Below are positions 1-64,000 of a stretch of DNA of 64,000 bases, piece by piece. The stretch lies in contig CAVWLP010000003.1 of the NCBI GenBank assembly GCA_963755915.1, forward strand, positions 768,001-832,000, written 5' to 3'. The position numbers and the translations under genes were made by a program. How positions within the stretch are numbered: the first letter of the stretch is position 1; each line of letters begins with the position of its first letter. This DNA comes from an uncultured Phycisphaerales bacterium (GTDB lineage: Bacteria > Planctomycetota > Phycisphaerae > Tepidisphaerales > Tepidisphaeraceae). The notes under the pieces are model-generated. The model ran no database searches. It had not been told where the DNA came from and saw only the letters and a program-made list of their open reading frames with translations.

Positions 1-2
1 TG

Positions 3-155
3 ATCGCGCCGACAATCAACCTGAATAATCCGGACCCGGAATGCGATCTGGATTATGTGCCGAACAAGGCGCGGGAGCGGCGGGTGAATGTCGCGATGAG
101 CAACAGCTTTGGGTTTGGGGGGCATAATGCTTGTTTGCTGATGCGAAGGGTTTGA
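3..155 (+). CDS. fabF: 3' end of beta-ketoacyl-ACP synthase II (partial)
   Basis: Manual translation [24 protein letters not shown]...[15 protein letters not shown], the typical KAS II C-terminus. Confidence 0.93.
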
Positions 156-297
156 GGGCTCCGAGATTTTTTTGCGCCGGCGGCCTCGGGTACAAAAGGG
201 AACACTCTGCGGCAAATTCGAAACTTGAATCCCGGCGCGCGGGACAAATTCGAAATTCGAATGTTCGAAAGATTTGATTTGCCGTGAGAGATGGGGT

Positions 298-1131
298 TCA
301 GCTTGGAATGAGCAGGCGCCACAAAGGGCGTCTTAGGCGCAGCGCGATCAAGCATACACCGGCAAACGCCGGCCCAAGCGCCGCTGGTTCGGGGACGACG
401 GCCGTGATTTGAAAACTTGTCGAGCTGCCGTCGCCGAGGCTGAATGGCGCTGTCGACGATTCGGTCGAGGTCAACGTATAGGTTTGTCCGGGCTGAAGAG
501 TGATCTGGCCGAAAACAGACTCAAGCTCCGCGCCCGGCGCCGGAGGGGCGGCCGGCAGGGTCTCGGAAAGTGAATCTGGTTCTCCATTCTCGGTCAGTTC
601 GGTGGTCACGCTTAACATCGGGGGACCGTAGAAATCGTTGTTGATTGCCTCCAGTTGCCCGGAGATCGTCAGGACCTGTGCGACCGAATCGGTGAAGCTG
701 ATGGAAACAGTGGCAGTGCCCGCGTCGGTGTTGGTGTCCGGGCCATACGGCAGCGACTGGCCGGCAGTGCCGCCCTGTTCAAAGATCGTGTCGGCCGAGG
801 TCGTGTACATATCCGTGGAGGTTTCAGTCAATTGATCGGTCTCATAAGAGCCCAGGGAAGTGAGGTTGATGGAGGCCAGCGAGGATTCGTCAGCGCCGCT
901 GTTGCCCGCGGTATTGGTGTCTCCATAACCGTCGGTGACGCTGGCGGACTCGCTGCCGGAGACGGTTAAAATCGTCAGATCGCCCTTGGCGCGCGGGCAG
1001 CAGCAGAGGGCGAACATTGCCGCGGCCAGGGTGCAACGCGCAGGCTGGAAAACTGAAATCCGTGTCGAGAAACCATTTTGTTTTTTGGAAGCGGCGGGGG
1101 AGAACTGAGCCGTGGGAAATCGCATGGCCAC
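298..1131 (-). CDS. PEP-CTERM sorting domain protein (Ser/Thr-rich, secreted)
   Basis: C-terminal VPEPAALGPAFAGVCLIALRLRR; signal-like hydrophobic stretch; start uncertain. Confidence 0.85.
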   Translation of the reverse strand: MAMRFPTAQFSPAASKKQNGFSTRISVFQPARCTLAAAMFALCCCPRAKGDLTILTVSGSESASVTDGYGDTNTAGNSGADESSLASINLTSLGSYETDQLTETSTDMYTTSADTIFEQGGTAGQSLPYGPDTNTDAGTATVSISFTDSVAQVLTISGQLEAINNDFYGPPMLSVTTELTENGEPDSLSETLPAAPPAPGAELESVFGQITLQPGQTYTLTSTESSTAPFSLGDGSSTSFQITAVVPEPAALGPAFAGVCLIALRLRRPLWRLLIPS

Positions 1132-1321
1132 CTCCGATTGACACCCTGGCCGAGCTTGGACTATGGCACCATCGATGACGCGATGTTGCTGGATGGAGTC
1201 CGCAGGATTTTGCGAGGATTCTTTTGGCGTGCCGCTGCTTCAGTGGCGAAGAGGGTCAAGGCAGGGAATGGAAGCGGGGTGTCTGCTCGCCGAATTGCTT
1301 ACGTTTCGGCTCGCTACCCTG

Positions 1322-1822
1322 TCATTTGGCCGCGGAAACCAGCGCGATGAGTTCTTCAAACATCGCGTGAGTGCGCTCCCTGATGGTCTTCATTGATGGC
1401 CCGGAACCACCTGCACAGACGAAGAATTTACTGGACGGGGAGTCGACTTGACCTTCGACCTCGATAAACGAAGGCGTGTAGTATTTAATTGGGCTTTTGG
1501 GGATTTCTGCCCACCGAACTGCCTTTATTTGAGCTGCTGTCAACGAGAATCGCAAATCGTCACGAACGCCTCGGTAGGTGGATCGCGTTGTATTTTTTGC
1601 AACACCATGAAACGCAAGTCCCGAGTTCGATATCTCCAATATACCGGAGCTGAAGTGAACGATCGGGTACCATCTACCTCCAATTCGCATCGAAGGAAAC
1701 GAAACTGGCACGCGGTAGCCAAGAAATATTTTGCGAAACAAAGACGTACTGTGAACAATGTCGTGAAACTTCGCGAGATGTTCCGCTGAGCTAATCCATG
1801 CTGGATCAACGAGCATTTGCAA
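1322..1822 (-). CDS. hypothetical protein (lower GC)
   Basis: 166-aa ORF in an AT-richer patch; no recognised motif. Confidence 0.5.
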   Translation of the reverse strand: MQMLVDPAWISSAEHLAKFHDIVHSTSLFRKIFLGYRVPVSFPSMRIGGRWYPIVHFSSGILEISNSGLAFHGVAKNTTRSTYRGVRDDLRFSLTAAQIKAVRWAEIPKSPIKYYTPSFIEVEGQVDSPSSKFFVCAGGSGPSMKTIRERTHAMFEELIALVSAAK

Positions 1823-1963
1823 ACAAATATAACCCTGGCACAGAAATTTAAAAGCGATCCATCTCTATTGAGCGAGCGGGGCGCCGCTAGAACTGCTCAC
1901 GGGGGAATGGAACCGGGGCGTGCGCATTCCCGTGGCGCTCACTTCCCGGTTTGTTCCTCTGAC

Positions 1964-2210
1964 CTAACAAAACGCTCGCCACCGGCGCGCGAGCAAAGCG
2001 ACTCCCCCCAATCCGAACAGCGTCGTCGATAAAGGCTCCGGAACCAGCGACACGGACGGATCGGCAATAAACGTCGGCAAACGTCGCATAAGTTTGAATC
2101 GTTCCAGGCGATGTCACGATGCCGATGGCGCCGTTGGTTCCGTCGCTCTCGGAGACATAAAGCGTTCCGTGGCTGTCGAAGGCCACGCCGTAAAGATCGA
2201 CGGTCGCGCC
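1964..2210 (-). pseudogene. 5'-truncated remnant of an NHL/beta-propeller-like PEP-CTERM gene
   Basis: LYGVAFDSHGTLYVSE repeat-like peptide; in a shifted frame, FIADPSVSLVPEPLSTTLFGLGGVALLARRWRAFC*; no room for a 5' part before the stop of the upstream gene at 2248. Confidence 0.7.
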
Positions 2211-2247
2211 CCCAAATCCCCCGGGTTGTCTAGCTTTTTGCGGAGCG

Positions 2248-4721
2248 TCAAGTTTTGTGTTTACGCGTCTGCCGGCGAATCATTAGTCCGCCGGCGCACG
2301 CGAGCGCGGCCAGAGACGTTGGTTCGGGGACATCGGCCATCAAACCGTTCACCGCCGCAAACGCGTCGAGCGCGGCAAAGTCGGCGGGAGTGACATCAAC
2401 CGCCGCGCCGTTGTCCCCCTGGCCGAAGTTGGCGGCCAAAGCGCTGAAGTCGGAGCCGTTGACGGAAGAACCGTATAGGAAATTTCCCTGGTCCCAGTTG
2501 GTGGCGCCGGTGCCGAAGTTGGCGGCGAGGATGCTGAAGTCACTTCCGTTGACGACGCCATCGAGATTGGCGTCGCCGAGGAGCGTAAATTTTAACTCGA
2601 TCTGTCCGGAGCTGAGGCCGGCAACGACGCCATCAGCGCCGTCGGCGAAGCCAACGGCATAGGAGACGCCATTAATGGGGGCGTAGGCGGTGCTGGAGAT
2701 GATTCCCGGGCCGCCGGATGCGCCCGATCTCACGTAGGACGCGATGGTGGCGATCGGGTCGCTCGATCCGTAGTCGATAATGACGTGGTTGTTGGTGATA
2801 TCGAGGGTGCCGTTACCGGAGATGGCGAGGGAGGAGAAGGAGACGTTGCTGATGACGCCGCTGCCGAGGCTTGTATTGGGGGCGATGGCAAGTGTGCCGC
2901 CGGTGATGGCGACGTTGGCCGCGCCGAGTGCGCCGGGGGTATTGACCAGCAGGGTGCCGGCAGTGACGGTCGTGGAGCCGGTGTAGGTGTTGGCGTCGGA
3001 GAGTGTCCAGGTGCCGGTACCGGCTTTTAAGAGAGAGATGGTGGCGGTGCCGTTGGTGATTTGGCCGGTGACGTCTCCATTGCCTGCGCCCTGGAGCGTG
3101 ACGGTTCGCGCCCGGTTGAGCCGTTGCCCGTGATGGCGACTCCACCGCCGGCCGCGCCGGAGAGGATGAGCGTGCCGCTATCGGATTGAACAATGTAATC
3201 GCCACCGCCGACGTTGAGGCCAATGGTTCCCGAAAGTGTGTTGTTGTCGGCGATGTTGTCGATGGCCGCCATGGTTTCGTTTCGGCCGCTGAGCGAGATG
3301 GGGTTGGAGAGGGTGGCATCGCCGATGAGCTGGAGCTGCCCGGTGGTGCTGTTGCCTGCGGGGTTGAAGACGATGGATCCGGTGCCGAGCGCGCCGGAGG
3401 TGGTTGCTTCGAGGATTGCGGGGCCTTGGGTGCCGTTGTTGATGAGGGTGTTGCCGGTAAAGGTATTGTTTCCGCTTCCGACGACGACGGTGCCGGCGCC
3501 GTTGACGATGAATTCACCGGAGCCGGTGATGGGGCCGTCGATGTTGAGGTCCTCTCCGCCGGTCATGTTGTTGGCGAAGGTGACGTTGCTCCAGAGCTCG
3601 ATGCCGGCGGCAATGGTTTGCGAGACGGTACTGGCCGCGGTGGCCTGGACGACGACGCCGGAGGAGCTTGTGGTGGCGAGCTGGAGCTGGCTGGAGGCGG
3701 AGCCGAGTGTGTAGGCGGTTGTTCCGCTGGCAGAGCCGTCGAAGGTGATTCCGCCGAAGAGTTGCCAGGCGCCGGTGGAGATGGCGGCGGTGGCCGCAGT
3801 GCCGACCCGGCCGAAGTAGGCGACTTCGTTGCTGTACATGGGGACGCCTTCGGACCAATTACTCGCGGTGTTGAAGGAGCCGCTGCCATTGACGGTCCAG
3901 TCGGAGGGGGCGTCGTTGTTGGGATTGGTCTGCCAGACGCGGACCCAGTCGACGTTCATCTGATCCGTGAACCCGATCGGCCACTGCGTGGTGCTGGGAG
4001 TTCCCGGCCACCCACCGACGGCGTAGTCGAGGATCATGTACATCGACGCCATCTGCGAGACGGCGGAGCCGGTGTAGGAGCTGACTTCGGTGCCGTCGAG
4101 GTAGAAGGCGACGGACGTGTTGGAGATCCACTGCATTCCGAAGGTGTGCCAGGTGCCGGCGAGGTCCGACCCGGTGGTGATGGCGCCGGCGCCGGCGGCG
4201 TCAGCCCCGCTGGAATTTACGTAGTGGTAGTTGGTGTTGTACTGGTTGTCCTGCAGGCCGTCGGTTCCGCCATCGGTGGTGTAGGGATATTCCATGATGT
4301 CGGCTTCGGGAGGCCAGCCGGTGTAGAGGCCCCAGAAGGCGGGCCAGGAGCCTGGGGTGCTGGGGAGCTGGATGCGCGCCTCAATGTAGCCGCTGGACAT
4401 GTTGTAGAGGCCGTAGGTTGAGAGGGCGCCGGAATTCCAGGTGTTGGCCCCCGTGCGGGTGGCGGAAAGCGTCAGATAGCCATTGTTCACCGTTACATCA
4501 CTCGGCGTGGCCGTGGAATCGCTCGCGGGCATCGTCCACCCGTCATTGCTCGTCGGGCTCGTAACCAGCCATTTGGCGGTGTCGAGGGAGGGTTCGTCGA
4601 ATTCATCCGCGAAGACGAGGCGGTAGCTGGAATTGGGCGGGCTGGCGAGGGCGCTGCGCACGATGCCTGCTGACACAGATGCCGCTGCCATTACCGCTAG
4701 CGGCGAGAGCCGACGATTCAT
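2248..4721 (-). CDS. GH16 glycoside hydrolase with autotransporter-associated beta-strand repeats, dockerin-like domain and PEP-CTERM (one frameshift at ~3105)
   Basis: Signal peptide; WPAFW and EADIME (ExDxxE) GH16 motifs; GxGT..NTxTGxT repeats; GDANLDG motif; VPEP plus TM tail; ORFs 3027-4721 and 2248-2733 join across one indel. Confidence 0.88.
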
Positions 4722-4914
4722 GGGATGGATACCTCCGCTACCGGTGCGTGCCTTGAGAGGTAAAGCTACTAAAGGACGTGGGGGTGATGCAAGTAAATTT
4801 CATGCGGGGTCTGTAAATTTGATGTAAATAAGATGTAACAAGATTGAACCCCCTGCTGATCGCTCCTATTGCCTTAGCAACGAGGGGACCGATAATGAAA
4901 CTACAGAGGTACGG

Positions 4915-5226
4915 ATGCCTGTTCTTCACGCCCCAATTCCGGCCAAGATGGCCCCAAGCGCCGGGGAACTCGATCGCATTCTGCAGTTGGAAGTGCCGCT
5001 CATCGTGCGGCTTGCCGAGAGGAAGATGAATTGCAGCGAAGTAATGCGCCTGGGGACGGGGGCCATCATTGAGTTTTCCAAGAGCAGCGAGCAGCCGCTG
5101 GAATTGCTTGTGAATAATAAGGTAATCGCGCTGGGGGAAGCGGTGAAAGTGGGGGAGAATTTTGGGCTGCGGATCAAGCAGGTGGGGGATGCCCGGCAGG
5201 TCGTGCAGGCACTGGGCGGGGAATGA
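4915..5226 (+). CDS. FliN/FliM C-terminal (SpoA) domain protein
   Basis: LEVPLIVRLAE...GAIIEF...PLELLVNNKVIALGEAVKVGENFGLRI. Confidence 0.9.
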   Translation: MPVLHAPIPAKMAPSAGELDRILQLEVPLIVRLAERKMNCSEVMRLGTGAIIEFSKSSEQPLELLVNNKVIALGEAVKVGENFGLRIKQVGDARQVVQALGGE

Positions 5227-7625
5227 ACGGCCGGCGGGCGATTTCGAGGGGGCAACTTCGTAATGAGATTGACGGCGCGACCAAACGAAATGTACATTGC
5301 CCGCTACAAATCAGATCGATTGGGTTGGCGGAGAAATGCACCGATCCTGCAAAAAATCCCGTCGATATCCGCGCCGCAAATTCGGGGCGGAGATTTCGCG
5401 CTGTTGTCGCCGCGCTGATCCTTGTTGACGGTCGCCTGGCGCACCGGGCTTCGGCGGCTTCGGCCACATGGGACGGCAATGCACCCATCGGCGCCACCGG
5501 CGATGGCGTCAGTTGGACCAACCCCGACAACTGGACCACCAACGGCGTCGTTGATACCGCGCCTGCGGCCACCGTGCCCGGCGACGACCTGCTTTTCGGC
5601 AACGGTACCGTCGGAACCATCAACCTCCAGGGAAACGAGATCGCCAATTCGCTGACGTTCAACGCCGGCTTTACGCTCGATGCGCCAAATTCGACCAATA
5701 CGCTCAGCATCACAACCGGGACCGTAAGTGTCGGCAGCTTGACCTCGGCAACCATTAACTCTCAGCTTGCCGGTAGCGGCGGGTTAACAAAAACGGGAAG
5801 CGGAACGCTGACGATAACATCCAGTGGATTGCACTATCATGGCGGGACGACCATCGCGGCCGGGACGTTGGTCCTTGGCGCCTTGCAGGGTTTTGTGCCG
5901 GCGCCGGTGACGGTGGATTCCGCGGCGACACTTGCCCTGGTTAACGAGGGTTACCTCGCCGTCGAGGGGACCGTAACGAACAATGGCGACATCACGCCCG
6001 CCACCGGCCAAGCCGTTATTTCCGCCGACACTTTTAACCAGGATTCCGGCACGGTGGCGCTGAATGTTTCGGCCGGGACCTTTAACGACAACGGAGGCAT
6101 GCTGACTGCAACGGTCACGCTGGACCTGCTGCAGCCGACGCTGAGCCTGGGGACCGGAGCCACGAATTCGGGCGTCTTTGTCTTTCCAATCAGCGGAGCG
6201 ATCACCAGTTCCGCCTCTACGCCCTCGATCCAATCAGCGCAGACCGTGGATGTTCAAGCCGGTGTTGAATTGAGCTCGACGACGAATCTGACGAACGCCG
6301 GAGCACTTAATCTCGCAGGCGGCTCAGGGTCAAATTCCGCGACCGTTTCCGTCGGGACGAATACGCTTACCAACACCGGCGCAATAACGGCGTCGATTTC
6401 CGCACTCGTTTCCGGAAATCTCGCGAACACCAGCGGTTCGTTCAATGTGGATTCCGCAGTCACCGTGTACGGAAGTCTGACCAACAGCGGTTCGATCACC
6501 GTTGAAGGGGGAAAAGAGTTAACCGACGGCGGCTCAGCTTTCACTGAAAATGCGGGAACGGTGGAGGTAACGCCGGGCGGACAATTGAATCTCACAAATG
6601 TTCCGCTGGTTATGACAGGAGGGAACATACAGCTTGACGCGGGGACCGGGGCCTCGGGGACAATGTGGCTTTCCGGCCTCACCTATAGCGGCACGTCTGC
6701 CATCGCGACGATTTCCAACGGCCCAATGACCCCAGGGCAATCCAGCGGCATCATTATGCTCACCGCGAGCAATACGACATTCGACATCGGGGCGGGAACG
6801 GCCCCTGTGCAGGTAATTATTTCCGCGCAGCTCGATGGCCTGAACATCACCAAGAGCGGCGCGGGCACTCTTGAACTCAACGGCAACAACGCCTTCGACG
6901 CGACCACTGTCTCGCAGGGCAAATTGATTTTGGCCTCCACGAGGGCGATCACCAATGAGCCCCTCGACATTGATTCCAATGCCGTCGCACAGATTGCAGG
7001 AGGGATCGGCGGAATTAACCTAAGTTCCCTTTCGATATCGGGCGGCCAGTTCGATATCGTCAACAATCATTTCACCCTCTACTACGGCAGTTCGGATCCG
7101 ATCACCACGATAGCGGCTTTTATTCGGTCCGGCTTCAACAATGGGTCGTGGAACGGCCCCGGCATCATCTCTTCGGCGGCCGAAACACCGACCAGCGGAC
7201 TGCATTACGGGGTCGGCTTTGCCGACGGCGCGGATAAAGTCGTCGCGGGACTTTCTTCCGGTCAGATCGAGGTGAAATACACGCTTCTTGGCGATGCCAA
7301 TCTCGACGGAATGGTCAACGGCACGGACTTCAGCATCCTGGCCGCAAATTTCGGGCTGGGAACGACGAACTGGGACCAGGGGAATTTTCTTTATGGTCCA
7401 TCAGTGAATGGCGCGGATTTCAGCGCGCTGGCGGCAAACTTCGGGCAGGGGGATAGCGGGGCGGATGCTTCGGTGAGTCCGGCCGATCAGGCGGCGCTTG
7501 ATGCGTTTTCCGCGGCGAATGGCTTGACGGCGGATGTGCCCGAGCCGGGGGTGGCCATGCTGGCGTTGGCGGGGGCGGGAATCTATTTGCGCCGCCGTCC
7601 GGCCCGCAACTTCTCACGGAAATAG
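5223..7625 (+). CDS. autotransporter-associated beta-strand repeat protein with dockerin-like domain and PEP-CTERM
   Basis: GGLTKTGSGTLT and KSGAGTLEL repeats; GDANLDG; VPEP plus TM plus RRR; true start is probably downstream of 5223. Confidence 0.88.
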   Translation: MNGRRAISRGQLRNEIDGATKRNVHCPLQIRSIGLAEKCTDPAKNPVDIRAANSGRRFRAVVAALILVDGRLAHRASAASATWDGNAPIGATGDGVSWTNPDNWTTNGVVDTAPAATVPGDDLLFGNGTVGTINLQGNEIANSLTFNAGFTLDAPNSTNTLSITTGTVSVGSLTSATINSQLAGSGGLTKTGSGTLTITSSGLHYHGGTTIAAGTLVLGALQGFVPAPVTVDSAATLALVNEGYLAVEGTVTNNGDITPATGQAVISADTFNQDSGTVALNVSAGTFNDNGGMLTATVTLDLLQPTLSLGTGATNSGVFVFPISGAITSSASTPSIQSAQTVDVQAGVELSSTTNLTNAGALNLAGGSGSNSATVSVGTNTLTNTGAITASISALVSGNLANTSGSFNVDSAVTVYGSLTNSGSITVEGGKELTDGGSAFTENAGTVEVTPGGQLNLTNVPLVMTGGNIQLDAGTGASGTMWLSGLTYSGTSAIATISNGPMTPGQSSGIIMLTASNTTFDIGAGTAPVQVIISAQLDGLNITKSGAGTLELNGNNAFDATTVSQGKLILASTRAITNEPLDIDSNAVAQIAGGIGGINLSSLSISGGQFDIVNNHFTLYYGSSDPITTIAAFIRSGFNNGSWNGPGIISSAAETPTSGLHYGVGFADGADKVVAGLSSGQIEVKYTLLGDANLDGMVNGTDFSILAANFGLGTTNWDQGNFLYGPSVNGADFSALAANFGQGDSGADASVSPADQAALDAFSAANGLTADVPEPGVAMLALAGAGIYLRRRPARNFSRK

Positions 7626-8890
7626 TCCCTTGAGCTTGCACGCCTCCGCCACCCGGCCGATGGCGATGCTGTAGGCGGCGGTGCGGTAGTCGCAATCGGC
7701 CTGGTCGGCTTTTGCGTTCACGGCGGCGAAGGCCCGCTCCATGACCTTCTCCAGCTCCGTGTTGACTTCTTCGAGACTCCAGAAAAAGTTCTGGAGGCCC
7801 TGCACCCATTCGAAATAGCTGACGGTGACGCCACCGGCGTTGGCCAGGATGTCGGGGAGAACGGTGACGCCGTTCTCTCGCAGGATTTCGTCAGCTTCGG
7901 GCGTGGTGGGGCCGTTGGCGGCTTCAACCATGACGCGGGCCTTGATGTGCGGGGCGAATTCTTCCGTGACGGTGCTTTCCATGGCGGCAGGGATGAGGAC
8001 GTCGCAATCGCAGGTGAGCAGCTCGTCGTTGCTGATCGGATCGCCGTGCGGAAAGTCGATGAGGTCGCCGCGCTCGCGGTAATACAGGCTGGCCGCCTCA
8101 ACGTCGATTCCGCTTTCGTCGAAGATTCCGCCCTTTTTCTCGGTGATGGCGATCACGTTCGCGCCCATTTCGTCGAGCAGCCGGGCGGCATGTGACCCCA
8201 CGTTGCCGAAGCCCTGGACGGCGATGCGAATTCCGTTGAGAGATTTTCCCTGGGTTTTGAGGAAGCGCGCAGGACGTACATCACGCCGCGGCCCGTGGCT
8301 TCTTCCCGGCCGGCGGAGCCGCCGAGGTGGACGGGTTTGCCGGTGACGATGCCGAGTTCCTGGTGACCGACCATCATGCTGTAGGTGTCGAGGAACCAGG
8401 ACATCACCTGCGAATCGGTGCCGGCGTCCGGGGCGGGGATATCGTGTACGGGGCCGATGATGGGGAGAATCTCGCTGGCGTATCTGCGGGTGAGGCGTTC
8501 CTTTTCGCCCATGGAGAGTTTTCGCGGTTCGCAGACGACACCGCCCTTGGCTCCGCCGAAGGGGAGTTCGACGAGCGCGTTCTTCCACGTTTGCAGCATG
8601 GCAAGTGCCATGACCTCGTCGCGATTAACCGATGGGTCGTAGCGGATTCCGCCCTTGAAGGGCCCGCGGGCGTTGTTGTGCTGGGCGCGGTAGCCGGTGA
8701 AGACCTGGATGCGGCCGTCGTCCATTTTTACGGGACAGGAGACGCTCAGCACGCGTTTGGGCGAGGCGAGGACTTCGCGCCAACTGGCGTCGAAACTCAT
8801 CTGCTGATAGACGCGGTCGAAATAGCGATGGGCGTTTTGCCAGAACTGTGAATGCTCGGGCTGCGCCTTGAGGAGATCGGTGTTTTCCAT
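7614..8890 (-). CDS. gdhA: Glu/Leu/Phe/Val dehydrogenase, probably glutamate dehydrogenase (frameshift ~8265)
   Basis: GPFKGGIRY, GGAKGG, DIPAPD, QGFGNVG, PDILANAGGVTVSYFEW. Confidence 0.92.
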
Positions 8891-9100
8891 GGGGCACCAT
8901 TGTAGAAGAAATGCCGAAGCGGGGAATTGGGCTTAGGGTCCGGCGCAAACAAAAACCCCGTAGGCGTGGGTGAGACCTACGGGGTAAGGAGGGAAGAAAC
9001 ACTTCGCACGAGTGTTACGCGGTTCCGGGAAGCCCGGTTCTGTGATCAGCCTGCGAAACACTCGATTCGCTCAAAAATTTTATTTACATGCCCAGAGTTT

Positions 9101-9364
9101 TCATATTGCTGCCAGAGCCTGCTCCACTTCTTTGGTTAGATCGGACCAGCGGGCTTCGGGCCGCTTCATTACCGTTACAAAATCGCCAAGCAGCAGAAGT
9201 CCATTGATGCCGGGTATGGCGAAGAGCCGCGATGCAATTGGATGACCGGCGCCAGAGGCCGGGTTTAAAAAACTCATCGGGCGATCCGCTATCACCCTGT
9301 CGAGAACCAGTTTCACGGCGTTAGGATTCGGGGTCGGCTGTATTTCCCTCACCCTGAATGGCAA
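9101..9364 (-). CDS. NifU/Nfu N-terminal domain protein
   Basis: IQPTPNPNAVK...HPIASRLFAIPGI...DFVTVMK..W. Confidence 0.88.
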   Translation of the reverse strand: MPFRVREIQPTPNPNAVKLVLDRVIADRPMSFLNPASGAGHPIASRLFAIPGINGLLLLGDFVTVMKRPEARWSDLTKEVEQALAAI

Positions 9365-9532
9365 GATCAGCCAACCTCCCGTTAGTCGCGACTATATCAA
9401 CTCAAATTTTTTTCTTCCAGTGGTAATCTGGGGTTTTTTTAAAGAATTTTCTGTCTGAGAACGGGGAATTTCATCGCATTTTTGCCATTTTGCGGATTTG
9501 GCGGCGGGCGGCGTCGCTTGGTGGGGTGATTC

Positions 9533-9560
9533 TTGACATCAGAATGCTCGTCGCTACACT
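9533..9560 (+). promoter_or_regulatory. sigma70-type promoter of rplM-rpsI
   Basis: TTGACA-16 nt-TACACT. Confidence 0.75.
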
Positions 9561-9627
9561 TCTGCGTCCTTCCAGCCGGGCCGTATTTTCCGGTGCGGAA
9601 GGCTTTTTTGTCGAATCGGAACCACAA

Positions 9628-10059
9628 ATGAGCACCTTCATGGCAAAACCTGGTGAGATCAAAGGCGACTGGTACGTCGTTGATGCCACCGACAAGGTCC
9701 TGGGACGGCTGGCTTCCAAGATTGCGATGGTAGTACAAGGGAAGAACAAGCCGACATATACGCCGCACGTCGATACCGGCGACTTCGTGATCGTCCTCAA
9801 TGCGGAGAAGATCAAGGTCACGGGGAAAAAGGCGGATGTCATTGAGTACGAGACGTATTCGCGATATCCGGGCGGGCGACACCTATATTCATATAAGACC
9901 ATGAGTCAGTTGCACCCCGAAAAGCTCCTGCAACTGGCGGTTCGCCGCATGCTGCCCAAGAACAAGCTGGGGCGGACGATTCTTACCAAGGTGAAAATAT
10001 ACAAGGGGGACAAGCATCCCCATGGCGCCCAGCAGCCCAAGCCGCTGACTTTGCCGTAA
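9628..10059 (+). CDS. rplM: 50S ribosomal protein L13
   Basis: WYVVDATDKVLGRLAS...KPTYTPHVDTGDFVIV...HPHGAQQP. Confidence 0.97.
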   Translation: MSTFMAKPGEIKGDWYVVDATDKVLGRLASKIAMVVQGKNKPTYTPHVDTGDFVIVLNAEKIKVTGKKADVIEYETYSRYPGGRHLYSYKTMSQLHPEKLLQLAVRRMLPKNKLGRTILTKVKIYKGDKHPHGAQQPKPLTLP

Positions 10060-10074
10060 CGAAAGCGAAGCACC

Positions 10075-10621
10075 ATGTCGCAGGATATAACTGAGATTCC
10101 CGAAGTGACTGAACCGACCCCAACACCCGAAAAACCGTCGCCCGAAAAACCCGCCCCTGAAAAGCCGGCGGCAGAGAAGCCGGTCGCGGAAAAGGCCGCG
10201 CCCAAGCCCGCGGAGCCTGCCGCACCGGCTCCCAAGCCGGTCTACACCTGGGGCGTCGGAAGGCGCAAGACGGCGGTCGCTCGCGTACGCATCGCGCCGG
10301 GGAGCGGAAAAATCGAAATCAACGGCCGCACGCTCAACGACTATTTCACGGCTGAAAAAGATCGCAAATCGATCTTCGGCCCGTTGGAAGTCACCAACAC
10401 CGGCGGGAAGATGGATATCTGGGCCCGCTGCAATGGCGGGGGGCATACAGGACAGGCCGGGGCGATTGTCATGGGCCTGGGGCGGGCGCTTGCAAAATAT
10501 GATTCGTCGCTGGAGGGGGCGCTGCGGGGTTCGAGATTTTTGACACGCGACAGCCGGATGAAGGAACGGAAAAAGTACGGCCAGCGCGGCGCGGCGGCGG
10601 TTCCAGTTCTCCAAACGATAA
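10075..10621 (+). CDS. rpsI: 30S ribosomal protein S9 with Pro/Glu/Lys/Ala-rich N-terminal extension (frameshift ~10593)
   Basis: GVGRRKTAVARV, GGGHTGQAGA, LTRDSRMKERKKYG; RRFQFSKR* in a shifted frame. Confidence 0.96.
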
Positions 10622-10638
10622 ACGTCAATTTGCAAACG

Positions 10639-10671
10639 AAAGCCACAGGATTGCCATCCTGTGGCTTTTTT
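10639..10671 (+). terminator. intrinsic terminator after rpsI
   Basis: AAAGCCACAGGAT-tgcc-ATCCTGTGGCTTT followed by a T tract. Confidence 0.9.
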
Positions 10672-10680
10672 GTTGGAGTC

Positions 10681-12168
10681 TTACTGCATCTTGATAGTGA
10701 CGTTCTTGAAGATCATTTCTTTGTTCCAGTAGGAGTAGAGGTCCACTGTGCCGGCCGCCGCCTCGCGGCTGGGACGCAGGACGACGTCGATCTGGCCCGG
10801 CGGCGGGGCCGACATTACTCCGAAGATTCCATAACCGTTCATGCCCGGCCCGGCGCGGCAATTGACTTGCCCCATCGGATATTCCTTTCCGCCGTAGCGA
10901 ACGAAAACCTCGAACGCCAGGTTCACGGGAGCATTGGTGAAGCTGATCATTCCGCTTAGAAGCTGTTTCATAACCTCGCGCGGCCGCTGCTTGCGTCTGG
11001 CGAAGGCTGGCGGCGTTGCTCCTCCTCCCCATATTTCCGGTCAATATTGTTCGTCGTCGCGCCTTGCCAGCATTCGCCAGCCGCGGCGCATCGGCTCGCG
11101 GGAGGTTATGAAACAGCTTCTTAGCTGCCTGCTGCGGTGCGCGTAAAAGAAATCGGCGAGCGAAACCGCGGCGTTTACGGCGGCTTGCTTGGTGGGGTCG
11201 AAGGCGGGTTTGATGACGTCTTTCGAGCCGGAGGGAACCACTTCGAAGCTGCCTGTCAGCGCTCGGTTTGTGGTAAAGAGGGCCGCCCCTCCCAGCGGAT
11301 GTTGTATCGAACCGCTGAAGATTTCAACGTGCAGGGTCTCGGCGAATGTGTGCTTACCGACGGCGGGGCAATTCATGGTCGTCCAGGTTGAGCCGCTGCC
11401 GCCGGGCGAGGAAAACTCGGCCGCATCCCTTGCCAAATCGCTCAGCATTTTGCCATCGACACTGCAATCGGAGTAACTCAGGTTTCCCCAGTAGTTGGAA
11501 TGGTTACCCAGCGAGTACAGGTAGCTGACGCCATACGGCAACCGGTCCCCGAAAACCACGGTGGTGCGGAGCAGAAGGGCCGTTCGGACCGACTGATCGA
11601 AAAATTTGTTTTCCTGATCCGCAGGCAGGTCGCCGGCGGTGCATCGCGCCGCCAGGTAATCGACCACGGCGTTGTCGAGCGCGGTGGGGGGCGTCGGCGC
11701 GTTTGCCTGCCGGGCCAGGGCGAAACGCACCATCGCATCGCGCGAGGCAGCGGAGAGTGAGCCGGCCTGGTCGCGGGCTATGAGCTCCGTCCACGCCCGC
11801 TGAACATCGACGGCGCTGGGAGATTTCAAGTCCCAGAGGACGAAATAGGTCGGCTTATACTGATACCAGTTGACGGATCGAAGCAGCGGTGTCTGGCTGA
11901 TAATTAAGACAAGTCCGAGGAGGATCAGCAGCAGCCATTTCGGTCGCAAAGCCTTCCAGCGCGGGCGCGACGCTCCGCGGGCAATCGCGTCGGGAGAGAG
12001 GATGGCTCCGCATTCCGGGCATCGCTGGCTTTCCAGGCCAAGCAATAGGTATCCGCACTTGCGGCAATGGGGATCGTCCCCGAGGCGGCGGCGGGATTCG
12101 CGGTAGATGAGGGCGATGCCCATGGCGAGCAGGATTACGCCGAGAATGAGGAGAAGGAGTTCCAGCAT
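10681..12168 (-). pseudogene. membrane protein with CxxC...CPECG zinc-finger motif, interrupted by a MITE
   Basis: ORFs 11041-12168 and 10681-10971 are in the same frame; removing the element plus one TTA gives continuous ...AHRSRQLSGMISF... (440 aa). Confidence 0.85.
10959..11120. mobile_element. 162-bp MITE, IS5-family (IS1031-like) ends
   Basis: Perfect 19-bp terminal inverted repeats GAAGCTGTTTCATAACCTC (23/24 when extended); flanked by TTA at 10956-10958 and 11121-11123; no transposase. Confidence 0.92.
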
Positions 12169-12209
12169 TTTGTGGGAGGGGAATCATACCTTGCGGAAAG
12201 CCCCGGGCC

Positions 12210-13099
12210 TTATACCCGCCGAAGCGCCAGCACCCGATCGTTTCCCGCAAGGTCCTTTATGATTCGCGCGTCGGTGAAATCGGGGTGCTGGGTTGCGATT
12301 TGTTTCGCGAGTTCGGCTTGATCGAAGGCGATCTCGAGCAAAATCTGGCGCTTGGGGCGAGCCAATTTGCGGATTCGGTCAGAATCCGGCGATGAACGGA
12401 CAAACCATCCAGGCCGCCGTCGAGCGCCGCCATTGGCTCAAAATCGCGGACGCTGCGGTCAAGCGCAGCGATCTCCGCGGTGGCGATGTAGGGAGGATTG
12501 CTGACGAGCATCTGGAACGGTCGCCGATCGGGGAGTTGGTCGAGCGGCTCGAATAAATCTCCCTCCAGGACGGTCACCCGCTCGGCAAGCCCCAGCCGCT
12601 CGATATTCTTTTTCGCAACGGCGGCGGCGGGGGGGCTGATTTCCGTAGCGGCCACCGTCGCATCCTTCACGTTTTTCGCGATCGCGGCGGCGATGTTGCC
12701 GCTGCCCGTGCAGAGGTCGAGCACGCGCCCCCCCTCCATGCCAGGCTGTCGCCGGAGCAGTTCGATGGCGTGCTGCACAAGAGTTTCGGTGTCGGGCCGC
12801 GGGATCAGAACGTCGCGGGTGATTTCCAGTTCCAGGTTGAAAAAATGGGCCTTGCCGGTCAGGTAAGCAACCGGCTCTTCCTCCGCGGCGCGCTTGACGA
12901 GATCGCGGAATTCATCGAGCTGCTTAGGCTCGGCAACGCGCTCATAATCGGTATAAAGCTTGATCCGCGGCACGCCCAGCACGTGGGCGAGGAGCAGTTC
13001 TGCCGACAGTCGCGGGGAATCGACCCCCTTGCTCGTGAAAAATGGAATCGTCCATTCCAGCAGGCGGCGGACCGTCCATGTCCCTGCGCTGTCCGACAT
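12210..13099 (-). CDS. prmC: release factor glutamine methyltransferase (frameshift near 3' end)
   Basis: EPVAYLTG, VLIPRPDTE, LDLCTGSG, SNPPY; KDLAGNDRV tail in another frame. Confidence 0.94.
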
Positions 13100-13197
13100 T
13101 GCGGAGGGATTGTACACAAATCGCGTATTTTCTCAGGAGTGCCAATGGCCTAAAATTTGGGATATCATAGAGTTGGCTGTCGATCGGAGGCCTTGCG

Positions 13198-14571
13198 TTG
13201 CGCCTTTCGGTGAAACTGCTGCTGTCCGCGATGTTTTTCAGTTCAGCCGCCGCGCGCGCCGACATCGTCTATCTCACCGATGGAACCAAGGTCGAGGGGA
13301 AAATCCACAAGACCGATGACGGATGGTCGGTGACCAAAGCGGATGGCTCCGTCGTTGATGTCGACGCGGACAAGGTGGATTCCATCGAAGCGACGCCGAC
13401 GGACGCCGGCATATCCGTCGGCGAGGATCGGCTTCTGTCCCTTCGCCGCGCGGTCCAGAACATGACCGATCCGCATGACATCATCGACCGCTATCAGAAA
13501 TTCATCGCCACGACGGACAACCCGACCGTCCTTGCGGAGGCAAGGCAGGATTTGCAGATGTGGCAAGGCCGGCTCGACCAGGGAATGGTGAAGCTGGGCG
13601 ACCAGTGGATTCCCTCCGGCGAACGCGATCGGCGGCGGGCGCTGGCCCAGAACGAGGCCCTGCCGGCCAAGGACCTGATCAACAATTACAGATATGCCGC
13701 CGCCGCGCAAACCCTTCAACAGGCCGTGCTCGACGATCCGCAGTGCGCCACGGCGCTCTATCTCCAGGGCGTCATGTTTTACAAGCAGGACCAGGTAACC
13801 GAAGCGCGAAAATCTTTTGAGGCGGTCGTTCCCATTGTTCCCGATCACGGGCCCACGCTGAACAACCTGGCGGTGATCGCCTGGCGGGAAAGATCGTTTG
13901 TCGTCGCCATGAATTATTATGACCAGGCGATGATGGCCTCGCCGGTTCAGCGGGAAATTCTCGATAATGTTGCCGAGGCCATCAATGTGGTTCCGCACGA
14001 GAATCAGAATGCGCCGGTTGTTCTAAAAGGCGTGCGCCTCTTTGCCGAGCAGGACACAACGCTTCAGAAAATCGCGGCCCAGCAGGGGATGTATCGGTGG
14101 GGGGCCACGTGGGTGAACTCGACCCAGCTCGCCGAGCTGAAGGCCGCCGAGGCGAAGGTGAAGCAGCAGATGGATGCGCTTCAGCAGCAGGTGGACGCGC
14201 TTCAGCAGCAGATCGATGCGCTGAACGCCGAGGCGGCCAAAAATCAGATCCAGATGGACCGGCTCCAGGCCCAGAGCATTATCGTGGATCGCAACGGAAA
14301 TCAGATCCAGTTGCCGCTGCCGGACGACTACTATCAGTTGAAGAACGACAACGCGTCGCTGACATCGCAGAAGCAGACGCTGGTCGATCAGCAGAACAAA
14401 CTTCACGACCGCGCGAAGGATATCGAGGCGCAAATTCCGGTGCCGAAGTTTACCGGCGTGCAGCAGATCATCGGGGTGGACGGCGTGCCGGTGCGCGATG
14501 TCGGTTCAGGCGCGGCGACTGCTCCCAGCCCGGAGAATTCTTCTCAGGGCCAGTTTCCTCAGGCCAATTGA
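13198..14571 (+). CDS. secreted TPR and coiled-coil protein
   Basis: Signal peptide, DIVYLTDGTKVEG start, TPR-like helices (ALYLQG..., TLNNLA...), Q-rich coiled coil. Confidence 0.8.
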   Translation: MRLSVKLLLSAMFFSSAAARADIVYLTDGTKVEGKIHKTDDGWSVTKADGSVVDVDADKVDSIEATPTDAGISVGEDRLLSLRRAVQNMTDPHDIIDRYQKFIATTDNPTVLAEARQDLQMWQGRLDQGMVKLGDQWIPSGERDRRRALAQNEALPAKDLINNYRYAAAAQTLQQAVLDDPQCATALYLQGVMFYKQDQVTEARKSFEAVVPIVPDHGPTLNNLAVIAWRERSFVVAMNYYDQAMMASPVQREILDNVAEAINVVPHENQNAPVVLKGVRLFAEQDTTLQKIAAQQGMYRWGATWVNSTQLAELKAAEAKVKQQMDALQQQVDALQQQIDALNAEAAKNQIQMDRLQAQSIIVDRNGNQIQLPLPDDYYQLKNDNASLTSQKQTLVDQQNKLHDRAKDIEAQIPVPKFTGVQQIIGVDGVPVRDVGSGAATAPSPENSSQGQFPQAN

Positions 14572-14813
14572 CTGTGCGCGGTTCCAAGCTCCGGGGTTTC
14601 AATCTCCACCGCTTCCTGGATGCAGGAAGAATCCAGCGGAAGCCGGGCTTCATCGCGGTGAGTTTCGACCATCAGTTGGAGGGAACTTCGCAGCTTCTTT
14701 CGGCACTCATCGAGGGAGCGTCCGTGGGTCAAGGTGCCGGGAATTTCCTCGACCCAACCCACAAACACACCCGTCGATTCCGGCTTGATGATGGTGTGAT
14801 ATATCTGGCGCAT
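14559..14813 (-). CDS. HicB-family antitoxin-like protein
   Basis: YHTIIKPESTGVFVGWVEEIPGTLTHGRSLDECRKKL. Confidence 0.82.
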   Translation of the reverse strand: MRQIYHTIIKPESTGVFVGWVEEIPGTLTHGRSLDECRKKLRSSLQLMVETHRDEARLPLDSSCIQEAVEIETPELGTAHSQLA

Positions 14814-14993
14814 GGCGTTATCACACCGCCGCTTGGGCGCAACGTCAAGATAAATTTCCTATTTTGACAGGTGGATGGCACCCCCCAGGTTGAACATCGC
14901 CGGGGCAATTGCTATCGTTTGTACCTGTTAAGACCGCGGGATCACAATCCTGCGGTGATTTTTTCGACCATTCGAATTTATGAAAGTGAATTT

Positions 14994-16943
14994 ATGAGCG
15001 TCACGTCTAACGAGACGGGACAGGCATCTTCGCCGACCCGGTCCGCCAAGTCCGTGAATCGCCTGAAGTCGGCGACCATCCGATTTGCCGGAGACAGCGG
15101 CGATGGGATGCAGCTCGCCGGCACGCAGTTCACGGACACGTCGGCCGCGGTGGGCAACGACATCAGCACGCTGCCGGATTTCCCCGCCGAGATTCGCGCC
15201 CGGCCGGAACCCTTGCCGGCGTCAGCGGGTATCAGATCCACTTTTCCAGCACCGAAATATTTACCCCGGGCGATGAGGTCGACGTTCTGGTCGCCATGAA
15301 CCCCGCTGCGCTGCGCACCAACGTGAAGTCGGTTCGGCCCGGCGGGATTGTGATCGTCGATGTCGATTCGTTCGGGCAAAACGATCTGCGCAAGGCCGGT
15401 TATGCCGCCAATCCGCTGGAGGATGGATCGCTGGCCGGGCTGCGGGTCGTTTCCGTGCCGATCGACAAGCTGACCCTCTCGGCAACCAAAGAGACCGGGC
15501 TTGGCGCCAAGGATGCCAACCGCTGCAAAAACATGTTTGCCTTGGGGCTGGTTTACTGGCTCTATGGGCGGCCCCTTGACTTGACTTTCGAGCACATACG
15601 CCAGAAATTCGCCAAAAAGCCCGCCGTTGCCGAAGCGAACCTACTGGCGCTGAAGGCGGGGTTTAACTACGGGGAAATCACCGAGCTTTTCACCGAGCAA
15701 TATCACGTCCCCAAGGCGGCGCTGCCGCCGGGGAAATATCGCAAGATCACCGGCAACGAGGCCCTGGCGATGGGGCTGATCGCGGCCTCAAAATTGTCGG
15801 GAAAACAGCTTGTTTACTGCAGCTATCCGATCACCCCCGCCAGCGATATCCTGCACAATCTGGCGGCGGAAAAGCATTTTGGAGTTCTGACCTTCCAGGC
15901 GGAGGATGAAATCGCCGCCGTGGGGGCCGCGATTGGGGCGAGCTTCGGCGGTGCGCTCGGCGTTACCGGGACCAGCGGGCCGGGAATTGCCCTTAAATCT
16001 GAGGGCATGGCGCTGGCGGTGATGACGGAACTTCCGCTGGTGGTCGATGGACGTTCAGCGGGGCGGGCCGAGCACGGGATTCCGACGAAAACGGAGCAGG
16101 CGGATTTGCTCCAGGTTCTCTTCGGGCGAAACGGCGAATGCCCGATGCCGGTAATCGCCGCGGCGTCGCCCGCGGATTGCTTTCAGGCGGCCATCGAGGC
16201 GTTTACCGTCGCGACGAAATATATGACGCCGGTTGTCCTGCTGAGCGATGGTTATATCGCCAACGGGGCTGAGCCCTGGCTCATCCCGGATGTCGCGAAG
16301 CTGGCGAAGATCGAGATCAAGCACCCCGATGCGGATGGCACGCCGTTCATGCCTTACCGGCGCGACGAGCATTTGGTGCGGCCCTGGGCCGTTCCCGGCA
16401 CGCCGGGGCTGGAGCATCGCATCGGCGGGTTGGAAAAACAGGATATCACCGGTGGCGTGAGCTATGACCCGCAGAATCATGAGCACATGGTTCGCACCCG
16501 GGCGGCAAAAGTGGCGGGAATCGAGCCGGCCGGAAACGATCTGCTGCTTACCGGCGAACCGAGCGGCGATCTGCTTATCGTCGGCTGGGGGAGCACATAC
16601 GGGGCGATCAAGGCTGCCACGCTACAGCTTCAGGCAGAGGGCCTGGCGGTTTCGGCTGTGCACATTCGATATCTCAATCCGCTCCCCGCGCGGATCGGTC
16701 AATGATGCAATCGTTCCGCCATGTGCTGATTCCTGAATTGAATCTCGGCCAGCTTCGGCTTCTGCTTCGCGGCCGATTTCTCGTCGACGCCAAGGGGCTC
16801 AACAAAGTGCGCGGCCAGCCTTTTACGATCACCGAAGTCGTTCGCGGCGCCCGCGCGATTACTTTCCGGCGACTGCGACCAACGGCGAAGTTCCGCTTAA
16901 CTCCGACGCCCCAGCCACTGCCACCGAACCGGCGGGTGGGTAA
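14994..16943 (+). CDS. korA: 2-oxoacid:acceptor oxidoreductase alpha subunit (several frameshifts)
   Basis: IRFAGDSGDGMQLAG, YPITPASDI, QAEDEIAA, HRIGGLEK, GWGSTYG, PELNLGQL. Confidence 0.92.
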
Positions 16944-16948
16944 ACAAT

Positions 16949-17975
16949 ATGAGCATTGCCACCAATCAATCCCTCAGCGTTCTGAAACCCGCGGATTATG
17001 CCAGCGACCAGGAAATCCGCTGGTGCCCCGGGTGCGGGGACTATTCGATCCTCGCGCAGATGAAAAAAGTCCTCGCCAGGCTCGGCGCCGATCGCAGCAA
17101 GACGGTCTTTATCTCTGGGATCGGATGCAGCAGCCGGTTTCCCTATTATTTGAACACCTACGGATTCCACAGCGATCCACGGCCGGGCGCCGACCTTTGC
17201 CAGCGGGCTTTCACTGGCCCGGCCCGATCTGAACATCTGGATGGTGACCGGCGATGGCGATGCCCTCAGCATCGGCGGGAACCATTTCATGCACTTGGTC
17301 CGGCGTAACCTCAACATTCGCGTGCTGCTGTTTAACAACCGGATTTACGGGCTGACGAAAGGGCAGTATTCGCCGACGAGTGAACAGGGCAAGAAGACCA
17401 AGAGCAGCCCGATGGGTTCCGTCGAGACGCCCCTGCGGCCGATCAGCGTTGCAATCGCCGCCGAGGCGACCTTTGCCGCCCGGGCCATCGACGTGGATGT
17501 GAAACATCTTGAATATGTGCTGGAGCGAGCCGCCCGGCACGTAGGGACGGCCTTCGTCGAGATCTATCAAAACTGCAATATCTTTAATGACGGGGCCTTT
17601 GACTATGCCACCGACAAGGCCTTCAAGGGAGATACAACGGTCTACCTCGAGCATGGCAAGCCGATGGTCTTCGGCAAGAATGCTGAAAAGGGAATCCGGC
17701 TCAATGGTGAGAATCCGCAAGTGGTGGAGCTGAAGGATGTTCCGCAGGACGATCTGCTGATCCATGACGAATCGGCGGACGACCCCAGTCATGCCTTCAT
17801 GCTGAGCCGGATGCGGCATCCCGCCGTGCCCGAGCCGCTGGGGGTCTTCCGGCAGGTGAGCCGGCCGGTCTATGGGGAGATGGTTCGCGGACAAATCGCC
17901 GAGGCAATCAAGTCGAAAGGTCCAGGCGACCTGCAATCTCTTATCACCGGCCATGAGACCTGGACCGTTGAATAG
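16949..17975 (+). CDS. korB: 2-oxoacid:ferredoxin oxidoreductase beta subunit (frameshifts ~17170-17210)
   Basis: WCPGCGDY, SGIGCSSR, GDGDALSIGGNH, NNRIYGLTKGQYSPT. Confidence 0.93.
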
Positions 17976-18204
17976 ACCCCCGCCCTGAAATTCCCGCAAG
18001 AATCGATTTTGCTGCAACTTTGCCCGCTTGAGGGGGGTGCTTTAGATAGTGAGTTTTGGCGAAGGATCGAGGCTTGGCAATAATTTGACAAAGTAGCAGA
18101 AATTTATTACAGAATTGAAGGCCCCCGAACCGATGCCTTAATCCAGTTCGACCCAATTTATGCATTTGATTATCGAAATGAGTGTGGTATAAGATAAGAT
18201 AGGT

Positions 18205-18283
18205 AAAATTTGAAGGCAAGCGCCTATGGCGCATTTTCTCCCCTCCGGAAGACACCGTGCAGAAATGCCGGTGTCTTCTTTTT
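18205..18283 (+). ncRNA. candidate small RNA / structured motif, copy 1, ending in an intrinsic terminator
   Basis: Upstream TTGATT..TAAGAT promoter-like boxes (18166-18195); hairpin GCGCC-TAT-GGCGC; CTCCCCTCC; stem GAAGACACCG/CGGTGTCTTC plus T5; homologous to 34823-34918 and 38072-38175. Confidence 0.6.
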
Positions 18284-18419
18284 ATTCCTCCTGCATAATC
18301 TCCCAAGCCTACCCTAAACGGATTCTTGAGCCTTTTATTTCCGAAATATGTGGCAGCGTTTGATTCGATTTCTCCCCCATTCGCGCAGCCTCACATCTGG
18401 ATGCTATAAGGTGCAATCC

Positions 18420-18789
18420 ATGAAACTTCGCTCATCATCAATCGAAAAAGCTGGATATGTCAAACTGCGACCGAAGGGGAAATCACCAGCGACGATCTCG
18501 CTCGATGCCAAAGAAAACAATCCGCTCGAAGGGGTCCTGGGCACATCCTGGGCTTCCAACAATGTTTTGCTGAACTCTGGCCAGAACTCCGTTCATTGAT
18601 TCCATGCGATCGGCTGGCTGCTGGACAGCGCATCGCAAGATGCAGCAAGCCGGCGGAAAGTTTGTCGTCCATTCGCTCCAGCCGCGGGTCAGCGATCTGC
18701 TGGAGCTGTTGAAGCTGGGAACCGTCCTGAATCTCAAAACCCGACGAAAAATCCGCGCACGATTTCATCACTCGCCGTCTTGAGACTAA
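18420..18789 (+). CDS. STAS-domain anti-sigma factor antagonist (multiple frameshifts)
   Basis: Pieces across frames: NVLLN..LARTPFIDS..AIGWLL..HRKMQQAGGKFVVHSLQPRVSDLLELLKL. Confidence 0.72.
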
Positions 18790-18793
18790 TCAA

Positions 18794-20036
18794 ATGAGCA
18801 CCGGCGCAAAAGCCCCGATGATTGATGTCCAGAAGCTTCCCGTCGAGCAGGCGGTCGCCAAGCTGCTTGCCTATGCCATCATGCTTCCCGCCAGCGATAT
18901 TTTTTTCGCGGCCGATGAATCCAACGTCGTCGTCAGCGTCCGGCACCTGGGAATCGTCAATCCGATCGCAATCGTTCCGTGGAAACTGGGCCGGCGATTC
19001 GTTTCGCACGTCAAGGCTCTTGCCGGGATGGACCTGGCGGAGAAACGCCTGCCCGCAGGATGGCCGCTGGCTCTATTGCGACGAAGCGGGCCACGTCGTC
19101 GATCTGCGCGTGAACATGGTGCCGACGATGCTTCGGCGAAGACATGGCCCTGCGGATCCTCAGCCGCAACACCCGGCTCTACAAAATCGAGGAACTGGGG
19201 CTGGTCAAGATCCCAGTTCGATGAGTTGGTAAGACATGCTCGGCACGCCCGGCGGCCTGATCCTTTTCACCGGCCCCACCGGCTCGGGAAAAACGGCGAC
19301 GCTTTACTCGGCCCTGATGCAGCTCAACGACGGGCGGCGGAAAATCAACACCATTGAAGACCCGATCGAGCACGCCATCGACGGCATCCGTCAATCGCAG
19401 ATCAATACCGCAGATCGATCTCGGATTCTCGACCCTGCTGCGCAATATTCTTCGCCAATCGCCGGATGTGATCATGGTGGGGGAAATTCGCGATCAGCGA
19501 AACCGCCGAGACCGCCGTCCGGGCCGCCAACAGCGGGCATATGGTGCTGGCCACGATCCACTCGCCGATCGCGGCCGGGGCGGTGCAATCGATGCGCAGG
19601 CCTCGGCGTTCATCCCCATTTCCTGGCGACATCGCTGCTGGGCATCATCTCCCAGCGGCTCGTCCGAACGCTCTGCCCTCAGTGCAAGCAATCCTTCGAC
19701 CTGTCGATGGCACCCCACACGTTTGACGACGTGCGCCCCTGGCTCGCCGCCGATGAGGGATCAAAGCTGTTCGCCCCCAAGGGGTGCGCCGCCTGCCAGA
19801 TGCTGGGCTACGCGGGGCGCACCGGCGTCTTCGAAATCCTTCGCATCAACCGCAAGCTGCGCGATCTGATTTCCGACGCCCGCCCGACGCGCGAAATCCG
19901 CCAGGCCGCCGCCGCCGACAAGATGCTGGAATTCCGCCAGTCGGCAATGCTCAAGGTCGCGCAGGGGCTGACCAGCACCGAAGAAGTGGTTCGAGTAATT
20001 CCCTCAGAACATCTTCTCGAAGAGACGCTGGTCTAG
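18794..20036 (+). CDS. GspE/PilB-family secretion/pilus ATPase (multiple frameshifts)
   Basis: PQDGR, GPTGSGKT, TIEDPIE, LRQSPDVIMVGEIRD, QRLVRTLCPQC, GRTGVFE. Confidence 0.9.
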
Positions 20037-20143
20037 CCGGCCCGATCCTCACGTCAAAATTCCGCGCATAAAAAAGCTCCCATCGGCTCGGCACGTTTAG
20101 GCCAATGGGAGCAGGTTGGAGCAACGTTCGTTGCCGCGCGACG

Positions 20144-20724
20144 TTACGCGCAATTGCGCCGGCGGAGCAACAAAGCTCCCGCACTCGCGCCCAGAATGCT
20201 GATGGAAACCGGTTCGGGAACGACCGGCGTCACGTTGAATTCAAATCCTGCGTCGGTTTCGGGAAAACCTGCATAAACGAAGGCAGTTGTCTGATCGTAG
20301 ATCGAGCCGAGCGGGCCCATTCCCGCGCAGAGATCTGCGCGAGGGTCTCAGTGCTGTCGAAGGAGAAGTTGTTGGTTGCCCCGGCGGCGAGCTGATCGCC
20401 CGAGCCGCCGTTGTTGTAGTATTCGATGGCATATCCGTCCCCGGTGAAAGCGGGTCCGGTAACGGGGTCAAGCCAGCCCGTGGGGGCGGTGATGCTGGTG
20501 GGGGAGACGTTCATGAAATCGTAGCCGGGGATCCAGGAGAACCAGAACGTACCAATAGAGGTTGAACTGGTGTTCTTAAGGGCGATGTTGTACTGAAAGT
20601 TTCCACCGCCCAGGGATGTCGCCGAGATCGTCGCCGACGCGGTTTCCGCCGCCGAGGCCGAGCCAACGAGGCCGGCCGCTATCAAAACGCTGCAAACACC
20701 TGCCATTTTCTTCAGTTGCGTCAT
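20144..20724 (-). CDS. PEP-CTERM protein (frameshift ~20320)
   Basis: Signal peptide, GGAGG RBS; VVPEPVSISILGASAGALLLRRR tail in a shifted frame. Confidence 0.85.
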
Positions 20725-20877
20725 GTAAGACCTCCGTTGTGAGAGGTAACTTCGGCGGGAGGGGCTTTATTCCAATTGCGGAAAATTTTTGAACCCCTGT
20801 CGGAATCGGGAATAGAGGCTGCGCAAATTGAGTTGATGCTGGCGGAGCAACAGAAACCTTTTACGCGGAGGAGTCAA

Positions 20878-21546
20878 ATGCGTAGTTTCTGGCGCTCCCA
20901 AACGGGTGTTTTTTCGGTTTTATGTGCGGTCGGATTGGCGGGAATCGGGGCAAATTGCTGGGCCGCGGTCATCTGGAATCAAACCAGCAACGGGCCGCTG
21001 TCAGAGCTTCCCGCATCGCCGACGTCCTTTACCCTGTCAGCCGGGACAAATTCGATCATCGCCACGGAGGGGGGAGGCAGCGGGGAAAGCGGAACCAACC
21101 AGAATTGGGTGAACATTAACATTCCCACCGGGTTGCAGTTGAGCAACCTCGTGCTGGCGTCGTATGTTTCCACCGATCCGCAGGGGTTTATCGGTGTGGC
21201 GTCAGGTACGACGTTCGCCGGTGGCGAGGGGGCCGTCAATACCGAGAGCTCCTACCTCGGCTATTCGCACTACGGAACGGCGGCGAGCAATAACGGCCAA
21301 CCGGCGGTAAACCTGGTTGGGGATGATTTGCTGCCGATCATGGGGAATAACGTGGTAGATGCGCCGGGTTCTACGGGATTCACCCCGCCGCTGCCGAGCG
21401 GGAGTTATACCTTTCTGATTCAGCAACTGGGCGCCACGACGAATTACCAGTTCGATTTTGACGTGACGTCCGTGCCGGAGCCAGGAAGCATCTGTCTCGC
21501 GGTTGGCGGGACCCTGGTCGGGCTGTTAAGACGCCGCCGCCGGTGA
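20878..21546 (+). CDS. PEP-CTERM protein
   Basis: GGAGGAG RBS; signal peptide; VPEPGSICLAVGGTLVGLLRRRR. Confidence 0.9.
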   Translation: MRSFWRSQTGVFSVLCAVGLAGIGANCWAAVIWNQTSNGPLSELPASPTSFTLSAGTNSIIATEGGGSGESGTNQNWVNINIPTGLQLSNLVLASYVSTDPQGFIGVASGTTFAGGEGAVNTESSYLGYSHYGTAASNNGQPAVNLVGDDLLPIMGNNVVDAPGSTGFTPPLPSGSYTFLIQQLGATTNYQFDFDVTSVPEPGSICLAVGGTLVGLLRRRRR

Positions 21547-21598
21547 GCGGTCGCGGCAGGTTCATTTTCGGCGTGGGAATGCCTACCATTAGCCGAAC

Positions 21599-24388
21599 GT
21601 GGCAGACGAGCGCAAGACCTTCTTTATCATCGACGGGCACGCCCAGATTTTCCGGGCCTACTTCGCCCCGTTTCGCGATCTCTCCAGCCCCACCGGCGAG
21701 CCAACCAAGGCCACCTACGTTTTCATCCAATGGCTGCTCAACCTGGTTGAGAACCGCAAGCCCAATTACCTGGCGATGGTCGCCGATGCCGGCGATGAGA
21801 CTGTTTTTCGCAAGGAAATCTCCCCGGAATACAAAGCCCATCGCGAGCCCCCGCCCGAAGACTTTTTTCCGCAGGAACAGCGGATTCTCAAAGTAGTGGG
21901 GGACCTGGGCATTCCGATCTTTTCCAAAGGTGGATTTGAGGCGGATGATCTGATCGCCACCATGGTCCATCGCCTGCGCGATCAGAATTTCGATACCGTC
22001 ATCGTTTCCAAGGACAAAGACCTTCGCCAGCTTCTGGATTCCTCCACCCGCCTCTACGACGTGCAGGGCGATTCATTTCTCGACGCCGACCGCCTCAAGG
22101 CCGAGCTGGGCTATGCGCCGTCACAGGCGATCGAAGTGCAGACCCTCATGGGCGACACCGTCGACAACGTCCAGGGGATTCCCGGCGTCGGCGAAAAAAC
22201 AGCCGTCAAACTCATCACCACCTACGGCAGCATCGAGGGAATTCTTCAGAACGTCGAAAAACTAACACCCAAAATGCGTGAGAATTTTGAGAAATATTCC
22301 GATCGACTGCCGATCGCGCGCAACTGGTGACCCTGAAAAACGATGTGGAATTTGATTTCGATCCCCAGCGGTGCCGCTTTGAGGGCCTCAACATTGCCGC
22401 CCTGAAACCGCATCTTCAGTCGTTGGGCTTTACGACGCTTTTAAAACGACTCGGCGCGGATGAAGCGATGCCTGTCCCCAGGGTCGTCGCGCCAATCAAG
22501 GAGGATGAGGGTCTATTCGGATCGATGTCCGCGCCGGCGGAGGATTCCGCCCCGGTCAGCAACCCCGAGACCTGTGCCGATTGCGATTATCACCTGGTGA
22601 ACACCCCAGAATTGTTCGAGCAATTCCTGGTCGAGCTGAAAAAGCAGAAGCGCTTTGCCTTCGACACCGAAACCGATGCCCTGGGCGCGATGGCTTCTTC
22701 CGTCGTCGGGATGAGCTTCAGTTGGCAGCCGCGCACGGGGTGGTACGTTGCCGTCGATGGCCCCACAGGCCAGCCGTTCCTCGATCGCGCTCAAGCGGTC
22801 GCGAAGCTCAAGCCGATCCTCGAAAACCCGAAAATCAAAAAAGTCGGCCATAACCTCAAGTACGACATCCTCGCCATGCGCCAATACGGCGTTGAGGTGC
22901 AGGGTGTTCAGCTCGACTCCATGATCGCCGCGTTCGTCCTCGATTCCAGCCGGATGCAATATGGCATCGACCGGCTCGCGATGGACTACCTGAACATCCG
23001 CAAAGTTCCCACCAGCGATTTGATCGGCAAGGGGGCAAAGCAAATCTCCATGCGGGTGGTCGATCTCAATCGCATCGCCGCCTACGCCTCGGAAGATGCC
23101 GATGTCGCCCTCCGCCTCGTCGATCTGCTCAGCGAGCGACTGGAAAAAATCCCCGAGCTGAAAAAATTATGCGCTGAAGTCGAAACCCCGCTCATCGACG
23201 TTCTGGTTGAAATGGAAGCCAACGGCGTCGGCATCGACCCGGCCGTTCTCAAGGAGCAAAGCGACGTCCTGGCGGTGCGAATCCACGACCTGCGCGAAAA
23301 AATCTTCAAGTCGGCCGGCTGCGAATTCAATCCCGATTCCCCTAAGCAATTGCAGGATGTCCTCTTTAACCGCCTGTGTCTGGGCACCGTGAAAAAGACC
23401 AAGACCGGCTATAGCACCGACGTGGAAGTGCTCGAAAAACTGGCCGAAAAGCACGAAATACCCCGGCTGATTCTCGACTACCGCAGCCTGGTCAAGCTGA
23501 AAAACACCTATCTCGATAACCTCACCGATTTCCTCAACCCGCGCACCGGGCGGATTCACGCCAGCTTCAACCAGATCGGCGCCGGCACCGGCCGGCTGAG
23601 CTGCAGCGATCCGAATCTCCAGAATATCCCCATCCGCACCGACGAAGGCCGCCGGATTCGCCTCGCGTTTGTGCCCGGCGATCCGAAGAAAAACGTCCTG
23701 CTCACCGCCGACTACAGCCAGATCGAGCTGCGCATCCTCGCCCACTTCACGCGCGAGCCGGCCCTGCTTCGCGCCTTCGAAGCCGATGAAGACATTCACC
23801 GCGCCGTCGCCGCCGAGGTCTTCGGCGTCTCCCTGGAAAACGTCTCGCGCGACCAGCGCGCCCAGGCCAAGATCATCAACTTCGGCATCGTCTACGGCGT
23901 CAGCGCCTACGGCCTCGCCCGTCGGATCGACAACCTCACCGTCCCCTCCGCCCAGAAACTGATCGACGATTACAACCGCCGCTTCCCCGCCATCCAGAAA
24001 TTCCTCGACCAATGCGTCATGCAAGCCCAGAGTTTCGGTTTCGTGGAAACCATCCTCGGCCGCCGCCGGCCAATTCCAGAAATCAAAAGCAGCGTGCTGG
24101 CACTCCGTAATGCCGGCGAGCGCACCGCCATCAACAGCGTCGTCCAGGGCTCCGCGGCCGATCTCATCAAAGTCGCGATGAATAACATTCACCGGCGGAT
24201 CAAAGCAGAGGGACGCCCAGTCGAAAATGCTCATGCAGGTGCACGATGAACTGGTCTTCGAAACGCCTGAATCGGCGGTTGAATCTGAAGCGGAGATGGT
24301 CCGGCAGGAAATGACCACGGCGATGAAACTCGCGGCACCGCTGAAAGTCGAAGTTGGGTGGGGGAAGAATTGGCAGGAGGTGAAATGA
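21599..24388 (+). CDS. polA: DNA polymerase I (frameshifts ~22320 and ~24220)
   Basis: 5'-3' exonuclease (EADD, GIPGVGEKTA), FDTET 3'-5' exonuclease, DYSQIELR, AKIINFGIVYG, QVHDEL. Confidence 0.97.
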
Positions 24389-24433
24389 GATTTGAAACTG
24401 CTCTACTGCAATCCTCCCGCGATCCCCTTCTTA

Positions 24434-24473
24434 TCCCCTCCCCCGGTACTCCAGGGGAGGGTTAGGGTGGGGG
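24434..24473 (+). repeat. 40-nt palindromic extragenic repeat (CCCTCCCC..GGGGAGGG family), copy 1
   Basis: Hairpin plus GGGTGGGGG tail; near-identical copy at 46317-46356. Confidence 0.8.
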
Positions 24474-24551
24474 CCGACTCGGAATTAAGCACGCGAAGAT
24501 CGCAGACATTTGGTAAATCGCCGGGCTCTTTTTTGATATAATTCCCTCGAT

Positions 24552-25022
24552 ATGTCTCAGCCGTCAGACCAGATCGAACTCGACCAAGCCACTACTGGCT
24601 TCCAGACGGCCGAGGACCCCCGCCCCAAAATCGAAGAGCCGCCCCCCGTTCGACTGCTTTCGGTCGACGATTGTTATCTCTGGTCCCCCGCCGGACTCGA
24701 GCCCCAGCTCGACCAGTTTTACGCCGGCCTGCTCAGATTTCAGCGTGAGGAAACACCGGCCAGTGACGGCGACCACGAGCTCGTCTACCGCACCGAAAAC
24801 TTCCGCCTCAGGATCGAGGTCCTCGAGCGCCCGATCAACCGCGATGATTTCCGCCCCCTCGGCGTGATCGTTCCCTCCCTGGCCGATCTGGGCCAGCGCC
24901 TCGCGGATGCAAAAATCGAATATGAACACCAGCGCGGTCTGCTCGCCGGCCAGGAGAATTTCCTCCTCACCGATCCCGCCGGCAATCCCGTGATCGTCGG
25001 CGAATTCCACGTTATGATCTGA
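24552..25022 (+). CDS. VOC/glyoxalase-like protein
   Basis: FYAGLLRF...FLLTDPAGNPV. Confidence 0.75.
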   Translation: MSQPSDQIELDQATTGFQTAEDPRPKIEEPPPVRLLSVDDCYLWSPAGLEPQLDQFYAGLLRFQREETPASDGDHELVYRTENFRLRIEVLERPINRDDFRPLGVIVPSLADLGQRLADAKIEYEHQRGLLAGQENFLLTDPAGNPVIVGEFHVMI

Positions 25023-25029
25023 ATCCCAA

Positions 25030-25638
25030 GTGTTCCACGGCAAACCCGTCATCGGAATCACCGGCGGCATCGGCAGCGGCAAAAGCACCGTCGCCCAGAT
25101 GTTCGGCGAGTTCCATTGCCTTGTCATCAGCTCCGACCAGCAGGTGAACCAAGCCTACCGCGACCCGGCCATCATTCAGCAGCTCCGCTTCTGGTGGGGC
25201 GATGCAATCGTCCGCCCGGATGGGCAGGTTGACCGCGCCCGCATCGCCGACATCATTTTCAGCGACCCCGGTCAACGCCTTAAGCTCGAAGGTCTGCTGC
25301 ACCCCAAAGTTGAACAGTTGCGCCAAGGGCTGATGCTGGGGGCAGCCGATGATCCGCAAGTCCCTGCCATTATTTGGGATACGCCGCTGCTTTTTGAGAC
25401 TGGCCTTTACCGCCAGTGCGATGCTATTGTCTTTGTGGAAGCGCCGCTCCCCCAGCGCCTTCACCGGGTCCGCCAGACCAGGGGCTGGACTCAGGATGAA
25501 TTAACTCGAAGAGAAAATTCGCAGTGGCCCCTAGACAAGAAGCGAGAAATATCCGATTATATTGTTGATAACACTGCCGATGCGGAGTTTGTCCGCGGTC
25601 AAGTCAGAGAAGTGCTTTTCCGAATTATCTCGAATTGA
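25030..25638 (+). CDS. coaE: dephospho-CoA kinase
   Basis: IGITGGIGSGKSTVA, LHPKV, DTPLLFE. Confidence 0.95.
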   Translation: MFHGKPVIGITGGIGSGKSTVAQMFGEFHCLVISSDQQVNQAYRDPAIIQQLRFWWGDAIVRPDGQVDRARIADIIFSDPGQRLKLEGLLHPKVEQLRQGLMLGAADDPQVPAIIWDTPLLFETGLYRQCDAIVFVEAPLPQRLHRVRQTRGWTQDELTRRENSQWPLDKKREISDYIVDNTADAEFVRGQVREVLFRIISN

Positions 25639-25913
25639 TTCCCGAAGCGGTTCTGACATAAGCTATTTCCGGCAGCTATTTTTCGCCAGTGATATTTGGC
25701 AGTGACATCGGCATGGGGCGGATTCAATCGTTTTGAGTTCAATGGAATGACAACCGTGCGTTAAAGACCTTCGATGGATACGAGGGTATAATCACCTAGT
25801 CCGGGACTAATAACTTCCGCTGAATCTCTCACCTTCCCGACAGCTATTTGGATCGTTCGAGAACACCGGAACAAAGACACTTACAACTTACAGTCACATT
25901 CAGGAGGCCGTTC

Positions 25914-27423
25914 ATGGCAAAGTCTAGCAGCACCCGTTCGCGTCGCAGCGGTGGATCGCATCATTCGTCATCCGCCGACGCCGAGGTGCGCGAACCCAAA
26001 GAAACCGAAGCCACCGCGGTGGCCGACGCTCCCGCCGAAGTTGCGGATGAGCAGCCGCGCAAGACCGAAGAGGCGGAACCGCGCGGCAATGGCCAGCCCG
26101 GCTCCTCCGAAGACGTCGCCAACTTCGACGCCGAAACCAACGCCAAGTACGAGCAGGTCAAGGGCGGCAAGCTTTACATCAAGGACCTCCAGCAGATGGA
26201 CGTGCATAAACTGCACGACATCGCCAAGGAAGAGGGAATCACCGATTACGTCGGCCTCAAGAAGCAGGACCTGATCTTCCAGATCCTCCGCTGCCGCATC
26301 CGCCAGAACGGCCTGATGTACGGCGAAGGCGTCCTGGAAATCCTCCCCGACGGCTTCGGATTCCTCCGCAGCCCCGAATACAACTATCTCCCCTGCCCCG
26401 ACGACATCTACATCAGCCCCAGCCAGATCCGCCGCTTCGGCCTGCGCAACGGCCACGTCGTCCAGGGCCAGATCCGTCCGCCCAAGGAATCCGAACGATA
26501 TTTCGCGCTCCTCCGCGTCGAAGCCATCAACGGCGAAGACCCCGAGCGCATCACCGACACCAGCAATTTCGAAGACCTCACCCCGCTGCATCCCAACCGC
26601 CGGCTCATGCTCGAGACACGATGCCAAAGACCTGAACATGCGCATCGTGGATCTGGTCACGCCGATCGGCAAGGGCCAGCGCATGCTGATCGTCGCCCCG
26701 CCGCGCACCGGCAAAACCGTCCTCCTCCAGAAGATCGCCAATGCGATCACCAAGAATCACCCCGAGGTGGTGCTGATCGTCCTGCTGATCGACGAGCGGC
26801 CCGAAGAAGTCACCGACATGGAGCGCAACACCAAGGCCGAGGTCGTCTCCAGCACCTTCGACGAACCCGCCTCCCGCCACGTGCAGGTGGCCGAAATGGT
26901 CATCGAAAAAGCCAAGCGCTACGTCGAATTCGGCAAGGACGTGGTCATCCTGCTCGACAGCATCACCCGCCTGGCCCGCGCCTACAACACCGAAGTCCCG
27001 CACAGCGGCAAGATCCTCACCGGCGGCGTCGACGCCAACGCCCTGCAGAAGCCCAAGCGCTTCTTCGGCGCCGCCCGCAACATCGAAGAAGGCGGCAGCC
27101 TGACGATCCTGGCCACCGCCCTGATCGACACCGGCAGCAAGATGGACGAAGTGATCTTCGAGGAATTCAAGGGCACCGGCAACGCCGAGCTGCACCTCGA
27201 CCGCCGCCTGGTCGACAAGCGCGTCTATCCCGCCATCGACATCAACTCCAGCGGCACCCGCCGCGAAGAATTGCTGCTCGATGCCAAGGAACTGGAACTG
27301 GTCTATCGCCTCCGCCGCGTCCTGAGCGACATGAGCCCGGTGGAATCCGTCGAACTGCTCAAGGGCCAGCTTGACAAGGTGCCGAGCAATGCGCAGTTCC
27401 TGATGACGATGAATTTGGATTAA
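25914..27423 (+). CDS. rho: transcription termination factor Rho (frameshift ~26620)
   Basis: [51 protein letters not shown]. Confidence 0.97.
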
Positions 27424-27426
27424 GTC

Positions 27427-28095
27427 ATGTCAGTTACCGAGGCTCCCATCACGGGTGCGCCAAGTGCCCCCGGCCGCTACCGCACTGCGGCAGAGTGGTG
27501 GGACGCCCTGGGCAACGTGCCCCTGGAGCGCATTGTTTTCGCCCCATTGCCCGGCACGGCAACCGAGGCCGACGTCGTTCGCCTGGACGATCATGAAGAT
27601 CGCATCTGCGAATTGGTCGATGGAACACTGGTGGAGAAGGCGATGGGCTTTGATGAGTCCGCGATCGCAATGCGCATTGCGCAGCTTCTATTGAATTTCA
27701 TCCTTCCACGAAAACTTGGGATTGTCACCGGCGAAGCAGGAATGATGCGCATCCTCGCTCGCCGCGTTCGCATTCCCGACGTTGCTTTCATTAGTTTGGA
27801 CCGCCTGCCCGACCGTAAACTGCCCGGAGTGCCCATTCCCCAGCTCGCTCCCGATCTGGCTGTTGAGGTGATCTCCGACAGCAACACTCCCCGCGAAATG
27901 GAAATCAAGCTGCGAGAGTATTTCATGGCCGGCGTCCGGCTTGTTTGGTATGTCGATCCCAAAACCCAGTCGGTGGATGTCTACTCCTCGCCCACCGGGC
28001 CGACCAGGTTCTCCAGTTCCGATACTCTCAGCGGTGGCGACGTCCTTCCGGGCCTGGAAATTCCCGTTTCCCAAATCTTCGATCTGACAAAGTAA
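27427..28095 (+). CDS. Uma2-family (DUF820) endonuclease
   Basis: ELVDG, RIPDVAF, PDLAVEVIS, K..EYF.AGVRLVWYVDP. Confidence 0.92.
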   Translation: MSVTEAPITGAPSAPGRYRTAAEWWDALGNVPLERIVFAPLPGTATEADVVRLDDHEDRICELVDGTLVEKAMGFDESAIAMRIAQLLLNFILPRKLGIVTGEAGMMRILARRVRIPDVAFISLDRLPDRKLPGVPIPQLAPDLAVEVISDSNTPREMEIKLREYFMAGVRLVWYVDPKTQSVDVYSSPTGPTRFSSSDTLSGGDVLPGLEIPVSQIFDLTK

Positions 28096-28110
28096 CTACA
28101 ATCAACCATC

Positions 28111-29863
28111 ATGTGGCACCGCTTCCCTCCGCGAATGCGCCGCGCCCTCGTCTTCTCCCTCCACGAAGCCGCCCTGCGCGGCAGCGATGTCGCCACGCCC
28201 CAGGACCTCCTCGCCGCCATCCTCGGCGACCGCGAAAGCGCCGGCGCCTACGTCCTTCAACAATGCGGCGTCGATGCCGCTCGCATCCTGAACCGTGAAA
28301 TCCACACCAACGGCAAACCTCCGGTCGAAAAAGCGAAGGGACTCGACGCCGATTCAATCCAAATCCTTCGCGCCGCAGCCGCAGCTTCGCAGCGCCTCCA
28401 TCACGAGCACATCGGCACCGAGCACGTCGTCGCCGCCTTCGCAGATTTCCCCGACCTGATTCTTGGCCGTCAGCTCATCGAAGCAGGTCTAACCCCCGCT
28501 CGCGCCCGCACCGCCATCCGAAACTGGATCGCCGACGGCATGCCCCGCCGACGCGGGCGATGGGGATGGATGCCCATCCATAACGGTTTCCTGGCCAAAA
28601 TCCTGCGCCCCGTCCAGAAAGCCATCCGATTCCCGCCGCTGCTATGGAAAGTCTACGCCGGCAAAAGCCTCGCCCATCCGAAATTCGTCAGCGATCCCTA
28701 TCCCATCTACGCCGCGCTTCGCGCCCGCGAGCCGGTGCGCAAGGACCCTCTCGCTCCCGTCTGGATTCTCACCCGCTACGACGACGTGATGGAAATGCTG
28801 CGGAACCCGCGCTATCTCAAGGACCCTTTCGCCGCCCAGCGCCTGCCGCCCTCGGTCCGCCGCCAGCTTCAAGCCTCCGGCGACGAAATGAGCGAGCAGC
28901 CGGAAGTCGTCTCAATGCTTTTTCTCGACCCCCCCGATCACACCCGCGTCCGCGGCGTATTCGCCCGCGCTTTCACTCCCGCCTCCCTCTCCCAGCTACG
29001 CCCCAAGATCGAATCAATCGCCAAGGCGCGCCTCGACGCCGTCGAATCCGCCGGCCGCATGGACCTCATCGCCGACCTCGCCTATCCGCTCCCCGTGATC
29101 GTCATCGCCGAAATGCTAGGCTTTCCGTCGGAGGATTATCCGCGCATGAAAGTCTGGTCGGATGCTCTCGCCGCCTCCCTCTCCCTGCGCCACCCCCGAG
29201 CAGCAATCCGCCGCCAACGTCGCCTGGAATCAGATGCGCATTTATTTCGAGCAGGTCGCCGCCCGCGTTCGCGCAAATCCCGGCAACACGATCCTCTCCC
29301 GTCTTCTCGATTCCGAAAGCGAGCCCGGCGGCCTCAATTTCGACGAAATCTTCACCAACTGCGTCCTCCTCCTCGCCGCCGGTCACGAAACCACCACAAA
29401 CCTTATCGGCAACGGCATGCTCGCGCTTCTCCGTAACCGCGACCAATGGGAACTGCTCACCCGCGACCCAGACCTTATCGAATCCGCCGTCGAAGAAATC
29501 CTCCGCTACGACAGCCCCGTGCAGTGGACCAGCCGCCTCGCCGCCGAACCCACGCAGCTTAACGGCCAATCCATCGCTTCCGGCGAAGTAATCCTCGGCT
29601 GCGTCGGCGCCGCCAATCGCGACCCCGCAAAATTCCCCAACCCCGACCGTCTCGACATCCGCCGCTCCGAAAACCGCCACCTCGCCTTCGGCATCGGAAT
29701 CCACTACTGCATCGGCGCCGCCCTCGCCCGGATCGAAGCGCAAGTTGCCATCGGCCAGCTCGCCGCCCGCTTTCCCAAAATGCGCCTGGCCACGCGAAAA
29801 GTCCGCTGGATGAAGGGCCTCACCTTCCGCGGCGTGAAGAAACTTCCGGTTGTGCTGCGGTAG
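28111..29863 (+). CDS. cytochrome P450 with N-terminal Clp repeat (Clp_N) domain (frameshift ~29190)
   Basis: Two Clp_N-like repeats (EA..RG....PQDLLAAIL; HEHIGTEHVVAAF); DPPDHTR, AGHETT, EILR, FGIGIHYCIG heme motif. Confidence 0.88.
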
Positions 29864-29870
29864 GGGTGCT

Positions 29871-29899
29871 TTGACCTGAATTTCCCGCATCAATAGACT
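29871..29899 (+). promoter_or_regulatory. sigma70-type promoter, probably leaderless
   Basis: TTGACC-17 nt-TAGACT, 8 nt before ATG 29908. Confidence 0.65.
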
Positions 29900-29907
29900 G
29901 CGCCCCA

Positions 29908-30654
29908 ATGCCCGGCCTCAGCTTCATCACGCTCCTCGCCTACGACTATCGCTACGCGTTCAATGCAATCCGCTCCTACTACGACATCGCCGACGAGATC
30001 ATCCTCGGCCTCGACTCCGACCGCCTCACCTGGATGCGCCAGCCTTTCCCCATCGACCAGAGCGAACTCCGCGCCTTCATCTCCCAAATCGATTCCCGGA
30101 AAATCATTCGCATTGTCGAGGGAAACTTTCACGCCGCCGATCACCCGATGATCAACGAGACCCAGGAGCGAAACGCGCTCTCCATGCACTGCTCAGAAGA
30201 CAATTGGATCGTCCAAATCGACGCCGACGAACTGCTGTTGAACCCCGCCGATTTCAAGAATTGGATGCTCACCGCCGACTCCAATTCCAACCCATGCGCC
30301 CGCTGGATCGGCGTCTTCAAAATCTTCGGCAACCAGGCCCTGGTCATCGACCCGCCAAACGAAATCAATCCCATCGCCACGCGTCTTCGCGGCCGATACA
30401 CCCGTACCCGCTTCACGTCGCAGCCTGAATCGCTCTCCCCGCTGAACCTTCTTCACTACTCCTGGGGCCGCACGCCCGAAGAGCTCCTCACCAAGCTGCG
30501 GAACTGGGGCCATGCGAAGGATTTCAATGTCGATGCCTTCTTCAACTTCTGGCAATCGGTAATGCTTCAAAACTACCAGCAGTTTCGCAACTTCCACCCC
30601 ATTCAACCAGAACTCTGGCAAAGCCTCCGCCTCGCCACAATTACCCGAAGCTGA
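29908..30654 (+). CDS. GT-A fold glycosyltransferase-like protein
   Basis: ADEII, ERN, WIVQIDADE, LHYSW. Confidence 0.7.
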   Translation: MPGLSFITLLAYDYRYAFNAIRSYYDIADEIILGLDSDRLTWMRQPFPIDQSELRAFISQIDSRKIIRIVEGNFHAADHPMINETQERNALSMHCSEDNWIVQIDADELLLNPADFKNWMLTADSNSNPCARWIGVFKIFGNQALVIDPPNEINPIATRLRGRYTRTRFTSQPESLSPLNLLHYSWGRTPEELLTKLRNWGHAKDFNVDAFFNFWQSVMLQNYQQFRNFHPIQPELWQSLRLATITRS

Positions 30655-30700
30655 AGACCACTATTGGATTTTCGATTGAGATCCAAATTGCAAACCGCGC

Positions 30701-30749
30701 GTTTAGCCGCCCCGCTTGACTTCGGCGAGCTCAGTCGAGCCGCGGGGCG
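30701..30749 (+). repeat. REP-like hairpin with a 24-nt element in its loop (30718-30741)
   Basis: GTTTAGC-CGCCCCGC-TT-[GACTTCGGCGAGCTCAGTCGAGCC]-GCGGGGCG. Confidence 0.85.
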
Positions 30750-30775
30750 TTTCTTCGATCACCCCACAAATCGCT

Positions 30776-31678
30776 CTATTCCCCACTCCCCGTCGGTGGA
30801 GTCGTCCCCTCCGGCTCTTCCTCTTCCACCGTTATCGACTTCAATATATCTTCCGCCGCCGTCTGCCGTCCGATCGCCGCTTTCAGGTTGCTCGTCTTCA
30901 CCCGCGGCTCTCTCTTCTCCTTCACCTTGTTCACCGCCATCTCAATTGGAAGATCGTCCGGAATATAAAGAATCCGCCGGCAGCTCGGACAGAAAACCAG
31001 CTCATCCCGGCTATGCAATTTGTTGTAAACGTCGGTGACCAGGTCCATGTTGCAGACCGAGCAGGCATATTCCTCCCGCCGCCGATCCGGCTTCGTCAGG
31101 GCACTAAGGGCCTCACCCTCAAATCGGTCCCCCAGCCGGTTAAACTCTTCGACCGCCTTCGCCGGAACCGCCGCCGCCGCGGCTTCCCTCGCCGGACGCA
31201 ACGACTCAATCTCCGCCTGCAGTTCCTTAACCCGCCCGTCGATCTCCCCGCGCATCGCCTCCAGCTTGGTGTTCTCCGCAGCGCTGACCTCGGCCAATTC
31301 TTTGACTTCCTTCTGAAACTTCTCCACCCCTTCCATCACCTTCAGCAGCTCTTCCTCGGATTTCCCCTTGTCCACCTTTTCCGTATTGATTTCGACGAGG
31401 AACGCCTGATATTCGCGGTTGGTCTTGGCGTTCTGCTGCTGCGCCCGCAGCCGCTCGATTTTCGCATCCCGCGTTTTCAGGTCCAGGTCAAGCTCGGCAG
31501 ACTTCGCCTGCTGCTCCTTGAGGTTTGCCTGCCCCAGCCGCAGCCGCTCCGACAGATCCGCGACCTTCCGTTCCTGGATGCGGACGTTCTTGCTCACCGC
31601 GTTCAGCCGGCCCTGCGCTTCCCGTAGTTTCTGATCCGCGCGGTACAGGGCAACCAGTGCGACGTTAATTGGACCCAT
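30776..31678 (-). CDS. coiled-coil plus C4 zinc-ribbon protein (DUF164/HP0958-like)
   Basis: Long coiled coil, TNREYQA, CSVC...FCPSCRRILY. Confidence 0.88.
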   Translation of the reverse strand: MGPINVALVALYRADQKLREAQGRLNAVSKNVRIQERKVADLSERLRLGQANLKEQQAKSAELDLDLKTRDAKIERLRAQQQNAKTNREYQAFLVEINTEKVDKGKSEEELLKVMEGVEKFQKEVKELAEVSAAENTKLEAMRGEIDGRVKELQAEIESLRPAREAAAAAVPAKAVEEFNRLGDRFEGEALSALTKPDRRREEYACSVCNMDLVTDVYNKLHSRDELVFCPSCRRILYIPDDLPIEMAVNKVKEKREPRVKTSNLKAAIGRQTAAEDILKSITVEEEEPEGTTPPTGSGE

Positions 31679-31913
31679 AAGGCGATTACCTCTAACGACT
31701 CTAGGCCACATTATGGCGAGAGAGCGGCGATTGCAAAGGGGTCAACAGCAAATCGCCCAACCCGCCAACCACCTTTTGCCCCAACTCCGCCGCATAACTC
31801 CCGAATTTTCGCTACCCTTAGCATCGAATTCAACATTCCACTCTTAAGGCACTGCAACACCAATATCTCCTGAATTCTCTCAGCGATCTCTGCGGTGAAC
31901 TAAGCCTATTTCG

Positions 31914-32939
31914 CTAAGGATTCACAAAACACCCCTGCGCATCCACCGGCCCATCCAGCGTTCCAATCTCAATCAATTGCTCCTGCAAATCCTTCCACCG
32001 ATCCAACGTCATCGTCCCCAGCCCCTGTGCCTTGGTGAGATCGTTTTCAATCAGCGGCTTCTGCGCCGCCGCCGCCTCCCCAAACGTCTGCAAATCCATG
32101 TCCTGGTTCAGCCCATGCATCACCGAATTCACCGGGTCCGGATTCCCCAGATAATCCTTCCACCCCTCCCGGCAAGCCGCCGCCATCGCCTTCACTTCCT
32201 GCGGGTGCGATCGCCACAGCTCCCCTTTGCAGATCAGCAATGTCGCATAAGGATTAAACCCCTCATCCGCGATCAAAAACACCTGCGGATCGCCCCCCTG
32301 GTGCCGCGCCAATATCGGCTCGCTCGTCACATAACACTGCTGCGAATAATCCTTGCTCGCCATAAACTGTGCGATGCCCCCATCATAATTCGCCACCTTC
32401 ACCCTCACCGGCGCGAACCGCTTCTCCAGCAGCGTCAGCCACGCGTTCGGCTCGGCCAGCAGATACCCGTCGCTGTTAAACACATCCGCGATCGAAGTAA
32501 ACCCGCGCGACTCATGCACCATGATCCCCTGCGGAAACGTCTGATACACCGCAAAAATGCCGATCACATCCGCATTCTGCCGGCGGGCGATCAGTACCTG
32601 GTCGGAGGTCGACGTCGCGAATTCCGTCTTTCCCGTCGCCACGAGCTGCCACGTATCCGCCCCTTCCCCGGCCGGCGTGATCGTCACATTCAACCCGTGC
32701 TTGGCAAAAGCCCCATCCTGGCTCGCCGCGTAAAACCCCCCAAACTCCGGCTCCGGTTTCCAGTCGAGCGTCAACTGCACCGCCGTCGCACTGGGAGGCG
32801 TCGCGCTGGGCCGCGTCGCGCTCGACGCGTTTGCATTTGGCCCCGGCGCCGATGAGTCACTCGACGGCGCACTGCTTTTCGCGCACCCGCCGATCAGCAA
32901 CCCGCAGAAAACCACGCCCACCGTCAATCGCCAGATCAT
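31914..32939 (-). CDS. NMT1/THI5-like ABC substrate-binding lipoprotein
   Basis: Lipobox IGGC; LDWKPEPEFGGFYAA. Confidence 0.88.
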   Translation of the reverse strand: MIWRLTVGVVFCGLLIGGCAKSSAPSSDSSAPGPNANASSATRPSATPPSATAVQLTLDWKPEPEFGGFYAASQDGAFAKHGLNVTITPAGEGADTWQLVATGKTEFATSTSDQVLIARRQNADVIGIFAVYQTFPQGIMVHESRGFTSIADVFNSDGYLLAEPNAWLTLLEKRFAPVRVKVANYDGGIAQFMASKDYSQQCYVTSEPILARHQGGDPQVFLIADEGFNPYATLLICKGELWRSHPQEVKAMAAACREGWKDYLGNPDPVNSVMHGLNQDMDLQTFGEAAAAQKPLIENDLTKAQGLGTMTLDRWKDLQEQLIEIGTLDGPVDAQGCFVNP

Positions 32940-32994
32940 TCTCAGCCTTTCCGTCTACCGCACCGCAGTTTATCACGTCGATCGCCAGCGAATT

Positions 32995-33022
32995 GTTTAG
33001 CCGCGACCCGAAGGGAAGCGCG
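32995..33022 (+). repeat. REP-like element (TTAGCCGCGACCCGAAGGGRAGCGCG), copy 1
   Basis: 27/28 identical to 43357-43384. Confidence 0.85.
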
Positions 33023-33066
33023 TCTTACGTTCGCACTCCCATACGCGCCACACGATTCGCAACTGT

Positions 33067-33852
33067 TCATTCATCCAGCTCCGAAGCATGCCAATGGCGA
33101 AGCAGCAGTTTAGCCGCCGCATTTATCGCCGCAAACATCGCCAGCCCCAGCAGCGACGCAATCAGCACCGCCGCGAAAACCAAATCCGTCCGTCCCTGCT
33201 TTTTCGCCGAAACGATCCTCACCCCCAGCCCCTCCCCCGGCCCAAACAGCCCCACCAGAAATTCCCCCACCACCGTCCCAATCACCGCCAGCCCCGCCGC
33301 CACCCGCAGCCCCGTAAAAATGCTCGGCAGGGCGGATGGCAGCTTCAATTTCCATAGCCGCGCCCACCTCCCCGCCCCATACAGCCGAAACAAATCCTCC
33401 AGCGCAGGATCGGTCGACATCATCCCCGCCAGCGTATTGGCGATCACCGGAAACACCGAAACGATAAACGCCGACAGCGCCACCGCCCCCAGCCCCGGCC
33501 CGCACCAGATCATCAGCAGCGGCGCGATCGCCACGATCGGCACCGTCTGAAAAAAAACTGTGTACGGATAAATCGCCCGCCGAACCAGCGGCCACGCCGA
33601 CAAAATCATCCCCGCCCCAACCCCCAAAACCCCGCTCGCGAAAAATCCCATCAGCGCCGCCTCCGTCGTCGTCCAAAGCGACGCCGCCAAATCCCCCCGG
33701 CGCAATATCATCACCCTCGCCACCGCCCCCGGCGTCGGCAGCAAAAATGGCTCGTTCAATGCACTCGCCCCAACATGCAGCGCAATCACCGCGGCGATAA
33801 ACACCACCACCGGCGGCCAAATCGCGCCGAAAATCGATCCCGTTCCCTTCAA
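33067..33852 (-). CDS. NitT/TauT-family ABC permease
   Basis: QTVPIVAIAPL, LPSALPSIFTGLR, GTVVGEF. Confidence 0.92.
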   Translation of the reverse strand: MKGTGSIFGAIWPPVVVFIAAVIALHVGASALNEPFLLPTPGAVARVMILRRGDLAASLWTTTEAALMGFFASGVLGVGAGMILSAWPLVRRAIYPYTVFFQTVPIVAIAPLLMIWCGPGLGAVALSAFIVSVFPVIANTLAGMMSTDPALEDLFRLYGAGRWARLWKLKLPSALPSIFTGLRVAAGLAVIGTVVGEFLVGLFGPGEGLGVRIVSAKKQGRTDLVFAAVLIASLLGLAMFAAINAAAKLLLRHWHASELDE

Positions 33853-34598
33853 GCCTTCCCCCCAGATTCCCCTTTCGCCAGCGCTTCATAAATCTTCCGC
33901 GTAATCCCCCCGAATTCCCCTGACGACCGCACCCCCGCCTCCCGCTTCTCCCCCAGCCCAATCTCAATATCCGCCGCAATCCGCGCCGGCCGGCTCGTCA
34001 GCACCACCGCACGATTCGCCAGAAACGTCGCCTCCGCCGTCGAGTGCGTGACGAAAATCACCGTCATCCGGTGCCGCACCCAAAGATCCCGAAGCTGCTC
34101 ATCCAGCCGCTGCCGCGTGATCTCATCCAGCGCCGCGAACGGCTCATCCAAAAGCAAAATATCCGGCCGCGTCACCAGTGCCCGCGCCAGCGAAACCCGC
34201 ATCTTCATCCCCCCCGAAAGCTGATTCGGAAATCTCTCCAGCGCCTCCTCCAGCCCCACCTGCCCCAGCGCCTCCCGCGCCGACCCAATTCTTTCCGCCT
34301 TCCCCACCCCCATCAATTCCAGCGGCAGCGCCGCATTCCCCACCACGTTCCTCCACGGCAGCAGATGCGCATCCTGAAAAACATAAGCAATCTTCCCCGC
34401 CCCCTTCTCCACGGCCCCATGACTCGCCCGCTCCAGCCCCGCGATAATTCTCAGCAGCGTAGACTTCCCACACCCCGACGGCCCCAGCACCGCCACAAAT
34501 TCCCCATCCCCAATCCCCAGCGACAAATCCTCTATCGCCACCACCCCGTTCTCAAAAACCTTCCGCAAATGATCAATTCGCATCGCCCCGGCGATCAT
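33849..34598 (-). CDS. NitT/TauT-family ABC ATP-binding protein
   Basis: GPSGCGKST, LSGGMKMR, LLDEPFAALD. Confidence 0.94.
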   Translation of the reverse strand: MIAGAMRIDHLRKVFENGVVAIEDLSLGIGDGEFVAVLGPSGCGKSTLLRIIAGLERASHGAVEKGAGKIAYVFQDAHLLPWRNVVGNAALPLELMGVGKAERIGSAREALGQVGLEEALERFPNQLSGGMKMRVSLARALVTRPDILLLDEPFAALDEITRQRLDEQLRDLWVRHRMTVIFVTHSTAEATFLANRAVVLTSRPARIAADIEIGLGEKREAGVRSSGEFGGITRKIYEALAKGESGGKA

Positions 34599-34601
34599 AT
34601 C

Positions 34602-34627
34602 GTGTAGCCGCCGAGCTTGCTCGGCGC
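34602..34627 (+). repeat. GTAG-type REP hairpin with empty loop
   Basis: GTGTAGC-CGCCGAGC-TT-GCTCGGCG. Confidence 0.8.
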
Positions 34628-34800
34628 TCTCCGCACTTTTTCCCCTGTCTTTCCCTGAGCTCGAAACTCCTCAGCGCCTGTCACGGGGCGCGCCAAAACC
34701 AGCCAGGGCGGGGCGCTTCAAAACCGGCCAATGTGCTGACGTATTCTATACCGCATCCGTTCTATCCGACGCAACTGTTCCTTGAGTTATTGGTCCCCGT

Positions 34801-35691
34801 TCACGCCGTCTGGCCGGCGGATACCCCCACATCAGAAGACAACGGCGGCTCTGTCACGGTGTCTTCCGGGGGGGAGCACCCTTCATCGCCGGCGGTACTC
34901 CGCCGTCCTTTTGGATTTGTCTTTTCCGGTGTCCCGGATTGGCCTGCCGTGAGCGAAGTCGAATGGCCCCCATGCCGAAGGCGGTAGCTCTTGCCGGTGA
35001 TGTTGATGATCGTGGCGTGCTGCAGGAACCGATCCAGAATGGCCGTGGCCGCCGGCACGTCGCCGATCAGCTTGGCCCAGTCCTCCAGTGGACGGTTGCT
35101 GGTCATCATCGTCGAGCGGTTCTCGTGCCGGCGCATGACGATCTCCAGCAGGCATTCGCCGCTGCGCCGCGGAAGCTGCTTCATTCCCATGTCGTCGATG
35201 ATAAGCAGATCAGGCTTGAGATACCGGGCCAGCGTCTTGTCCTGGGCTCCCAGATCCTCGTCGCCTAAAAAGTCGCGGGCCAGGTCGAAGATGGATCGGT
35301 ACAGGACCACCAAGCCGCTCTTGATCGCCTGGTGTCCGATGGCCTGGGCCAAAAACGATTTGCCCACGCCGGGCGGACCCAGCAAGAGCACGTCACGTTT
35401 GTCACGAATGAACTGGCCGGCGGCCAGATCGTGAATCTGTTTGCGTTTGATGGAGGTGTTGAAGGAGAAGTCGAACTCGTCGAGGTTTTTGGTGTCGCGG
35501 AACATCGCCGCCTTGACGCGCCGGCCGATCTGCCGGCTGGATCGGACGTTCAGTTCATCCTGAAGGATCAGTTCCAAAAACTCACTGTGGTCGAGCCGAT
35601 TGCCGGCCGCCTCGCTCAGGCGAACTTCAAGGCTGCTCGCCAGACCTGAAAGCCGAAGTTGCTTGAGCGTCTGCATCAACGAAGGTCTCAT
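34801..35691 (-). CDS. istB: IS21 helper ATPase
   Basis: GPPGVGKS, LLIIDDMG, TSNR, AILDRFL, GKSYRL. Confidence 0.96.
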   Translation of the reverse strand: MRPSLMQTLKQLRLSGLASSLEVRLSEAAGNRLDHSEFLELILQDELNVRSSRQIGRRVKAAMFRDTKNLDEFDFSFNTSIKRKQIHDLAAGQFIRDKRDVLLLGPPGVGKSFLAQAIGHQAIKSGLVVLYRSIFDLARDFLGDEDLGAQDKTLARYLKPDLLIIDDMGMKQLPRRSGECLLEIVMRRHENRSTMMTSNRPLEDWAKLIGDVPAATAILDRFLQHATIINITGKSYRLRHGGHSTSLTAGQSGTPEKTNPKGRRSTAGDEGCSPPEDTVTEPPLSSDVGVSAGQTA

Positions 35692-37373
35692 GGGGTGGAC
35701 TCCCTTCGGCTCTGCTCAGGGCAGGCCTGTAAAGGTTGTGCGGCAGGCAAAGCCTCCGCTTGGGTGATTGCGTCGCGTACGAACTGTCCGTAATCGGCCA
35801 GTCCGCGGATGATTGGATGTTCCTGAACAAACTCGAAGTGTTGTTGAACCGGCGCGCCGTTTTGGTGTTCGATGAGCTGCCGCAGGGAGCGCAGGTGATA
35901 CGCGCCATGCCCCAGAGCAATCTCGCAGGCTCGTTCCACGGCCGGTCGCGGCTGCTGATTGGCCAGCGACAGCAGCCCCATCAACACGCGCACGCCTTCG
36001 ATGCCGCGATGCTGAAGCATTGACTGCGCCCACTGCGTGGCGTGCGGCCCGATGCATTCGATCCGCTGGAGAAGCCAGGTCGTTCCACGCTCGATGCCGC
36101 TGATCTTCTCCGGCAGGATATGGGCGTCTTGCGTCGAGAACCTGCCCGGCGGACGCTGCGCGTGCAGAGCGATCGCACGCATCTTCTGATCGAACAGCCG
36201 GACCGTGCGCCCGTCCCACCGCGCCCAGACCCGCTGGCCCAAAAACTCCGGCGGGACCGAATAGTACGCCCCCTTGATCTCCACGTGCCCGTCGCGGTGA
36301 ACACTGCGCAACGCCTCGGTGAAAAGATCGAATCGCACCGGCGGCAGAGCCAACAGTGCCGGCTTCTCTACCTGCTCGAAGACTTCCTTCACCTGCCGCC
36401 GCGTCGTGCCGTGGATGCGCGTGTCGGCCACGCTCTTCTCCCACGTCAGCAGATGCGCGTTCTGATCCGAGAGCGAGGCGAATTGCCGGCCTTTGAGAGC
36501 ATTGCTCTTCACATAGCCGATGCCCCGCTCGATCTTCCCCTTGTGCCGCGGCGTGTACGGCTTGGTGGGCAGAATGGCGATTCCATAATGTTCGGCGAAC
36601 GACCGGACCTTGGGACACAACTCCGCCTCGAACCAGTCCGCCCGCGTCACCGCCGCGCGAAGATTGTCGATCACCAGCGCTGACGGCATCCCGCCGAAGT
36701 GCGTAAAGGCATTTTCCAGACAACGCAGAAAATCATCGGTCGTCTGCCGCTCCACCGCCTCGGCGTACCCCTTGCGGCTGTGGCTCAGCACAATGCGGAA
36801 GACCCAGGTTGCTTTGCGTTTGCCGTCAGGACCGACCAGGGGCGCACCCCGGCCGAAGTCCACCTGCCCTCGGCTCCCGGCTCGCATTCCATCCGGCGCA
36901 CGCTGTAATAGCTGCCGGCATAGCCGTGATCGCTGGAGATGTCTTGATAAATCCGCTGGGCCGTCAGCCCGGCTTCCAACTTCTGAACAATGACCTCACG
37001 CCAGGGCGATGCCGTACTGACCGACCCGATGGGCGCGCCGGATAACCCGGTGGGCGCGCTCTCCGAGCCGCCTGCGGCGAGCACCGTCGAGCCGCCTGCG
37101 GCGAGCACCGTCGAGCCGCCTGCGGCGAGCACCGTCGAGCCGCCTGCGGCGAGCACCGTCGAGCCGCCTGCGGCGAGCACCGTCGAGCCGAGGGGCGCGC
37201 TGGCCGGTTTTGAATCCGATCCGGGCACCGCAGGATCGCCGCCCGACAACCGGATGTGGCGTCCAACGGTCTCCCGGTGAACGCCGAGTTGGCGGGCGAT
37301 GTTCCGATTGGACCAGCCGCTGCGCAAGTGCCAAAATTGCTTGTACTTCCGCCATCTTGAGTTGATTGGCCAT
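35688..37373 (-). CDS. istA: IS21 transposase (frameshifts ~37325 and ~36875; 24-nt repeat insertions)
   Basis: N-terminal HTH (IARQLGVHRETV), QVDFG, DNL, KGKIER, RIHGTT. Confidence 0.92.
37070..37189 (+). repeat. 5 perfect tandem copies of the 24-mer GCCTGCGGCGAGCACCGTCGAGCC
   Basis: Direct reading; encodes (GSTVLAAG)5 in istA. Confidence 0.97.
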
Positions 37374-37572
37374 CCCACCATTGGCTTGCGGCAACCGCCG
37401 AAAGCCAAGGTCGATAACCCAATCTCCTGTGCCTCAAAATGGCCGGTTTTGGCGCGCCCTCAATTGGCCGGTTTTGCGCCCCATGACACAGCGCCCCGCC
37501 GCCGAAAGCACCGGAGGTGCTTGGGCGGTACTCCGCGAAACGTGGGCCGGAGGCCGTCCCTAACTTCTCCCC

Positions 37573-37622
37573 GTGTAGCCGCCGTGCTTGACTTCGGTGA
37601 GCTGTCTCGAACCGCACGGCGC
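37573..37622 (+). repeat. GTAG-type REP with a 24-nt element in its loop (37590-37613)
   Basis: GTGTAGC-CGCCGTGC-TT-[GACTTCGGTGAGCTGTCTCGAACC]-GCACGGCG. Confidence 0.85.
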
Positions 37623-37859
37623 TTTCCCGCCAAATACCTCAAGGCCGCCCCCGACCGTCACAAGGCCAGCCAAGTGCCACCGCGGCGGAACCGCGTTTTA
37701 TATTCGAGTCAACGCCTCTTCTCGTCCCCCAAACCATAACCGAAAATACTCTTCCTTCTTTTTACGATGTAAATCCGACCGCTTCGCTCCAATAAATGTG
37801 GGGAATCCCACTCATAAATTCTTCCTCTTTCTTGGCATCTTGGCGTCTTCTATGAGCCG

Positions 37860-38060
37860 AGCCTTGTCAAGGGGCGTTGATCGCTCATGCGGTCGATTGG
37901 GTGAGCCTTCTATTCAGTGCTCTCGCCTGGCGGCGGGCCTATTCAACTGTACAAATGGCCAGCCCTATTCTTAGCGGCAAGCTTTGAAGCTTAAGACGCC
38001 AACCGGGGTCTGGCCTTGCTCATTCAACCTGCACGAACGCGTCAATTCCACTTCACTTCA
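37860..38060 (-). ncRNA. putative bridge/seek RNA of the IS110 element
   Basis: Internal loop with guides matching both halves of the insertion site (37993-38002 and 37970-37977); RNA ends uncertain. Confidence 0.8.
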
Positions 38061-38175
38061 ACTCTACTCAATCCCCTGCACAGAAGACAACGGCTTTCTG
38101 ACACGGTGTCTTCCGGAGGGGAGATACTCCATCGCCTGTACCGACTTGTCGGGACAGTCATCGCCTTTTCGATTT

Positions 38176-39219
38176 TCAAGTGGCCGCCGTCAGCGATCGC
38201 TGGGGTTCTCTCCATCGGGTTCCGTCCCGCAGCATCGCCCACAGCTTCACCAGTAATCTCCTGGCTACCGCAACAATCGCGATCTTCTTGCGCTTCTCGC
38301 TGTCACGTAGAACCCTCTCGTACACGTCCTTCATCCACGTATTGCGATGAACCCCCAGCCACGCCACCTCCACCAGCAACTCCCGCAGCAGCGCGTTGCC
38401 TGCCTTGCTGATCCGCCCCTGGCGATCGCTGTCGCCGCTCTGCCAGCGCCGCGGCGTCAGACCCACGTAACATCCCACCTGACGTGCATTCTTGAATCGC
38501 CTGGGATCATCAATGATCACCGCCACCGCCTCGCTCAGCCGCGGACCAACGCCGGGCACCTCCTGCAATCGTTTCACCGCTTTGTTGGCCTGGCCCAACT
38601 CCTGAAGCTTGCTTTCGACAGTTTCGATCTGCTTCTCCAGGTGCTCCAGTTGCGCCACCTCACAACCGATCTGAAACAGCCACAGATCTTCCGCCGATGC
38701 GGCCGCTGCTTCCTTCCTCATTTCCTCCAGTCGCGCTTTCGTCCACGCCTTGGTCGCCGAGGGCAAATACAAACCCTGCCGCTCGTAGATTGATCGGATC
38801 GAGTTCTTGAGCGCCGTGCGGCGATCCACCAGGCCGTGTCTGTATTCAATCAATGAACGCCACTGCCGAACCGATGCCTTGGGCACGTGCACCGTCGGCA
38901 GCGAATCCATCTCCGACATCGCCGCCATCTTCAGCGCGTCTTTACGATCACTCTTCTCCTTCACCGTCTTCCAGCGCCAGCGTTCATCGTTGCCATTGGC
39001 CACCTGGACGGGAACATTGTTCCGCTCCGCCAGATCACAAACCCATCCTGCCGCCGGACCGGCCTCGATGACCAGTCGATCCGGACGCACCCGCTCGAGT
39101 AGTTTTTGCACCTCGTGGGCATTGGTGCCGATCTTGCCGAACGTTCTTTCTCCACCGCCGGTGACATAATCCACAAAAACGCTCTTGTTCTTTCCCAGGT
39201 CCAAAGCGAGAATTCGCAT
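38176..39219 (-). CDS. IS110-family recombinase/transposase
   Basis: DEDD residues (ALDLG, VIEAG, KSDRKDA), VPGVG, YVGLTP, WQSG catalytic-Ser motif, KIAIVAVARRL. Confidence 0.96.
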   Translation of the reverse strand: MRILALDLGKNKSVFVDYVTGGGERTFGKIGTNAHEVQKLLERVRPDRLVIEAGPAAGWVCDLAERNNVPVQVANGNDERWRWKTVKEKSDRKDALKMAAMSEMDSLPTVHVPKASVRQWRSLIEYRHGLVDRRTALKNSIRSIYERQGLYLPSATKAWTKARLEEMRKEAAAASAEDLWLFQIGCEVAQLEHLEKQIETVESKLQELGQANKAVKRLQEVPGVGPRLSEAVAVIIDDPRRFKNARQVGCYVGLTPRRWQSGDSDRQGRISKAGNALLRELLVEVAWLGVHRNTWMKDVYERVLRDSEKRKKIAIVAVARRLLVKLWAMLRDGTRWREPQRSLTAAT

Positions 39220-39404
39220 TGCCGAGTCCTTTCTCAAAAAAGACGTTTGAGCGACCTACGCGGTACGCTCGTTCATACTTGGGGCATTTTGACCCCGTTC
39301 ACGTCCCGAGAAAGGCTCGGCTTCATAGTTTCTTGGCGGTTATAAGATTTTTAACCGCCAAGACGCCAAGAGCGCAAGAAAGAAGCAGATAAAAAGAAAT
39401 TTAT

Positions 39405-40516
39405 TTAGAGCGTGCGCTTAAACAGCAACGTCGCAAACCCCAACGCCAGCAGCGAAAAAATCGTCAGAAACGCCAGATCCTGCCAGATCGCTATGAGCCC
39501 TGTGTTCTTGAGGATCAGCTCCTTAAACCCATGCACGGCATACGTAAACGGATCGACCACCGCAATGCACTTCATCCAGGTCGGAAACGACTCCTGCGGA
39601 TAAACCGCCCCGCTCGGAAAATACAAAACCGTATTCAGCATCCCGAAAATCGCCCGCGGCACCAGCGGATCGTTCACCCGCACCATGATCAAAAACATCA
39701 TGCTGATCAGCGCCATCGACGTGGCAACCACCAGAATCATCAATTTCAACATGCGGACCGGATTAAGCGGGTCCGGTATACCCGCGATGAGCGAACCGAT
39801 GGTAACCAGAACCAGCCCCGCGATGATCGCCTTGGCAGCCCCCGCAAAGGTGAAACCAAGGATCAGCTCAACCTTGCGGATTGGCGTCACGAGATATCCT
39901 TCGTGCAGCCCGCGCGCCTTATCGTCGATGAAGATGATCCCACCGCCGATCATCGCCGAGACGAAGATCGACAGCGTGATGATCCCCGGCAAAAGGAACT
40001 GGATATACGGCACATACGGATAGACCTCCACGACGTTCAGCGTCGCATCCGCTGTCGTGCGCCAGGCACTTGCGGACCATTGTACGTCTGAAGCATCGAC
40101 CCAATACTCGCTTCCAGGGCATCGGATGAGAACTGGTCCGTGTTATCGACCACCACCGCGATCTGCGGATTGGCGCCCGCCAGGACTTTCCGCGAAAAAT
40201 TGGGCGGAATGTTCAGCACGCCCTGGATCTTCCCATCCCGCAAATCGCGCACCGCCACCGCATTGTCGGAGTAAGGGATGGTGTCGAAAGTCCGGGCATT
40301 CGCCGCGATCGCCTGGCACATCTCCTTGATCTTGATCGCCGGAACCCCGTGGTCCTGGTCCACGACCCCCACCTTCATGTTCTTGATCTTCCCCCCGAAC
40401 GCATACCCCAGCACGATGAGCTGCACCAGCGGCATGATCATCGAGACGATCATCAGCACCGGGCTGGCCTTAAATCGCCGAAGGTCGCGCTCGATGATGG
40501 CCCAGATTCGATGCAT
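39405..40516 (-). CDS. ABC-2 type exporter permease (frameshift ~40050)
   Basis: Multi-TM; FPSGAVYP, PFTYAV. Confidence 0.9.
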
Positions 40517-40521
40517 GCTCG

Positions 40522-41509
40522 TTATCCTCGGCGAAGTATGAACGGACTGTTCGCCGCGTCCGCCGTCTGCAGGGCGTCGCGAAGCTGGTGCCCCGTGTAA
40601 TAAACGAAAACGTCGTCCAGCGTCGTGCTCTGCACCGACAGAGAATTGATCCCCACCTTGTTGTCCCGCGCCGTCTCCAAAAGTGCCACCGTCGTTCGCG
40701 GACCGTTATTGGAAGAGATTCGGTAAATATTTTCCTCCTGTTTCACTTCCGCCACTTCCGGAAGCCCCTGGAGAATCCCCAGCCAGTTCGCCGGCGCCGG
40801 AGCAACTGACCTCAAGAATATTTTTCCCAGGGATCGAGGCCTTGAGCTTCAGCGGCGAATCGAGCGCGACCAGCTTGCCGTGATCGACGATGGCAATCCG
40901 ATCGCAAAGCTTGTCCGCTTCATCCATGTAATGGGTGGTGACGAGAATCGTCAAATCCCGCTGGCTTTTCAGCCGCGTGAGCATCTCCCACACCGACACG
41001 CGCGACACCGGATCGAGCCCCGTCGTCGGCTCGTCGAGGAAAAACAGCCGCGGCTCGTGCACCAGCCCGCGGGCGATTTCCAGCCGCCGCCGCATGCCAC
41101 CGGAGAAATTTTTCACCGGCTTGTCCGCCCACTTTTCCAGGTCCACGTCCTTGAGCAGTTCCTCGATCGTTTGTTGCCGTTTCTCGCGGGGAATCCCGTA
41201 AAGTTTCGCGAAGATGCTCATGTTTTCCCTGGCGCTGAGGTCCTGGTCGGACGTCATCGCCTGCGGAATCACCCCGATCGACTGCCGCACGTCGTTCGCC
41301 TGCTGAACGATGTCGAACCCGTTGACCCGCGCCTTCCCCGAGGTTGGCGGGACCAGCGTCGTCAGCATTCGGATGAGAGTCGATTTACCGGCGCCGTTGG
41401 GCCCAAGCAGCCCGAATACTTCCCCCTGCTCCACGGAGAAATTGATCGCATCGACGGCGGTGAAGTCGCCGAAGCGCTTGGTGAGGTTTTCAACTTCAAT
41501 CGCCAGCAT
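40522..41509 (-). CDS. ABC exporter ATP-binding protein, DrrA-like (frameshift ~40800)
   Basis: GPNGAGKST, FSGGMRRR, LDEPTTGLD, TTLDDVF. Confidence 0.92.
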
Positions 41510-41512
41510 GGA

Positions 41513-42376
41513 TCAGGGCTTCGCGAGAGGGACGGTCACGTACGCCGTCATGCCGACGGCAAGGGCGCGGTCGGAATTGTCGCACCGAATGCGGACTTCA
41601 AACGTGCGGATATCCCGCTTGGTCCGGCTCACGTCGCGCTGGGTGGCAAAGTCGGCGTCGACTCCCCGGTAAAAAACCGTCCCCTCACGCGTGGCCCCCG
41701 AAGGGAGCGTAACCATAAGCTTGTCCCCGAGCCGAATCCGGTCGATATACGTCTCTTCGACGTCCGCCCGCACCCAAAGGTCGTCCTGGTTGATCAGCGT
41801 AACGATCGCCTGCCCCGGATTGACGACTTCCCCCTCAAGCGCCGCCCGCGTGTCCACGATCGCATCCATCGGCGCGGTGATATCGGTGTAACTGAGCATC
41901 ACCTCCGCCTTTTTCTTTTGCGCCGCCGCCCCCTCCACCTGCTTCTTCAGCGATTCCACCCGCGCCACTGCCGCATCGTAGTTCGACTTCGCCTGCTCGA
42001 AATCCTGCGTCGAAACCGCCTGCTGCTTGTACAGCGGCTCATCGCGCTCGTAGGTGGCCTTGGCAAATTCCAGGTCGGCCTGCGCCTCCTTCACCTGCGA
42101 CGAGATCTGCTGCTGCGCCATGTCGTAATAAGCCAGATCGGCCTCCTGCGTAAGCGGCAGGATGACCGCCAGCGTCTGGCCCTTTTTAACCGTGTCCCCT
42201 TCCTGAACCAGCAGTTTCTGAATCTGCCCCTGAATTTGCGCACTGACGATGACTTCATCGGTAGTAACGATCCCGGTCAGGTTAATTTCGCTCGGCTCCC
42301 GTGTCGCGAAATAGTAGATCACCCACGCAGCGAGCGCAGCCAGCACAATCAACAGAGGAACTTTGCGCTTTTTCAT
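41513..42376 (-). CDS. HlyD-family periplasmic adaptor
   Basis: VQEGDTVKKGQ, ITAPMDA, GEVVNPG. Confidence 0.92.
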   Translation of the reverse strand: MKKRKVPLLIVLAALAAWVIYYFATREPSEINLTGIVTTDEVIVSAQIQGQIQKLLVQEGDTVKKGQTLAVILPLTQEADLAYYDMAQQQISSQVKEAQADLEFAKATYERDEPLYKQQAVSTQDFEQAKSNYDAAVARVESLKKQVEGAAAQKKKAEVMLSYTDITAPMDAIVDTRAALEGEVVNPGQAIVTLINQDDLWVRADVEETYIDRIRLGDKLMVTLPSGATREGTVFYRGVDADFATQRDVSRTKRDIRTFEVRIRCDNSDRALAVGMTAYVTVPLAKP

Positions 42377-42391
42377 GCCCTTCTTAAATCG

Positions 42392-43338
42392 TCATTTCGC
42401 CAGCTCGGCTAGAAGCCGGAATTTCAATTCGTTGTGCTCGTAGGCCACCTCGTGCCCGTGAAACGGATAAACCTCCATCTGTTTCTCCGCCGTGATGTGA
42501 TTGTAGACACCGTAGATGGAGCTTGGCGGGCAGATATTATCCCACAAGCCATTGGAAATGACGGTTTTGCAGGCAATCCACGGGGCAAGATTCAGGCAAT
42601 CAAAATAACTCAGCGTCCGCAGCGCCTCTTCATATAGATGGGGAAACGAACGTAGAAAGCCGGTGATTTCCGGATACGGCCCCGCCGCCGCGATATTAAT
42701 CGACCGGCGGAAGTCGCACAGAAATGGAATGTCCGAAAGCGCCAGCACCGGCTTTCGCGACAGCGCCGCCACCGCCAGCGTAAGGCCCCCACCCTGGCTG
42801 ACACCCGCAATCGCGATCCGCGCCGAATCGGTTTCATCCCGCCGCGCCAGCACTTCCAGTGCCCGCACCGCATCCGCGTAAACATTGCGGTAGTAATAGG
42901 TCCGCGGATCGCGAATCCCCGCGGTCATCCACCCCATGTGATGCCCCTCGGGATAGACGGCCGTGTCCTGCGACTGCCCGTTCTGTCCCCGGCAATCCAT
43001 GCTCAGCACGCACATTCCCTGGGCGGCAAACGGAATCAGATCCAGCGGCCGCGGCGCCCGCCCGCTATACCCGTGATAGACGCACAGCCCCGGAAATTTC
43101 CCCCGCGAATCCGGCCGCAGAAACCACCCCGCCAGCCGCCCGCCCCCAAACCCCTCAAACCGCACCGCAAAACATTCGATCCCCCGCGCCGCAGATCGTA
43201 AGGAATCAGCTCCGCATTCAGCGGCTGCTTGTCCGACTGCGAAAGAGTCGCCTCCCAAAACGTCTGAAAATCTTCCGCACGGTACAGCGCGGGCTTATAC
43301 ACCCGAAGCTGCTCAAGAGGCATGTCGATAGAAGGCAT
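42392..43338 (-). CDS. acetylxylan esterase / cephalosporin-C deacetylase (CE7; frameshift ~43180)
   Basis: DMPLEQLR..Y, DFQTFW, HGY, RGQ, GVSQGGG, CPPSS, GHE. Confidence 0.92.
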
Positions 43339-43356
43339 AGGATGGAAATTCTTCCC

Positions 43357-43384
43357 GTTTAGCCGCGACCCGAAGGGGAGCGCG
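43357..43384 (+). repeat. REP-like element, copy 2 of 32995-33022
   Basis: GTTTAGCCGCGACCCGAAGGGGAGCGCG. Confidence 0.85.
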
Positions 43385-43429
43385 TTATTCGTCCTTCGAG
43401 AAACGCTCCGCGATCATTCTGAAGCGATC

Positions 43430-45112
43430 TCAATTGAAAGTCAAAACCAGCAACGAAACACCCTGCCGCGGCAGATGAATTTGGAGGGAAACTGCACCGT
43501 GGTCAACGAGCACCACCCGCGGATCCCCCATCGTCTGCAACCTTCCCGCCGATTGCAGCGCCGCGTATTGCTCCCGCGTCGGAGGTTGCGGCGACCCCAT
43601 CTGAATCCACGCCGCGTATGCGTTGCTGTGCGACGGATCGATTCGATATTCCGTCACGTGCGCCATCGAAGCCGTCGCCGGAAGATTTGCCAGCGTCATC
43701 TGAACCTCCGCCGCCGGCCCGGGAAGATCGTCATCATGATAGTTCCACGTCAGTACCTCCATCCGATCCCCCGAAATCGTTGCAATCGAGCTCACATCCG
43801 GAGAAGTACGCACTCCGGACTTTTCGACAAACGCCAGCGGCTGCGCCGACGAGCTCTCCACAGCCACCCGGTTGCCATCCATCTTCGCCAGCATCCGAAA
43901 CACATTGAGCACGGGAAGATCGATACCATTCGTCGAAAGAACGCGGTAACCGGCGAAATAAAGTTTGCCTTCAAATTCGAATGCCCAAGTAAGCGCCCCC
44001 AGCAGATTAATCCCGCGCTTGTCGGCAATCATCAGCGTGTGGGCAACCGCCGCCGCCGTATACGAAGCGTAAAGCGTCGAGTTCCGATAGTTAAGCTGCG
44101 GCCCCGTGCAGGCCGCACACCCGTCCGGATCCGATTCCCCGATCACGATCGGCGTATTCTTGAACTGCGGAAACGAGGCAACGGTGGAAAACCCCGACTC
44201 AATATTGTTGAGCTGATTCGACAGCCCCATTCGCACGTGCCCGTCGAGAAACCGCGGCGACCCCTTGGCATGAAACGAAATGAAATCCAGCGGCGCGCCA
44301 TTTTTTCCCGTCGCCTCGTTCGCCCCATCCACGCAGTGTTGTAAAAACGCATGAAGATATTTCCCCCCACCCCCCGCCTGTTCCGGACCGCCCACCCGCG
44401 CCGTCGGCAGCGCCCGCCTCACCCCATCGACCGCATAATCATACAGCTTGAAATACTCCTCCGCCGTCCCGTTCCAGTAGCTGATGTTGGGCTCGTTCCA
44501 CACTTCCCAATACCAGCTCTGCACCTCCGATTTTCCATACCGCGCGATGCAATGGCTCACCCACTGATAAACCAGCTCCCGCCACTTGTTGAAATCCTTC
44601 GGCGGATACGCCTGCCCCCCCGCAACCGGCGTCGGCTTGTTCGGATCGAACGATGTCGGATAAAGATCCGGCCGAACCGTTAGATCCTTCGGCATGAATC
44701 CAATCTGCGCATAAGGCTTCAGCCCGCGCTGCACATACGTGTCAAAAATCCGATCCAGAATCGTCCAGTTGTAAACCGGATTCCCCTGAGCATCCTCCGT
44801 ATACGCGTTCGTCGAGCTCCACTTCAGCGCCGGAATCCCGTCGCCCGAAGTCAGCAGATGATGGCACCGAACATAAACCTGCGGCGGCTGAAGCTCCGAA
44901 AGCTCCGACAGAAGCTGCTGCCCGCCCGGCATAAACGTGAAGTCCGCCTCGTCATATCCGAAAAATCGCCAGATCGGTTTCCACGGGCCAAGAGTTCGCG
45001 AAGCGTTGATGTGAATCGAAACCGGCAAATCCGCCTGGGTGGCAGGCGCATCCGCGCGAACGACGCGGCAAATCACCACAAGCAGCAGCGCAATGGAAGC
45101 CCGTTTGGTCAT
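43430..45112 (-). CDS. GH39 beta-xylosidase
   Basis: Signal peptide; WEVWNEPN, DFISFH, IGESDP, HSNAY. Confidence 0.9.
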   Translation of the reverse strand: MTKRASIALLLVVICRVVRADAPATQADLPVSIHINASRTLGPWKPIWRFFGYDEADFTFMPGGQQLLSELSELQPPQVYVRCHHLLTSGDGIPALKWSSTNAYTEDAQGNPVYNWTILDRIFDTYVQRGLKPYAQIGFMPKDLTVRPDLYPTSFDPNKPTPVAGGQAYPPKDFNKWRELVYQWVSHCIARYGKSEVQSWYWEVWNEPNISYWNGTAEEYFKLYDYAVDGVRRALPTARVGGPEQAGGGGKYLHAFLQHCVDGANEATGKNGAPLDFISFHAKGSPRFLDGHVRMGLSNQLNNIESGFSTVASFPQFKNTPIVIGESDPDGCAACTGPQLNYRNSTLYASYTAAAVAHTLMIADKRGINLLGALTWAFEFEGKLYFAGYRVLSTNGIDLPVLNVFRMLAKMDGNRVAVESSSAQPLAFVEKSGVRTSPDVSSIATISGDRMEVLTWNYHDDDLPGPAAEVQMTLANLPATASMAHVTEYRIDPSHSNAYAAWIQMGSPQPPTREQYAALQSAGRLQTMGDPRVVLVDHGAVSLQIHLPRQGVSLLVLTFN

Positions 45113-45151
45113 ATCGGCTGGTCGATGGAAATGATAACCGCAATCGCGGCG

Positions 45152-45541
45152 TCAGGCGCGATGGGCGTTGGCTGTCCGCATTTTCTTCGGATCCACGATC
45201 TGAACAAAATCCGCCGCCAGCGCGAATTCCCCGTGTTTTCCCCGCATGCACCGCGTCACCCGGCATCGAATGAAAAGGTCCGGCCCTTCGCGCACGGGGA
45301 TGCTAAGCAGAAAACTCGAGAACGGCATCAGCGCCTGCGGCGCCGACATCCCGGCCGTCTCCGCGGAAATGTCCTTAAGCGTGACATGAATTCCAGTTCC
45401 GATCAGCTCGTCCTCGATCGGAAAAATCATTGCCGGGGTTTGCAGCTCGATCCGCCCCAGCGCGCGCTTATGCCCCGACCCGGAAAATCGCGCCACCGGA
45501 CGGTCGATGATCTGCAGGAGGATTTTCACGGGCAAACGCAT
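45152..45541 (-). CDS. PilZ-like domain protein
   Basis: RxxxR (RALGR) and a degenerate DxSxxG (DISAETAG); beta-rich C-terminus CRVTRC. Confidence 0.65.
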   Translation of the reverse strand: MRLPVKILLQIIDRPVARFSGSGHKRALGRIELQTPAMIFPIEDELIGTGIHVTLKDISAETAGMSAPQALMPFSSFLLSIPVREGPDLFIRCRVTRCMRGKHGEFALAADFVQIVDPKKMRTANAHRA

Positions 45542-45617
45542 AAAGCCGTACAGGAGTTATCGGCTGGAAACCGCCCGACTGAAAAAGCCTTCTCGCCAAT
45601 TCCAAATTTCCCGCTAA

Positions 45618-46367
45618 TTACCGGAACAAGCGCTCCGGCGGGCTGATCCGCACGTCCTTCAACCCTGCCGAATATTGAGCGCAGCACGGATTGCAGAGCG
45701 GCAAATTCCCCAGCAAATCGCGGCACAGAATCGAAATCTCCGCGCCAATCTGCCGCCACGGCTCATGCGAAATCCGAAACCGCCGCAGCGTCCCCTTGCG
45801 AAACGTAAACGCACAATATCGCTCGATCAGAAATTCCGTCTCCGACCCCGCCTCCGCTCGCGATGCGCACTCCTCAGTATTCCATCTCGCCATGCAGGAA
45901 AATTCCCCGTCCCCCACCACCCGCCGAATCCCCCAACCCGCCGCCGTCTCATACGCCATCTCCGCCAGCTTATACGGCAGCCCATACAGCCGCGGCCCCA
46001 GAAAAACCGCCAGCGGATTCGGAATCCACTCCGCAAGAAAATAAATCCCCGGCTCACCCTCATGCATGACATACGTCCGCAGATTGAGAAACTCGTGCGT
46101 CGCCAGCGGCCGGCTCAGAAATTCGGGCACCCCAATCGCCGGCCGAAGCCGACGCTGCGTGAAAGCGACAAGACTTACATATGCGCAACCGTTGTACAGA
46201 TCGAGCCGCACCGGCATCATCGCTTCCAGCACGGCAGGATCAAGCCGAAAATGAATAAACAACGCATCCCGCCAATCCGCCACAAACAGCGCCCTATTAT
46301 TGTTACTCTTGTCATTTCCCCTCCCCTGGTACGCCGGGGGAGGGTATGGGTGGGGGCTGGTTCTCAT
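45618..46367 (-). CDS. DUF2071/YqjF-family protein
   Basis: WRDALFIHF, FLNLRTYV, PGIYFL, FLIERY, HEPW. Confidence 0.88.
   Translation of the reverse strand: MRTSPHPYPPPAYQGRGNDKSNNNRALFVADWRDALFIHFRLDPAVLEAMMPVRLDLYNGCAYVSLVAFTQRRLRPAIGVPEFLSRPLATHEFLNLRTYVMHEGEPGIYFLAEWIPNPLAVFLGPRLYGLPYKLAEMAYETAAGWGIRRVVGDGEFSCMARWNTEECASRAEAGSETEFLIERYCAFTFRKGTLRRFRISHEPWRQIGAEISILCRDLLGNLPLCNPCCAQYSAGLKDVRISPPERLFR
46317..46356 (+). repeat. 40-nt palindromic repeat, copy 2 of 24434-24473
   Basis: TCCCCTCCCCTGGTACGCCGGGGGAGGGTATGGGTGGGGG. Confidence 0.8.
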
Positions 46368-46492
46368 GTGAGACTCTCGACTGCATATTCAGATTCACTC
46401 CCGCCCAGTTCAAGCGCCGCTGCATTCTTTCAAAACTTTCATCCGTAGAATCAAACCGTGAAAGTTCCCCGCCCGGCAGTACAATCGCCCCC

Positions 46493-47974
46493 ATGAACCA
46501 CCGGCACGTGCTCAGAGGGTTTCTCGTTCTCACTATTTTTTTTTCAGCATGCACCAGCAAACCCGCCCCCAAGGCCATCAAACCATCCGAGCCTGCGATG
46601 AGCACACCACCCGCCCCACTGCCCTACGTCGTCGTCCAATCCCCAACGACCAAACCAATTCTTGAGCGCAACGAAACCCCCGACCAGCACAACGCCCGCA
46701 TGGCCTGGTGGCGCGCCGCTCGATTCGGAATGTTCATCCACTGGGGAATCTATTCCGTCCCCGCCGGCACCTATCACGGCCAGCGCGTCGCCGGCATCGG
46801 CGAATGGATCATGAACAACGCCTCCATCCCCGTGGCCGAATACGCCTCCTACGCCAACGATTTCACCGCCTCCAATTTCGACGCGGATGAATGGGTCTCC
46901 ATCGCCAAAAACGCCGGCATGAAATACATCGTCATCACTTCCAAGCACCACGACGGCTTCGCGATGTTCCACACCAAGGTCGACAGCTTCAACGTCTACG
47001 ACGCCACCCCCTTCCATCGCGACCCCCTCGCCGAACTCGCCGCCGCCTGCCAGCGCCAGGGAATCAAGCTCGGCTTCTACTACTCCCAGTGCCAGGACTG
47101 GCACCACCCCGGTGGTTACGCCATCAAAACCCACAACCGCACCGCCGAACACTGGGATCCCGCCCAGGAAGGCGACTACGACGCCTACCTCAACAACGTC
47201 GCCGTCCCCCAGGTCCGCGAAATCCTCTCCAACTACGGCCCCATCGCCGTCCTCTGGTTCGACACCGCCCGCGACATGACCCCCGACCGCGCCGAACGAT
47301 TCCTCTCCCTCCTCAGCCTCCAGCCCGACATCATCGTCAACAACCGCCTCGGCGGCGGATTCCGCGGCGACACCGAAACCCCCGAACAGCACATCCCCCC
47401 GCAAGGCTACCCCGGCCGCGACTGGGAAACCTGCATGACCATCAACGACACCTGGGGATATAAATCCTACGATACCGATTTCAAATCCACCGAAACCCTC
47501 CTCCACAACCTCGTCGACATCGCCAGCAAAGGGGGCAACTACCTCCTCAACGTCGGCCCCACCAGCCAGGGCGTCATCCCCCAACCCGAAGTCGATCGCC
47601 TCAAAGCCATCGGCGCGTGGCTGCAGATCAACGGCGAATCCATCTATGGAACCCAGGGCACCCCCTTCGGCGCCGAGGCCGGTCACTTTGACCCCGAGAA
47701 AAAAGACAAGCACGGCAAACCCATCTACGTCACCACCTGGGACTGGCGCTGCACCACCAAACCCGGCAAGCTCTTCATTCACCTGCTACGCTGGCCAAGC
47801 CCCACCTTCCAGCTCACCGGCGTCAAAGGAAAAATCACCCGCGCCTATCTCCTCGCCGATCCCCAGCAAACCAGTCTCGACGTTCTGCAGAATGCCGATT
47901 ACGTTTCGGTCGGTTTACCCCCCGCGCCGCCGGATAATCTGGATTCCGTACTCGTCCTGGAAACCCAGGACTGA
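46493..47974 (+). CDS. GH29 alpha-L-fucosidase (probable lipoprotein)
   Basis: ARFGMFIHWG, TSKHHDGF, LWFD, WETCMT, LLNVGP. Confidence 0.94.
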   Translation: MNHRHVLRGFLVLTIFFSACTSKPAPKAIKPSEPAMSTPPAPLPYVVVQSPTTKPILERNETPDQHNARMAWWRAARFGMFIHWGIYSVPAGTYHGQRVAGIGEWIMNNASIPVAEYASYANDFTASNFDADEWVSIAKNAGMKYIVITSKHHDGFAMFHTKVDSFNVYDATPFHRDPLAELAAACQRQGIKLGFYYSQCQDWHHPGGYAIKTHNRTAEHWDPAQEGDYDAYLNNVAVPQVREILSNYGPIAVLWFDTARDMTPDRAERFLSLLSLQPDIIVNNRLGGGFRGDTETPEQHIPPQGYPGRDWETCMTINDTWGYKSYDTDFKSTETLLHNLVDIASKGGNYLLNVGPTSQGVIPQPEVDRLKAIGAWLQINGESIYGTQGTPFGAEAGHFDPEKKDKHGKPIYVTTWDWRCTTKPGKLFIHLLRWPSPTFQLTGVKGKITRAYLLADPQQTSLDVLQNADYVSVGLPPAPPDNLDSVLVLETQD

Positions 47975-48129
47975 ATGTCGCAATACCTCCTCCACCCGTC
48001 GCATTCCGACTACGAAAATTCCAAAGAAATCCCACAAAGCCCACGCAATTCTGTTGCGATTCTGCACCGCTACAACTTATATATCCTGTTGTCGAATTGA
48101 ACAAAACTGCTCATTCGGGAGGGCCTCGT

Positions 48130-50391
48130 ATGTTGCGAAAGATCACCGTCCCGGCGCTTTCCCCAGCGATCTCCATTGCCACCCTGTTCATCAGCCGCGC
48201 ATTTGCCACTGACTGGTCCTACCTTTCCCAGGGGTCCTTGGCGACCGAACTCACCGGCGGATACGGCGCCGTCGCCGACCCCTCCGACGGAAGCGTCTAT
48301 AACGATGGCGAAGGCGACTACAGCTATCCCGTCATCCTCGATTCCGGGTCCAGCGGCTTCCTCATGAGCCAAACCGTCACCGACGAATTCAACGTCCCGC
48401 TCCAGAGCGGACAAACCTACACCGAAACCGGCATCGGCGGCTCCGAAGTCGAAAACGTCACCGAGCCCCTCATCTCTTATTACGCCCCCGCCAGCGATAC
48501 GAACCCCGATGAAACGTCCACCATGACCGCCTACGGCACCTACACCTTCGAGTCGCGTCAGAGCGATCCCTTCGAGGGGTTCATCTACTTCGACATCATC
48601 GGTACGCCCGTCATTCAAAAGCAGGTGATGGTCGCCAACCCCAACCAGTCATACAACATCGTCCAGGACACCCTCGGCTTCCTCACCGCCGAAACCACCT
48701 TGCAGGCCTCCGATCCGGTTTTGCCTTCCAAGGGCCTCTATCACGTCCCCATCACCTGGACCAACTTCGTCACCGGACCCACCGTTCCCAGCGAAGCCGC
48801 CAATCCCGTCGTCAACGGCGTCACTGCCCGCGGCCCCAGCGATACCGACGTCGCCAACAACTGGCTTTTCGACTCCGGCGCCCAGTTCACCATCATCAGC
48901 CCAACCTACGCCGCTCAGTTGGGCATTAACATGAACGACCCCACCACAACCATTCAGGGCCAGGGCGTCGGTGGATCCACCGTCACTTTCGACGGATTCC
49001 AGATCACCGACATCGCCCTTCCCCTCAGCAACGGCGATCGCCTCGTGTTTAAGGATCCCACCGTCTACGTTCCCGTCGACACGACACTCCCGGCCGGGCT
49101 TACCGGTGTTCTCGGTGAAAACCTCTTTATGCAGGCCACCGATGGGATCGACCCCTACACCGGTGAACCGACGGACACCTACAATCCGCTCTTCTCTGAG
49201 TGGTACCTCGACGGCCCGGGCAGCCAACTCGTCCTTTACGATCCCAACAGCACCTACAACGCCCTCGGCGCTGTCAGCACCACGATCGTCTGGAACAACG
49301 CCGGCGGCCCCGGTGATGGCCATACCTGGGACATCGCCCTCAGCGAAAACTGGAACGCCTCCTCCGCCCTCGCGGTCTACTCCGACGGCGACAGTGTCAT
49401 TTTCAACGACAGCAACAGCGGTAATTATGCCGTCACCCTCAGCACCACCGTCAGCCCCGCCTCCGTGATGGTCAACAACAGCAACGGCAATTACATCTTC
49501 AGCGGCTCCGGCAGCATCGCCGGCACCGGCTCCCTCACCAAAACGGGCACCGGCAACCTCACCCTCGCCACCGCAAACACTTACAGCGGTGGAACCACCG
49601 TCAGCGCCGGAACCCTCTTCGTCGCCGTCAACAACGCCCTTCCCAGCGGCGGAAAAATCTCCGTCAACGGCGGAAACGTCATCCTCGCCGCTGCCCTCAG
49701 CGCCGGCGCCACCGCCATCACCGCCGGCGAAATCCAACTCACCCCCGGTTTAACCCTCGGCAGCGGCGCAACCGCCAGCAACGTCAATTTCGCCTCCCTC
49801 TCCATCACCGGCAATGGCGTCCTGGACCTGACCAACAATCACATCATCATCAGCTACCAGGGTGGTTCCGATCCAATCGCAACCATCGCCTCGTATATTG
49901 CCTCCGGCTACAACAAAGGCCACTGGAACGGACCCGGGATCATCTCCTCGACCGCACGAACGCCAACCAACGGCCTTCTTTACGGCCTCGGCTATGCCGA
50001 CGGCAACGACTTCGTCGTCAAAGGCCTGGCATCCGGATATATCGAAATCAAATACACCCTCTTAGGCGACGCCAACCTCGACGGCGTCGTCAACGGCGCC
50101 GACTTCTCCATCCTCGCCGCCAACTTCGGCCTTGGCGCAACCAACTGGGACCAGGGCAATTTCCTCTACGGCCCCTCCGTCAACGGCGCCGACTTCGCCG
50201 CCCTCGCCGCCAACTTCGGCCAGGGCGACAGCGGCGCCGACCTCACCGGCGATCTCGCCGCCCTCCAGGCCTTCGCCGCCGCCAACGGCCTGCTCGCCGA
50301 TCTCCCCGAACCAGGCTGCTTAAGCATCCTCGCCTTCGCCGGCGCCCTGACGCTTCGCCGAACCAGGGCCAGAGCCGCGCATTTCCAGTAA
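48130..50391 (+). CDS. aspartic-protease-like domain plus beta-strand repeat, dockerin-like domain and PEP-CTERM
   Basis: ILDSGSS...IIG and LFDSGAQ...VLG motifs; GSLTKTGTGNLTL; GDANLDG; LPEP plus TM. Confidence 0.82.
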   Translation: MLRKITVPALSPAISIATLFISRAFATDWSYLSQGSLATELTGGYGAVADPSDGSVYNDGEGDYSYPVILDSGSSGFLMSQTVTDEFNVPLQSGQTYTETGIGGSEVENVTEPLISYYAPASDTNPDETSTMTAYGTYTFESRQSDPFEGFIYFDIIGTPVIQKQVMVANPNQSYNIVQDTLGFLTAETTLQASDPVLPSKGLYHVPITWTNFVTGPTVPSEAANPVVNGVTARGPSDTDVANNWLFDSGAQFTIISPTYAAQLGINMNDPTTTIQGQGVGGSTVTFDGFQITDIALPLSNGDRLVFKDPTVYVPVDTTLPAGLTGVLGENLFMQATDGIDPYTGEPTDTYNPLFSEWYLDGPGSQLVLYDPNSTYNALGAVSTTIVWNNAGGPGDGHTWDIALSENWNASSALAVYSDGDSVIFNDSNSGNYAVTLSTTVSPASVMVNNSNGNYIFSGSGSIAGTGSLTKTGTGNLTLATANTYSGGTTVSAGTLFVAVNNALPSGGKISVNGGNVILAAALSAGATAITAGEIQLTPGLTLGSGATASNVNFASLSITGNGVLDLTNNHIIISYQGGSDPIATIASYIASGYNKGHWNGPGIISSTARTPTNGLLYGLGYADGNDFVVKGLASGYIEIKYTLLGDANLDGVVNGADFSILAANFGLGATNWDQGNFLYGPSVNGADFAALAANFGQGDSGADLTGDLAALQAFAAANGLLADLPEPGCLSILAFAGALTLRRTRARAAHFQ

Positions 50392-50400
50392 TATCCACGA

Positions 50401-50988
50401 ATGCCCAAACCCAACCCCAGGCTCGACCCCTTCTTCAAAAACGCCAAAAAATGGCGCGAAGAACAACAGCGGCTGCGAAAAATCGTCCTCGCCTGCCCCC
50501 TTAACGAAGACATGAAATGGGGCCAACCCTGCTACACGAGTGAAGACAAAAACATCGTCATCATCCACGCCTTCAAGGAATACTGCGCCCTCCTCTTCTT
50601 CAAAGGCGTCCTGTTAAAAGACCCCAAGCGCATCCTCATCCAGCAAACCGAAAACGTCCAATCCGGACGGCAGATCCGTTTCACCAACCTCGATCAAATC
50701 GTCAAACTCGCGTCCACTTTAAAGGCCTATGTTCTCGAAGCCATCGAAGTAGAAAAATCCGGCTTGAAAGTGAAGAAAAAACAGACCTCCGATTTCAAAG
50801 TCCCCGAAGAATTCCAGGCCAGGTTGGACGAACTCCCCGCCCTGAAAGCCGCCTTCAACGCCCTCACCCCCGGCCGCCAGAGAGGCTACCTCCATTTTTT
50901 TTCCAGCGCCAAACAATCCCAAACCCGCGCCGCGAGGGTCGAAAAATATCTGAAGCAAATCCTCAGCGGAAAAGGTTTGGACGATTAG
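50401..50988 (+). CDS. YdeI/OmpD-associated family protein
   Basis: KWGQPCY, LLFFKG.LLKDP, LTPGRQRGY, AKQSQTR. Confidence 0.92.
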   Translation: MPKPNPRLDPFFKNAKKWREEQQRLRKIVLACPLNEDMKWGQPCYTSEDKNIVIIHAFKEYCALLFFKGVLLKDPKRILIQQTENVQSGRQIRFTNLDQIVKLASTLKAYVLEAIEVEKSGLKVKKKQTSDFKVPEEFQARLDELPALKAAFNALTPGRQRGYLHFFSSAKQSQTRAARVEKYLKQILSGKGLDD

Positions 50989-51001
50989 CGCAGTGCCGCC
51001 G

Positions 51002-51055
51002 GACTTCGGCGAGCTCTCTTCGAGCCTGAGCCTCAGAGCCGAAGGCAGTCGTGCC
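51002..51055 (+). repeat. 24-nt element carrying a nested 30-nt palindrome
   Basis: GACTTCGGCGAGCT-[CTCTTCGAGCCTGAGCCTCAGAGCCGAAGG]-CAGTCGTGCC. Confidence 0.78.
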
Positions 51056-51077
51056 GTGTCCTCACCGGCGGATTCCT

Positions 51078-51563
51078 CTACCGATTAATTTCAATCAGCA
51101 GCACCCATGCATTGGCCATCGCCAACAGAAAAGTGAGCAGAATTCCCACCGGCTGCAGATAAAGCCCCACGCCCCCGCGCCACATCATCACCAAACCGCT
51201 CACCGCGAGGATGCCCACCGACGCCTGGTTGCACATCGAAGCCCGCATATTGACCCGTCTGTACTGTGGCGAAATATGACGCAGATACGAGCGCTCCAGG
51301 GCGAACATCCCGATCATCGCCAGCGCAGCCACGAGAAAAATCTCCGCACCCAGCAGCCAAAGCGGCTGCCCCGGGACCAGCCCCAGCGATGCGATCACCA
51401 GCACCAGTAACAACATCATCAGCGCTTCGAGCCCTCGGTCGGCCATCCGCCCCAGTTGCAGAATCCGCGACTGGTTCACCGAAATAGACACAAACAGCAA
51501 TCCCGCCAGCGCCGCCGCCGCCCCCAGCTCCCCAATAAAAAAATTACTCCAATCGCTCAGCAC
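51078..51563 (-). CDS. integral membrane protein
   Basis: W.NFF....GAAAALAGLLFVSISVN...NAWVLLIEINR; about 5 TM segments. Confidence 0.8.
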   Translation of the reverse strand: MLSDWSNFFIGELGAAAALAGLLFVSISVNQSRILQLGRMADRGLEALMMLLLVLVIASLGLVPGQPLWLLGAEIFLVAALAMIGMFALERSYLRHISPQYRRVNMRASMCNQASVGILAVSGLVMMWRGGVGLYLQPVGILLTFLLAMANAWVLLIEINR

Positions 51564-51853
51564 GAATCTCCTTCCCCCTCCTCCCATTCCTCATCATCCT
51601 CAATCCACTGAAATCGCCCGTCCTCGTATTCCGGATCGACGGGGAAAATGTCGAATCCGAATCCTTTCCCATCACATCCCTCGATGGGGCAACACCAAAA
51701 CCCGTGCCGCTTCCCACCGGCATCCGTCTCGATTCTCCATTCAATCCGGTAACTCTCATACTCCTCCCCGCAGTGAACGCACGCCACCAGGATCGATGTG
51801 GCCGGAGGCCCAAAGGGGTCATTCGCCGGATCCGTAAAATCGTATTCGTCCAC
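51557..51853 (-). CDS. small acidic Cys-rich (putative Zn-binding) protein
   Basis: CVHC...WCCPIEGCDGKGFGFDI; overlaps the start of the next gene. Confidence 0.7.
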   Translation of the reverse strand: MDEYDFTDPANDPFGPPATSILVACVHCGEEYESYRIEWRIETDAGGKRHGFWCCPIEGCDGKGFGFDIFPVDPEYEDGRFQWIEDDEEWEEGEGDSC

Positions 51854-52156
51854 GGATTCTCCCTGTGATCCCAATTGTACCTTCAATGCTCGCAAAAATT
51901 GAAGGTGACAAAGCTCTAAAAGACACTAGACGCTACATACGCAGCCGATCAGCACAAGTCCAAAAAGGCAGCCATTTCGACCCCGAGAGCAATATCCCGT
52001 CAAACTGAACACTTTTTCCCGACTCCCGCGCCACCGTCCCAATAAAATCGCCCCAACGACTTTCTCCACCAACAATTATGTCACTCCAATAAAGCTAGCA
52101 TCCACAAACCAAATTCTCAAAAGTGTTCAGTTTTGTTCAGTTCTGTTCAGTCCCCC

Positions 52157-53809
52157 CTAAGCCTTACTTTTCCTCAGCCGCGCCAACTCCCCGCTCATCG
52201 TCGTAAGCTGCGGGCTCATATCATCCCGCGGCACGCGCACATCGATCACCGACAATTCATTGCTCCCCAATGCCTTGCGAATTGCCCCATCCAGCTCCCC
52301 CTTGGTCCGCGCCACCGACGCGCTCCCCCCGCCGATCAGATCGCATATCCTCCCATAATCCCAACGGGAGATGACGTTGAACCTTCCATCCCGGATTTTC
52401 CGCATCGTGCCATACCCGTCGTTGTTCAGCACCAGCACGATCGGCCGCAGCCCCAGCCGCGCCGCGGTGGAGAGCTCGTTGCCCGTCATCTGAAACGCCC
52501 CATCCCCCACCAGCACAAACGGGCGCAGCTTCGGATTGGCCATGCTCACACCGATCGACGCCGGCACCGCGAACCCCATCGACAGGTAATACGCCGGCGC
52601 GATGAATTCCGCCCGCCGGCTCGTGCGAATCCCGATCGCCCCGAACAGCCCGTCCCCCACATCCGAAACCACGCAGCAGTTCTCATCCAGTTGCAGCGAA
52701 ACGATCCGGATGATCTGCCGCATGTCCAGCGGGTCCGTCAGCTCCGATTTCGCCAGCGGCTTCGGCTCCGCGTGCGGACTGGGATGCACAAACTTCTTCC
52801 GCTTGATCCGCGCCCCGGAAAGCGATCGCAGATAATCCTCGAACCGCACGTCTTCATAGCGATGGAAGCGCACGTCGATCTTCTCCGTCGTGGCCAGAAT
52901 CGTGTGGCTGCGGTCAAGCTTCGCCGTGTAGATCCCCATGCTCATGTCCGTGATAAACGTCCCCAGCATCAGCACGCAGTCGGAGGATTCGACGTATTGC
53001 CGCACGGCCGGGTCGCTGCTCATCGCCCCGCCATAAACCCCCAGATAAAGCGGATGATTCTCCGCCACGGCGCTTTTGCTCAGCAGGTCGCTGGCGATGG
53101 GAATGTTCGCCCTCTTCGCCAGCTTCAGCGCCAGGTCGGTCACGCCAAACCGGTGCAGCTCCACGCCCGCAAGTATGACCGGCTTCCTCGCCTCCGCGAT
53201 CATCTCCAGCGTTTCGTCCAGCGCCGCCCGCAGCGATCGCGGCTCAGATTTCGGCGGCTGCGGTGCGCTGATTTCCGGAATTTCGATCACGCGATCGACC
53301 ATGTCATGGGGAACTTCGATATAAACCGGCCGTTTGTGCCGCAGGCACGCCTGCACGCACCGGACGATCTCCTCCGCGGCTCGGTCCTCATCCAGCAGCA
53401 CCGTACTCGCGACGGTCACCTCGTCATACACCCGGCGCTGGGTGTCGAACGTCTTCACCTTATGGTGCAGCAGCGGATCCTTCTCCCGATCCTTTCTTCC
53501 CGGCGCCCCGCTGATGACGACGACCGGCGATTTCTCCGCATAAGCCCCGGCGATGGCGTTCAAGACGTTGAGTCCGCCGACACAGTAGGTCACGCACACC
53601 AGTCCGATCCCGTTGATCCGGCTGTAAGCGTCCGCCGCAAACCCGGCCCCCGGCTCGTGGCACATGGTGATCGACTCAATAGGCGATTTATCCAGCCAGG
53701 CGAAGGTCGGAAGCGCGAAATCGCCCGGCACCCCAAAGGAGTGGCGAACGCCGCATTTGTGCAGATAATCGAATAGAAACTTGCCAAGGGGAGCGTTGCG
53801 AGTCGGCAT
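52157..53809 (-). CDS. TPP-dependent alpha-keto acid decarboxylase (indolepyruvate/phenylpyruvate decarboxylase family)
   Basis: FGVPGDF, LLHH, GDGAFQMTG...LNN. Confidence 0.92.
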   Translation of the reverse strand: MPTRNAPLGKFLFDYLHKCGVRHSFGVPGDFALPTFAWLDKSPIESITMCHEPGAGFAADAYSRINGIGLVCVTYCVGGLNVLNAIAGAYAEKSPVVVISGAPGRKDREKDPLLHHKVKTFDTQRRVYDEVTVASTVLLDEDRAAEEIVRCVQACLRHKRPVYIEVPHDMVDRVIEIPEISAPQPPKSEPRSLRAALDETLEMIAEARKPVILAGVELHRFGVTDLALKLAKRANIPIASDLLSKSAVAENHPLYLGVYGGAMSSDPAVRQYVESSDCVLMLGTFITDMSMGIYTAKLDRSHTILATTEKIDVRFHRYEDVRFEDYLRSLSGARIKRKKFVHPSPHAEPKPLAKSELTDPLDMRQIIRIVSLQLDENCCVVSDVGDGLFGAIGIRTSRRAEFIAPAYYLSMGFAVPASIGVSMANPKLRPFVLVGDGAFQMTGNELSTAARLGLRPIVLVLNNDGYGTMRKIRDGRFNVISRWDYGRICDLIGGGSASVARTKGELDGAIRKALGSNELSVIDVRVPRDDMSPQLTTMSGELARLRKSKA

Positions 53810-54015
53810 TATTGGAACTCCTTGCCCACAGTATCGTAGAAATAGAACGTACCGGACAAGTGCCCCCAACGCCCGCCATGCCCGAAAACACGCATAGAAC
53901 GCAAATTTCTTGACCTGAAGGCAAGCGGGTCGTTAAATTACGGGCCAGTCCATGCGACGGCGGAAAACCCTGCCTTTCCCCTGACCGTTAGACTGTTTTC
54001 TGTGGAGGTTTTTGT

Positions 54016-55459
54016 ATGCCTGCCGTTGGCTCCCAAGGCTCGCGCGGCGGTCTTCTGACCGCAGTCGTCGTCTTCACAATTCTGTTCGTCACCGCGACAG
54101 TCGTCGCGATCTATTTCGGCGTCGACGACAGCAAGAAGACCGACGAACTCCAGACACAGGCCGAACGCACCAAGACCATCTACGGGCCGCAGGATCTGAG
54201 CAATCTCCGCTACCAGGAGATCGCCTCGCACCTGACACCGGGCCAGACGATTCTGTCGGTTGCGCTACAGGACTGCGCAGCTCCTGGCGCAATCGATCAA
54301 CGGACGATCGGCCGTGAATGCCAAGACTCCCGGCGCCGCCGCCGATCAGGCGCGCTTAGCACTGGCAGACGCGGCGCAGAAGCTGCCGAACCTCAATCTC
54401 ACCCCGACGATGAACCTGGTTTCGGTGATCAACAAGCTGGTGGCTTACGCCTCCGACCAGCAATACCAGATCACCCTCCTTCAGCGTGCCCAGGACGTGG
54501 CGGCGGGAGACGCGGCCAAGCAGATCGCCCTGATGCAAACGGAAGTGCAAAAGGCCCAGGACGATGAAGCCGCCGATGACAAGGTAAAGAACGACGCGCT
54601 GGACCGGGCCCAAAAAGCGGAAAACGATTCGCAGACGCGCATCCGGCAAATGTCGCAGTCGATGGACGGCGAACGCCGCCAGATGAACGAAAAACTGCTC
54701 GAAGAACAGCAGACGACCGCGGCAAAGGTCAAGGAACTCGATACCGCGACCAAGCTGGCGCAGGCGCTGACCGACAAGCTCGGCAACCACCGCGTTTCCC
54801 CCATCGACCCCATCCTGCGGCAGCCGGATGGGCAGATCATGTCCGTGGCTTCCGAAGACACGGTTTACATCAATCTGGGCCTCGGCGACCACCTGGTTCC
54901 GGGGATGACCTTTGAGGTCTACAGCCGGCGCGATGGAATCCCCAAGCAGACGGACCTGATGAGCGCTGACGATATGCCGTCGGGGCTGGCCTCTATTGAG
55001 GTGGAAGAGGTCCTGGCGTCGGTGAGCCGGTGCCGGGTGATCCACATGGAAGTCGGCCAGCACATCACTGAAGGCGATCTGATCGCCAACCTGGTTTACG
55101 ACCGGAACACCAAATACAACCTCGTGGTTTACGGCGATTTCGACCTTGGTCAGACCGGCAAGCCAAAGGATTCAGACGGCGACAAGATCAAAGCTCTGGT
55201 CACCGAATGGGGCGGTCGCGTTCAGAAGAACATCGACGTTGATACCGACTTTGTGGTAATGGGCGCGGAGCCGACGATCGACCAGTTCACCCCCGAAGAC
55301 CTGGAAGACCCGCTTAACCGCCAGAAGCAGGAAGATGAAAAGGCGGCGTATGATGCATACCAGGCCCAGCTTGATAAAGCCGAGAAGCTTGGAATTCCCA
55401 TCATGAACCAGAACCGATTCCTTTATTTCTGCGGATACTACGATAACGCGCAGCGATAA
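54016..55459 (+). CDS. membrane-anchored coiled-coil protein with C-terminal BRCT-like domain (frameshift ~54270)
   Basis: N-terminal TM, coiled coil, VYINLG..D, WGGRV....TDFVVMG...AEKLGIPIM. Confidence 0.75.
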
Positions 55460-55481
55460 GGGTTTACGTTAATATCGGACC

Positions 55482-55513
55482 AAAGCCCACGGAGATTTCC
55501 GTGGGCTTTTTTT
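55482..55513 (+). terminator. intrinsic terminator
   Basis: AAAGCCCACGGA-gatt-TCCGTGGGCTTT followed by a T tract. Confidence 0.9.
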
Positions 55514-55615
55514 GCGCGCTGCGGAAATTGCGTGGTAGGTCCAACATTGCCCGAATGATAGGCAGAAGGGAAGTTCTCACGTATCGTCTGTGAAAAGACG
55601 ATGTTGCGACTGGAG

Positions 55616-55643
55616 TTGACGCAGGTCTCGGTGCCGATAGTAT
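55616..55643 (+). promoter_or_regulatory. sigma70-type promoter of the polysaccharide cluster
   Basis: TTGACG-16 nt-TAGTAT. Confidence 0.5.
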
Positions 55644-55708
55644 GCGCCGGGGCGGCCAGAAGGCCGATATTACTGGACCTTAACGGAATTTAAGGGAAGC
55701 ACGGATCG

Positions 55709-56626
55709 ATGAGTTTGACAGCCCCGCCCATGCCTCAGGAACCACCGACCCCGATGACACCGGACCCACTTCCGCCTGAGGCGGAGATTCCGGAATTCGA
55801 GATTCGTCCGCGGAGCGGATGGGTCGCCATCGATTTCAAGGAGCTCATCCACTACCGGGAGCTGCTCTACTTCCTCACCTGGCGGGATGTGAAGGTTCGG
55901 TACAAGCAGACCGTGCTGGGGTTCGCCTGGGCGATCCTTCAGCCGCTGATGATGGTGGTGATCCAGACGGTGATTTTCGGAAAAGTGGCGGGATTCGCCG
56001 ACAAGATTCCGCAGGAGCTTCGTGACCGGCATATCCCGTACTCGCTGTTCAATTATGCAGGCGTGCTGGCCTGGACGCTGTTCGCGACCGGCGTCAGCGG
56101 CGGCGGAACGTCGCTCATGAACCAGCAGAACCTGCTCACCAAAATTTATTTCCCCCGCTTGTTCGTCCCCACCTCGGTGGTGGCGGCGGCGATGGTGGAT
56201 ACCGTGATTTCACTGGGAATGTTTTTCGTGCTGATGGCGTGCTACCGCGTCGTGCCGCCGTCAACCATCATTCTGATCCCCTTCCTGCTGCTGCTGACGG
56301 CGCTGGCATCGGTGGGGTTCGCCTTCACGCTGGCGTCGTTGACGGTGACGTATCGCGACTTCCGGTTTCTCCTGCCGTTTATGGTGCAGGCCTGGCAGTT
56401 TGTCAGCCCGGTGGGCTATCCGCTGGACCCCAGGCGCCAGTGGATCCGCTGGTTGCTGCGGCTGAATCCCATGTACGGGATCATCAACGCCTATCGCTCG
56501 GCGCTGCTCCGGCAGCACTGGGATTTCCCGGGCCTGTTTATGTCGATCGGTGAAGTGGCGGTGATCCTGGTATTCGGGGTCTACTACTTCAAGAAGACCG
56601 AGCGGCGTTTTGCGGATATCGCATAG
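55709..56626 (+). CDS. wzm: polysaccharide ABC exporter permease
   Basis: RDVKVRYKQTVLG..WAILQP, KIYFPR, SPVGYP, ERRFAD. Confidence 0.94.
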   Translation: MSLTAPPMPQEPPTPMTPDPLPPEAEIPEFEIRPRSGWVAIDFKELIHYRELLYFLTWRDVKVRYKQTVLGFAWAILQPLMMVVIQTVIFGKVAGFADKIPQELRDRHIPYSLFNYAGVLAWTLFATGVSGGGTSLMNQQNLLTKIYFPRLFVPTSVVAAAMVDTVISLGMFFVLMACYRVVPPSTIILIPFLLLLTALASVGFAFTLASLTVTYRDFRFLLPFMVQAWQFVSPVGYPLDPRRQWIRWLLRLNPMYGIINAYRSALLRQHWDFPGLFMSIGEVAVILVFGVYYFKKTERRFADIA

Positions 56627-56634
56627 GGTGGGAC

Positions 56635-57879
56635 ATGAGCAGCGCTGCAATCTCCATCAATGGCATCAGCAAGAGTTACCAGATCGGCCTGAAGGCCGAG
56701 AAGTATCTCACCCTGCGCGACACGATCATGTCGGTGATTAAAAGCCCGTTCGAGCGTCTCGCCGGCCTGCGCGGCGATGGCCCGGAGGAGGGAAAGTTCT
56801 GGGCGCTGAAGGACGTCAGCTTTGACGTGAAGCGCGGGGAAGTGATCGGGATCATCGGCCGCAACGGGGCGGGGAAATCGACGCTTCTGAAAATCCTCAG
56901 CCGGATTACCGAGCCGACCGACGGCAGCGCGAAGCTGAAAGGCCGCGTGGCATCGCTTCTGGAAGTGGGGACGGGATTTCATCCGGAACTGACGGGGCGG
57001 GAAAATATTTATCTCAACGGCGCGATCCTGGGGATGCGCAAGGCGGAGATCGACCGAAAATTCGATGAGATCGTGGCATTCGCGGAGACGGAAAAATTCC
57101 TCGACACGCCGGTAAAGCGGTATTCGAGCGGGATGTACGTCCGCCTGGCGTTCGCGGTGGCGGCGCACCTGGAGCCGGAGATTCTGATTGTGGATGAAGT
57201 GCTGGCGGTGGGAGACCAGGAATTTCAGAAGAAATGCCTGGGCCGGATTCAGCAGGTGGCGCAGGGCGACGGACGGACGGTGCTGTTTGTCAGCCACAAC
57301 ATGGGGGCGGTGCGAAACTTGTGCGATCGCGCGGTTTATCTGCGCAACGGGCTGGTGGAAACGATCGGGGATGCGGATCCTGTTGTGGAGGAATATCTCA
57401 ACAGCACGATCAGCACCGAGGAATCGGATCTGCTCAAGCGCCCGCGGTTTCCGGGATTTCTTCACACGCTGGCGAGGTTTGTGATGATCCCCCCGCCGGG
57501 GAAGGCGCGGGTGGTTTCCGGCGGCGAGGCGACGTTTGAATTCGAGCTGGATGTGAAGGAGAAGGTGCAGAACGCCTGCCTGGGATTCATGTTTAATTCA
57601 GACAAGGGGTACCGGGTTCTGGGGTACAACAGCCGGCTGGAACTGCGCGGCGTGACGCTGGAGCCTGGCCGGCAGGTGGTGCGGTGCAAAGTGGATTCGC
57701 TGCCGCTGAAACCGGGACGATATGTCATGGACATCGAGATTCGCAGCAACGCGCGGCCCTATGATTACGTCGAGCACGCGACCGTCGTCGATGTCGAGTT
57801 CGAAGATTTTTACGGCACCGGCGAAATGCTCTGGAGCTATGAAGGCAGCGTCCTGCACCGGTCGCAATGGGAGTTTTAA
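56635..57879 (+). CDS. wzt: polysaccharide ABC exporter ATPase with Wzt C-terminal domain
   Basis: GRNGAGKST, YSSGMYVRLAF, DEVLAVGD. Confidence 0.95.
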   Translation: MSSAAISINGISKSYQIGLKAEKYLTLRDTIMSVIKSPFERLAGLRGDGPEEGKFWALKDVSFDVKRGEVIGIIGRNGAGKSTLLKILSRITEPTDGSAKLKGRVASLLEVGTGFHPELTGRENIYLNGAILGMRKAEIDRKFDEIVAFAETEKFLDTPVKRYSSGMYVRLAFAVAAHLEPEILIVDEVLAVGDQEFQKKCLGRIQQVAQGDGRTVLFVSHNMGAVRNLCDRAVYLRNGLVETIGDADPVVEEYLNSTISTEESDLLKRPRFPGFLHTLARFVMIPPPGKARVVSGGEATFEFELDVKEKVQNACLGFMFNSDKGYRVLGYNSRLELRGVTLEPGRQVVRCKVDSLPLKPGRYVMDIEIRSNARPYDYVEHATVVDVEFEDFYGTGEMLWSYEGSVLHRSQWEF

Positions 57880-57892
57880 AAACGGAGTTCCC

Positions 57893-58843
57893 ATGACAGT
57901 CGTACAGGAACAACCGAAAACCGCAAAACCTTTGCTGACGAAGGAAGAGGTGCTGAAGCAGATTTCGATGACGGCGGCGAATATCGGGAATTCGGCCGCG
58001 TTTGAGCCAGTGTTTGACGACTGGATCAAATTCCTGGGCGGAAGGCCGGGGGAAATCGCCATCATCGACGGCGGCAGCCAAGGACCGATGCACGATATTT
58101 ACTGGCGGATGTTCAAAGAGGGGAAGATCGACAAGCTCCAGGTGATCCGGCCGGAACATATCGAAAACGACCGCGAGAAATGCTACTACCAGGAGCACAT
58201 GGCCGGGGCGTTTGTGGCCAATCCGTACATCCTGTTTTTCAAATCGGACACGCTCCCCTACCGCGAAGGGCACGACGACTGGCTCGTGGAGGCGATGGGA
58301 TATCTGGATCGCGAAGACACGTTTGCCGTCGGCGGGAGCTTCAATATTCCCAGCAAGCATCACGAGGCCTGGCCGGGGTGGTACTTCAGCAATAAGTGCA
58401 GCTTGAATTTCGCGCTGATGAAACGGATCACCTACATAAAGACAATGGAGGAATTCGCGGGGGAATATATTTCCAGCGGCTTCCGCGGCCGCAGCCCGAT
58501 GGGGCCTAATGGCGGGCGGTATGTGATGGAGACGGCGTTTGAGCGCTACATGGCGAATCACAAGCTCTTCACGCTCGCGAAGGTAGAGGACCCGACCTGG
58601 ACGGTGTTCCACACCAACGTGCAGGGGAAAAAGCTGGTGGAAGTGCGCGAAAATTATCTGGCGCGCGTCGATGTAGACCGGTACATGAACGCGGCGATCA
58701 ACAACCGCGTTTTGGGCGGGTGTTTTTATGGCCAGCCGCGGCAGCGCTGGGTGAACTTCAAGTGGAAGTTGAGCGAAGCAGTGGTTCAGCCGGTGAAGAA
58801 TTGGGTCAGCGCACTGGCGGGTAAAAAAGCGGCGGCGAACTGA
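57893..58843 (+). CDS. hypothetical GT-A-like protein in the polysaccharide cluster
   Basis: EIAIIDGGS, YILFFKSD; operon context. Confidence 0.6.
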   Translation: MTVVQEQPKTAKPLLTKEEVLKQISMTAANIGNSAAFEPVFDDWIKFLGGRPGEIAIIDGGSQGPMHDIYWRMFKEGKIDKLQVIRPEHIENDREKCYYQEHMAGAFVANPYILFFKSDTLPYREGHDDWLVEAMGYLDREDTFAVGGSFNIPSKHHEAWPGWYFSNKCSLNFALMKRITYIKTMEEFAGEYISSGFRGRSPMGPNGGRYVMETAFERYMANHKLFTLAKVEDPTWTVFHTNVQGKKLVEVRENYLARVDVDRYMNAAINNRVLGGCFYGQPRQRWVNFKWKLSEAVVQPVKNWVSALAGKKAAAN

Positions 58844-58853
58844 ATCTATTGCG

Positions 58854-59959
58854 ATGAAAATCAATTTCATCCTGACCAACGCGAGCATGTCGGGAGGAAC
58901 GCGCGTGATCGTGGCGCAGGCCCGCGAGTTGATGGCGCGGGGGCACGAGGTGCAGGCGTTTTCAACCCCGCCACCGCCGCCGGGGTTTCGCAAGACGGTC
59001 AGGACGCTCATCAAGCATCGGCGATTTCCCAGGACGTACAAGCTTGGCGCCTCGTTCTTCGACGGGAGCGGGGTTCCGCATACGGTGATTCCCAAATTCC
59101 GGCCGATTTCCAACAATGATCTGCCGGATGCGGACGCGGTGGTGGCGACCTGGTGGCAGACGGCGCCGTGGGTTTCGCGGCTCGCGCCATCAAAAGGGGC
59201 CAAGGCGTTTTTCATTCAGCATTACGAAATCTGGAGCGGGTATCCGAAACAAGTCGATGCGGCGTGGCGATTGCCGCTGCATAAGATCGTGATTTCGCGG
59301 TGGCTGAAGGACCTGGCGCGGGACAAATTCGCCGATCCGGATGTGTCGCTGGTGCCAAACAGTGTGGATATGACGCTCTTCAAGGCGCTGCCGCGGCGAA
59401 GCGCGAGAAGCCGACGGTCGGGCTGCTCTACAATTCGACCTGGTTCAAGGGATGCGAGATCGCGCTGAAGGCGCTGGAAATTGCCCGCCAGGCGATTCCC
59501 GATCTGGAGCTGGTTGTGTTCGGTCAGGAGCCAATCCGGCGGTGGATGCCGCTGCCGGCGGGCGTGCAATATTTGATCAATCCACCGCAGGAATCGATCC
59601 GGGATATTTACGGGAAATGCGACGTCTGGCTGTGCGGAAGCCGCTCGGAAGGCTTTCACCTGCCACCGCTGGAGGCGATGGCGTGCCGCTGCCCGGTAGT
59701 TTCGGCGCGGGTGGGCGGGCCGATGGATATTATTGAGGAGGGGAAAAACGGGTTTCTGGTGGATGTGGAGGACCCCGAAGCGCTGGCCGATCGGCTGGTG
59801 AGAGTGCTGAAATTATCGGACCAGCAGTGGCGGGAGATGTCGGATGCCGCATATGCTACGGCCTGCCGATATAGTTGGCAGGACGCGGCTGCGCTGATGG
59901 AATCGGCGCTTCAGAAAGCGGTAGAGCGGTCCCGGATGGCGCACGCCATCGGGGCCTGA
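58854..59959 (+). CDS. GT4 glycosyltransferase (frameshift ~59400)
   Basis: SGGTRV, ATWWQTA, EGFHLPPLEAMAC. Confidence 0.92.
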
Positions 59960-60022
59960 TCGCAATTTTTTGACGCCGCGCGGCCGGAAAAGGTCGTTGA
60001 GAAAGTCGTTGGGAAAGCGCGA

Positions 60023-61434
60023 ATGTTCGGAATCCAAGGCAATATCTTCGCCTCAATCGCGCTGTTTGGGTACATCCCCTTCATCTTTGTCCTCTTTTCG
60101 CTTGTGCCCCCCCGCAAGGCGGTCATCTACAGCTTTCTGATCGCCTGGCTCTTTCTGCCCATGTCGCACCTGGCGCTGCATGGGTTTACCGATTTCAACA
60201 AAATGTCGGCGGCGTGCGTGGGAACGCTTCTGGCGGCGTTTATCTTCGATGTGGACACGCTGCTGAAGTTCCGGCCGAAGATCTGGGATTTCCCAATGTT
60301 CGTCTGGTGCGTGTGCCCGTATCTCTCTTCGTACTTCAACGGGCACACGATGTATGACGGGATGTCGGCGCTGGTCTATCAGACGATGGACTGGGGCGTG
60401 CCTTATTTCATCGGCCGCGTGTATTTCAACGATCTCCAGGGATTGCGCGAGCTGGCCATCGGGATTGTGGTCGGCGGCGTGGTCTATCTTCCCTTCGTCT
60501 GGTTTGAGCTGCGCATGAGCCCGCAGCTTCACCGGATCGTTTACGGGTACATGCAGTATGAATTCGCCCAGGCCACGCGCTACGGCGGGTATCGGCCGAT
60601 GGTCTTCATGCAGCACGGGCTGGCGGTCGCGATGTGGATGACCGTTTCGTCGATGACGGCCTTCTGGCTATGGCGATGCAAGGTAATCACCAAGCTGTTC
60701 GGGATTCCAATGGGTTGGGTTTGCCTGGTGATGATCGTGACCGCGGCGTGGGACCATTCGGTCGGCGCGATCGCGCTGATGGCCGGGGGGCTGGCGGTTC
60801 TTTGGTTGTCGGGCGTCACGCGCTCGAGCATCTGGATCATCGCGCTGACGCTGGTGCCACCAACCTGGATGATTCTTCGCGGTACCGACACCTGGACCGG
60901 GCACGACCTGGACCAGTGGCTCGCGCAATATGATCCTCGGGCGGCGCAGTCGCTGGGGGTGCGATTGAGAAGCGAACACGTCCTGGTCGACCGGGCGATG
61001 GAGCATCCGGTGTATGGCTGGACCGGATGGCACCTTTACGAGGGGCGCGAAGAGGAAATGCTCCGCGGCGTGCCGGACCAGTTGTGGGTGATTTCCTTCG
61101 GAAAATACGGACTGATCGGGCTGATATCGCTGACGACGACGCTCCTGCTGCCGGTGCTTCTGCTGGCGTGGAGAATTCCGGTGAAATACTGGCGTCATCC
61201 CGGCGCGGCGCCAGCGGCGGCGCTGGCCATGCTGCTGACACTGCACATGTGCGACAACCTTTTCAACGCGATGGTGAATCCGATATTCATCCTCTGCTGT
61301 GGTGGCATAACGGGGCTGGCCTTTACGCTGCACAACCAGCAGCCGGCGCCGGTAAGACCGATGGTGATGCAGCCCGCGCCGCGGCGCTGCCGATGCCGGC
61401 CGGGCGGGCGGGCGCGTCGGGCCTGCCGGCGTAG
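60023..61434 (+). CDS. O-antigen ligase/polymerase-like membrane protein (frameshift near 3' end)
   Basis: Multi-TM; RYGGYRPMVFMQHGL, HPVYGW. Confidence 0.8.
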
Positions 61435-61452
61435 ACGCCACGGAATTCACCC

Positions 61453-62722
61453 GTGTATCTCGTTCCTATTCAAGTTCCGATTTACCTGGACGGCGACCGC
61501 AAACTGGTCACCACCGAGTGGCATCGCTCGCTTTTGCTGCTGCGCGATAGTTTTGGCGGGCGGTTTGGGGACATTGCCGTGGCCGCGCCGAGCCTGCCGG
61601 CGGGGAGCGTGGCGGCGGAACAGGCGCTGGTGGCGGTTCCGGAAAACGCCGACGGCCTGAAACTTTTCCCCAGCTTCGACAAGCGCTGCCGGGCCCGGGG
61701 ATTCTGGATGCGGGAGCGCACCAAGTGGCAGGCCGATCTGGCATCGCTGATGGACCGCGCCAATGTGGTTCACGCGGGGGTGGACGACGTTTACCGGCCG
61801 ATCGCGTTTGAGGGGTTCCGGATGGGGCTGCGGCATGGGAAGCCGACGGTATTCGTGCAGGACACGGACAACGTGGTGCAGCAGCGGGAATTGGTTGCGG
61901 ATAGCGGCCCGGCGCTGCGGGCGAAAGTCGGGGCCTACAATTGGTTTTACGAGCGGATGTGCCGCTGGGGCGTGGCGCGGGCGGACCTTTCGCTGCTGAA
62001 AGGCTCGGCTGTGATGCGGCGTTATGGACCCTACGCCAAAAACGCTAAGGAGTTTCACGATACGTCCTATTCGATTCAGGATGTGGTCAGCGAGGAAGAG
62101 CTGGAGCGCCGACTCGCCAGCCTTTCAGAGCATCGGCCTCTGCGGCTGGTTTACTGCGGAAGACTCACGGCGCAAAGGCGTGGATCGGAGTCTTAAGATT
62201 GTCGCCACGACCTTCAGGCAGGGAGCGGCGATTGAGTTTGACATCATCGGAGACGGCGCGGAACGTATTAAGCTGGAAACAATCGTCAAATCTGAAGGCC
62301 TGGAAAAGAGTGTGCGATTTATCGGATCGCTGCCATATGGCCCGATGCTCATGAAGCGGCTCTCTCAATATGATGGCTTGTTTTTTACGCCCACTGCCGA
62401 GGATACGCCTCGTATGATCTTCGATGGATATGCGGCTGGTTTGCCGCTGGTGGCGTTCGATATCGGCTATGTGAGGGAGCGGCTTGAGCAGGAGCATGCG
62501 GCTTTTCTGCTGCCGCGCGACCAGATCGAGCAATCGGCGGTTTGTTTATCAGGCCTGTGCCGGAATCGCGAGCAAATGGCCGGTTTGTCGCGCTCGGCGC
62601 GGGTGGCGGCGCAATATCATGCAGCCGAAAATTGGTATCGCAGGCGTGCCGAATGGACGATTGAAGCAGTGGAACAGCACGGCCGTGCGAAACGCGGGGC
62701 CAGTGTAGGAAAAGCCGCATGA
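61453..62722 (+). CDS. GT4-like glycosyltransferase (frameshift ~62170)
   Basis: LVYCGRL..RKGVD, IIGDG, EDTPRMIFDGYAAGLP. Confidence 0.82.
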
Positions 62723-63711
62723 ACCTGCTGGTTATCATCGTCAATTATCGGACGCCGGACCTCACCTTGAATTGTCTGTCGTCCCTCGCGCCGCAGATCG
62801 GCGACGTGCCGGAAACGGAAGTCATCATCGTCGACAACGCGTCCGGTGACGAATCGGTCCCCTATCTCACGGCCGCGATCAAGAAAAATAAGTGGGAAAG
62901 CTGGATCACGCTCCTGGCGTCGAAGCAGAATCTGGGATTTGCCGGCGGCAACAACCGCGCTATGGACAAACTCCTCGATCATCCCGAATGCAAATACCTT
63001 TTGATGCTTAACAGCGACACGATCGTCCGTCCCGGCGTTTTGAAGCATTGCTACGAGAAGATGAACGACGACACCCGCATCGGGATCATGAGTTGCATGC
63101 TGCTGAATTCCGATGAGACGGTGCAGAACACCGCGCGGCGGTTGCCCACGCCCTGGCGGATGGCGGCGATCAGCTTCGGGCTGCCATGGGTCTGGCCCAA
63201 GGCGTTCGCCTGGGCGGAACTGGACGACCTGGGCTGGGACCGGCGCAAAGAGTCGCGCGAAGTGGAATGGGTCGGCGGCGCGTTCATGTTTGTGCGGCGG
63301 AAAGTGATCGACAAGCTCGGCGGGCTGGACACCCGATTTTTCTTCTACGGCGAAGACGTGGAATTCTGCCGGCGGGCGCGAAAGCACGAATGGATCGTCT
63401 GGTATGACCCTGCCGTTGCGGTGGTACATCTGGCCGGGCAATCGAGCGATCCCACGCGTCTGGCCCCCAAGGACCGCGACGCCATGAAATGGCAGGCGCG
63501 ATATCTCATCCAGCGGAGCTGCTACGGTCTAGCGGCGGAGATTTTCCTGCGGACAGCGGACATTGCCAGCTCGGGCTTGCGGTTTCTCAAGCTGCTGTTT
63601 CTGCGGCGAAGCGATTCACCGGAATACGCGGCGCAAAAAGGGATCCTGACGATGCTGCTGCACTGGCCCTCCACGTCTGATCGGGAAGCACTGCCCGCGG
63701 GCAGAAGGTAA
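62719..63711 (+). CDS. GT2 glycosyltransferase
   Basis: IIVNY, VDNAS, NLGFAGGNN, LNSD, FYGEDVEFC. Confidence 0.93.
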   Translation: MNLLVIIVNYRTPDLTLNCLSSLAPQIGDVPETEVIIVDNASGDESVPYLTAAIKKNKWESWITLLASKQNLGFAGGNNRAMDKLLDHPECKYLLMLNSDTIVRPGVLKHCYEKMNDDTRIGIMSCMLLNSDETVQNTARRLPTPWRMAAISFGLPWVWPKAFAWAELDDLGWDRRKESREVEWVGGAFMFVRRKVIDKLGGLDTRFFFYGEDVEFCRRARKHEWIVWYDPAVAVVHLAGQSSDPTRLAPKDRDAMKWQARYLIQRSCYGLAAEIFLRTADIASSGLRFLKLLFLRRSDSPEYAAQKGILTMLLHWPSTSDREALPAGRR

Positions 63712-63720
63712 GGCACGCCT

Positions 63721-64000
63721 ATGCCGCGCCGACTTCGCATCGCCTTCGCGCTGCCGGGGATGCACAAGGTAGTGCGCGGAGCGGAAACCGCGTTTGAAGA
63801 GATCGCCCGCCGGCTCGGGGCGATGGGGCACGAGGTTACCGTATTCGGATGCGGGGAAGAGGCGCGGGGGAGCCGTATCAGTTCAATCACGTCAATTGCG
63901 TTGCGCGGGAACGGTTCGAAGGCTGGCCGAGGCTGCCGCTGGTTCGCACGAATTATGCCTGGGAGGAGCTGACGTTTGCGGCGGGATTGGCGCGGCAGTT
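63721..64000 (+). CDS. GT4 glycosyltransferase, N-terminal part (runs off the window)
   Basis: LRIAFAL...RGAETAF...GHEVTVF. Confidence 0.75.

Follow-up and report, generated by a model that had tools for sequence, protein, structure and literature searches.

Trans-acting sRNAs with a C-rich seed are represented by RsaE/RoxS of the Firmicutes and by the alpha-proteobacterial ar14 'cuckoo' family, with its CCUCCUCCC motifs. In Salmonella, DapZ, an sRNA embedded in a 3' UTR, reportedly copies the seed of the core sRNA GcvB. Structured RNAs are also encoded by transposons, among them the bridge/seek RNA of IS110 and the omega RNAs of TnpB and IscB, which are guide RNAs located at element ends and family-specific partners of the element's own recombinase or nuclease; repeated hairpins of the REP/BIME and MITE types stabilise the mRNA upstream of them. 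The report on ISPpu9, an IS110-family element, describes a sense sRNA, Ssr9, that follows tnp and also has orphan copies in the genome, and gives it as ~180 nt long, transcribed from its own promoter and specific to ISPpu9 (PMC8450116).

The module described here occurs both as a stand-alone gene and within insertion sequences (IS). Like RsaE/RoxS and ar14, as these are generally described, the stand-alone form is a short RNA with its own promoter, an intrinsic terminator and a highly conserved, C-rich unpaired stretch with the potential to bind Shine-Dalgarno-like, G-rich sites; unlike them, it carries the C-run in the linker just 5' of the terminator, outside the hairpin loops, it has no Rfam 15 match, and no Hfq was found in its genome. 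Like DapZ, the IS-borne form is a seed-bearing, sRNA-like domain at the 3' end of a coding transcript and resembles a separate core sRNA. Its carriers, however, are transposases of three IS families, it is homologous to that sRNA over its whole length, whereas the DapZ seed is convergent, and it has lost the terminator tail and has its seed paired in cis. As in ISPpu9, some copies of an IS110-family transposase are directly followed by a sense RNA region of which stand-alone chromosomal copies exist; the module differs from Ssr9 in being common to IS21 and IS3, in deriving from a class-wide host gene, in showing no promoter of its own, and in preceding rather than replacing the conserved IS110 3' non-coding region. 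With bridge/seek and omega RNAs it shares the form of a structured non-coding RNA beside a transposase inside a mobile element, but it is found in three unrelated families and descends from a host gene. With REP/BIME and MITE-type repeats it shares a repeated hairpin-forming sequence at gene 3' ends; unlike these, it multiplies only as a passenger of IS, and its core is identical to part of a single-copy regulatory RNA gene with one-sided conservation of the C-run.

Copies of the motif in the window and genome

A sequence-only reading of the 64-kb stretch of DNA analysed here (the window) had reported three copies of one architecture, and we confirmed all three, at their positions and on their strands, by sequence and by exact matches to the 15-mer CCGGAAGACACCGTG at 18245-18259 (+), 34855-34869 (-) and 38102-38116 (-). 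Only 0.16 such matches are expected in the window by chance, and three or more were obtained in 0 of 100 shuffles. The architecture likewise holds: an A-rich segment with AAGG, a copy-specific hairpin, the C-run and a hairpin reading GAAGACACC..GTCTTC. The two IS copies run in the sense of the transposase and have, as had been ascribed to them, GCGATG and a 3' G-run pairing with the C-run.

Genome-wide, CCGGAAGACACCGTG has 42 exact copies, and the 22-nt core at up to three mismatches has 51, versus 0 for a reversed control. These 51 cores, three of which lie in the window, comprise (i) one stand-alone copy; (ii) 41 copies in three IS21 lineages; and (iii) nine copies in one IS110 element. Nor are the three window copies equivalent, one being a conserved host gene and the other two parts of IS with 31 and 9 copies. 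Since the pattern-based scans demanded the core sequence, it looks more invariant in them than it is; a protein-based survey found variation in the upper stem at loci L187 and L190, and a module copy at L194 that was interrupted by a 33-nt insertion. The truly shared core is only the C-run and the 5' arm of the terminator stem.

A predicted stand-alone sRNA gene and its relatives in Phycisphaerae

The stand-alone locus comprises the following features:

18166-18195, + strand: predicted promoter of the stand-alone sRNA (sequence reading, alignments of relatives)
18166-18171, + strand: -35 box TTGATT (sequence reading)
18185-18195, + strand: TGgTATAAGAT, with candidate -10 hexamers TATAAG and TAAGAT (sequence reading)
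about 18201-18284, + strand: stand-alone sRNA, ~83 nt (predicted ends, fold, alignment, covariance model R1)
18220-18232, + strand: hairpin 1, preceded by the A-rich 5' end (predicted)
18233-18246, + strand: single-stranded AUUUUCUCCCCUCC (predicted)
18247-18279, + strand: terminator hairpin (predicted)
18279-18283, + strand: U-run (predicted)

A simple consensus promoter scanner run on the window did not call this promoter. Alignments of relatives show the same boxes at a fixed distance. Of 63 distinct upstream sequences, each viewed over 75 nt, 36 fit the strict pattern TTGA[CT]-N17-20-TAnnnT, and several of the others are truncated by this view. The sRNA has a fold z-score of -4.5 and scores 109 bits with model R1. 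Among 23 aligned family copies, the 14-pair terminator helix is 98.4% paired, with five pairs changed on both sides. Conservation does not extend to the sole ATG, which lies in the loop of hairpin 1. At 55 of 63 sRNA-type loci the stem runs straight into a T-run.

Homologues outside this genome, which the sequence-only reading had proposed to look for, proved abundant in both pattern scans and covariance-model searches. The motif is present in 22 of 24 other Tepidisphaeraceae genomes, mostly as a single copy, and in a global scan 63 of 84 instances were of the sRNA type (promoter and U-tail). Fontivita pretiosa, which is in culture, carries the gene (L121). With model R1, matches over the full length came from 61 of 151 Phycisphaerae genomes (by group: f1, 17/20; f13, 14/14; f4, 8/8; f18, 6/6). 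The stretch YUUUYCCCCUCCGG is kept in 23/23 rows of the family and in 21/21 rows from other Phycisphaerae families; class-wide, the C-rich strand is near-constant, only one or two Y/C positions varying. The terminator stem, by comparison, is swapped wholesale across the class with its pairing preserved (GAAGACACCG, GAAAACAUCA, GAAAGCACCG, GUAGGCGAAG). To judge by its sequence, the C-rich stretch resembles an anti-Shine-Dalgarno sequence.

The sequence-only reading had not recognised the family, and Rfam 15 bears this out: at gathering thresholds nothing in the window matched, and E-value mode returned only noise, the best RNA match in 18120-18340 being Esr41 (13.5 bits versus a gathering score of 102), with no relevant match in 37780-39480. 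The stand-alone sRNA appears to be a new family.

Parts of the sRNA stretch occur in 16 RNA-labelled runs. Short contigs from soil and peat metatranscriptomes, which derive from relatives, in some cases include flanking sequence and do not resolve transcript ends, span 18071-18283; those covering the sRNA come from four metatranscriptome runs of four studies and, with DNA carry-over possible, weakly indicate expression. The locus has a predicted promoter of its own upstream of a non-coding transcript, a 5' part that varies, an intrinsic terminator formed by a covarying stem and a U-run, and a conserved seed, YUUUYCCCCUCCGG, that is unpaired in the fold. We read it as a genuine trans-acting sRNA gene of Phycisphaerae; this reading forms one part of the explanation developed below, and shares the tentative standing that we give to that explanation as a whole.

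Modules carried by IS21, IS110 and IS3

The two IS copies in the window belong to the following elements:

34678-37489, - strand: IS21-family element, here called IS21a (boundaries by self-BLAST)
near 37064-37190: 24-bp tandem repeat region of IS21a
35688-36887, - strand: istA (Pfam rve, Mu-transpos_C_2)
34801-35691, - strand: istB (Pfam IstB_IS21)
34815-34918, - strand: IS21-borne sRNA-derived module (sequence, fold, model R2)
34905-34890, - strand: hairpin 1 of the module, followed by linker GCGAUGAAGGG
34875-34868, - strand: C-run of the module, followed by hairpin 2
34828-34824, - strand: G-run of the module, predicted to pair with the C-run
37828-39345, - strand: IS110-family element, nine genomic copies (boundaries by self-BLAST; copy alignments end at 37819-37838 and 39345-39403)
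38176-39237, - strand: IS110 recombinase (Pfam DEDD_Tnp_IS110, Transposase_20)
38175-37828, - strand: IS110 3' non-coding region, with repeated GAATAG-type motifs and an end near TTGACA
38063-38167, - strand: sRNA-derived module of the IS110 element, its start only a few bases from the recombinase stop; in order, hairpin 1 (CUGU.CCGAC / GUCGG.ACAG), linker GCGAUGGAG, C-run, hairpin 2 and G-run GGGG

Both contexts had been correctly assigned from sequence: the IS21 copy, at 34823-34918, lies in the tail of the istB ORF, past residue 240 of 296, where the IstB_IS21 domain stops, and the IS110 copy, at 38072-38175, directly follows the stop of an ORF with both recombinase domains. The IS21 module, which has no U-tail, has a fold z-score of -3.2 and an R2 score of 113.5 bits, and the IS110 module -2.1 and 69.3 bits. 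Of 32 genomic loci of IS21a, 31 have the motif, as do 9/9 loci of the IS110 element, and the flanks are identical among all copies of each IS. Where two carrier families had been named, we found three, the third being an IS3 element in another genome (Pfam HTH_21, rve and rve_3). Without exception, the IS-borne copies are in sense orientation at the 3' ends of transposase genes. The distance from module to IS end is 177 nt in IS21a, 245 nt in IS110 and 184 nt in IS3 (135-245 nt overall); with the copies thus internal, the simple MITE that had been raised as an alternative does not describe them.

Presence of the module is patchy among related elements. It is found in 4/9 and missing in 5/9 close IstB relatives (68-88% identity), and was found in 0/14 distant ones. 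The nearest IS110 relatives (73% and 68% protein identity) showed no module; the protein-based survey located it 3' of the recombinase at 4 of 24 IS110 loci, in three lineages with module-less sisters. Of the 23 loci with enough downstream sequence, 19 had no module behind the recombinase. The conserved 3' region with GAATAG-type motifs comes separately, after the IS110 module. These distributions point to at least three separate gains within IS110 and at least five over the three IS families. IS proliferation does not need the module: it is missing from the commonest IS here (DDE_Tnp_1, 41 loci) and from an IS110 relative that has 14 matches in another genome. In one other genome, a ~150-nt module-containing repeat (F-type) lies 3' of unrelated host genes; its 5' edge is variable, its 3' end is like the IS110 right end, and the repeat looks like an IS110 fragment.

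The IS copies bear the stem specific to Tepidisphaeraceae, and transfer therefore ran from the host sRNA to the IS; the stand-alone gene, earlier counted as one more copy, is the class-wide ancestor and source of the IS copies. In every one of these the U-run after the hairpin is missing and 135-245 nt of IS sequence follows, and no promoter of their own was seen.

Compensatory changes, which had been proposed as a check, are present in both hairpins. In 25 IS-type rows of the A6 alignment, which was fitted to the structure of the model and is biased towards it, all six pairs of hairpin 1 have changed on both sides, with 93.4% of cells paired, and the 24 compensatory cells counted overall were matched in 0/500 shuffles. 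Minimum-energy folds of 20 lineages contain hairpin 1 in 17 and the C-run:G-run helix in 14, and in many IS lineages show an irregular upper stem in hairpin 2. The IS-type C-run is constant except for one Y position, and its pairing partner varies (GGGGG, GGGGA, GAGGG, GGGAG or GGAG). IS-type modules have also retained A(A/G)GGAC immediately before hairpin 1, the linker sequence G(A/G)AGG and an invariant CCGGAAGA. The reading frame across the motif differs between lineages. Complementarity of the seed to IS mRNAs was no better than in shuffled controls, and neither a target nor a protein partner was found. A masked seed would be inactive in trans unless unmasked.

Possible roles of the IS-borne module

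The claim that mobile elements carry a functional RNA module outside the known families is supported by the abundant homologues, the compensatory changes and the lack of an Rfam match. We tentatively regard the module, as a reading not quite probable, as an RNA-level 3' module that retains the host sRNA seed, masked, in the IS transposase transcript. The Tepidisphaeraceae version of the host sRNA gene would have been captured by an IS without its promoter and passed among IS21, IS110 and IS3, each time in sense orientation where the transposase ORF ends, and selection would retain the remodelled module as a structured segment of the transposase mRNA. In the course of this the U-tail would have been lost and hairpin 1 preserved through compensatory changes, and a downstream purine-rich 'anti-seed' would pair with the unchanged C-run, so that the seed would be locked in a long irregular hairpin. 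The module may work as an RNA 3'-end domain through the sequence-specific recognition of the host sRNA, by sharing either its pairing partners or its binding protein. Transcribed within the transposase mRNA, it might remain as a stable, sRNA-like 3' fragment with its seed masked, and processing or strand displacement could free that seed to act on host targets. Such an arrangement suggests that IS elements exploit part of host RNA regulation, and would represent a new kind of IS-host RNA mimicry alongside a new sRNA family.

The module could instead be a pure cis stabiliser, insulator or terminator, a strong host hairpin borrowed to shield the transposase mRNA 3' end from exonucleases or to block read-through at the right end, its C-run having no role of its own. 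In all three IS families it sits at the 3' end of the last ORF with 135-245 nt of the element still to come, and it forms a long stable hairpin; both would suit this purpose, as would the junction or circle intermediates by which IS21, IS110 and IS3 are generally described as moving, where read-through matters. Yet every IS copy lacks the U-tail of the host terminator, hairpin 2 has an irregular upper stem in many IS lineages, and a plain hairpin should covary as hairpin 1 does, whereas here the C-run strand is fixed and only its partner varies; we consider a cis role unlikely, if of appreciable weight. Somewhat doubtful too, and rather improbable, is that the core together with AGGA, GAAGGG and CCGGAAGA binds a host RNA-binding protein common to the sRNA, the candidate being CsrA, titrated by the IS or recruited to its mRNA. 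CsrA is the candidate because no other family of global RNA-binding regulators was found: the genome (assembly 81% complete) has three CsrA-family matches, and neither Hfq nor ProQ was found in it. The purine motifs A(A/G)GGAC, G(A/G)AGG and CCGGAAGA are indeed kept in IS-type modules; however, they are few and outside hairpin loops, unlike those of known CsrA sponges, which display their motifs in the loops, and the invariant part of the sRNA class-wide is the C-run rather than a GGA motif.

Neutral carriage of a functionless passenger, by repeated recombination among IS and between IS and the sRNA gene, would account for the patchy presence among close IS relatives, is in keeping with the nested IS insertions of this genome, and fits the equal proliferation of IS without the module. 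It accounts poorly for a hairpin 1 wholly changed by compensatory substitutions beside a core still identical, for IS21a and IS21b being 78.7% identical over 2238 nt and yet only one change apart in the 22-nt core, or for at least five gains in three families that all left the module sense and in the same relative place, and we think it quite improbable. Least of all do we expect a DNA-level or coding role, whether as a MITE, as a target for recombination or insertion, or as the code for a conserved IstB C-terminal peptide. The ~150-nt module repeat 3' of unrelated host genes in one genome would favour the former, but it ends like the IS110 right end, and the modules are internal to the IS, with no terminal inverted repeats of their own; the IS21a istB ORF does run through the motif, but the frame is not conserved and the IS110 module follows the stop codon. 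The promoter and terminator of the host copy count against both, and this reading is very improbable indeed.

Several described classes were considered and rejected. The module does not fit the IS110 bridge/seek RNAs, being present also in IS21, IS3 and a host gene and missing from the closest IS110 relatives. Nor does it fit the CsrA-sequestering sRNAs of the CsrB/RsmZ type, with no more than one to three GGA or GGA-like motifs, which sit in linkers or at the base of the stem. A MITE was set aside on the internal position of the IS modules, their identical flanks within each IS, and the variable 5' edge and IS110-like 3' end of the F-type repeat. A 3' UTR-derived sRNA sharing the mRNA terminator does not match IS copies that lack a U-run and continue into 135-245 nt of IS sequence; where they do agree with the 3' UTR-derived class is in their position, at the 3' end of an ORF.

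Copies of the motif in the window and in the genome

All three copies of the structured RNA-like motif proposed by the sequence-only reading were found at the places claimed for them, and a 15-mer taken from the shared motif, CCGGAAGACACCGTG, matches the window exactly three times (chance expectation 0.16; none of 100 shuffles had three matches). The copies, and the elements that carry two of them, are:

About 18201-18284 (+), stand-alone sRNA
34678-37489, IS21a element
34823-34918 (-), copy in the istB tail of IS21a
About 37828-39345, IS110 element
38072-38175 (-), copy following the IS110 recombinase ORF

The contexts described from the sequence also held: the copy at 34.8 kb falls within the tail of an ORF in which the IstB_IS21 domain stops at residue 240 of 296, the copy at 38.1 kb starts directly after the stop codon of a DEDD_Tnp_IS110/Transposase_20 ORF, and both are in sense orientation to their ORFs. 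All three copies fold better than their own shuffles (z-scores of -4.5, -3.2 and -2.1). In the predicted fold of the stand-alone copy, the C-rich strand (C-run, the putative seed) is unpaired and the second hairpin (hairpin 2) is followed by U5; in the predicted folds of both IS copies, where no U-run is present, the C-run pairs with a downstream G-run, as had been expected from the CCCC and GGGG stretches. The original observation is confirmed, and it is extended by the analyses described here.

The source assembly (6.63 Mb in three contigs, 81% complete) contains 42 copies of the 15-mer: 31 copies are in IS21a, nine in IS110, one in IS21b, a diverged IS21 with 78.7% identity to IS21a over 2238 nt, and one is the stand-alone copy. 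A 22-nt core of the motif, searched with up to three mismatches, has 51 copies in the genome, compared with none for the reversed control pattern; nine of those detected in this way lie in IS21c, a third IS21 lineage of about 2.7 kb with nine identical copies. Self-comparison of the genome yielded 29 repeat families of at least 600 bp, 13 of which have three or more loci. The motif occurs in three of these 13 (31 of 32, 9 of 9 and 9 of 9 loci) and is missing from a 13-copy group II intron and from the largest family, the most abundant IS, which encodes a DDE_Tnp_1 transposase (about 1.57 kb, 41 loci: L248, at C1:21650-23248 of the source genome, G000, and 40 further loci).

The two window elements have additional peculiarities. 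The N-terminal part of istA in IS21a (37064-37190, -) contains an in-frame 24-bp tandem repeat of eight codons, the copy number of which varies among IS21a copies. A 40-bp stretch near 36893-36898 is absent from the window copy and present in most others, so that the window istA is N-terminally short, and another IS21a copy has a frame change inside istA. Between IS21a and IS110, at 37491-37806, a stretch of about 250-300 bp has 84-92% identity to several places in the genome (including C2:350089, C3:186822 and C3:316741, on two of its contigs). It is another dispersed repeat, and it may be a preferred target of the IS110 element. The flank alignments of this element extend for variable lengths. 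Its 3' non-coding end (37828-38060) contains repeated GAATAG/GAATGAG-type motifs downstream of the motif copy, and this region, together with a TTGACA near the element end, is kept in the IS110 elements of the family (loci L155, L157 and L159-L168); on the basis of sequence, the region could be a 3'-encoded bridge/seek RNA and the -35 box of a junction promoter.

A host sRNA gene found across the Phycisphaerae

The 22-nt pattern, with at most three mismatches, finds a match, usually a single one, in 22 of the 24 further genomes examined from the family; this set includes an unpublished genome, G014, which contributes one row and on which no claim depends. Upstream, the sRNA copies of the family have TTGA(C/T) and TAnnnT boxes in common, spaced as in a promoter. 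Their start is predicted near GG(U/C)AA and is followed by a short GC hairpin; then come GGCGCAUUUUCUCCCCUCCGGAAGACACCG, which is invariant, a loop that varies, the complementary arm and finally a U-run. When 23 copies are aligned, 98.4% of the terminator helix is paired, five pairs have changed on both sides, and the covariation score was reached by none of 500 shuffles.

A scan across all prokaryotes, using one genome per species, identified at least 83 stretches with the motif, and the matches listed are, by record titles, almost entirely from Tepidisphaeraceae, Tepidisphaerales or Phycisphaerae. Among these listed matches, 63 of 84 motif instances are of the host sRNA type; 36 of the 63 satisfy a strict promoter pattern in the 75 nt of upstream sequence inspected, and in 55 a T-run directly follows the stem. 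The cultured Fontivita pretiosa carries the gene, which makes the sRNA directly testable. The motif had been described as unfamiliar, in agreement with our search of Rfam 15, which returned nothing relevant at gathering or E-value thresholds.

A covariance model (R1) built from the 23 family copies has full-length matches in 61 of 151 Phycisphaerae genomes, namely 17 of 20 in the home family and 14 of 14, 8 of 8, 6 of 6, 5 of 7, 2 of 2 and 4 of 20 in other families. Outside the home family, 21 matches retain the strand YUUUYCCCCUCCGG. In them the sequence of the terminator stem differs from family to family (GAAAACAUCA.., GAAAGCACCG.., GUAGGCGAAG..) and pairing is always kept; the 5' part of the sRNA varies freely across these families. 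Since the C-run is constant and the stem has been replaced in each family, we infer that this sRNA is old and that the C-run is its conserved functional part. An sRNA family with a near-invariant C-rich strand of this kind is previously undescribed: the titles and abstracts searched contained no description of this RNA, and no sRNA work on Phycisphaerae was found in titles and abstracts.

Upstream of the sRNA lies a gene for a PlsC-like acyltransferase in 38 of 64 loci, in place of which this genus has pyruvate/2-oxoacid:ferredoxin oxidoreductase genes, and a convergent HIT-family gene lies downstream in about 20 loci; neither side of this neighbourhood provided a functional lead. A coding reading of the sRNA was rejected because the ATG in the hairpin loop is unconserved. 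In the window, the 5' hairpin (hairpin 1) together with AUUUUCU, at 18220-18240, was scored as terminator-like by a simple scanner, which gives the sRNA two consecutive terminator-like hairpins, the first of which could be an attenuator or the source of a short form. Two relatives have a second sRNA-type copy (L058 in G004 and L067 in G012) with seed, terminator, U-run and a different 5' part, about 46 nt past the stop codon of a hybrid histidine kinase gene (HATPase_c, Response_reg, Hpt); these copies place the same RNA in a host 3' UTR. Two overlapping ORFs of 187 and 266 aa at 18794-20036 of the window, both matching T2SSE (type II/IV secretion ATPase), look like parts of a single gene that has been divided by a frame change or a misassembly.

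Gain and remodelling of the RNA by IS elements

Among the matches listed in the prokaryote scan, 21 instances are not of the sRNA type. They comprise:

IS21 elements
IS110-family elements, with two further subtypes of the module, as we call the IS-borne version (L072, L118)
An IS3-family element (HTH_21, rve, rve_3), found in one assembly as five identical copies
A 150-nt repeat in one assembly, with the module and sequence resembling an IS110 right end
L077, a single copy outside the other groups

The IS3 element is about 1.35 kb long, and its module begins 184 nt from the right end; the IS3 of the source genome has 29% identity to it and is too distant to form a with/without pair. Every IS-borne copy is in sense orientation at the end of the last ORF, and a MITE reading was rejected for these copies, which are internal to IS elements. 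Depending on the lineage, the stop codon stands before, within or after the motif, and the frame over the motif differs, also within the istB tail, which excludes a protein-coding constraint.

To escape the bias of motif-based searching, we surveyed 141 genomes of the family with protein queries. The IS110 recombinase had matches in 22 genomes, and downstream sequence was examined at 24 loci. The module lies directly 3' of the ORF at four of these (100%, 90%, 46% and 32% identity to the query) and is absent at 19, one further locus having too little sequence. The nearest relatives of the first positive lineage (73% and 68% identity) are without the module, and the other two positive lineages have sister elements that lack the module and share with them the conserved RNA-like region downstream, which indicates at least three gains in IS110 elements. 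IstB had matches in 28 genomes. The module is present in four of nine close relatives (68-88%), in one copy split by a 33-nt insertion, and in none of 14 distant loci (26-37%). Two of the five close relatives without it (L191 in G139 and L192 in G022) have a different C-run (UCUCCCCUCC or UCUCCCCCCC) at the same place, followed by an unrelated hairpin (CAGCGG..CCGCUG in L192), and may carry a counterpart of the module that is older or arose independently.

The direction of transfer can be read from the stem. GAAGACACCG is no more than the Tepidisphaeraceae version of the sRNA stem, and all IS copies bear exactly this version, so that they derive from the host gene of that family and not the reverse. 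The IS copies also have features without counterpart in the host gene: A(A/G)GGAC directly 5' of hairpin 1, usually an AGUA loop, a G(A/G)UGARGG-like linker where the host gene has AUUUU, a mismatch in the 3' arm of hairpin 2, a missing U-run, and a downstream purine run (GGGGG, GGGGA, GAGGG, GGGAG or GGAG) that pairs with the C-run. Being common to the copies, these features point to a single original capture, followed by spread across IS families.

Minimum-energy folds of 20 lineages contain hairpin 1 in 17 cases and a helix of C-run and G-run around hairpin 2 in 14. In a 25-row alignment of IS-type copies that was fitted to the structure model, and leans towards that structure, all six pairs of hairpin 1 have changed on both sides (93.4% paired), and the whole structure has 24 compensatory cells, a value that none of 500 shuffles reached and that is far above slid controls. 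An unfitted MAFFT alignment, in which hairpin 1 is misaligned, is 83.6% paired, with three of 500 shuffles as high. Only one side is conserved: the strand with the C-run is fixed and its partner varies. Hairpin 1 has been completely rewritten between lineages around an unchanged core. Judged from these alignments, the version carried by IS elements has been remodelled and is maintained by selection as a structured RNA.

Possible roles of the host sRNA and of the module

The host sRNA resembles a regulator that acts by base pairing, its putative seed being anti-Shine-Dalgarno-like in sequence. Hfq and ProQ were not found in the 81% complete assembly of this genome. A genome-wide target scan near start codons gave many short matches and no clear candidate. 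Metatranscriptome contigs from four runs of four studies (soil, peat, rhizosphere) cover the sRNA region of relatives; this cover consists of contigs only, some of which run into the flanks, and transcript ends cannot be read from contig ends or from uncovered parts. Repression of the IS elements by the host sRNA found no support, as duplexes of the seed with the full IS21a and IS110 transcripts (best energies -13.9 and -17.2 kcal/mol) are no better than those of shuffled seeds (means -16.8 and -15.8 kcal/mol).

Mobile elements encode their own regulatory or guide RNAs, and in the DapZ/GcvB case a seed-bearing sRNA domain is embedded at the 3' end of an mRNA. The module most resembles such 3'-end sRNA domains in its working, without being a member of their group. 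It can also be likened in its working to Ssr9, of which it is likewise not a member; the ISPpu9 report describes Ssr9 as a sense sRNA downstream of the transposase of this IS110-family element, with orphan copies as well (PMC8450116). Bridge or omega RNA, MITE and CsrB-type sponge identities were ruled out by the features tested.

With somewhat less than even confidence, we favour a role of the module at the RNA level. As a 3' domain of the transposase transcript, it would keep the sequence-specific recognition element of the host sRNA in masked form, and it would probably yield a stable, sRNA-like 3' fragment. The module could instead be a plain stabiliser or insulator, or a decoy for a protein, for which CsrA is a candidate; this genome has three CsrA-family genes. 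One-sided conservation fits poorly with a hairpin valued for stability alone, and a fixed C-run beside a rewritten hairpin 1 is hard to reconcile with such a role. The same pattern is hard to reconcile with a neutral passenger, whose core would not be expected to stay unchanged while hairpin 1 is wholly rewritten. Together with a DNA-level or coding feature, the neutral passenger is the least compatible with the data among these explanations.

A bolder version of the RNA-level reading, which we regard as speculative and rather improbable, is that the host sRNA, taken up by three unrelated IS families, has become a seed-masked 'pro-sRNA' on transposase transcripts. Transcription of the IS, followed by processing or strand displacement, would free a copy of the seed of the host regulator, or alternatively the anti-seed would be offered as a sponge, and an active IS could in this way rewire or sense the host sRNA regulon. 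Such RNA mimicry, if real, would define a new class of interaction between IS elements and their hosts.

Mechanism aside, two things are new here, an sRNA family that spans the class and a variant form of the RNA biology of mobile elements; the titles and abstracts searched contained no core-genome sRNA repeatedly captured by several IS families. IS21, IS110 and IS3 elements have repeatedly acquired the same host RNA, each time in the same orientation and position and then with consistent remodelling, and they provide a natural experiment in RNA capture. If the module affects the fate of transposase mRNA or host regulation, it would show IS elements plugging into lineage-specific host RNA biology, and it may be part of the reason for IS bursts, of which the 49 module-bearing IS copies of this genome are an example.

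IS elements and other repeats account for an unusually large share of the source genome. The group II intron (an ORF with RVT_1 and GIIM maturase domains; L249, at G000:C2:344883-346946, and 12 further loci) has 13 copies, which indicates an active reverse transcriptase in the cell, at present or in the past.

Follow-up and report, generated by a model that had tools for sequence, protein, structure and literature searches.

The window, that is, the whole stretch of 64,000 nt of DNA analysed here, comes from an uncultured Phycisphaerales bacterium and holds ten short units of one family at six sites, s1 to s6. All ten were first pointed out by a sequence-only reading of the window, and all ten are real on inspection of the sequence. 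We call the main 24-mer U, with its reference copy at s1. The units were identified from the sequence, s4 also with TRF, and are given here together with the insertion sequence that carries three of the sites and a 30-nt element that lies inside the last unit.

30718-30741, + strand: s1, exact U, GACTTCGGCGAGCTCAGTCGAGCC, GACTTC tail
34679-37489, - strand: IS21-family insertion sequence, carrier of s2, s3 and s4 (27 copies >2.5 kb at >90% identity)
35691..34801, - strand: istB (Pfam IstB_IS21, residues 8-240 of 296)
34942-34965, + strand: s2, GCCTGC-tailed module (GCCTGC CGT GA GCGAAGTC GA ATG, then G)
37408..35688, - strand: istA (Pfam rve and Mu-transpos_C_2, HTH_23)
35703-35726, - strand: s3, GCCTGC-tailed module (GCCTGC CCT GA GCAGAGCC GA AGG, then G)
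37070-37189, + strand: s4, five perfect tandem copies of GCCTGCGGCGAGCACCGTCGAGCC, GCCTGC-tailed
37590-37613, + strand: s5, diverged module GACTTCGGTGAGCTGTCTCGAACC, 5 mismatches to U
51002-51055, + strand: s6, U with 1 mismatch (51002-51016 plus 51047-51055), three nested layers
51017-51046, + strand: 30-nt element TCTTCGAGCCTGAGCCTCAGAGCCGAAGGC, between bases 15 and 16 of U, same grammar (CCT GA GC..GCC GA AGG)

Sites s1, s4, s5 and s6 stand where they were initially placed; s2 and s3 fit the family best after a shift of 1 nt, and s3 lies on the minus strand. Three of the sites occupy hairpins. At s1, the unit forms part of the loop of a REP-like hairpin (..TTAGCCGCCCCGCTT before U and GCGGGGCG.. 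after it) between convergent ORFs. The unit at s5 occupies the loop of a REP hairpin with a GTAG tag (GTAGCCGCCGTGCTT, unit, GCACGGCG), which stands at the head of a repeat of about 200 bp. At s6, the host hairpin (GTGCCGCCG .. GTGTCCTCACCGGCGG) contains U, and U, split after its base 15, contains the 30-nt element.

The other three sites lie in the insertion sequence, which we assign to IS21 by its multicopy nature and by istA (HTH plus DDE/rve) being followed by istB (an IstB_IS21 ATPase). None of the copies has an intact istA frame, which may be due to assembly errors of 1 nt. Site s2 directly follows the IstB domain, within the C-terminal tail encoded by the istB ORF. Site s3 contributes eight in-frame codons (ACPEQSRR) to the IstA C-terminus, 12 nt before the overlap of the istA stop and the istB start. 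The s4 array, whose minus-strand translation is (GSTVLAAG)x5, is placed between the HTH and the catalytic domains of IstA.

The members of the family have a common layout: a tail of 6 nt (GACTTC or GCCTGC), a covarying 3-bp stem, an invariant GA-GC-nnn-GTC-GA, the closing stem, and then a G. The s4 unit is identical to U in 20/24 positions. The units had been described as palindromic and exactly 24 nt long. The first description fails, as a unit is in fact a tail plus a short imperfect hairpin; the second is right for the main family and wrong overall, since there is a 26-nt variant and there are 30-nt and 32-nt relatives. The stem formed by positions 7-9 and 22-24 is paired in 27/27 cells of nine sequences, with compensatory changes in all three pairs; none of 500 shuffles equals this, and slid controls reach 4-44%. 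Because these nine sequences were chosen by hand, the unbiased count is that of a genome search with the core GAGCnnnGTCGA, in which 277 of 350 occurrences are flanked by three pairable bases per side. Three scrambled cores have pairable flanks in 2/42, 1/104 and 9/178 occurrences. A G follows the unit in 272 of the 277, and the tails in the core search are GACTTC in 58 cases and GCCTGC in 203. The isolated 24-mer folds weakly (-3 kcal/mol, z -0.08), with a minimum-energy fold that differs from the covarying stem. Five of the six reading frames of U are open, and 24 nt amount to eight extra codons. Rfam reports no family in the window at gathering scores, nor in 30500-38000 at E<=1, and a literature search with pieces of the 24-mer and motif strings found no related description.

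How many of these units are there in the genome? In its 6.63 Mb, U has 20 exact copies, and 27, 43, 58 and 72 copies when allowing up to 1, 2, 3 and 4 mismatches, the 72 being uninterrupted and exclusive of array units. The reversed pattern and five shuffled patterns of U have no copy in the same genome at <=4 mismatches. The exact copies are spread over at least nine unrelated flank or repeat families. Placement in this genome is mostly in or near loops of REP-type hairpins, and most genomic copies belong to repeat hairpins downstream of genes. Private variants are common among the filled copies of one host family; as an example, one 4-mismatch form has eight copies, all of them in GTAG-type REP hosts. 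Since filled copies share such variants, part of the copy number reflects the spread of host and passenger together, or gene conversion. The orientation of units has no pattern, and the GC skew is too noisy to relate it to replication. The only genes recurring beside units in this genome are paralogues of a PEP-CTERM-tailed surface protein, which are not mobilisers.

Copy number has to be read differently for the sites within the insertion sequence. Site s2 has 31 exact genomic copies, every one inside copies of the IS, and s3 has 29. Such multiplicity (about 30 genomic copies for s2, s3 and s4) comes from IS21 transposition and not from movement of the module, all three sites being inside one element. 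The five-unit array is a slippage-type VNTR. TRF gives a period of 24 with 5.3 copies and a 100% match, and the genome has 30 such arrays, with 1, 3, 4, 5, 6, 7, 8, 10 or 12 units and 172 units in total. A 6-nt direct repeat, CGAGCC, flanks the array. One IS copy lacks it, for which precise excision is ruled out: 142 nt are gone by a deletion between GGGCGCGC direct repeats. No IS copy in this genome is without s2, s3 or s4 by precise absence.

Outside this genome, even the closest IS relatives do not exceed 80% identity in any aligned part, and the sole full-length one has 75%, so module boundaries are blurred in this comparison. In that 75%-identical IS (of genome G058) s2 is absent, within a 33-nt gap, and s3 is present. 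A variant IS in our genome (C2:1959455, 76% identical) has a different 24-nt hairpin at the s3 spot, and the IS of G034 has a gap there. That s3 and s4 are shared with an IS relative of just 75% identity shows them to be old. The closest relative of s2 is a hairpin beside a GIY-YIG gene, which we discuss below, and for the s4 unit there are GCCTGC-tailed variants among the hairpin repeats of G004 and G061.

For the dispersed copies, the evidence of interest is the comparison of filled with empty sites. Among paralogous repeats of the genome, an empty-like counterpart was found for 66 of 79 units. The hairpin of s1 has one at C3:1177857-1177884 (96% over 28 nt spanning the junction) and is also empty at about C2:3002500. 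The s5 REP occurs without the unit at C2:3689581-3689628 (100% over 48 nt spanning the junction), with three further empty and six further filled copies of this host elsewhere, and the s6 host hairpin has empty copies such as C2:2973468-2973502. An empty form of the host, as had been proposed, is thus found for s1, s5 and s6; for s2, s3 and s4 there is no empty IS copy in this genome.

The exactness of the block can be measured by cutting. Removal of exactly 24 nt recreates 22-mer junctions present elsewhere for 23/72 units. Lengths of 15-23, 25-30 and 32-33 recreate none, and 31 recreates one. All 23 come from a shift of 0 or +1; with the other shifts, 0-3 junctions are recreated. Junctions have no duplication beyond one ambiguous G.

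The same is seen at orthologous sites of a sister species (G001, about 90% identity to the source genome). At C3:426283/426364 and C2:858093/858174 both arms of an inverted repeat are filled here, and in G001 exactly 24 nt are missing per arm, which gives four units at two loci. Precise presence and absence of 24 nt without target duplication, the central claim of the sequence-only reading, is thereby upheld in paralogues, in junctions and in alleles of a relative. One unit is common to both genomes at an orthologous site. The s1 spacer of G001 is filled by other repeats, and therefore does not offer a clean comparison. Contigs from four soil runs (X1-X4) covering 37480-57400 break at repeats and have no polymorphism, and they supply neither a filled nor an empty allele of s5 or s6. 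That the module moves is our inference from the filled and empty pairs, which, compared without an outgroup, fit gain and loss alike.

The modules are also found inside one another. U occurs nested in U at different positions, and in other small elements. The 30-nt element has 16 exact genomic copies, 33 at <=7 mismatches and none for the reversed pattern, and its hosts are another REP family, U, and itself. One nested 30-mer, at C3:219317, is missing from the orthologous unit in G001.

How far does the family extend? At <=2 mismatches, U is present in 13 of 18 genomes of the same taxonomic family, in contrast to 0 of 12 from other families of the class, with a reversed control of 0. The exact 24-mer, however, has at least 119 loci in many phyla and a further 10 in viral contigs, and its variable loop bases are likewise identical across phyla. 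The next base is G in 117 of the 119 cross-phylum loci among the matches listed. Just 12 of these 119 listed copies have perfectly complementary flanks of at least 6 bp (control 1/165), so hairpin loops are a preference and not a rule. In other phyla, U has in-frame copies within genes, among them those for pyruvate kinase, PurH and photolyase. These coding-region copies are in unrelated enzymes and in four different frames or orientations, and all nine of the nine tested ORFs that span the module carry Pfam domains, which agrees with the suggestion that its length is tolerated in genes. In pyruvate kinase, the module is part of an insertion of 16 residues that chain 2e28_A lacks.

We think it reasonably probable (about 0.65) that the units belong to a family of tiny non-coding, non-autonomous DNA modules, mainly of 24 nt with relatives of 26, 30 and 32 nt, that are added or removed as exact blocks. 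The module consists of a conserved single-stranded 6-nt tail and an 18-nt imperfect hairpin, the latter made of the covarying 3-bp stem, two invariant G-A/A-G steps, GC-nnn-GTC and the closing stem. The block would be gained or lost directly 5' of a G or, in an equivalent view, as a 23-nt block with a one-base duplication of G and no other target duplication. It would move as DNA by means of a trans-acting enzyme recognising tail plus hairpin, probably on single-stranded DNA, and horizontal transfer may keep the sequence identical across phyla. Sites s1, s5 and s6 would be insertions into REP hairpins, and s2, s3 and s4 old insertions riding an IS21 element, with s4 later growing and shrinking by slippage.

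By its exact presence or absence at matching sites of this soil planctomycete and a sister species, and its in-frame copies in genes elsewhere, the 24-base module acts as a mobile element would, and as one of the smallest known. If truly mobile, it would be among the smallest transposable units, letter-identical in distant phyla, at a size far below that thought necessary for two enzyme-recognition ends. It would also account for the odd inserts of eight residues, and the spurious repeat peptides, that are common in predicted proteins, constitute a ready supply of variation in protein loops, and point to a hairpin-specific DNA enzyme that could become a tool. With exact empty and filled pairs and the G rule, the mobility of small dispersed repeats, a long-standing puzzle, becomes directly testable with defined oligonucleotides.

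An alternative to mobility is that the 24-mer is a conserved functional motif, either a protein binding site or an RNA/DNA structural signal, which spreads with REPs or by gene conversion, and whose identity across phyla reflects strong constraint. The invariant GA..GA core, the conserved tail and the covarying stem are what such a motif would have, as is the frequent location in repeat hairpins downstream of genes; host-specific variants also speak for it, and the joint filling of both arms of inverted pairs is what conversion would produce. We still find it improbable, as the identical 24-mer occupies at least nine unrelated host families and nests in itself at different positions, the variable loop bases too are identical across phyla, and it is hard to picture a signal function common to unrelated enzymes in four frames or orientations.

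If the module is mobile, what is the mover? In keeping with the earlier statement that the window has no candidate mobilising enzyme, we found no GIY-YIG or HUH (Y1) gene in it. One possibility is a Y1 single-strand transposase of the RAYT/IS200-IS605 kind, with tail and hairpin acting as the tagged hairpin of a REP. REPs and REPINs are short hairpins with an unpaired conserved tail, of high copy number, mostly intergenic and arranged in inverted pairs (PMC3116915, PMC3733652), with a GTAG or CGTC tag beside the palindrome (PMC3733652). The module resembles them in all of these features other than the tag, and the hosts of s1 and s5 are REP-like themselves; insertion at a fixed base without duplication recalls the ends of IS200/IS605. 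The genome has two Y1_Tnp genes (C3:1125127 and C3:576500), one of which is flanked by REPs of a module-hosting family (C3:576175-576207 and 576796-576827). These REPs, however, are empty, neither Y1 gene has a module within 3 kb, the module tail is GACTTC or GCCTGC rather than GTAG or CGTC, and the module is a passenger inside REPs that also enters genes. A Y1 mover thus seems to us a poor prospect.

The leading candidate, a weak one that we regard as doubtful, is a UPF0213-like GIY-YIG nuclease of 101 aa, encoded directly after a tRNA-Ala gene (G000:C1:84953-85255). It matches Pfam PF01541 with an E-value of 1.7e-12 and no NCBIfam family, and its nearest solved relatives are the UPF0213 proteins 1zg2 and 1ywl. 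The gene is preceded by a pair of hairpins with the module grammar and with the GCCTGC tail of s2-s4, not the GACTTC tail of the abundant family. Such grammar hairpins occur in 18 of 35 loci of GIY-YIG homologues, within 300 nt upstream of the gene in 15 of them, and 23 of the 35 loci directly follow tRNA-Ala (12), tmRNA (8), tRNA-Val (2) or tRNA-Asn (1). U itself, in this genome, keeps a distance of more than 3 kb from all GIY-YIG and Y1 genes. A profile of 24 GIY-YIG homologues finds no such gene within 2 kb of any of the 119 U loci among the matches listed. In relatives, there is a weak co-occurrence: the homologue is in 8/14 genomes with U and 5/17 without.

A known system of this sort is that of the Ssn GIY-YIG single-strand nucleases with their NTS/SRM hairpin repeats (Chenal et al. 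2025, PMC11893778), similar by a small GIY-YIG gene with adjoining hairpin repeats that are also dispersed in the genome. The Ssn nucleases form clade cd10448, to which our protein, with UPF0213 structures as its nearest solved relatives, may or may not belong, and the sections of that article consulted do not report Ssn repeats as exact in-gene insertions. The published SRM search pattern matches neither s1-s6 nor the sequence upstream of the GIY-YIG gene.

One could go further and see in the gene-less 24-mer and its 26-32-nt relatives the dispersed copies of a pan-bacterial system, whose autonomous member would be a hairpin-bounded GIY-YIG cassette of about 100 aa homing to the 3' end of tRNA-Ala-like genes, tmRNA included. 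Single-stranded DNA would be cut beside a G and the tail-plus-hairpin block pasted in; moving between phyla, partly on phages, the system would be a steady source of new eight-residue loops in proteins, and would reshape REP hairpins and insertion sequences. This is a speculative picture, and we consider it unlikely.

The weakest alternative, that the blocks are not elements but arise when DNA is replicated or repaired at hairpins (template switching, slippage) and that only the five-unit array needs explaining, draws on the array's range of 1-12 units, its CGAGCC repeats and its loss by direct-repeat deletion, and indeed holds for the copy-number changes of s4 alone; for the dispersed copies it is contradicted, as a switch of template yields a copy of nearby sequence, but the 24 letters recur unchanged at unrelated sites in many phyla with junctions restored by length 24 only, and as a general account it is very improbable.

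Elements of this kind are not without precedent. The closest described kind is that of the small dispersed repeats of heterocyst-forming cyanobacteria, SDR1-8, of 21-27 nt, reportedly described by Elhai et al. in 2008. They are said to be dispersed, nested in repeats and in each other, present or absent exactly without target duplication, and predicted to form a hairpin. Our module shares its size, its dispersal (72 copies at <=4 mismatches), its nesting (s6 and others), its exact presence or absence and its predicted hairpin with them, and differs in having a host from another phylum. What is new with respect to the SDRs is the letter-perfect copies across many phyla and viral contigs, the GA..GA grammar with its covarying stem, the rule of the following G, the filling of both arms, and the in-frame copies in housekeeping enzymes.

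Other small elements are more distant. Rickettsia palindromic elements, of about 100-150 bp and restricted to the genus, sit in frame in protein-coding genes and are translated; our module also sits in frame in genes, but it has 24 nt and spans phyla. Unlike a MITE, the 24-mer has no terminal inverted repeats and no target-site duplication beyond the one ambiguous G. And it is only s4 that resembles a VNTR (minisatellite), with identical 24-nt units varying in number among IS copies, the difference being that its unit is not a local sequence but a member of the dispersed family, with the common core and with tail variants in G004 and G061.

The family of 24-nt units proposed in the sequence-only reading is confirmed by direct reading of the sequence, which gives ten units at six sites.

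Sites of the 24-nt module and its relatives (window positions)
s1, 30718-30741: exact copy of the main module U, GACTTCGGCGAGCTCAGTCGAGCC
s2, 34942-34965, plus strand: best fit one base off the position first proposed
s3, 35703-35726, minus strand: best fit likewise one base off
s4, 37070-37189: five perfect copies of GCCTGCGGCGAGCACCGTCGAGCC, a unit 20/24 identical to U
s5, 37590-37613: variant of U with 5 mismatches
s6, 51002-51055: U with 1 mismatch, split by a 30-nt element between its bases 15 and 16
30-nt element inside s6, 51017-51046

All units share a layout: a 6-nt tail (GACTTC or GCCTGC), a 3-bp stem, GA, GC-nnn-G(T/C)C, GA, the complementary stem, and then a G. In nine variants of our own choosing, stem positions 7-9/22-24 are paired in 27/27 cells, with compensatory changes in 3/3 pairs; in the same nine, 0/500 shuffles equal the observed value, and slid controls reach 4-44%. 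An unbiased count, made genome-wide, finds three pairable flanking bases around 277 of the 350 GAGCnnnGTCGA cores, versus 2/42, 1/104 and 9/178 for scrambled cores. Among these 277 stem-bearing cores, the tail is GCCTGC in 203 and GACTTC in 58. Two grammar-like matches at window positions 14116-14153, over a 15-nt coding tandem repeat, are probably due to chance, because their tails differ and one has an unusual next base.

In the source genome (6.63 Mb on three contigs, with the window at C3:768001-832000), U occurs in 20 exact copies and in 72 copies at ≤4 mismatches, array units excluded, while reversed U and five shuffled patterns give 0 copies at the same threshold. The genome-wide motif search thus finds a real family. 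At least nine unrelated flank pairs surround the exact copies. The 30-nt element of s6 obeys the same grammar; its exact copies in the genome number 16 and its loose ones 33 (reversed control, 0), and its hosts are another REP family, U, and the 30-nt element itself.

Is the module gained and lost as a single exact piece? Of 79 units (≤5 mismatches), 66 have another genomic site that matches their joined 30-nt flanks without a gap through the junction. A stricter test cuts out a block and requires the resulting 11+11-nt junction to recur exactly elsewhere. Removing 24 nt, at shift 0 or +1 (the latter reflecting an ambiguous G), recreates the junction for 23/72 units; lengths of 15-23, 25-30 and 32-33 give 0/72, a length of 31 gives 1/72, and other shifts give 0-3/72. 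Only the 24-nt length restores junctions at any appreciable rate. As an example, the s5 host GTAGCCGCCGTGCTT|GCACGGCG is empty at four places in the genome and filled at seven, and empty forms of the s1 and s6 hosts also occur.

The sister genome G001, at ~90% identity, provides orthologous evidence. At C3:426283/426364 and C2:858093/858174, each arm of an inverted repeat pair lying between conserved genes contains the module, and in G001 each arm is exactly 24 nt shorter; gain and loss are indistinguishable without an outgroup. These two loci have filled and empty forms in related genomes. The unit at C2:3505384 is common to both genomes, the 30-mer nested in the unit at C3:219317 is absent from its G001 orthologue, and the orthologous s1 spacer in G001 contains other repeats. 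For the dispersed copies there is good support for an ultra-small module that is gained or lost as one exact piece; its mechanism and mover are what we infer.

The claim of precise insertion does not extend to s2, s3 and s4, which are borne by an insertion sequence and have no empty copy in the genome. These sites lie inside an IS21-family element (34679-37489; 27 near-full copies in the genome) with the Pfam domains IstB_IS21, rve + Mu-transpos_C_2 and HTH_23. There are 31 exact genomic copies of s2 and 29 of s3, with no additional ones at up to 4 mismatches. The s4 array is a copy-number-variable repeat, with 30 genomic occurrences of 1, 3, 4, 5, 6, 7, 8, 10 or 12 units (172 in total). Its minus-strand translation is (GSTVLAAG)x5, between the IstA HTH and catalytic domain; s3 forms eight in-frame codons at the IstA end, and s2 comes after the domain of IstB, which covers residues 8-240 of 296. 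None of the genome's IS copies lacks s2, s3 or s4, except one array-less copy with 142 nt deleted between GGGCGCGC direct repeats.

Relatives of the IS bear on the age of these units. A 75% identical relative in genome G058 carries s3 plus roughly two degenerate units of s4 and lacks s2, a relative in G034 has a gap at the s3 position, and an in-genome variant at C2:1959455 (76% identical) has a different 24-nt hairpin precisely there; GCCTGC-tailed units also occur in hairpin repeats of G004 and G061. Therefore s2, s3 and s4 are old passengers of the IS, whose transposition, together with slippage, accounts for the number of their copies. The 24-nt hairpin of C2:1959455 is closely related to the 20-nt hairpin GCGGCAGGCAAAGCCTCCGC (window 35741-35760), which belongs to a stretch of 21 bases that two IS variants lack; with such different hairpins, the istA/istB junction collects varied small hairpins. 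In two identical 1.37-kb deletion derivatives of the IS21 element (C2:1970690-1972061 and C2:2638470-2639841), only istB is left, and a GAGC microhomology marks the point where s3 has been fused with the final unit of the array. Over window 37480-57400, the assembly and short-read contigs of four soil runs differ by many 1-nt indels (e.g., at 40062, 40793 and 54274). Homopolymer errors in the assembly probably break reading frames, so the broken istA frames may be errors.

The module also lies inside genes. We tested nine of the 25 longest ORFs spanning an exact 24-mer copy, and all nine have Pfam domains: penicillin amidase, AddB-like nuclease, GAF/PAS histidine kinase, photolyase, PurH, MacB-type permease, pyruvate kinase, esterase/lyase and O-antigen ligase. 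Four different frames or orientations of the module are read among them, and by its own sequence U is open in 5/6 frames. In the pyruvate kinase, the module falls within a 16-residue insertion relative to chain 2e28_A. The proposed multiple-of-3 length holds for the main 24-nt module but not for the whole family, which has a 26-nt member. This variant, with GC duplicated in the loop, occurs at C1:33313, C2:2457107, C3:216726, C3:219169 and C3:219252, in one host repeat only (..CGCGGATG|..).

At ≤2 mismatches, U is present in 13 of 18 other genomes of the same family and in 0 of 12 from other families of the class (tallies that include the unpublished G014, on which no conclusion depends), with 0 matches for reversed U in those relatives. 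The exact 24-mer occurs at ≥119 loci of the species collection and at 10 viral-contig loci. By record titles, the matches listed cover Planctomycetota, Chloroflexota, Nitrospirota, Nitrospinota, Acidobacteriota, Verrucomicrobiota, Desulfobacterota, Bdellovibrionota, Latescibacterota, Omnitrophota, Tectomicrobia, Methylomirabilis and one archaeal MAG. Copies of the exact 24-mer are also nested within one another, at various positions, and within other small elements. Among the matches listed, perfectly complementary flanks of ≥6 bp surround 12/119 copies versus 1/165 in the control. The insertion site has a consensus in its next base, a G directly after 272/277 stem-bearing cores in the genome and after 117/119 of the matches listed.

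Of the kinds already described, the small dispersed repeats reported from Nostoc and related cyanobacteria (Elhai et al. 2008) come closest. Within the literature collection searched, no paper has the 24-mer, and Rfam has no match in the window.

As to what might move the module, GIY-YIG and Y1 (HUH transposase) genes are both absent from the window, in agreement with the sequence-only reading. The genome has a single small GIY-YIG gene (C1:84953-85255, 101 aa, Pfam GIY-YIG E 1.7e-12), whose product has UPF0213 proteins as its nearest solved relatives. It lies ~100 nt after a tRNA-Ala (locus C1:84765-85255, outside the window), behind an inverted pair of GCCTGC-tailed hairpins whose chief difference from s2 is a longer loop. 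Among 35 homologue loci from several phyla (L120, L156-L189), a grammar hairpin occurs at 18, and within 300 nt upstream at 15; 11 of these 15 are close mutual relatives, and therefore about six lineages are independent. Directly preceding 23 of the 35 is a tRNA-Ala (12, with three different anticodons), tmRNA (8), tRNA-Val (2) or tRNA-Asn (1), and the gene looks like a small cassette targeting the 3′ end of tRNA-Ala-like genes. Against this gene as a candidate mover, U is absent from the 3 kb around every GIY-YIG and Y1 gene of the genome, and no such GIY-YIG gene lies within 2 kb of U at the matches listed (0/119). Also against it, the co-occurrence is weak (homologues in 8/14 genomes with U vs. 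5/17 without). Moreover, the SRM search pattern published for the Ssn nucleases (Chenal et al. 2025, PMC11893778) matches none of the module hairpins or those beside the GIY-YIG gene. The REPs on either side of the Y1 gene at C3:576500 are empty and belong to a family that hosts the module elsewhere. The whole locus (C3:576175-576827), a RAYT-like Y1_Tnp gene between REPs (..CTGCGG|GTCGCGGCTAAAC..) from a family of >50 copies, has the classical layout of a REP-RAYT system, here in a planctomycete.

Other repeats accompany the module. Module-bearing hairpins recur after the stop codons of paralogous large PEP-CTERM-tailed surface proteins (C2:856676-858073 and four other loci). After the REP holding s5, window 37620-37780 contains a repeat of ~160-200 bp with 48 genomic BLAST matches (72-87% identical), perhaps a gene for a small RNA or perhaps a miniature element. 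Upstream of s5, at 37510-37556, is another short repeat (accggaggtgcttgggcggtactccgcg...ggccggaggccgt), which at C2:1384382 occupies the same REP hairpin that elsewhere hosts the 24-mer.

Follow-up and report, generated by a model that had tools for sequence, protein, structure and literature searches.

What is the function of the folded stretch that follows the transposase gene of this insertion sequence, and does it account for the place where the element sits? In the window, that is the whole analysed stretch of 64,000 nucleotides, an earlier note had read this structure as a guide-RNA loop programmed for the flanking repeat. The structure belongs to an intact element of the IS110 family, IS1111 group (39331-37849, minus strand), with the following parts:

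37849..39331, minus strand: whole IS1111-group insertion sequence, 1483 bp, with ends placed from flank divergence among nine copies of equal length
39332..39333, minus strand: core dinucleotide AG at the left junction; both junctions are AG in 9/9 copies
37847..37848, minus strand: core dinucleotide AG at the right junction; empty sites carry a single AG (CCGCCA-AG-ACGCCAA)
39314..39328, minus strand: left subterminal inverted repeat CTATGAAGCCGAGCC, which apart from one extra A is the reverse complement of its right counterpart
37850..37863, minus strand: right subterminal inverted repeat GGCTCGGCTCATAG, read from the sequence and the copies
38176..39219, minus strand: recombinase (transposase) gene, 347 aa plus stop, with PF01548 and PF02371

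The window's genome harbours nine copies of this element, each of 1483 bp, seven of them identical and two with one substitution each. Comparing the nine copies, we found that the element starts with AAACTATGAAGCCGAGCC... at its left end and finishes with ...GGCTCGGCTCATAGA at its right end. The repeats lie just inside these termini, CTATGA(A)GCCGAGCC starting 3 nt inside the left end and GGCTCGGCTCATAG ending 1 nt inside the right end, and their length falls in the range of 7–17 bp given for subterminal inverted repeats of the IS1111 group in the description by Durrant et al. (PMC11208160). Also, the non-coding sequence is unevenly distributed, with 327 nt located 3' of the gene versus 112 nt located 5', which corresponds to the long downstream region of the group. 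Every feature of the IS1111 group that could be tested was found in this element, and its target loop, described below, conforms to what has been published for seekRNAs.

The recombinase matches PF01548 (E 2.9e-10) and PF02371 (E 2e-24), both above the cut-offs, and has the DEDD (RuvC-like) N-terminal domain of the IS110 family and its IS1111 group. An alignment of the window's protein with five relatives (A1) shows no variation at D7, E52, D91, D94 and S261. The solved transposases of IS621 and ISCro4 can be aligned with the C-terminal half (E 1.3e-16 for the IS621 C-terminal domain). The segment GLTPRRWQSG, which holds S261, aligns with GLTPRRYESG of IS621 and fits the GL-P----S(T)G pattern, a GL-P----SG motif being described for IS1111 transposases by Siddiquee et al. 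(PMC11187229, section 6), while the stretch with D91 and D94 aligns with NKTDTVDA of IS621. From these alignments we infer that the five invariant residues correspond to D11, E60, D102, D105 and S241 of IS621 (PMC11208158). The protein had been said to look intact, which agrees with the conserved DEDD residues and serine motif and with a frame that is open in 9/9 copies. To regard it as a candidate new programmable recombinase seems a reasonable inference from the intact catalytic residues together with the near-identical copies. An Rfam search of 37600-39500 at E up to 1 returned nothing but a sub-threshold match to the archaeal C/D-box RNA sR28 inside the gene end (38188-38239, minus strand), with 18.7 bits against a gathering score of 39 and an E-value of 0.045, and this match most likely arose by chance.

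We found that the nine copies share one 15-bp target, CCGCCA-AG-ACGCCAA, which belongs to an arm of a REP-like palindrome, and that all are inserted in the same orientation relative to this target, so that insertion is both site-specific and orientation-specific, as in the IS1111 group. In all nine, the left flank ends at the junction with ...CCGCCAAG (...TAACCGCCAAG) and the right flank begins with AGACGCCAAG (AGACGCCAAGAG...). Around the copy in the window, the palindrome is divided as follows:

39332..39380, minus strand: upstream part of the REP-like palindrome (left arm, loop and the first part of the right arm, as far as the insertion point), with arms made of CTTGGCG-like units
37826..37848, minus strand: rest of the right arm, downstream of the element, from the sequence and the copy comparison
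39355..39369, plus strand: perfect target CCGCCAAGACGCCAA, empty, on the opposite arm of the occupied palindrome, the same 15-mer as the 22 empty sites

Indeed, the genome contains 22 empty perfect 15-mer targets, compared to 0.012 expected, and all of them are in a palindrome arm. Sites in the neighbouring register, ACGCCAAGAGCGCCAA, occur 19 times in the same genome and host none of the nine copies. Palindromes of this kind typically have three CTTGGCG-like units per arm and follow gene ends, in the window as well as in 22 further places. They offer two adjacent registers, which sister elements use as separate targets.

The structure in question is part of the 327 nt that separate the gene's stop codon from the right end of the element:

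37957..38015, minus strand: target-binding loop of the guide RNA, 59 nt, from its sequence, its fold and the covariation of its outer stem in relatives
37993..38002, minus strand: 5' target guide UUGGCGUCUU, 10/10 complementary in 9/9 copies
37968..37977, minus strand: 3' target guide CCGCUAAGAA, with the sense of the left flank, the core and the first two left-end bases (CCGCCA-AG-AA)

Read from 38015 to 37957, the loop is GGCCAG-A-CCC-C-GGUUGGCGUCUU-AAGCUUCAAAGCUU-GCCGCUAAGAAUA-GGG-CUGGCC, in which the outer stem GGCCAG/CUGGCC is followed by a bulged A, the CCC/GGG pairing, an internal loop and the hairpin AAGCUU-CAA-AGCUU. All the parts described before are there, except that one C after CCC had been dropped. 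The 5' guide pairs with the top strand A-AG-ACGCCAA, which comprises the element's final base (an A, as at an empty site), the core and right-flank sequence. UUGGCGUCUU is the exact complement of the minus-strand AAGACGCCAA (37849-37840), which had been written as the plus-strand TTGGCGTCTT. The 3' guide has the sense of the left flank and core and hence pairs with the bottom strand; CCGCUAAGAA equals the minus-strand CCGCCAAGAA (39339-39330) except for one U in place of C, the U at 37973, which makes a G-U wobble. Both guide matches claimed in the earlier note are thereby borne out, as is its reading of the structure as a target-binding loop located 3' of the recombinase gene, with guides that fit the flanks in 9/9 copies. 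Nor did we find any copy at a site unrelated to the guides. The two matches by which seekRNAs and bridge RNAs are recognised are present here as 10 nt and 10 nt (one wobble), 15 nt apart (the 14-nt hairpin plus one base).

We compared these matches with 20000 mononucleotide shuffles of the 327-nt region. A 10-nt complement such as the 5' guide appeared in 5 of them, a 9-of-10 match such as the 3' guide in 243, and both together in none. Folding of the region, proposed earlier as a check, gave z = -5.43 for 37840-38180 against 100 shuffles, with a minimum-free-energy (MFE) fold that pairs the two target-loop strands with each other. By using RNAalifold on 30 sequences, we found 16 pairs, 14 of which show compensatory changes; in the target loop they lie in the outer stem and at the foot of the hairpin, and further pairs form a second stem system located downstream. 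In relatives, the two bases of the 3' guide beyond the core follow the left end of the element, being AA, or AC where the left end is ACACTATG.

Read along the element itself, the top-strand match is 5' and the bottom-strand match 3'. IS1111 seekRNAs are reported to have this order, and the IS110 type the opposite one (PMC11187229, abstract and section 9). The left/right layout of IS110 guides that had been assigned to this loop thus holds for the presence of the target guides and fails for their order, which is reversed relative to IS110 and IS621; the IS621-like order resulted from writing the target on the opposite strand.

These observations are best explained by an IS1111-group element with a 3' seekRNA or bridge RNA whose target loop (38015-37957) guides insertion into the palindrome arm, a reading to which we give a probability of about 0.93. 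According to it, the top strand of the core and right flank would be read by the 5' strand of the loop. The bottom strand of the left flank and core would be read by the 3' strand, which reaches two bases into the left end. Guided by this pairing, the DEDD/Ser recombinase would place the circularised element at CCGCCA-AG-ACGCCAA, while a second loop downstream would read the joined ends of the element as the donor.

Since the occupied and the empty targets are all in a palindrome arm, the recombinase might instead read the palindrome by protein-DNA or structural contacts, the guide matches being by-products, or, in a weaker form, RNA pairing might be needed with a check of the hairpin adding specificity. 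A description of IS110-family elements that target REP sequences predates the discovery of RNA guidance (PMC1525189), and a preprint on ISPpu10 proposes, in its description, a sequence-plus-structure rule (10.64898/2026.03.19.712850). Against this stands the behaviour of close relatives. Four loci of one Phycisphaerales metagenome-assembled genome (L031-L034) encode a protein 91% identical to the window's, and their left junction reads GACGCCA-AG in 4/4 loci, which is the next unit of the same palindrome. Their right flank carries the guide-matching AGAGCGCCAAG (AGCGCCAAG; flank AGAGCGCCAA) in 3/4 loci, and in the fourth (L033) it reads AGAGCACAAG, with only 5 nt matching its guide. Their 5' guide is UUGGCGCUCU as compared to UUGGCGUCUU in the window, with three guide bases different, while the 3' guide is the same in both elements and fits both registers. 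Hence, recombinases that are 91% identical use different registers of the palindrome, and the difference tracks a 3-nt change in the guide. The same three guide changes are found in a contig of a public run (X20, 208 nt over 37846-38044), the loose end of which reads the flank of that variant. As judged from its sequence, this contig repeats the covariation of guide and flank in another sample, possibly from the same species, and has no bearing on expression.

Among 401 genomes of the phylum that were searched, six others hold more distant relatives (36-51% identity), and so does one Pirellulales genome. We located their loops by anchoring on GAAU(A/G)GGG, and one single-copy relative (L039, 42% identity), whose ends and core were irreconcilable, was left out of all counts. 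The loop architecture is kept at ~116-122 nt from the right end. The guides differ among L035, L038, G043/G300 and G344, and each matches its own flanks. Two variants in G344 differ in the 3' guide and in the left flank together, GCAGUG going with GCAGTG and ACUGUG with ACTGTG. L038 (G396:C40) has an insertion between the guide-RNA loops and the right end, which places its target loop 355 nt from the end compared to ~120. As relatives with unrelated flanks that do not look like REP sequences also have matching guides, recognition of the palindrome alone is very unlikely. We give a low probability to this alternative as a whole, its weaker form, in which a hairpin check would supplement guidance by the target loop, being less strongly contradicted.

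Guidance by the loop also predicts a match between guide and flank across the family. A scan of metagenome contigs gave 80 loci, of which 18 had no gene by the pattern of the script and 11 no inverted-repeat ends, leaving 51. We used the 39 whose ends were strong and whose flanks covered 12 nt on either side, some ends having been placed automatically. First, the non-coding region contained an exact 5'-guide match of at least 8 nt to the element's own right flank in 25/39 relatives, compared to 59/1370 cross-pairings with the flank of another element. Second, the 3' guide had such a match to its own left flank in 21/39, compared to 54/1370. Third, both best matches stood in the canonical order, 15-21 nt apart, in 19/39. 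The best exact match of the 5' guide to its own flank was shorter than 8 nt in 14/39 relatives, wobbles and mismatches being uncounted. Because these were not counted, the test understates the signal; for example L059, a close relative of the window's element, fails for its 3' guide solely because of a wobble. In six loci (L107, L111, L117, L090, L091 and L092) the dinucleotide at the right junction differs from that at the left, and the donor strand follows the left; for the first three, a two-base offset between the crossover point and the placed ends is possible.

That the structure, lying 3' of the gene and having an MFE fold that joins both loop strands, is only a terminator or a hairpin that stabilises the 3' end of the recombinase transcript, or a piece taken from a target whose near-repeats would make some self-similarity expected, has hardly any probability left, since no U-tract follows it, the terminator scan gave one site only, outside the element, and the matching strands are opposite in sense with a hairpin between them and covary with the flanks in dozens of relatives having non-repeat targets.

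For a guide RNA that brings target and donor together, a second loop would be expected, and one is found directly downstream of the target loop:

37900..37956, minus strand: probable donor-binding loop, its 3' strand equal to the right end plus core, with covariation in relatives

It consists of a 5' strand with AGUU (37948-37945), a stem UAG (37941-37939)/CUG (37917-37915), a hairpin and a 3' strand AUAGAAG (37913-37907), with compensatory changes among relatives in both the inner stem and the hairpin. In 48 of 49 elements, which fall into five sequence classes (ATAGA-AG, ATAGG-AG, ATAGA-TG, ATAGA-AA and ATGGA-TG), the 3' strand is identical to the final 5 nt of the right end followed by the core. 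The single miss is L038, in which the insertion mentioned above puts the loop outside the stretch searched. A triplet of the 5' strand covaries with positions 2-4 of the left end: it is GUU where the left end is AAAC, has C at its middle position in 4/4 elements with an AAGC left end, and is GUG in 3/3 elements with an ACAC left end, two of which are copies of one element. The sequence points to this loop as a probable donor-binding loop in the bridge-RNA sense, with a very short 5' guide. Recognition of the donor is only partly explained in this way because the 5' strand pairs with just 3-4 nt of the left end, and the long inverted repeats may carry the remaining recognition of the ends.

How the RNA would be made can be considered from the element and its surroundings:

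37865..37870, minus strand: TTGACA, a -35-like hexamer 16 nt from the right end, with TTGAC invariant in 30/30 aligned relatives

A scan of the integrated copy for sigma-70-like promoters gave no site. By analogy with the literature, the hexamer fits one half of a promoter that would be formed at the junction of a circle. An ABC-2 permease gene lies just upstream on the same strand, which makes read-through a possible source of transcript. Transcription and processing of the RNA, its binding by the recombinase, the circular intermediate and the junction promoter would all follow what has been published for the family. Public runs containing the sequence number 20, all listed as assembled contigs, and we examined four, two of them from RNA libraries. 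The contigs of these four runs gave no joint marking a circle or an empty site. One run (X9) holds a single contig of 205 nt over 38012-38216, with no differences, which ends where the target loop begins; transcription, strand and RNA ends are beyond what contigs can show.

Upstream of the guide RNA, just past the end of the gene, is another conserved structure:

38081..38136, minus strand: conserved hairpin module (GGAAGACA ... UGUCUUC), from conservation in relatives

The module is made of GGAAGACA, a loop of ~17 nt and UGUCUUC, enclosed in an outer CCCCU/AGGGG pairing. It is ~89-100% identical in 7 of 9 matched related elements (with the match spanning most of the module), the proteins of which are 59-91% identical. 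It is also 84-86% identical to a segment that directly follows istB in two families of IS21-like elements in the window's genome (G000 C2 and C3), and occurs in the genome in 9 + 9 + 31 = 49 places. The second family, which was first met through a 58-nt match, proved to be IS21-like and not IS110. The module matched no Rfam family and, among the 401 genomes searched in the phylum, was found in one only, the window's own. It could conceivably be a hitherto undescribed element for processing or for the 3' end, by which the guide RNA is released from the recombinase transcript or stabilised, perhaps with a wider use by mobile elements of the lineage, an idea we regard as tentative and rather unlikely. 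If true, maturation of IS1111 guide RNAs would need a dedicated cis element and not the recombinase alone. An IS21-like element also adjoins the insertion sequence (35688-37408, minus strand). Its istA-like gene, with rve and Mu-transposase C-terminal domains, is split from the N-terminal helix-turn-helix part, which contains five tandem 24-bp repeats (GGSTVLAA) in a stretch whose length varies among the copies in the genome (~552-625 bp aligned).

The element closely resembles ISEc11, ISPa11, ISKpn4 and ISPst6, for which seekRNAs were shown experimentally, a comparison made between their published description (Siddiquee et al. 2024, PMC11187229) and an element known in the window from its sequence alone. 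Shared traits are a DEDD recombinase of ~340 aa with the GL-P----SG motif, subterminal inverted repeats, a long non-coding region 3' of the gene, and two short target matches, the top-strand one 5' of the bottom-strand one. Close relatives have been naturally re-targeted here, as reported for ISEc11 versus ISXne4 (PMC11187229, section 10). Unlike in those four elements, the target is a palindrome of CTTGGCG units, and the host lineage is another one, the closest relatives having been found in Phycisphaerales and Pirellulales metagenome-assembled genomes. With IS621, as described by Durrant et al. 2024 (PMC11208160) and Hiraizumi et al. 2024 (PMC11208158), the element shares a target loop, a probable loop for the joined ends and a 2-nt core that both loops would read, and the post-core bases that match the partner DNA resemble the handshake guides of IS621 (PMC11208158). 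By the same descriptions, it differs from IS621 in having the RNA 3' of the gene (5' in IS621), a reversed order of the loop strands and long inverted repeats, in a donor 5' strand that pairs with only 3-4 nt, and in the core, which is AG in the element's orientation as against CT for IS621 (PMC11208158). ISPpu9 and ISPpu10 of Pseudomonas putida, compared by description, are also REP-targeting members of the IS110 family, in an unrelated host and with an unrelated repeat family (PMC12288879; 10.64898/2026.03.19.712850).

Durrant et al. predict a right-end bridge RNA for 93% of the IS1111 elements catalogued (PMC11208160). As predicted bridge RNAs in most of the group, re-targeting and insertion into REP sequences have already been described, the element is a solid and unsurprising member of a known RNA-guided family, and the known mechanism is unchanged by it. 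With it, Planctomycetota-like bacteria supply a well-documented natural case of RNA-guided insertion. Moreover, the pair of 91%-identical elements, three guide bases and one repeat unit apart, is a ready-made test of the guide's share in specificity, and the relatives with readable guides and flanks could serve the mining of compact programmable recombinases.
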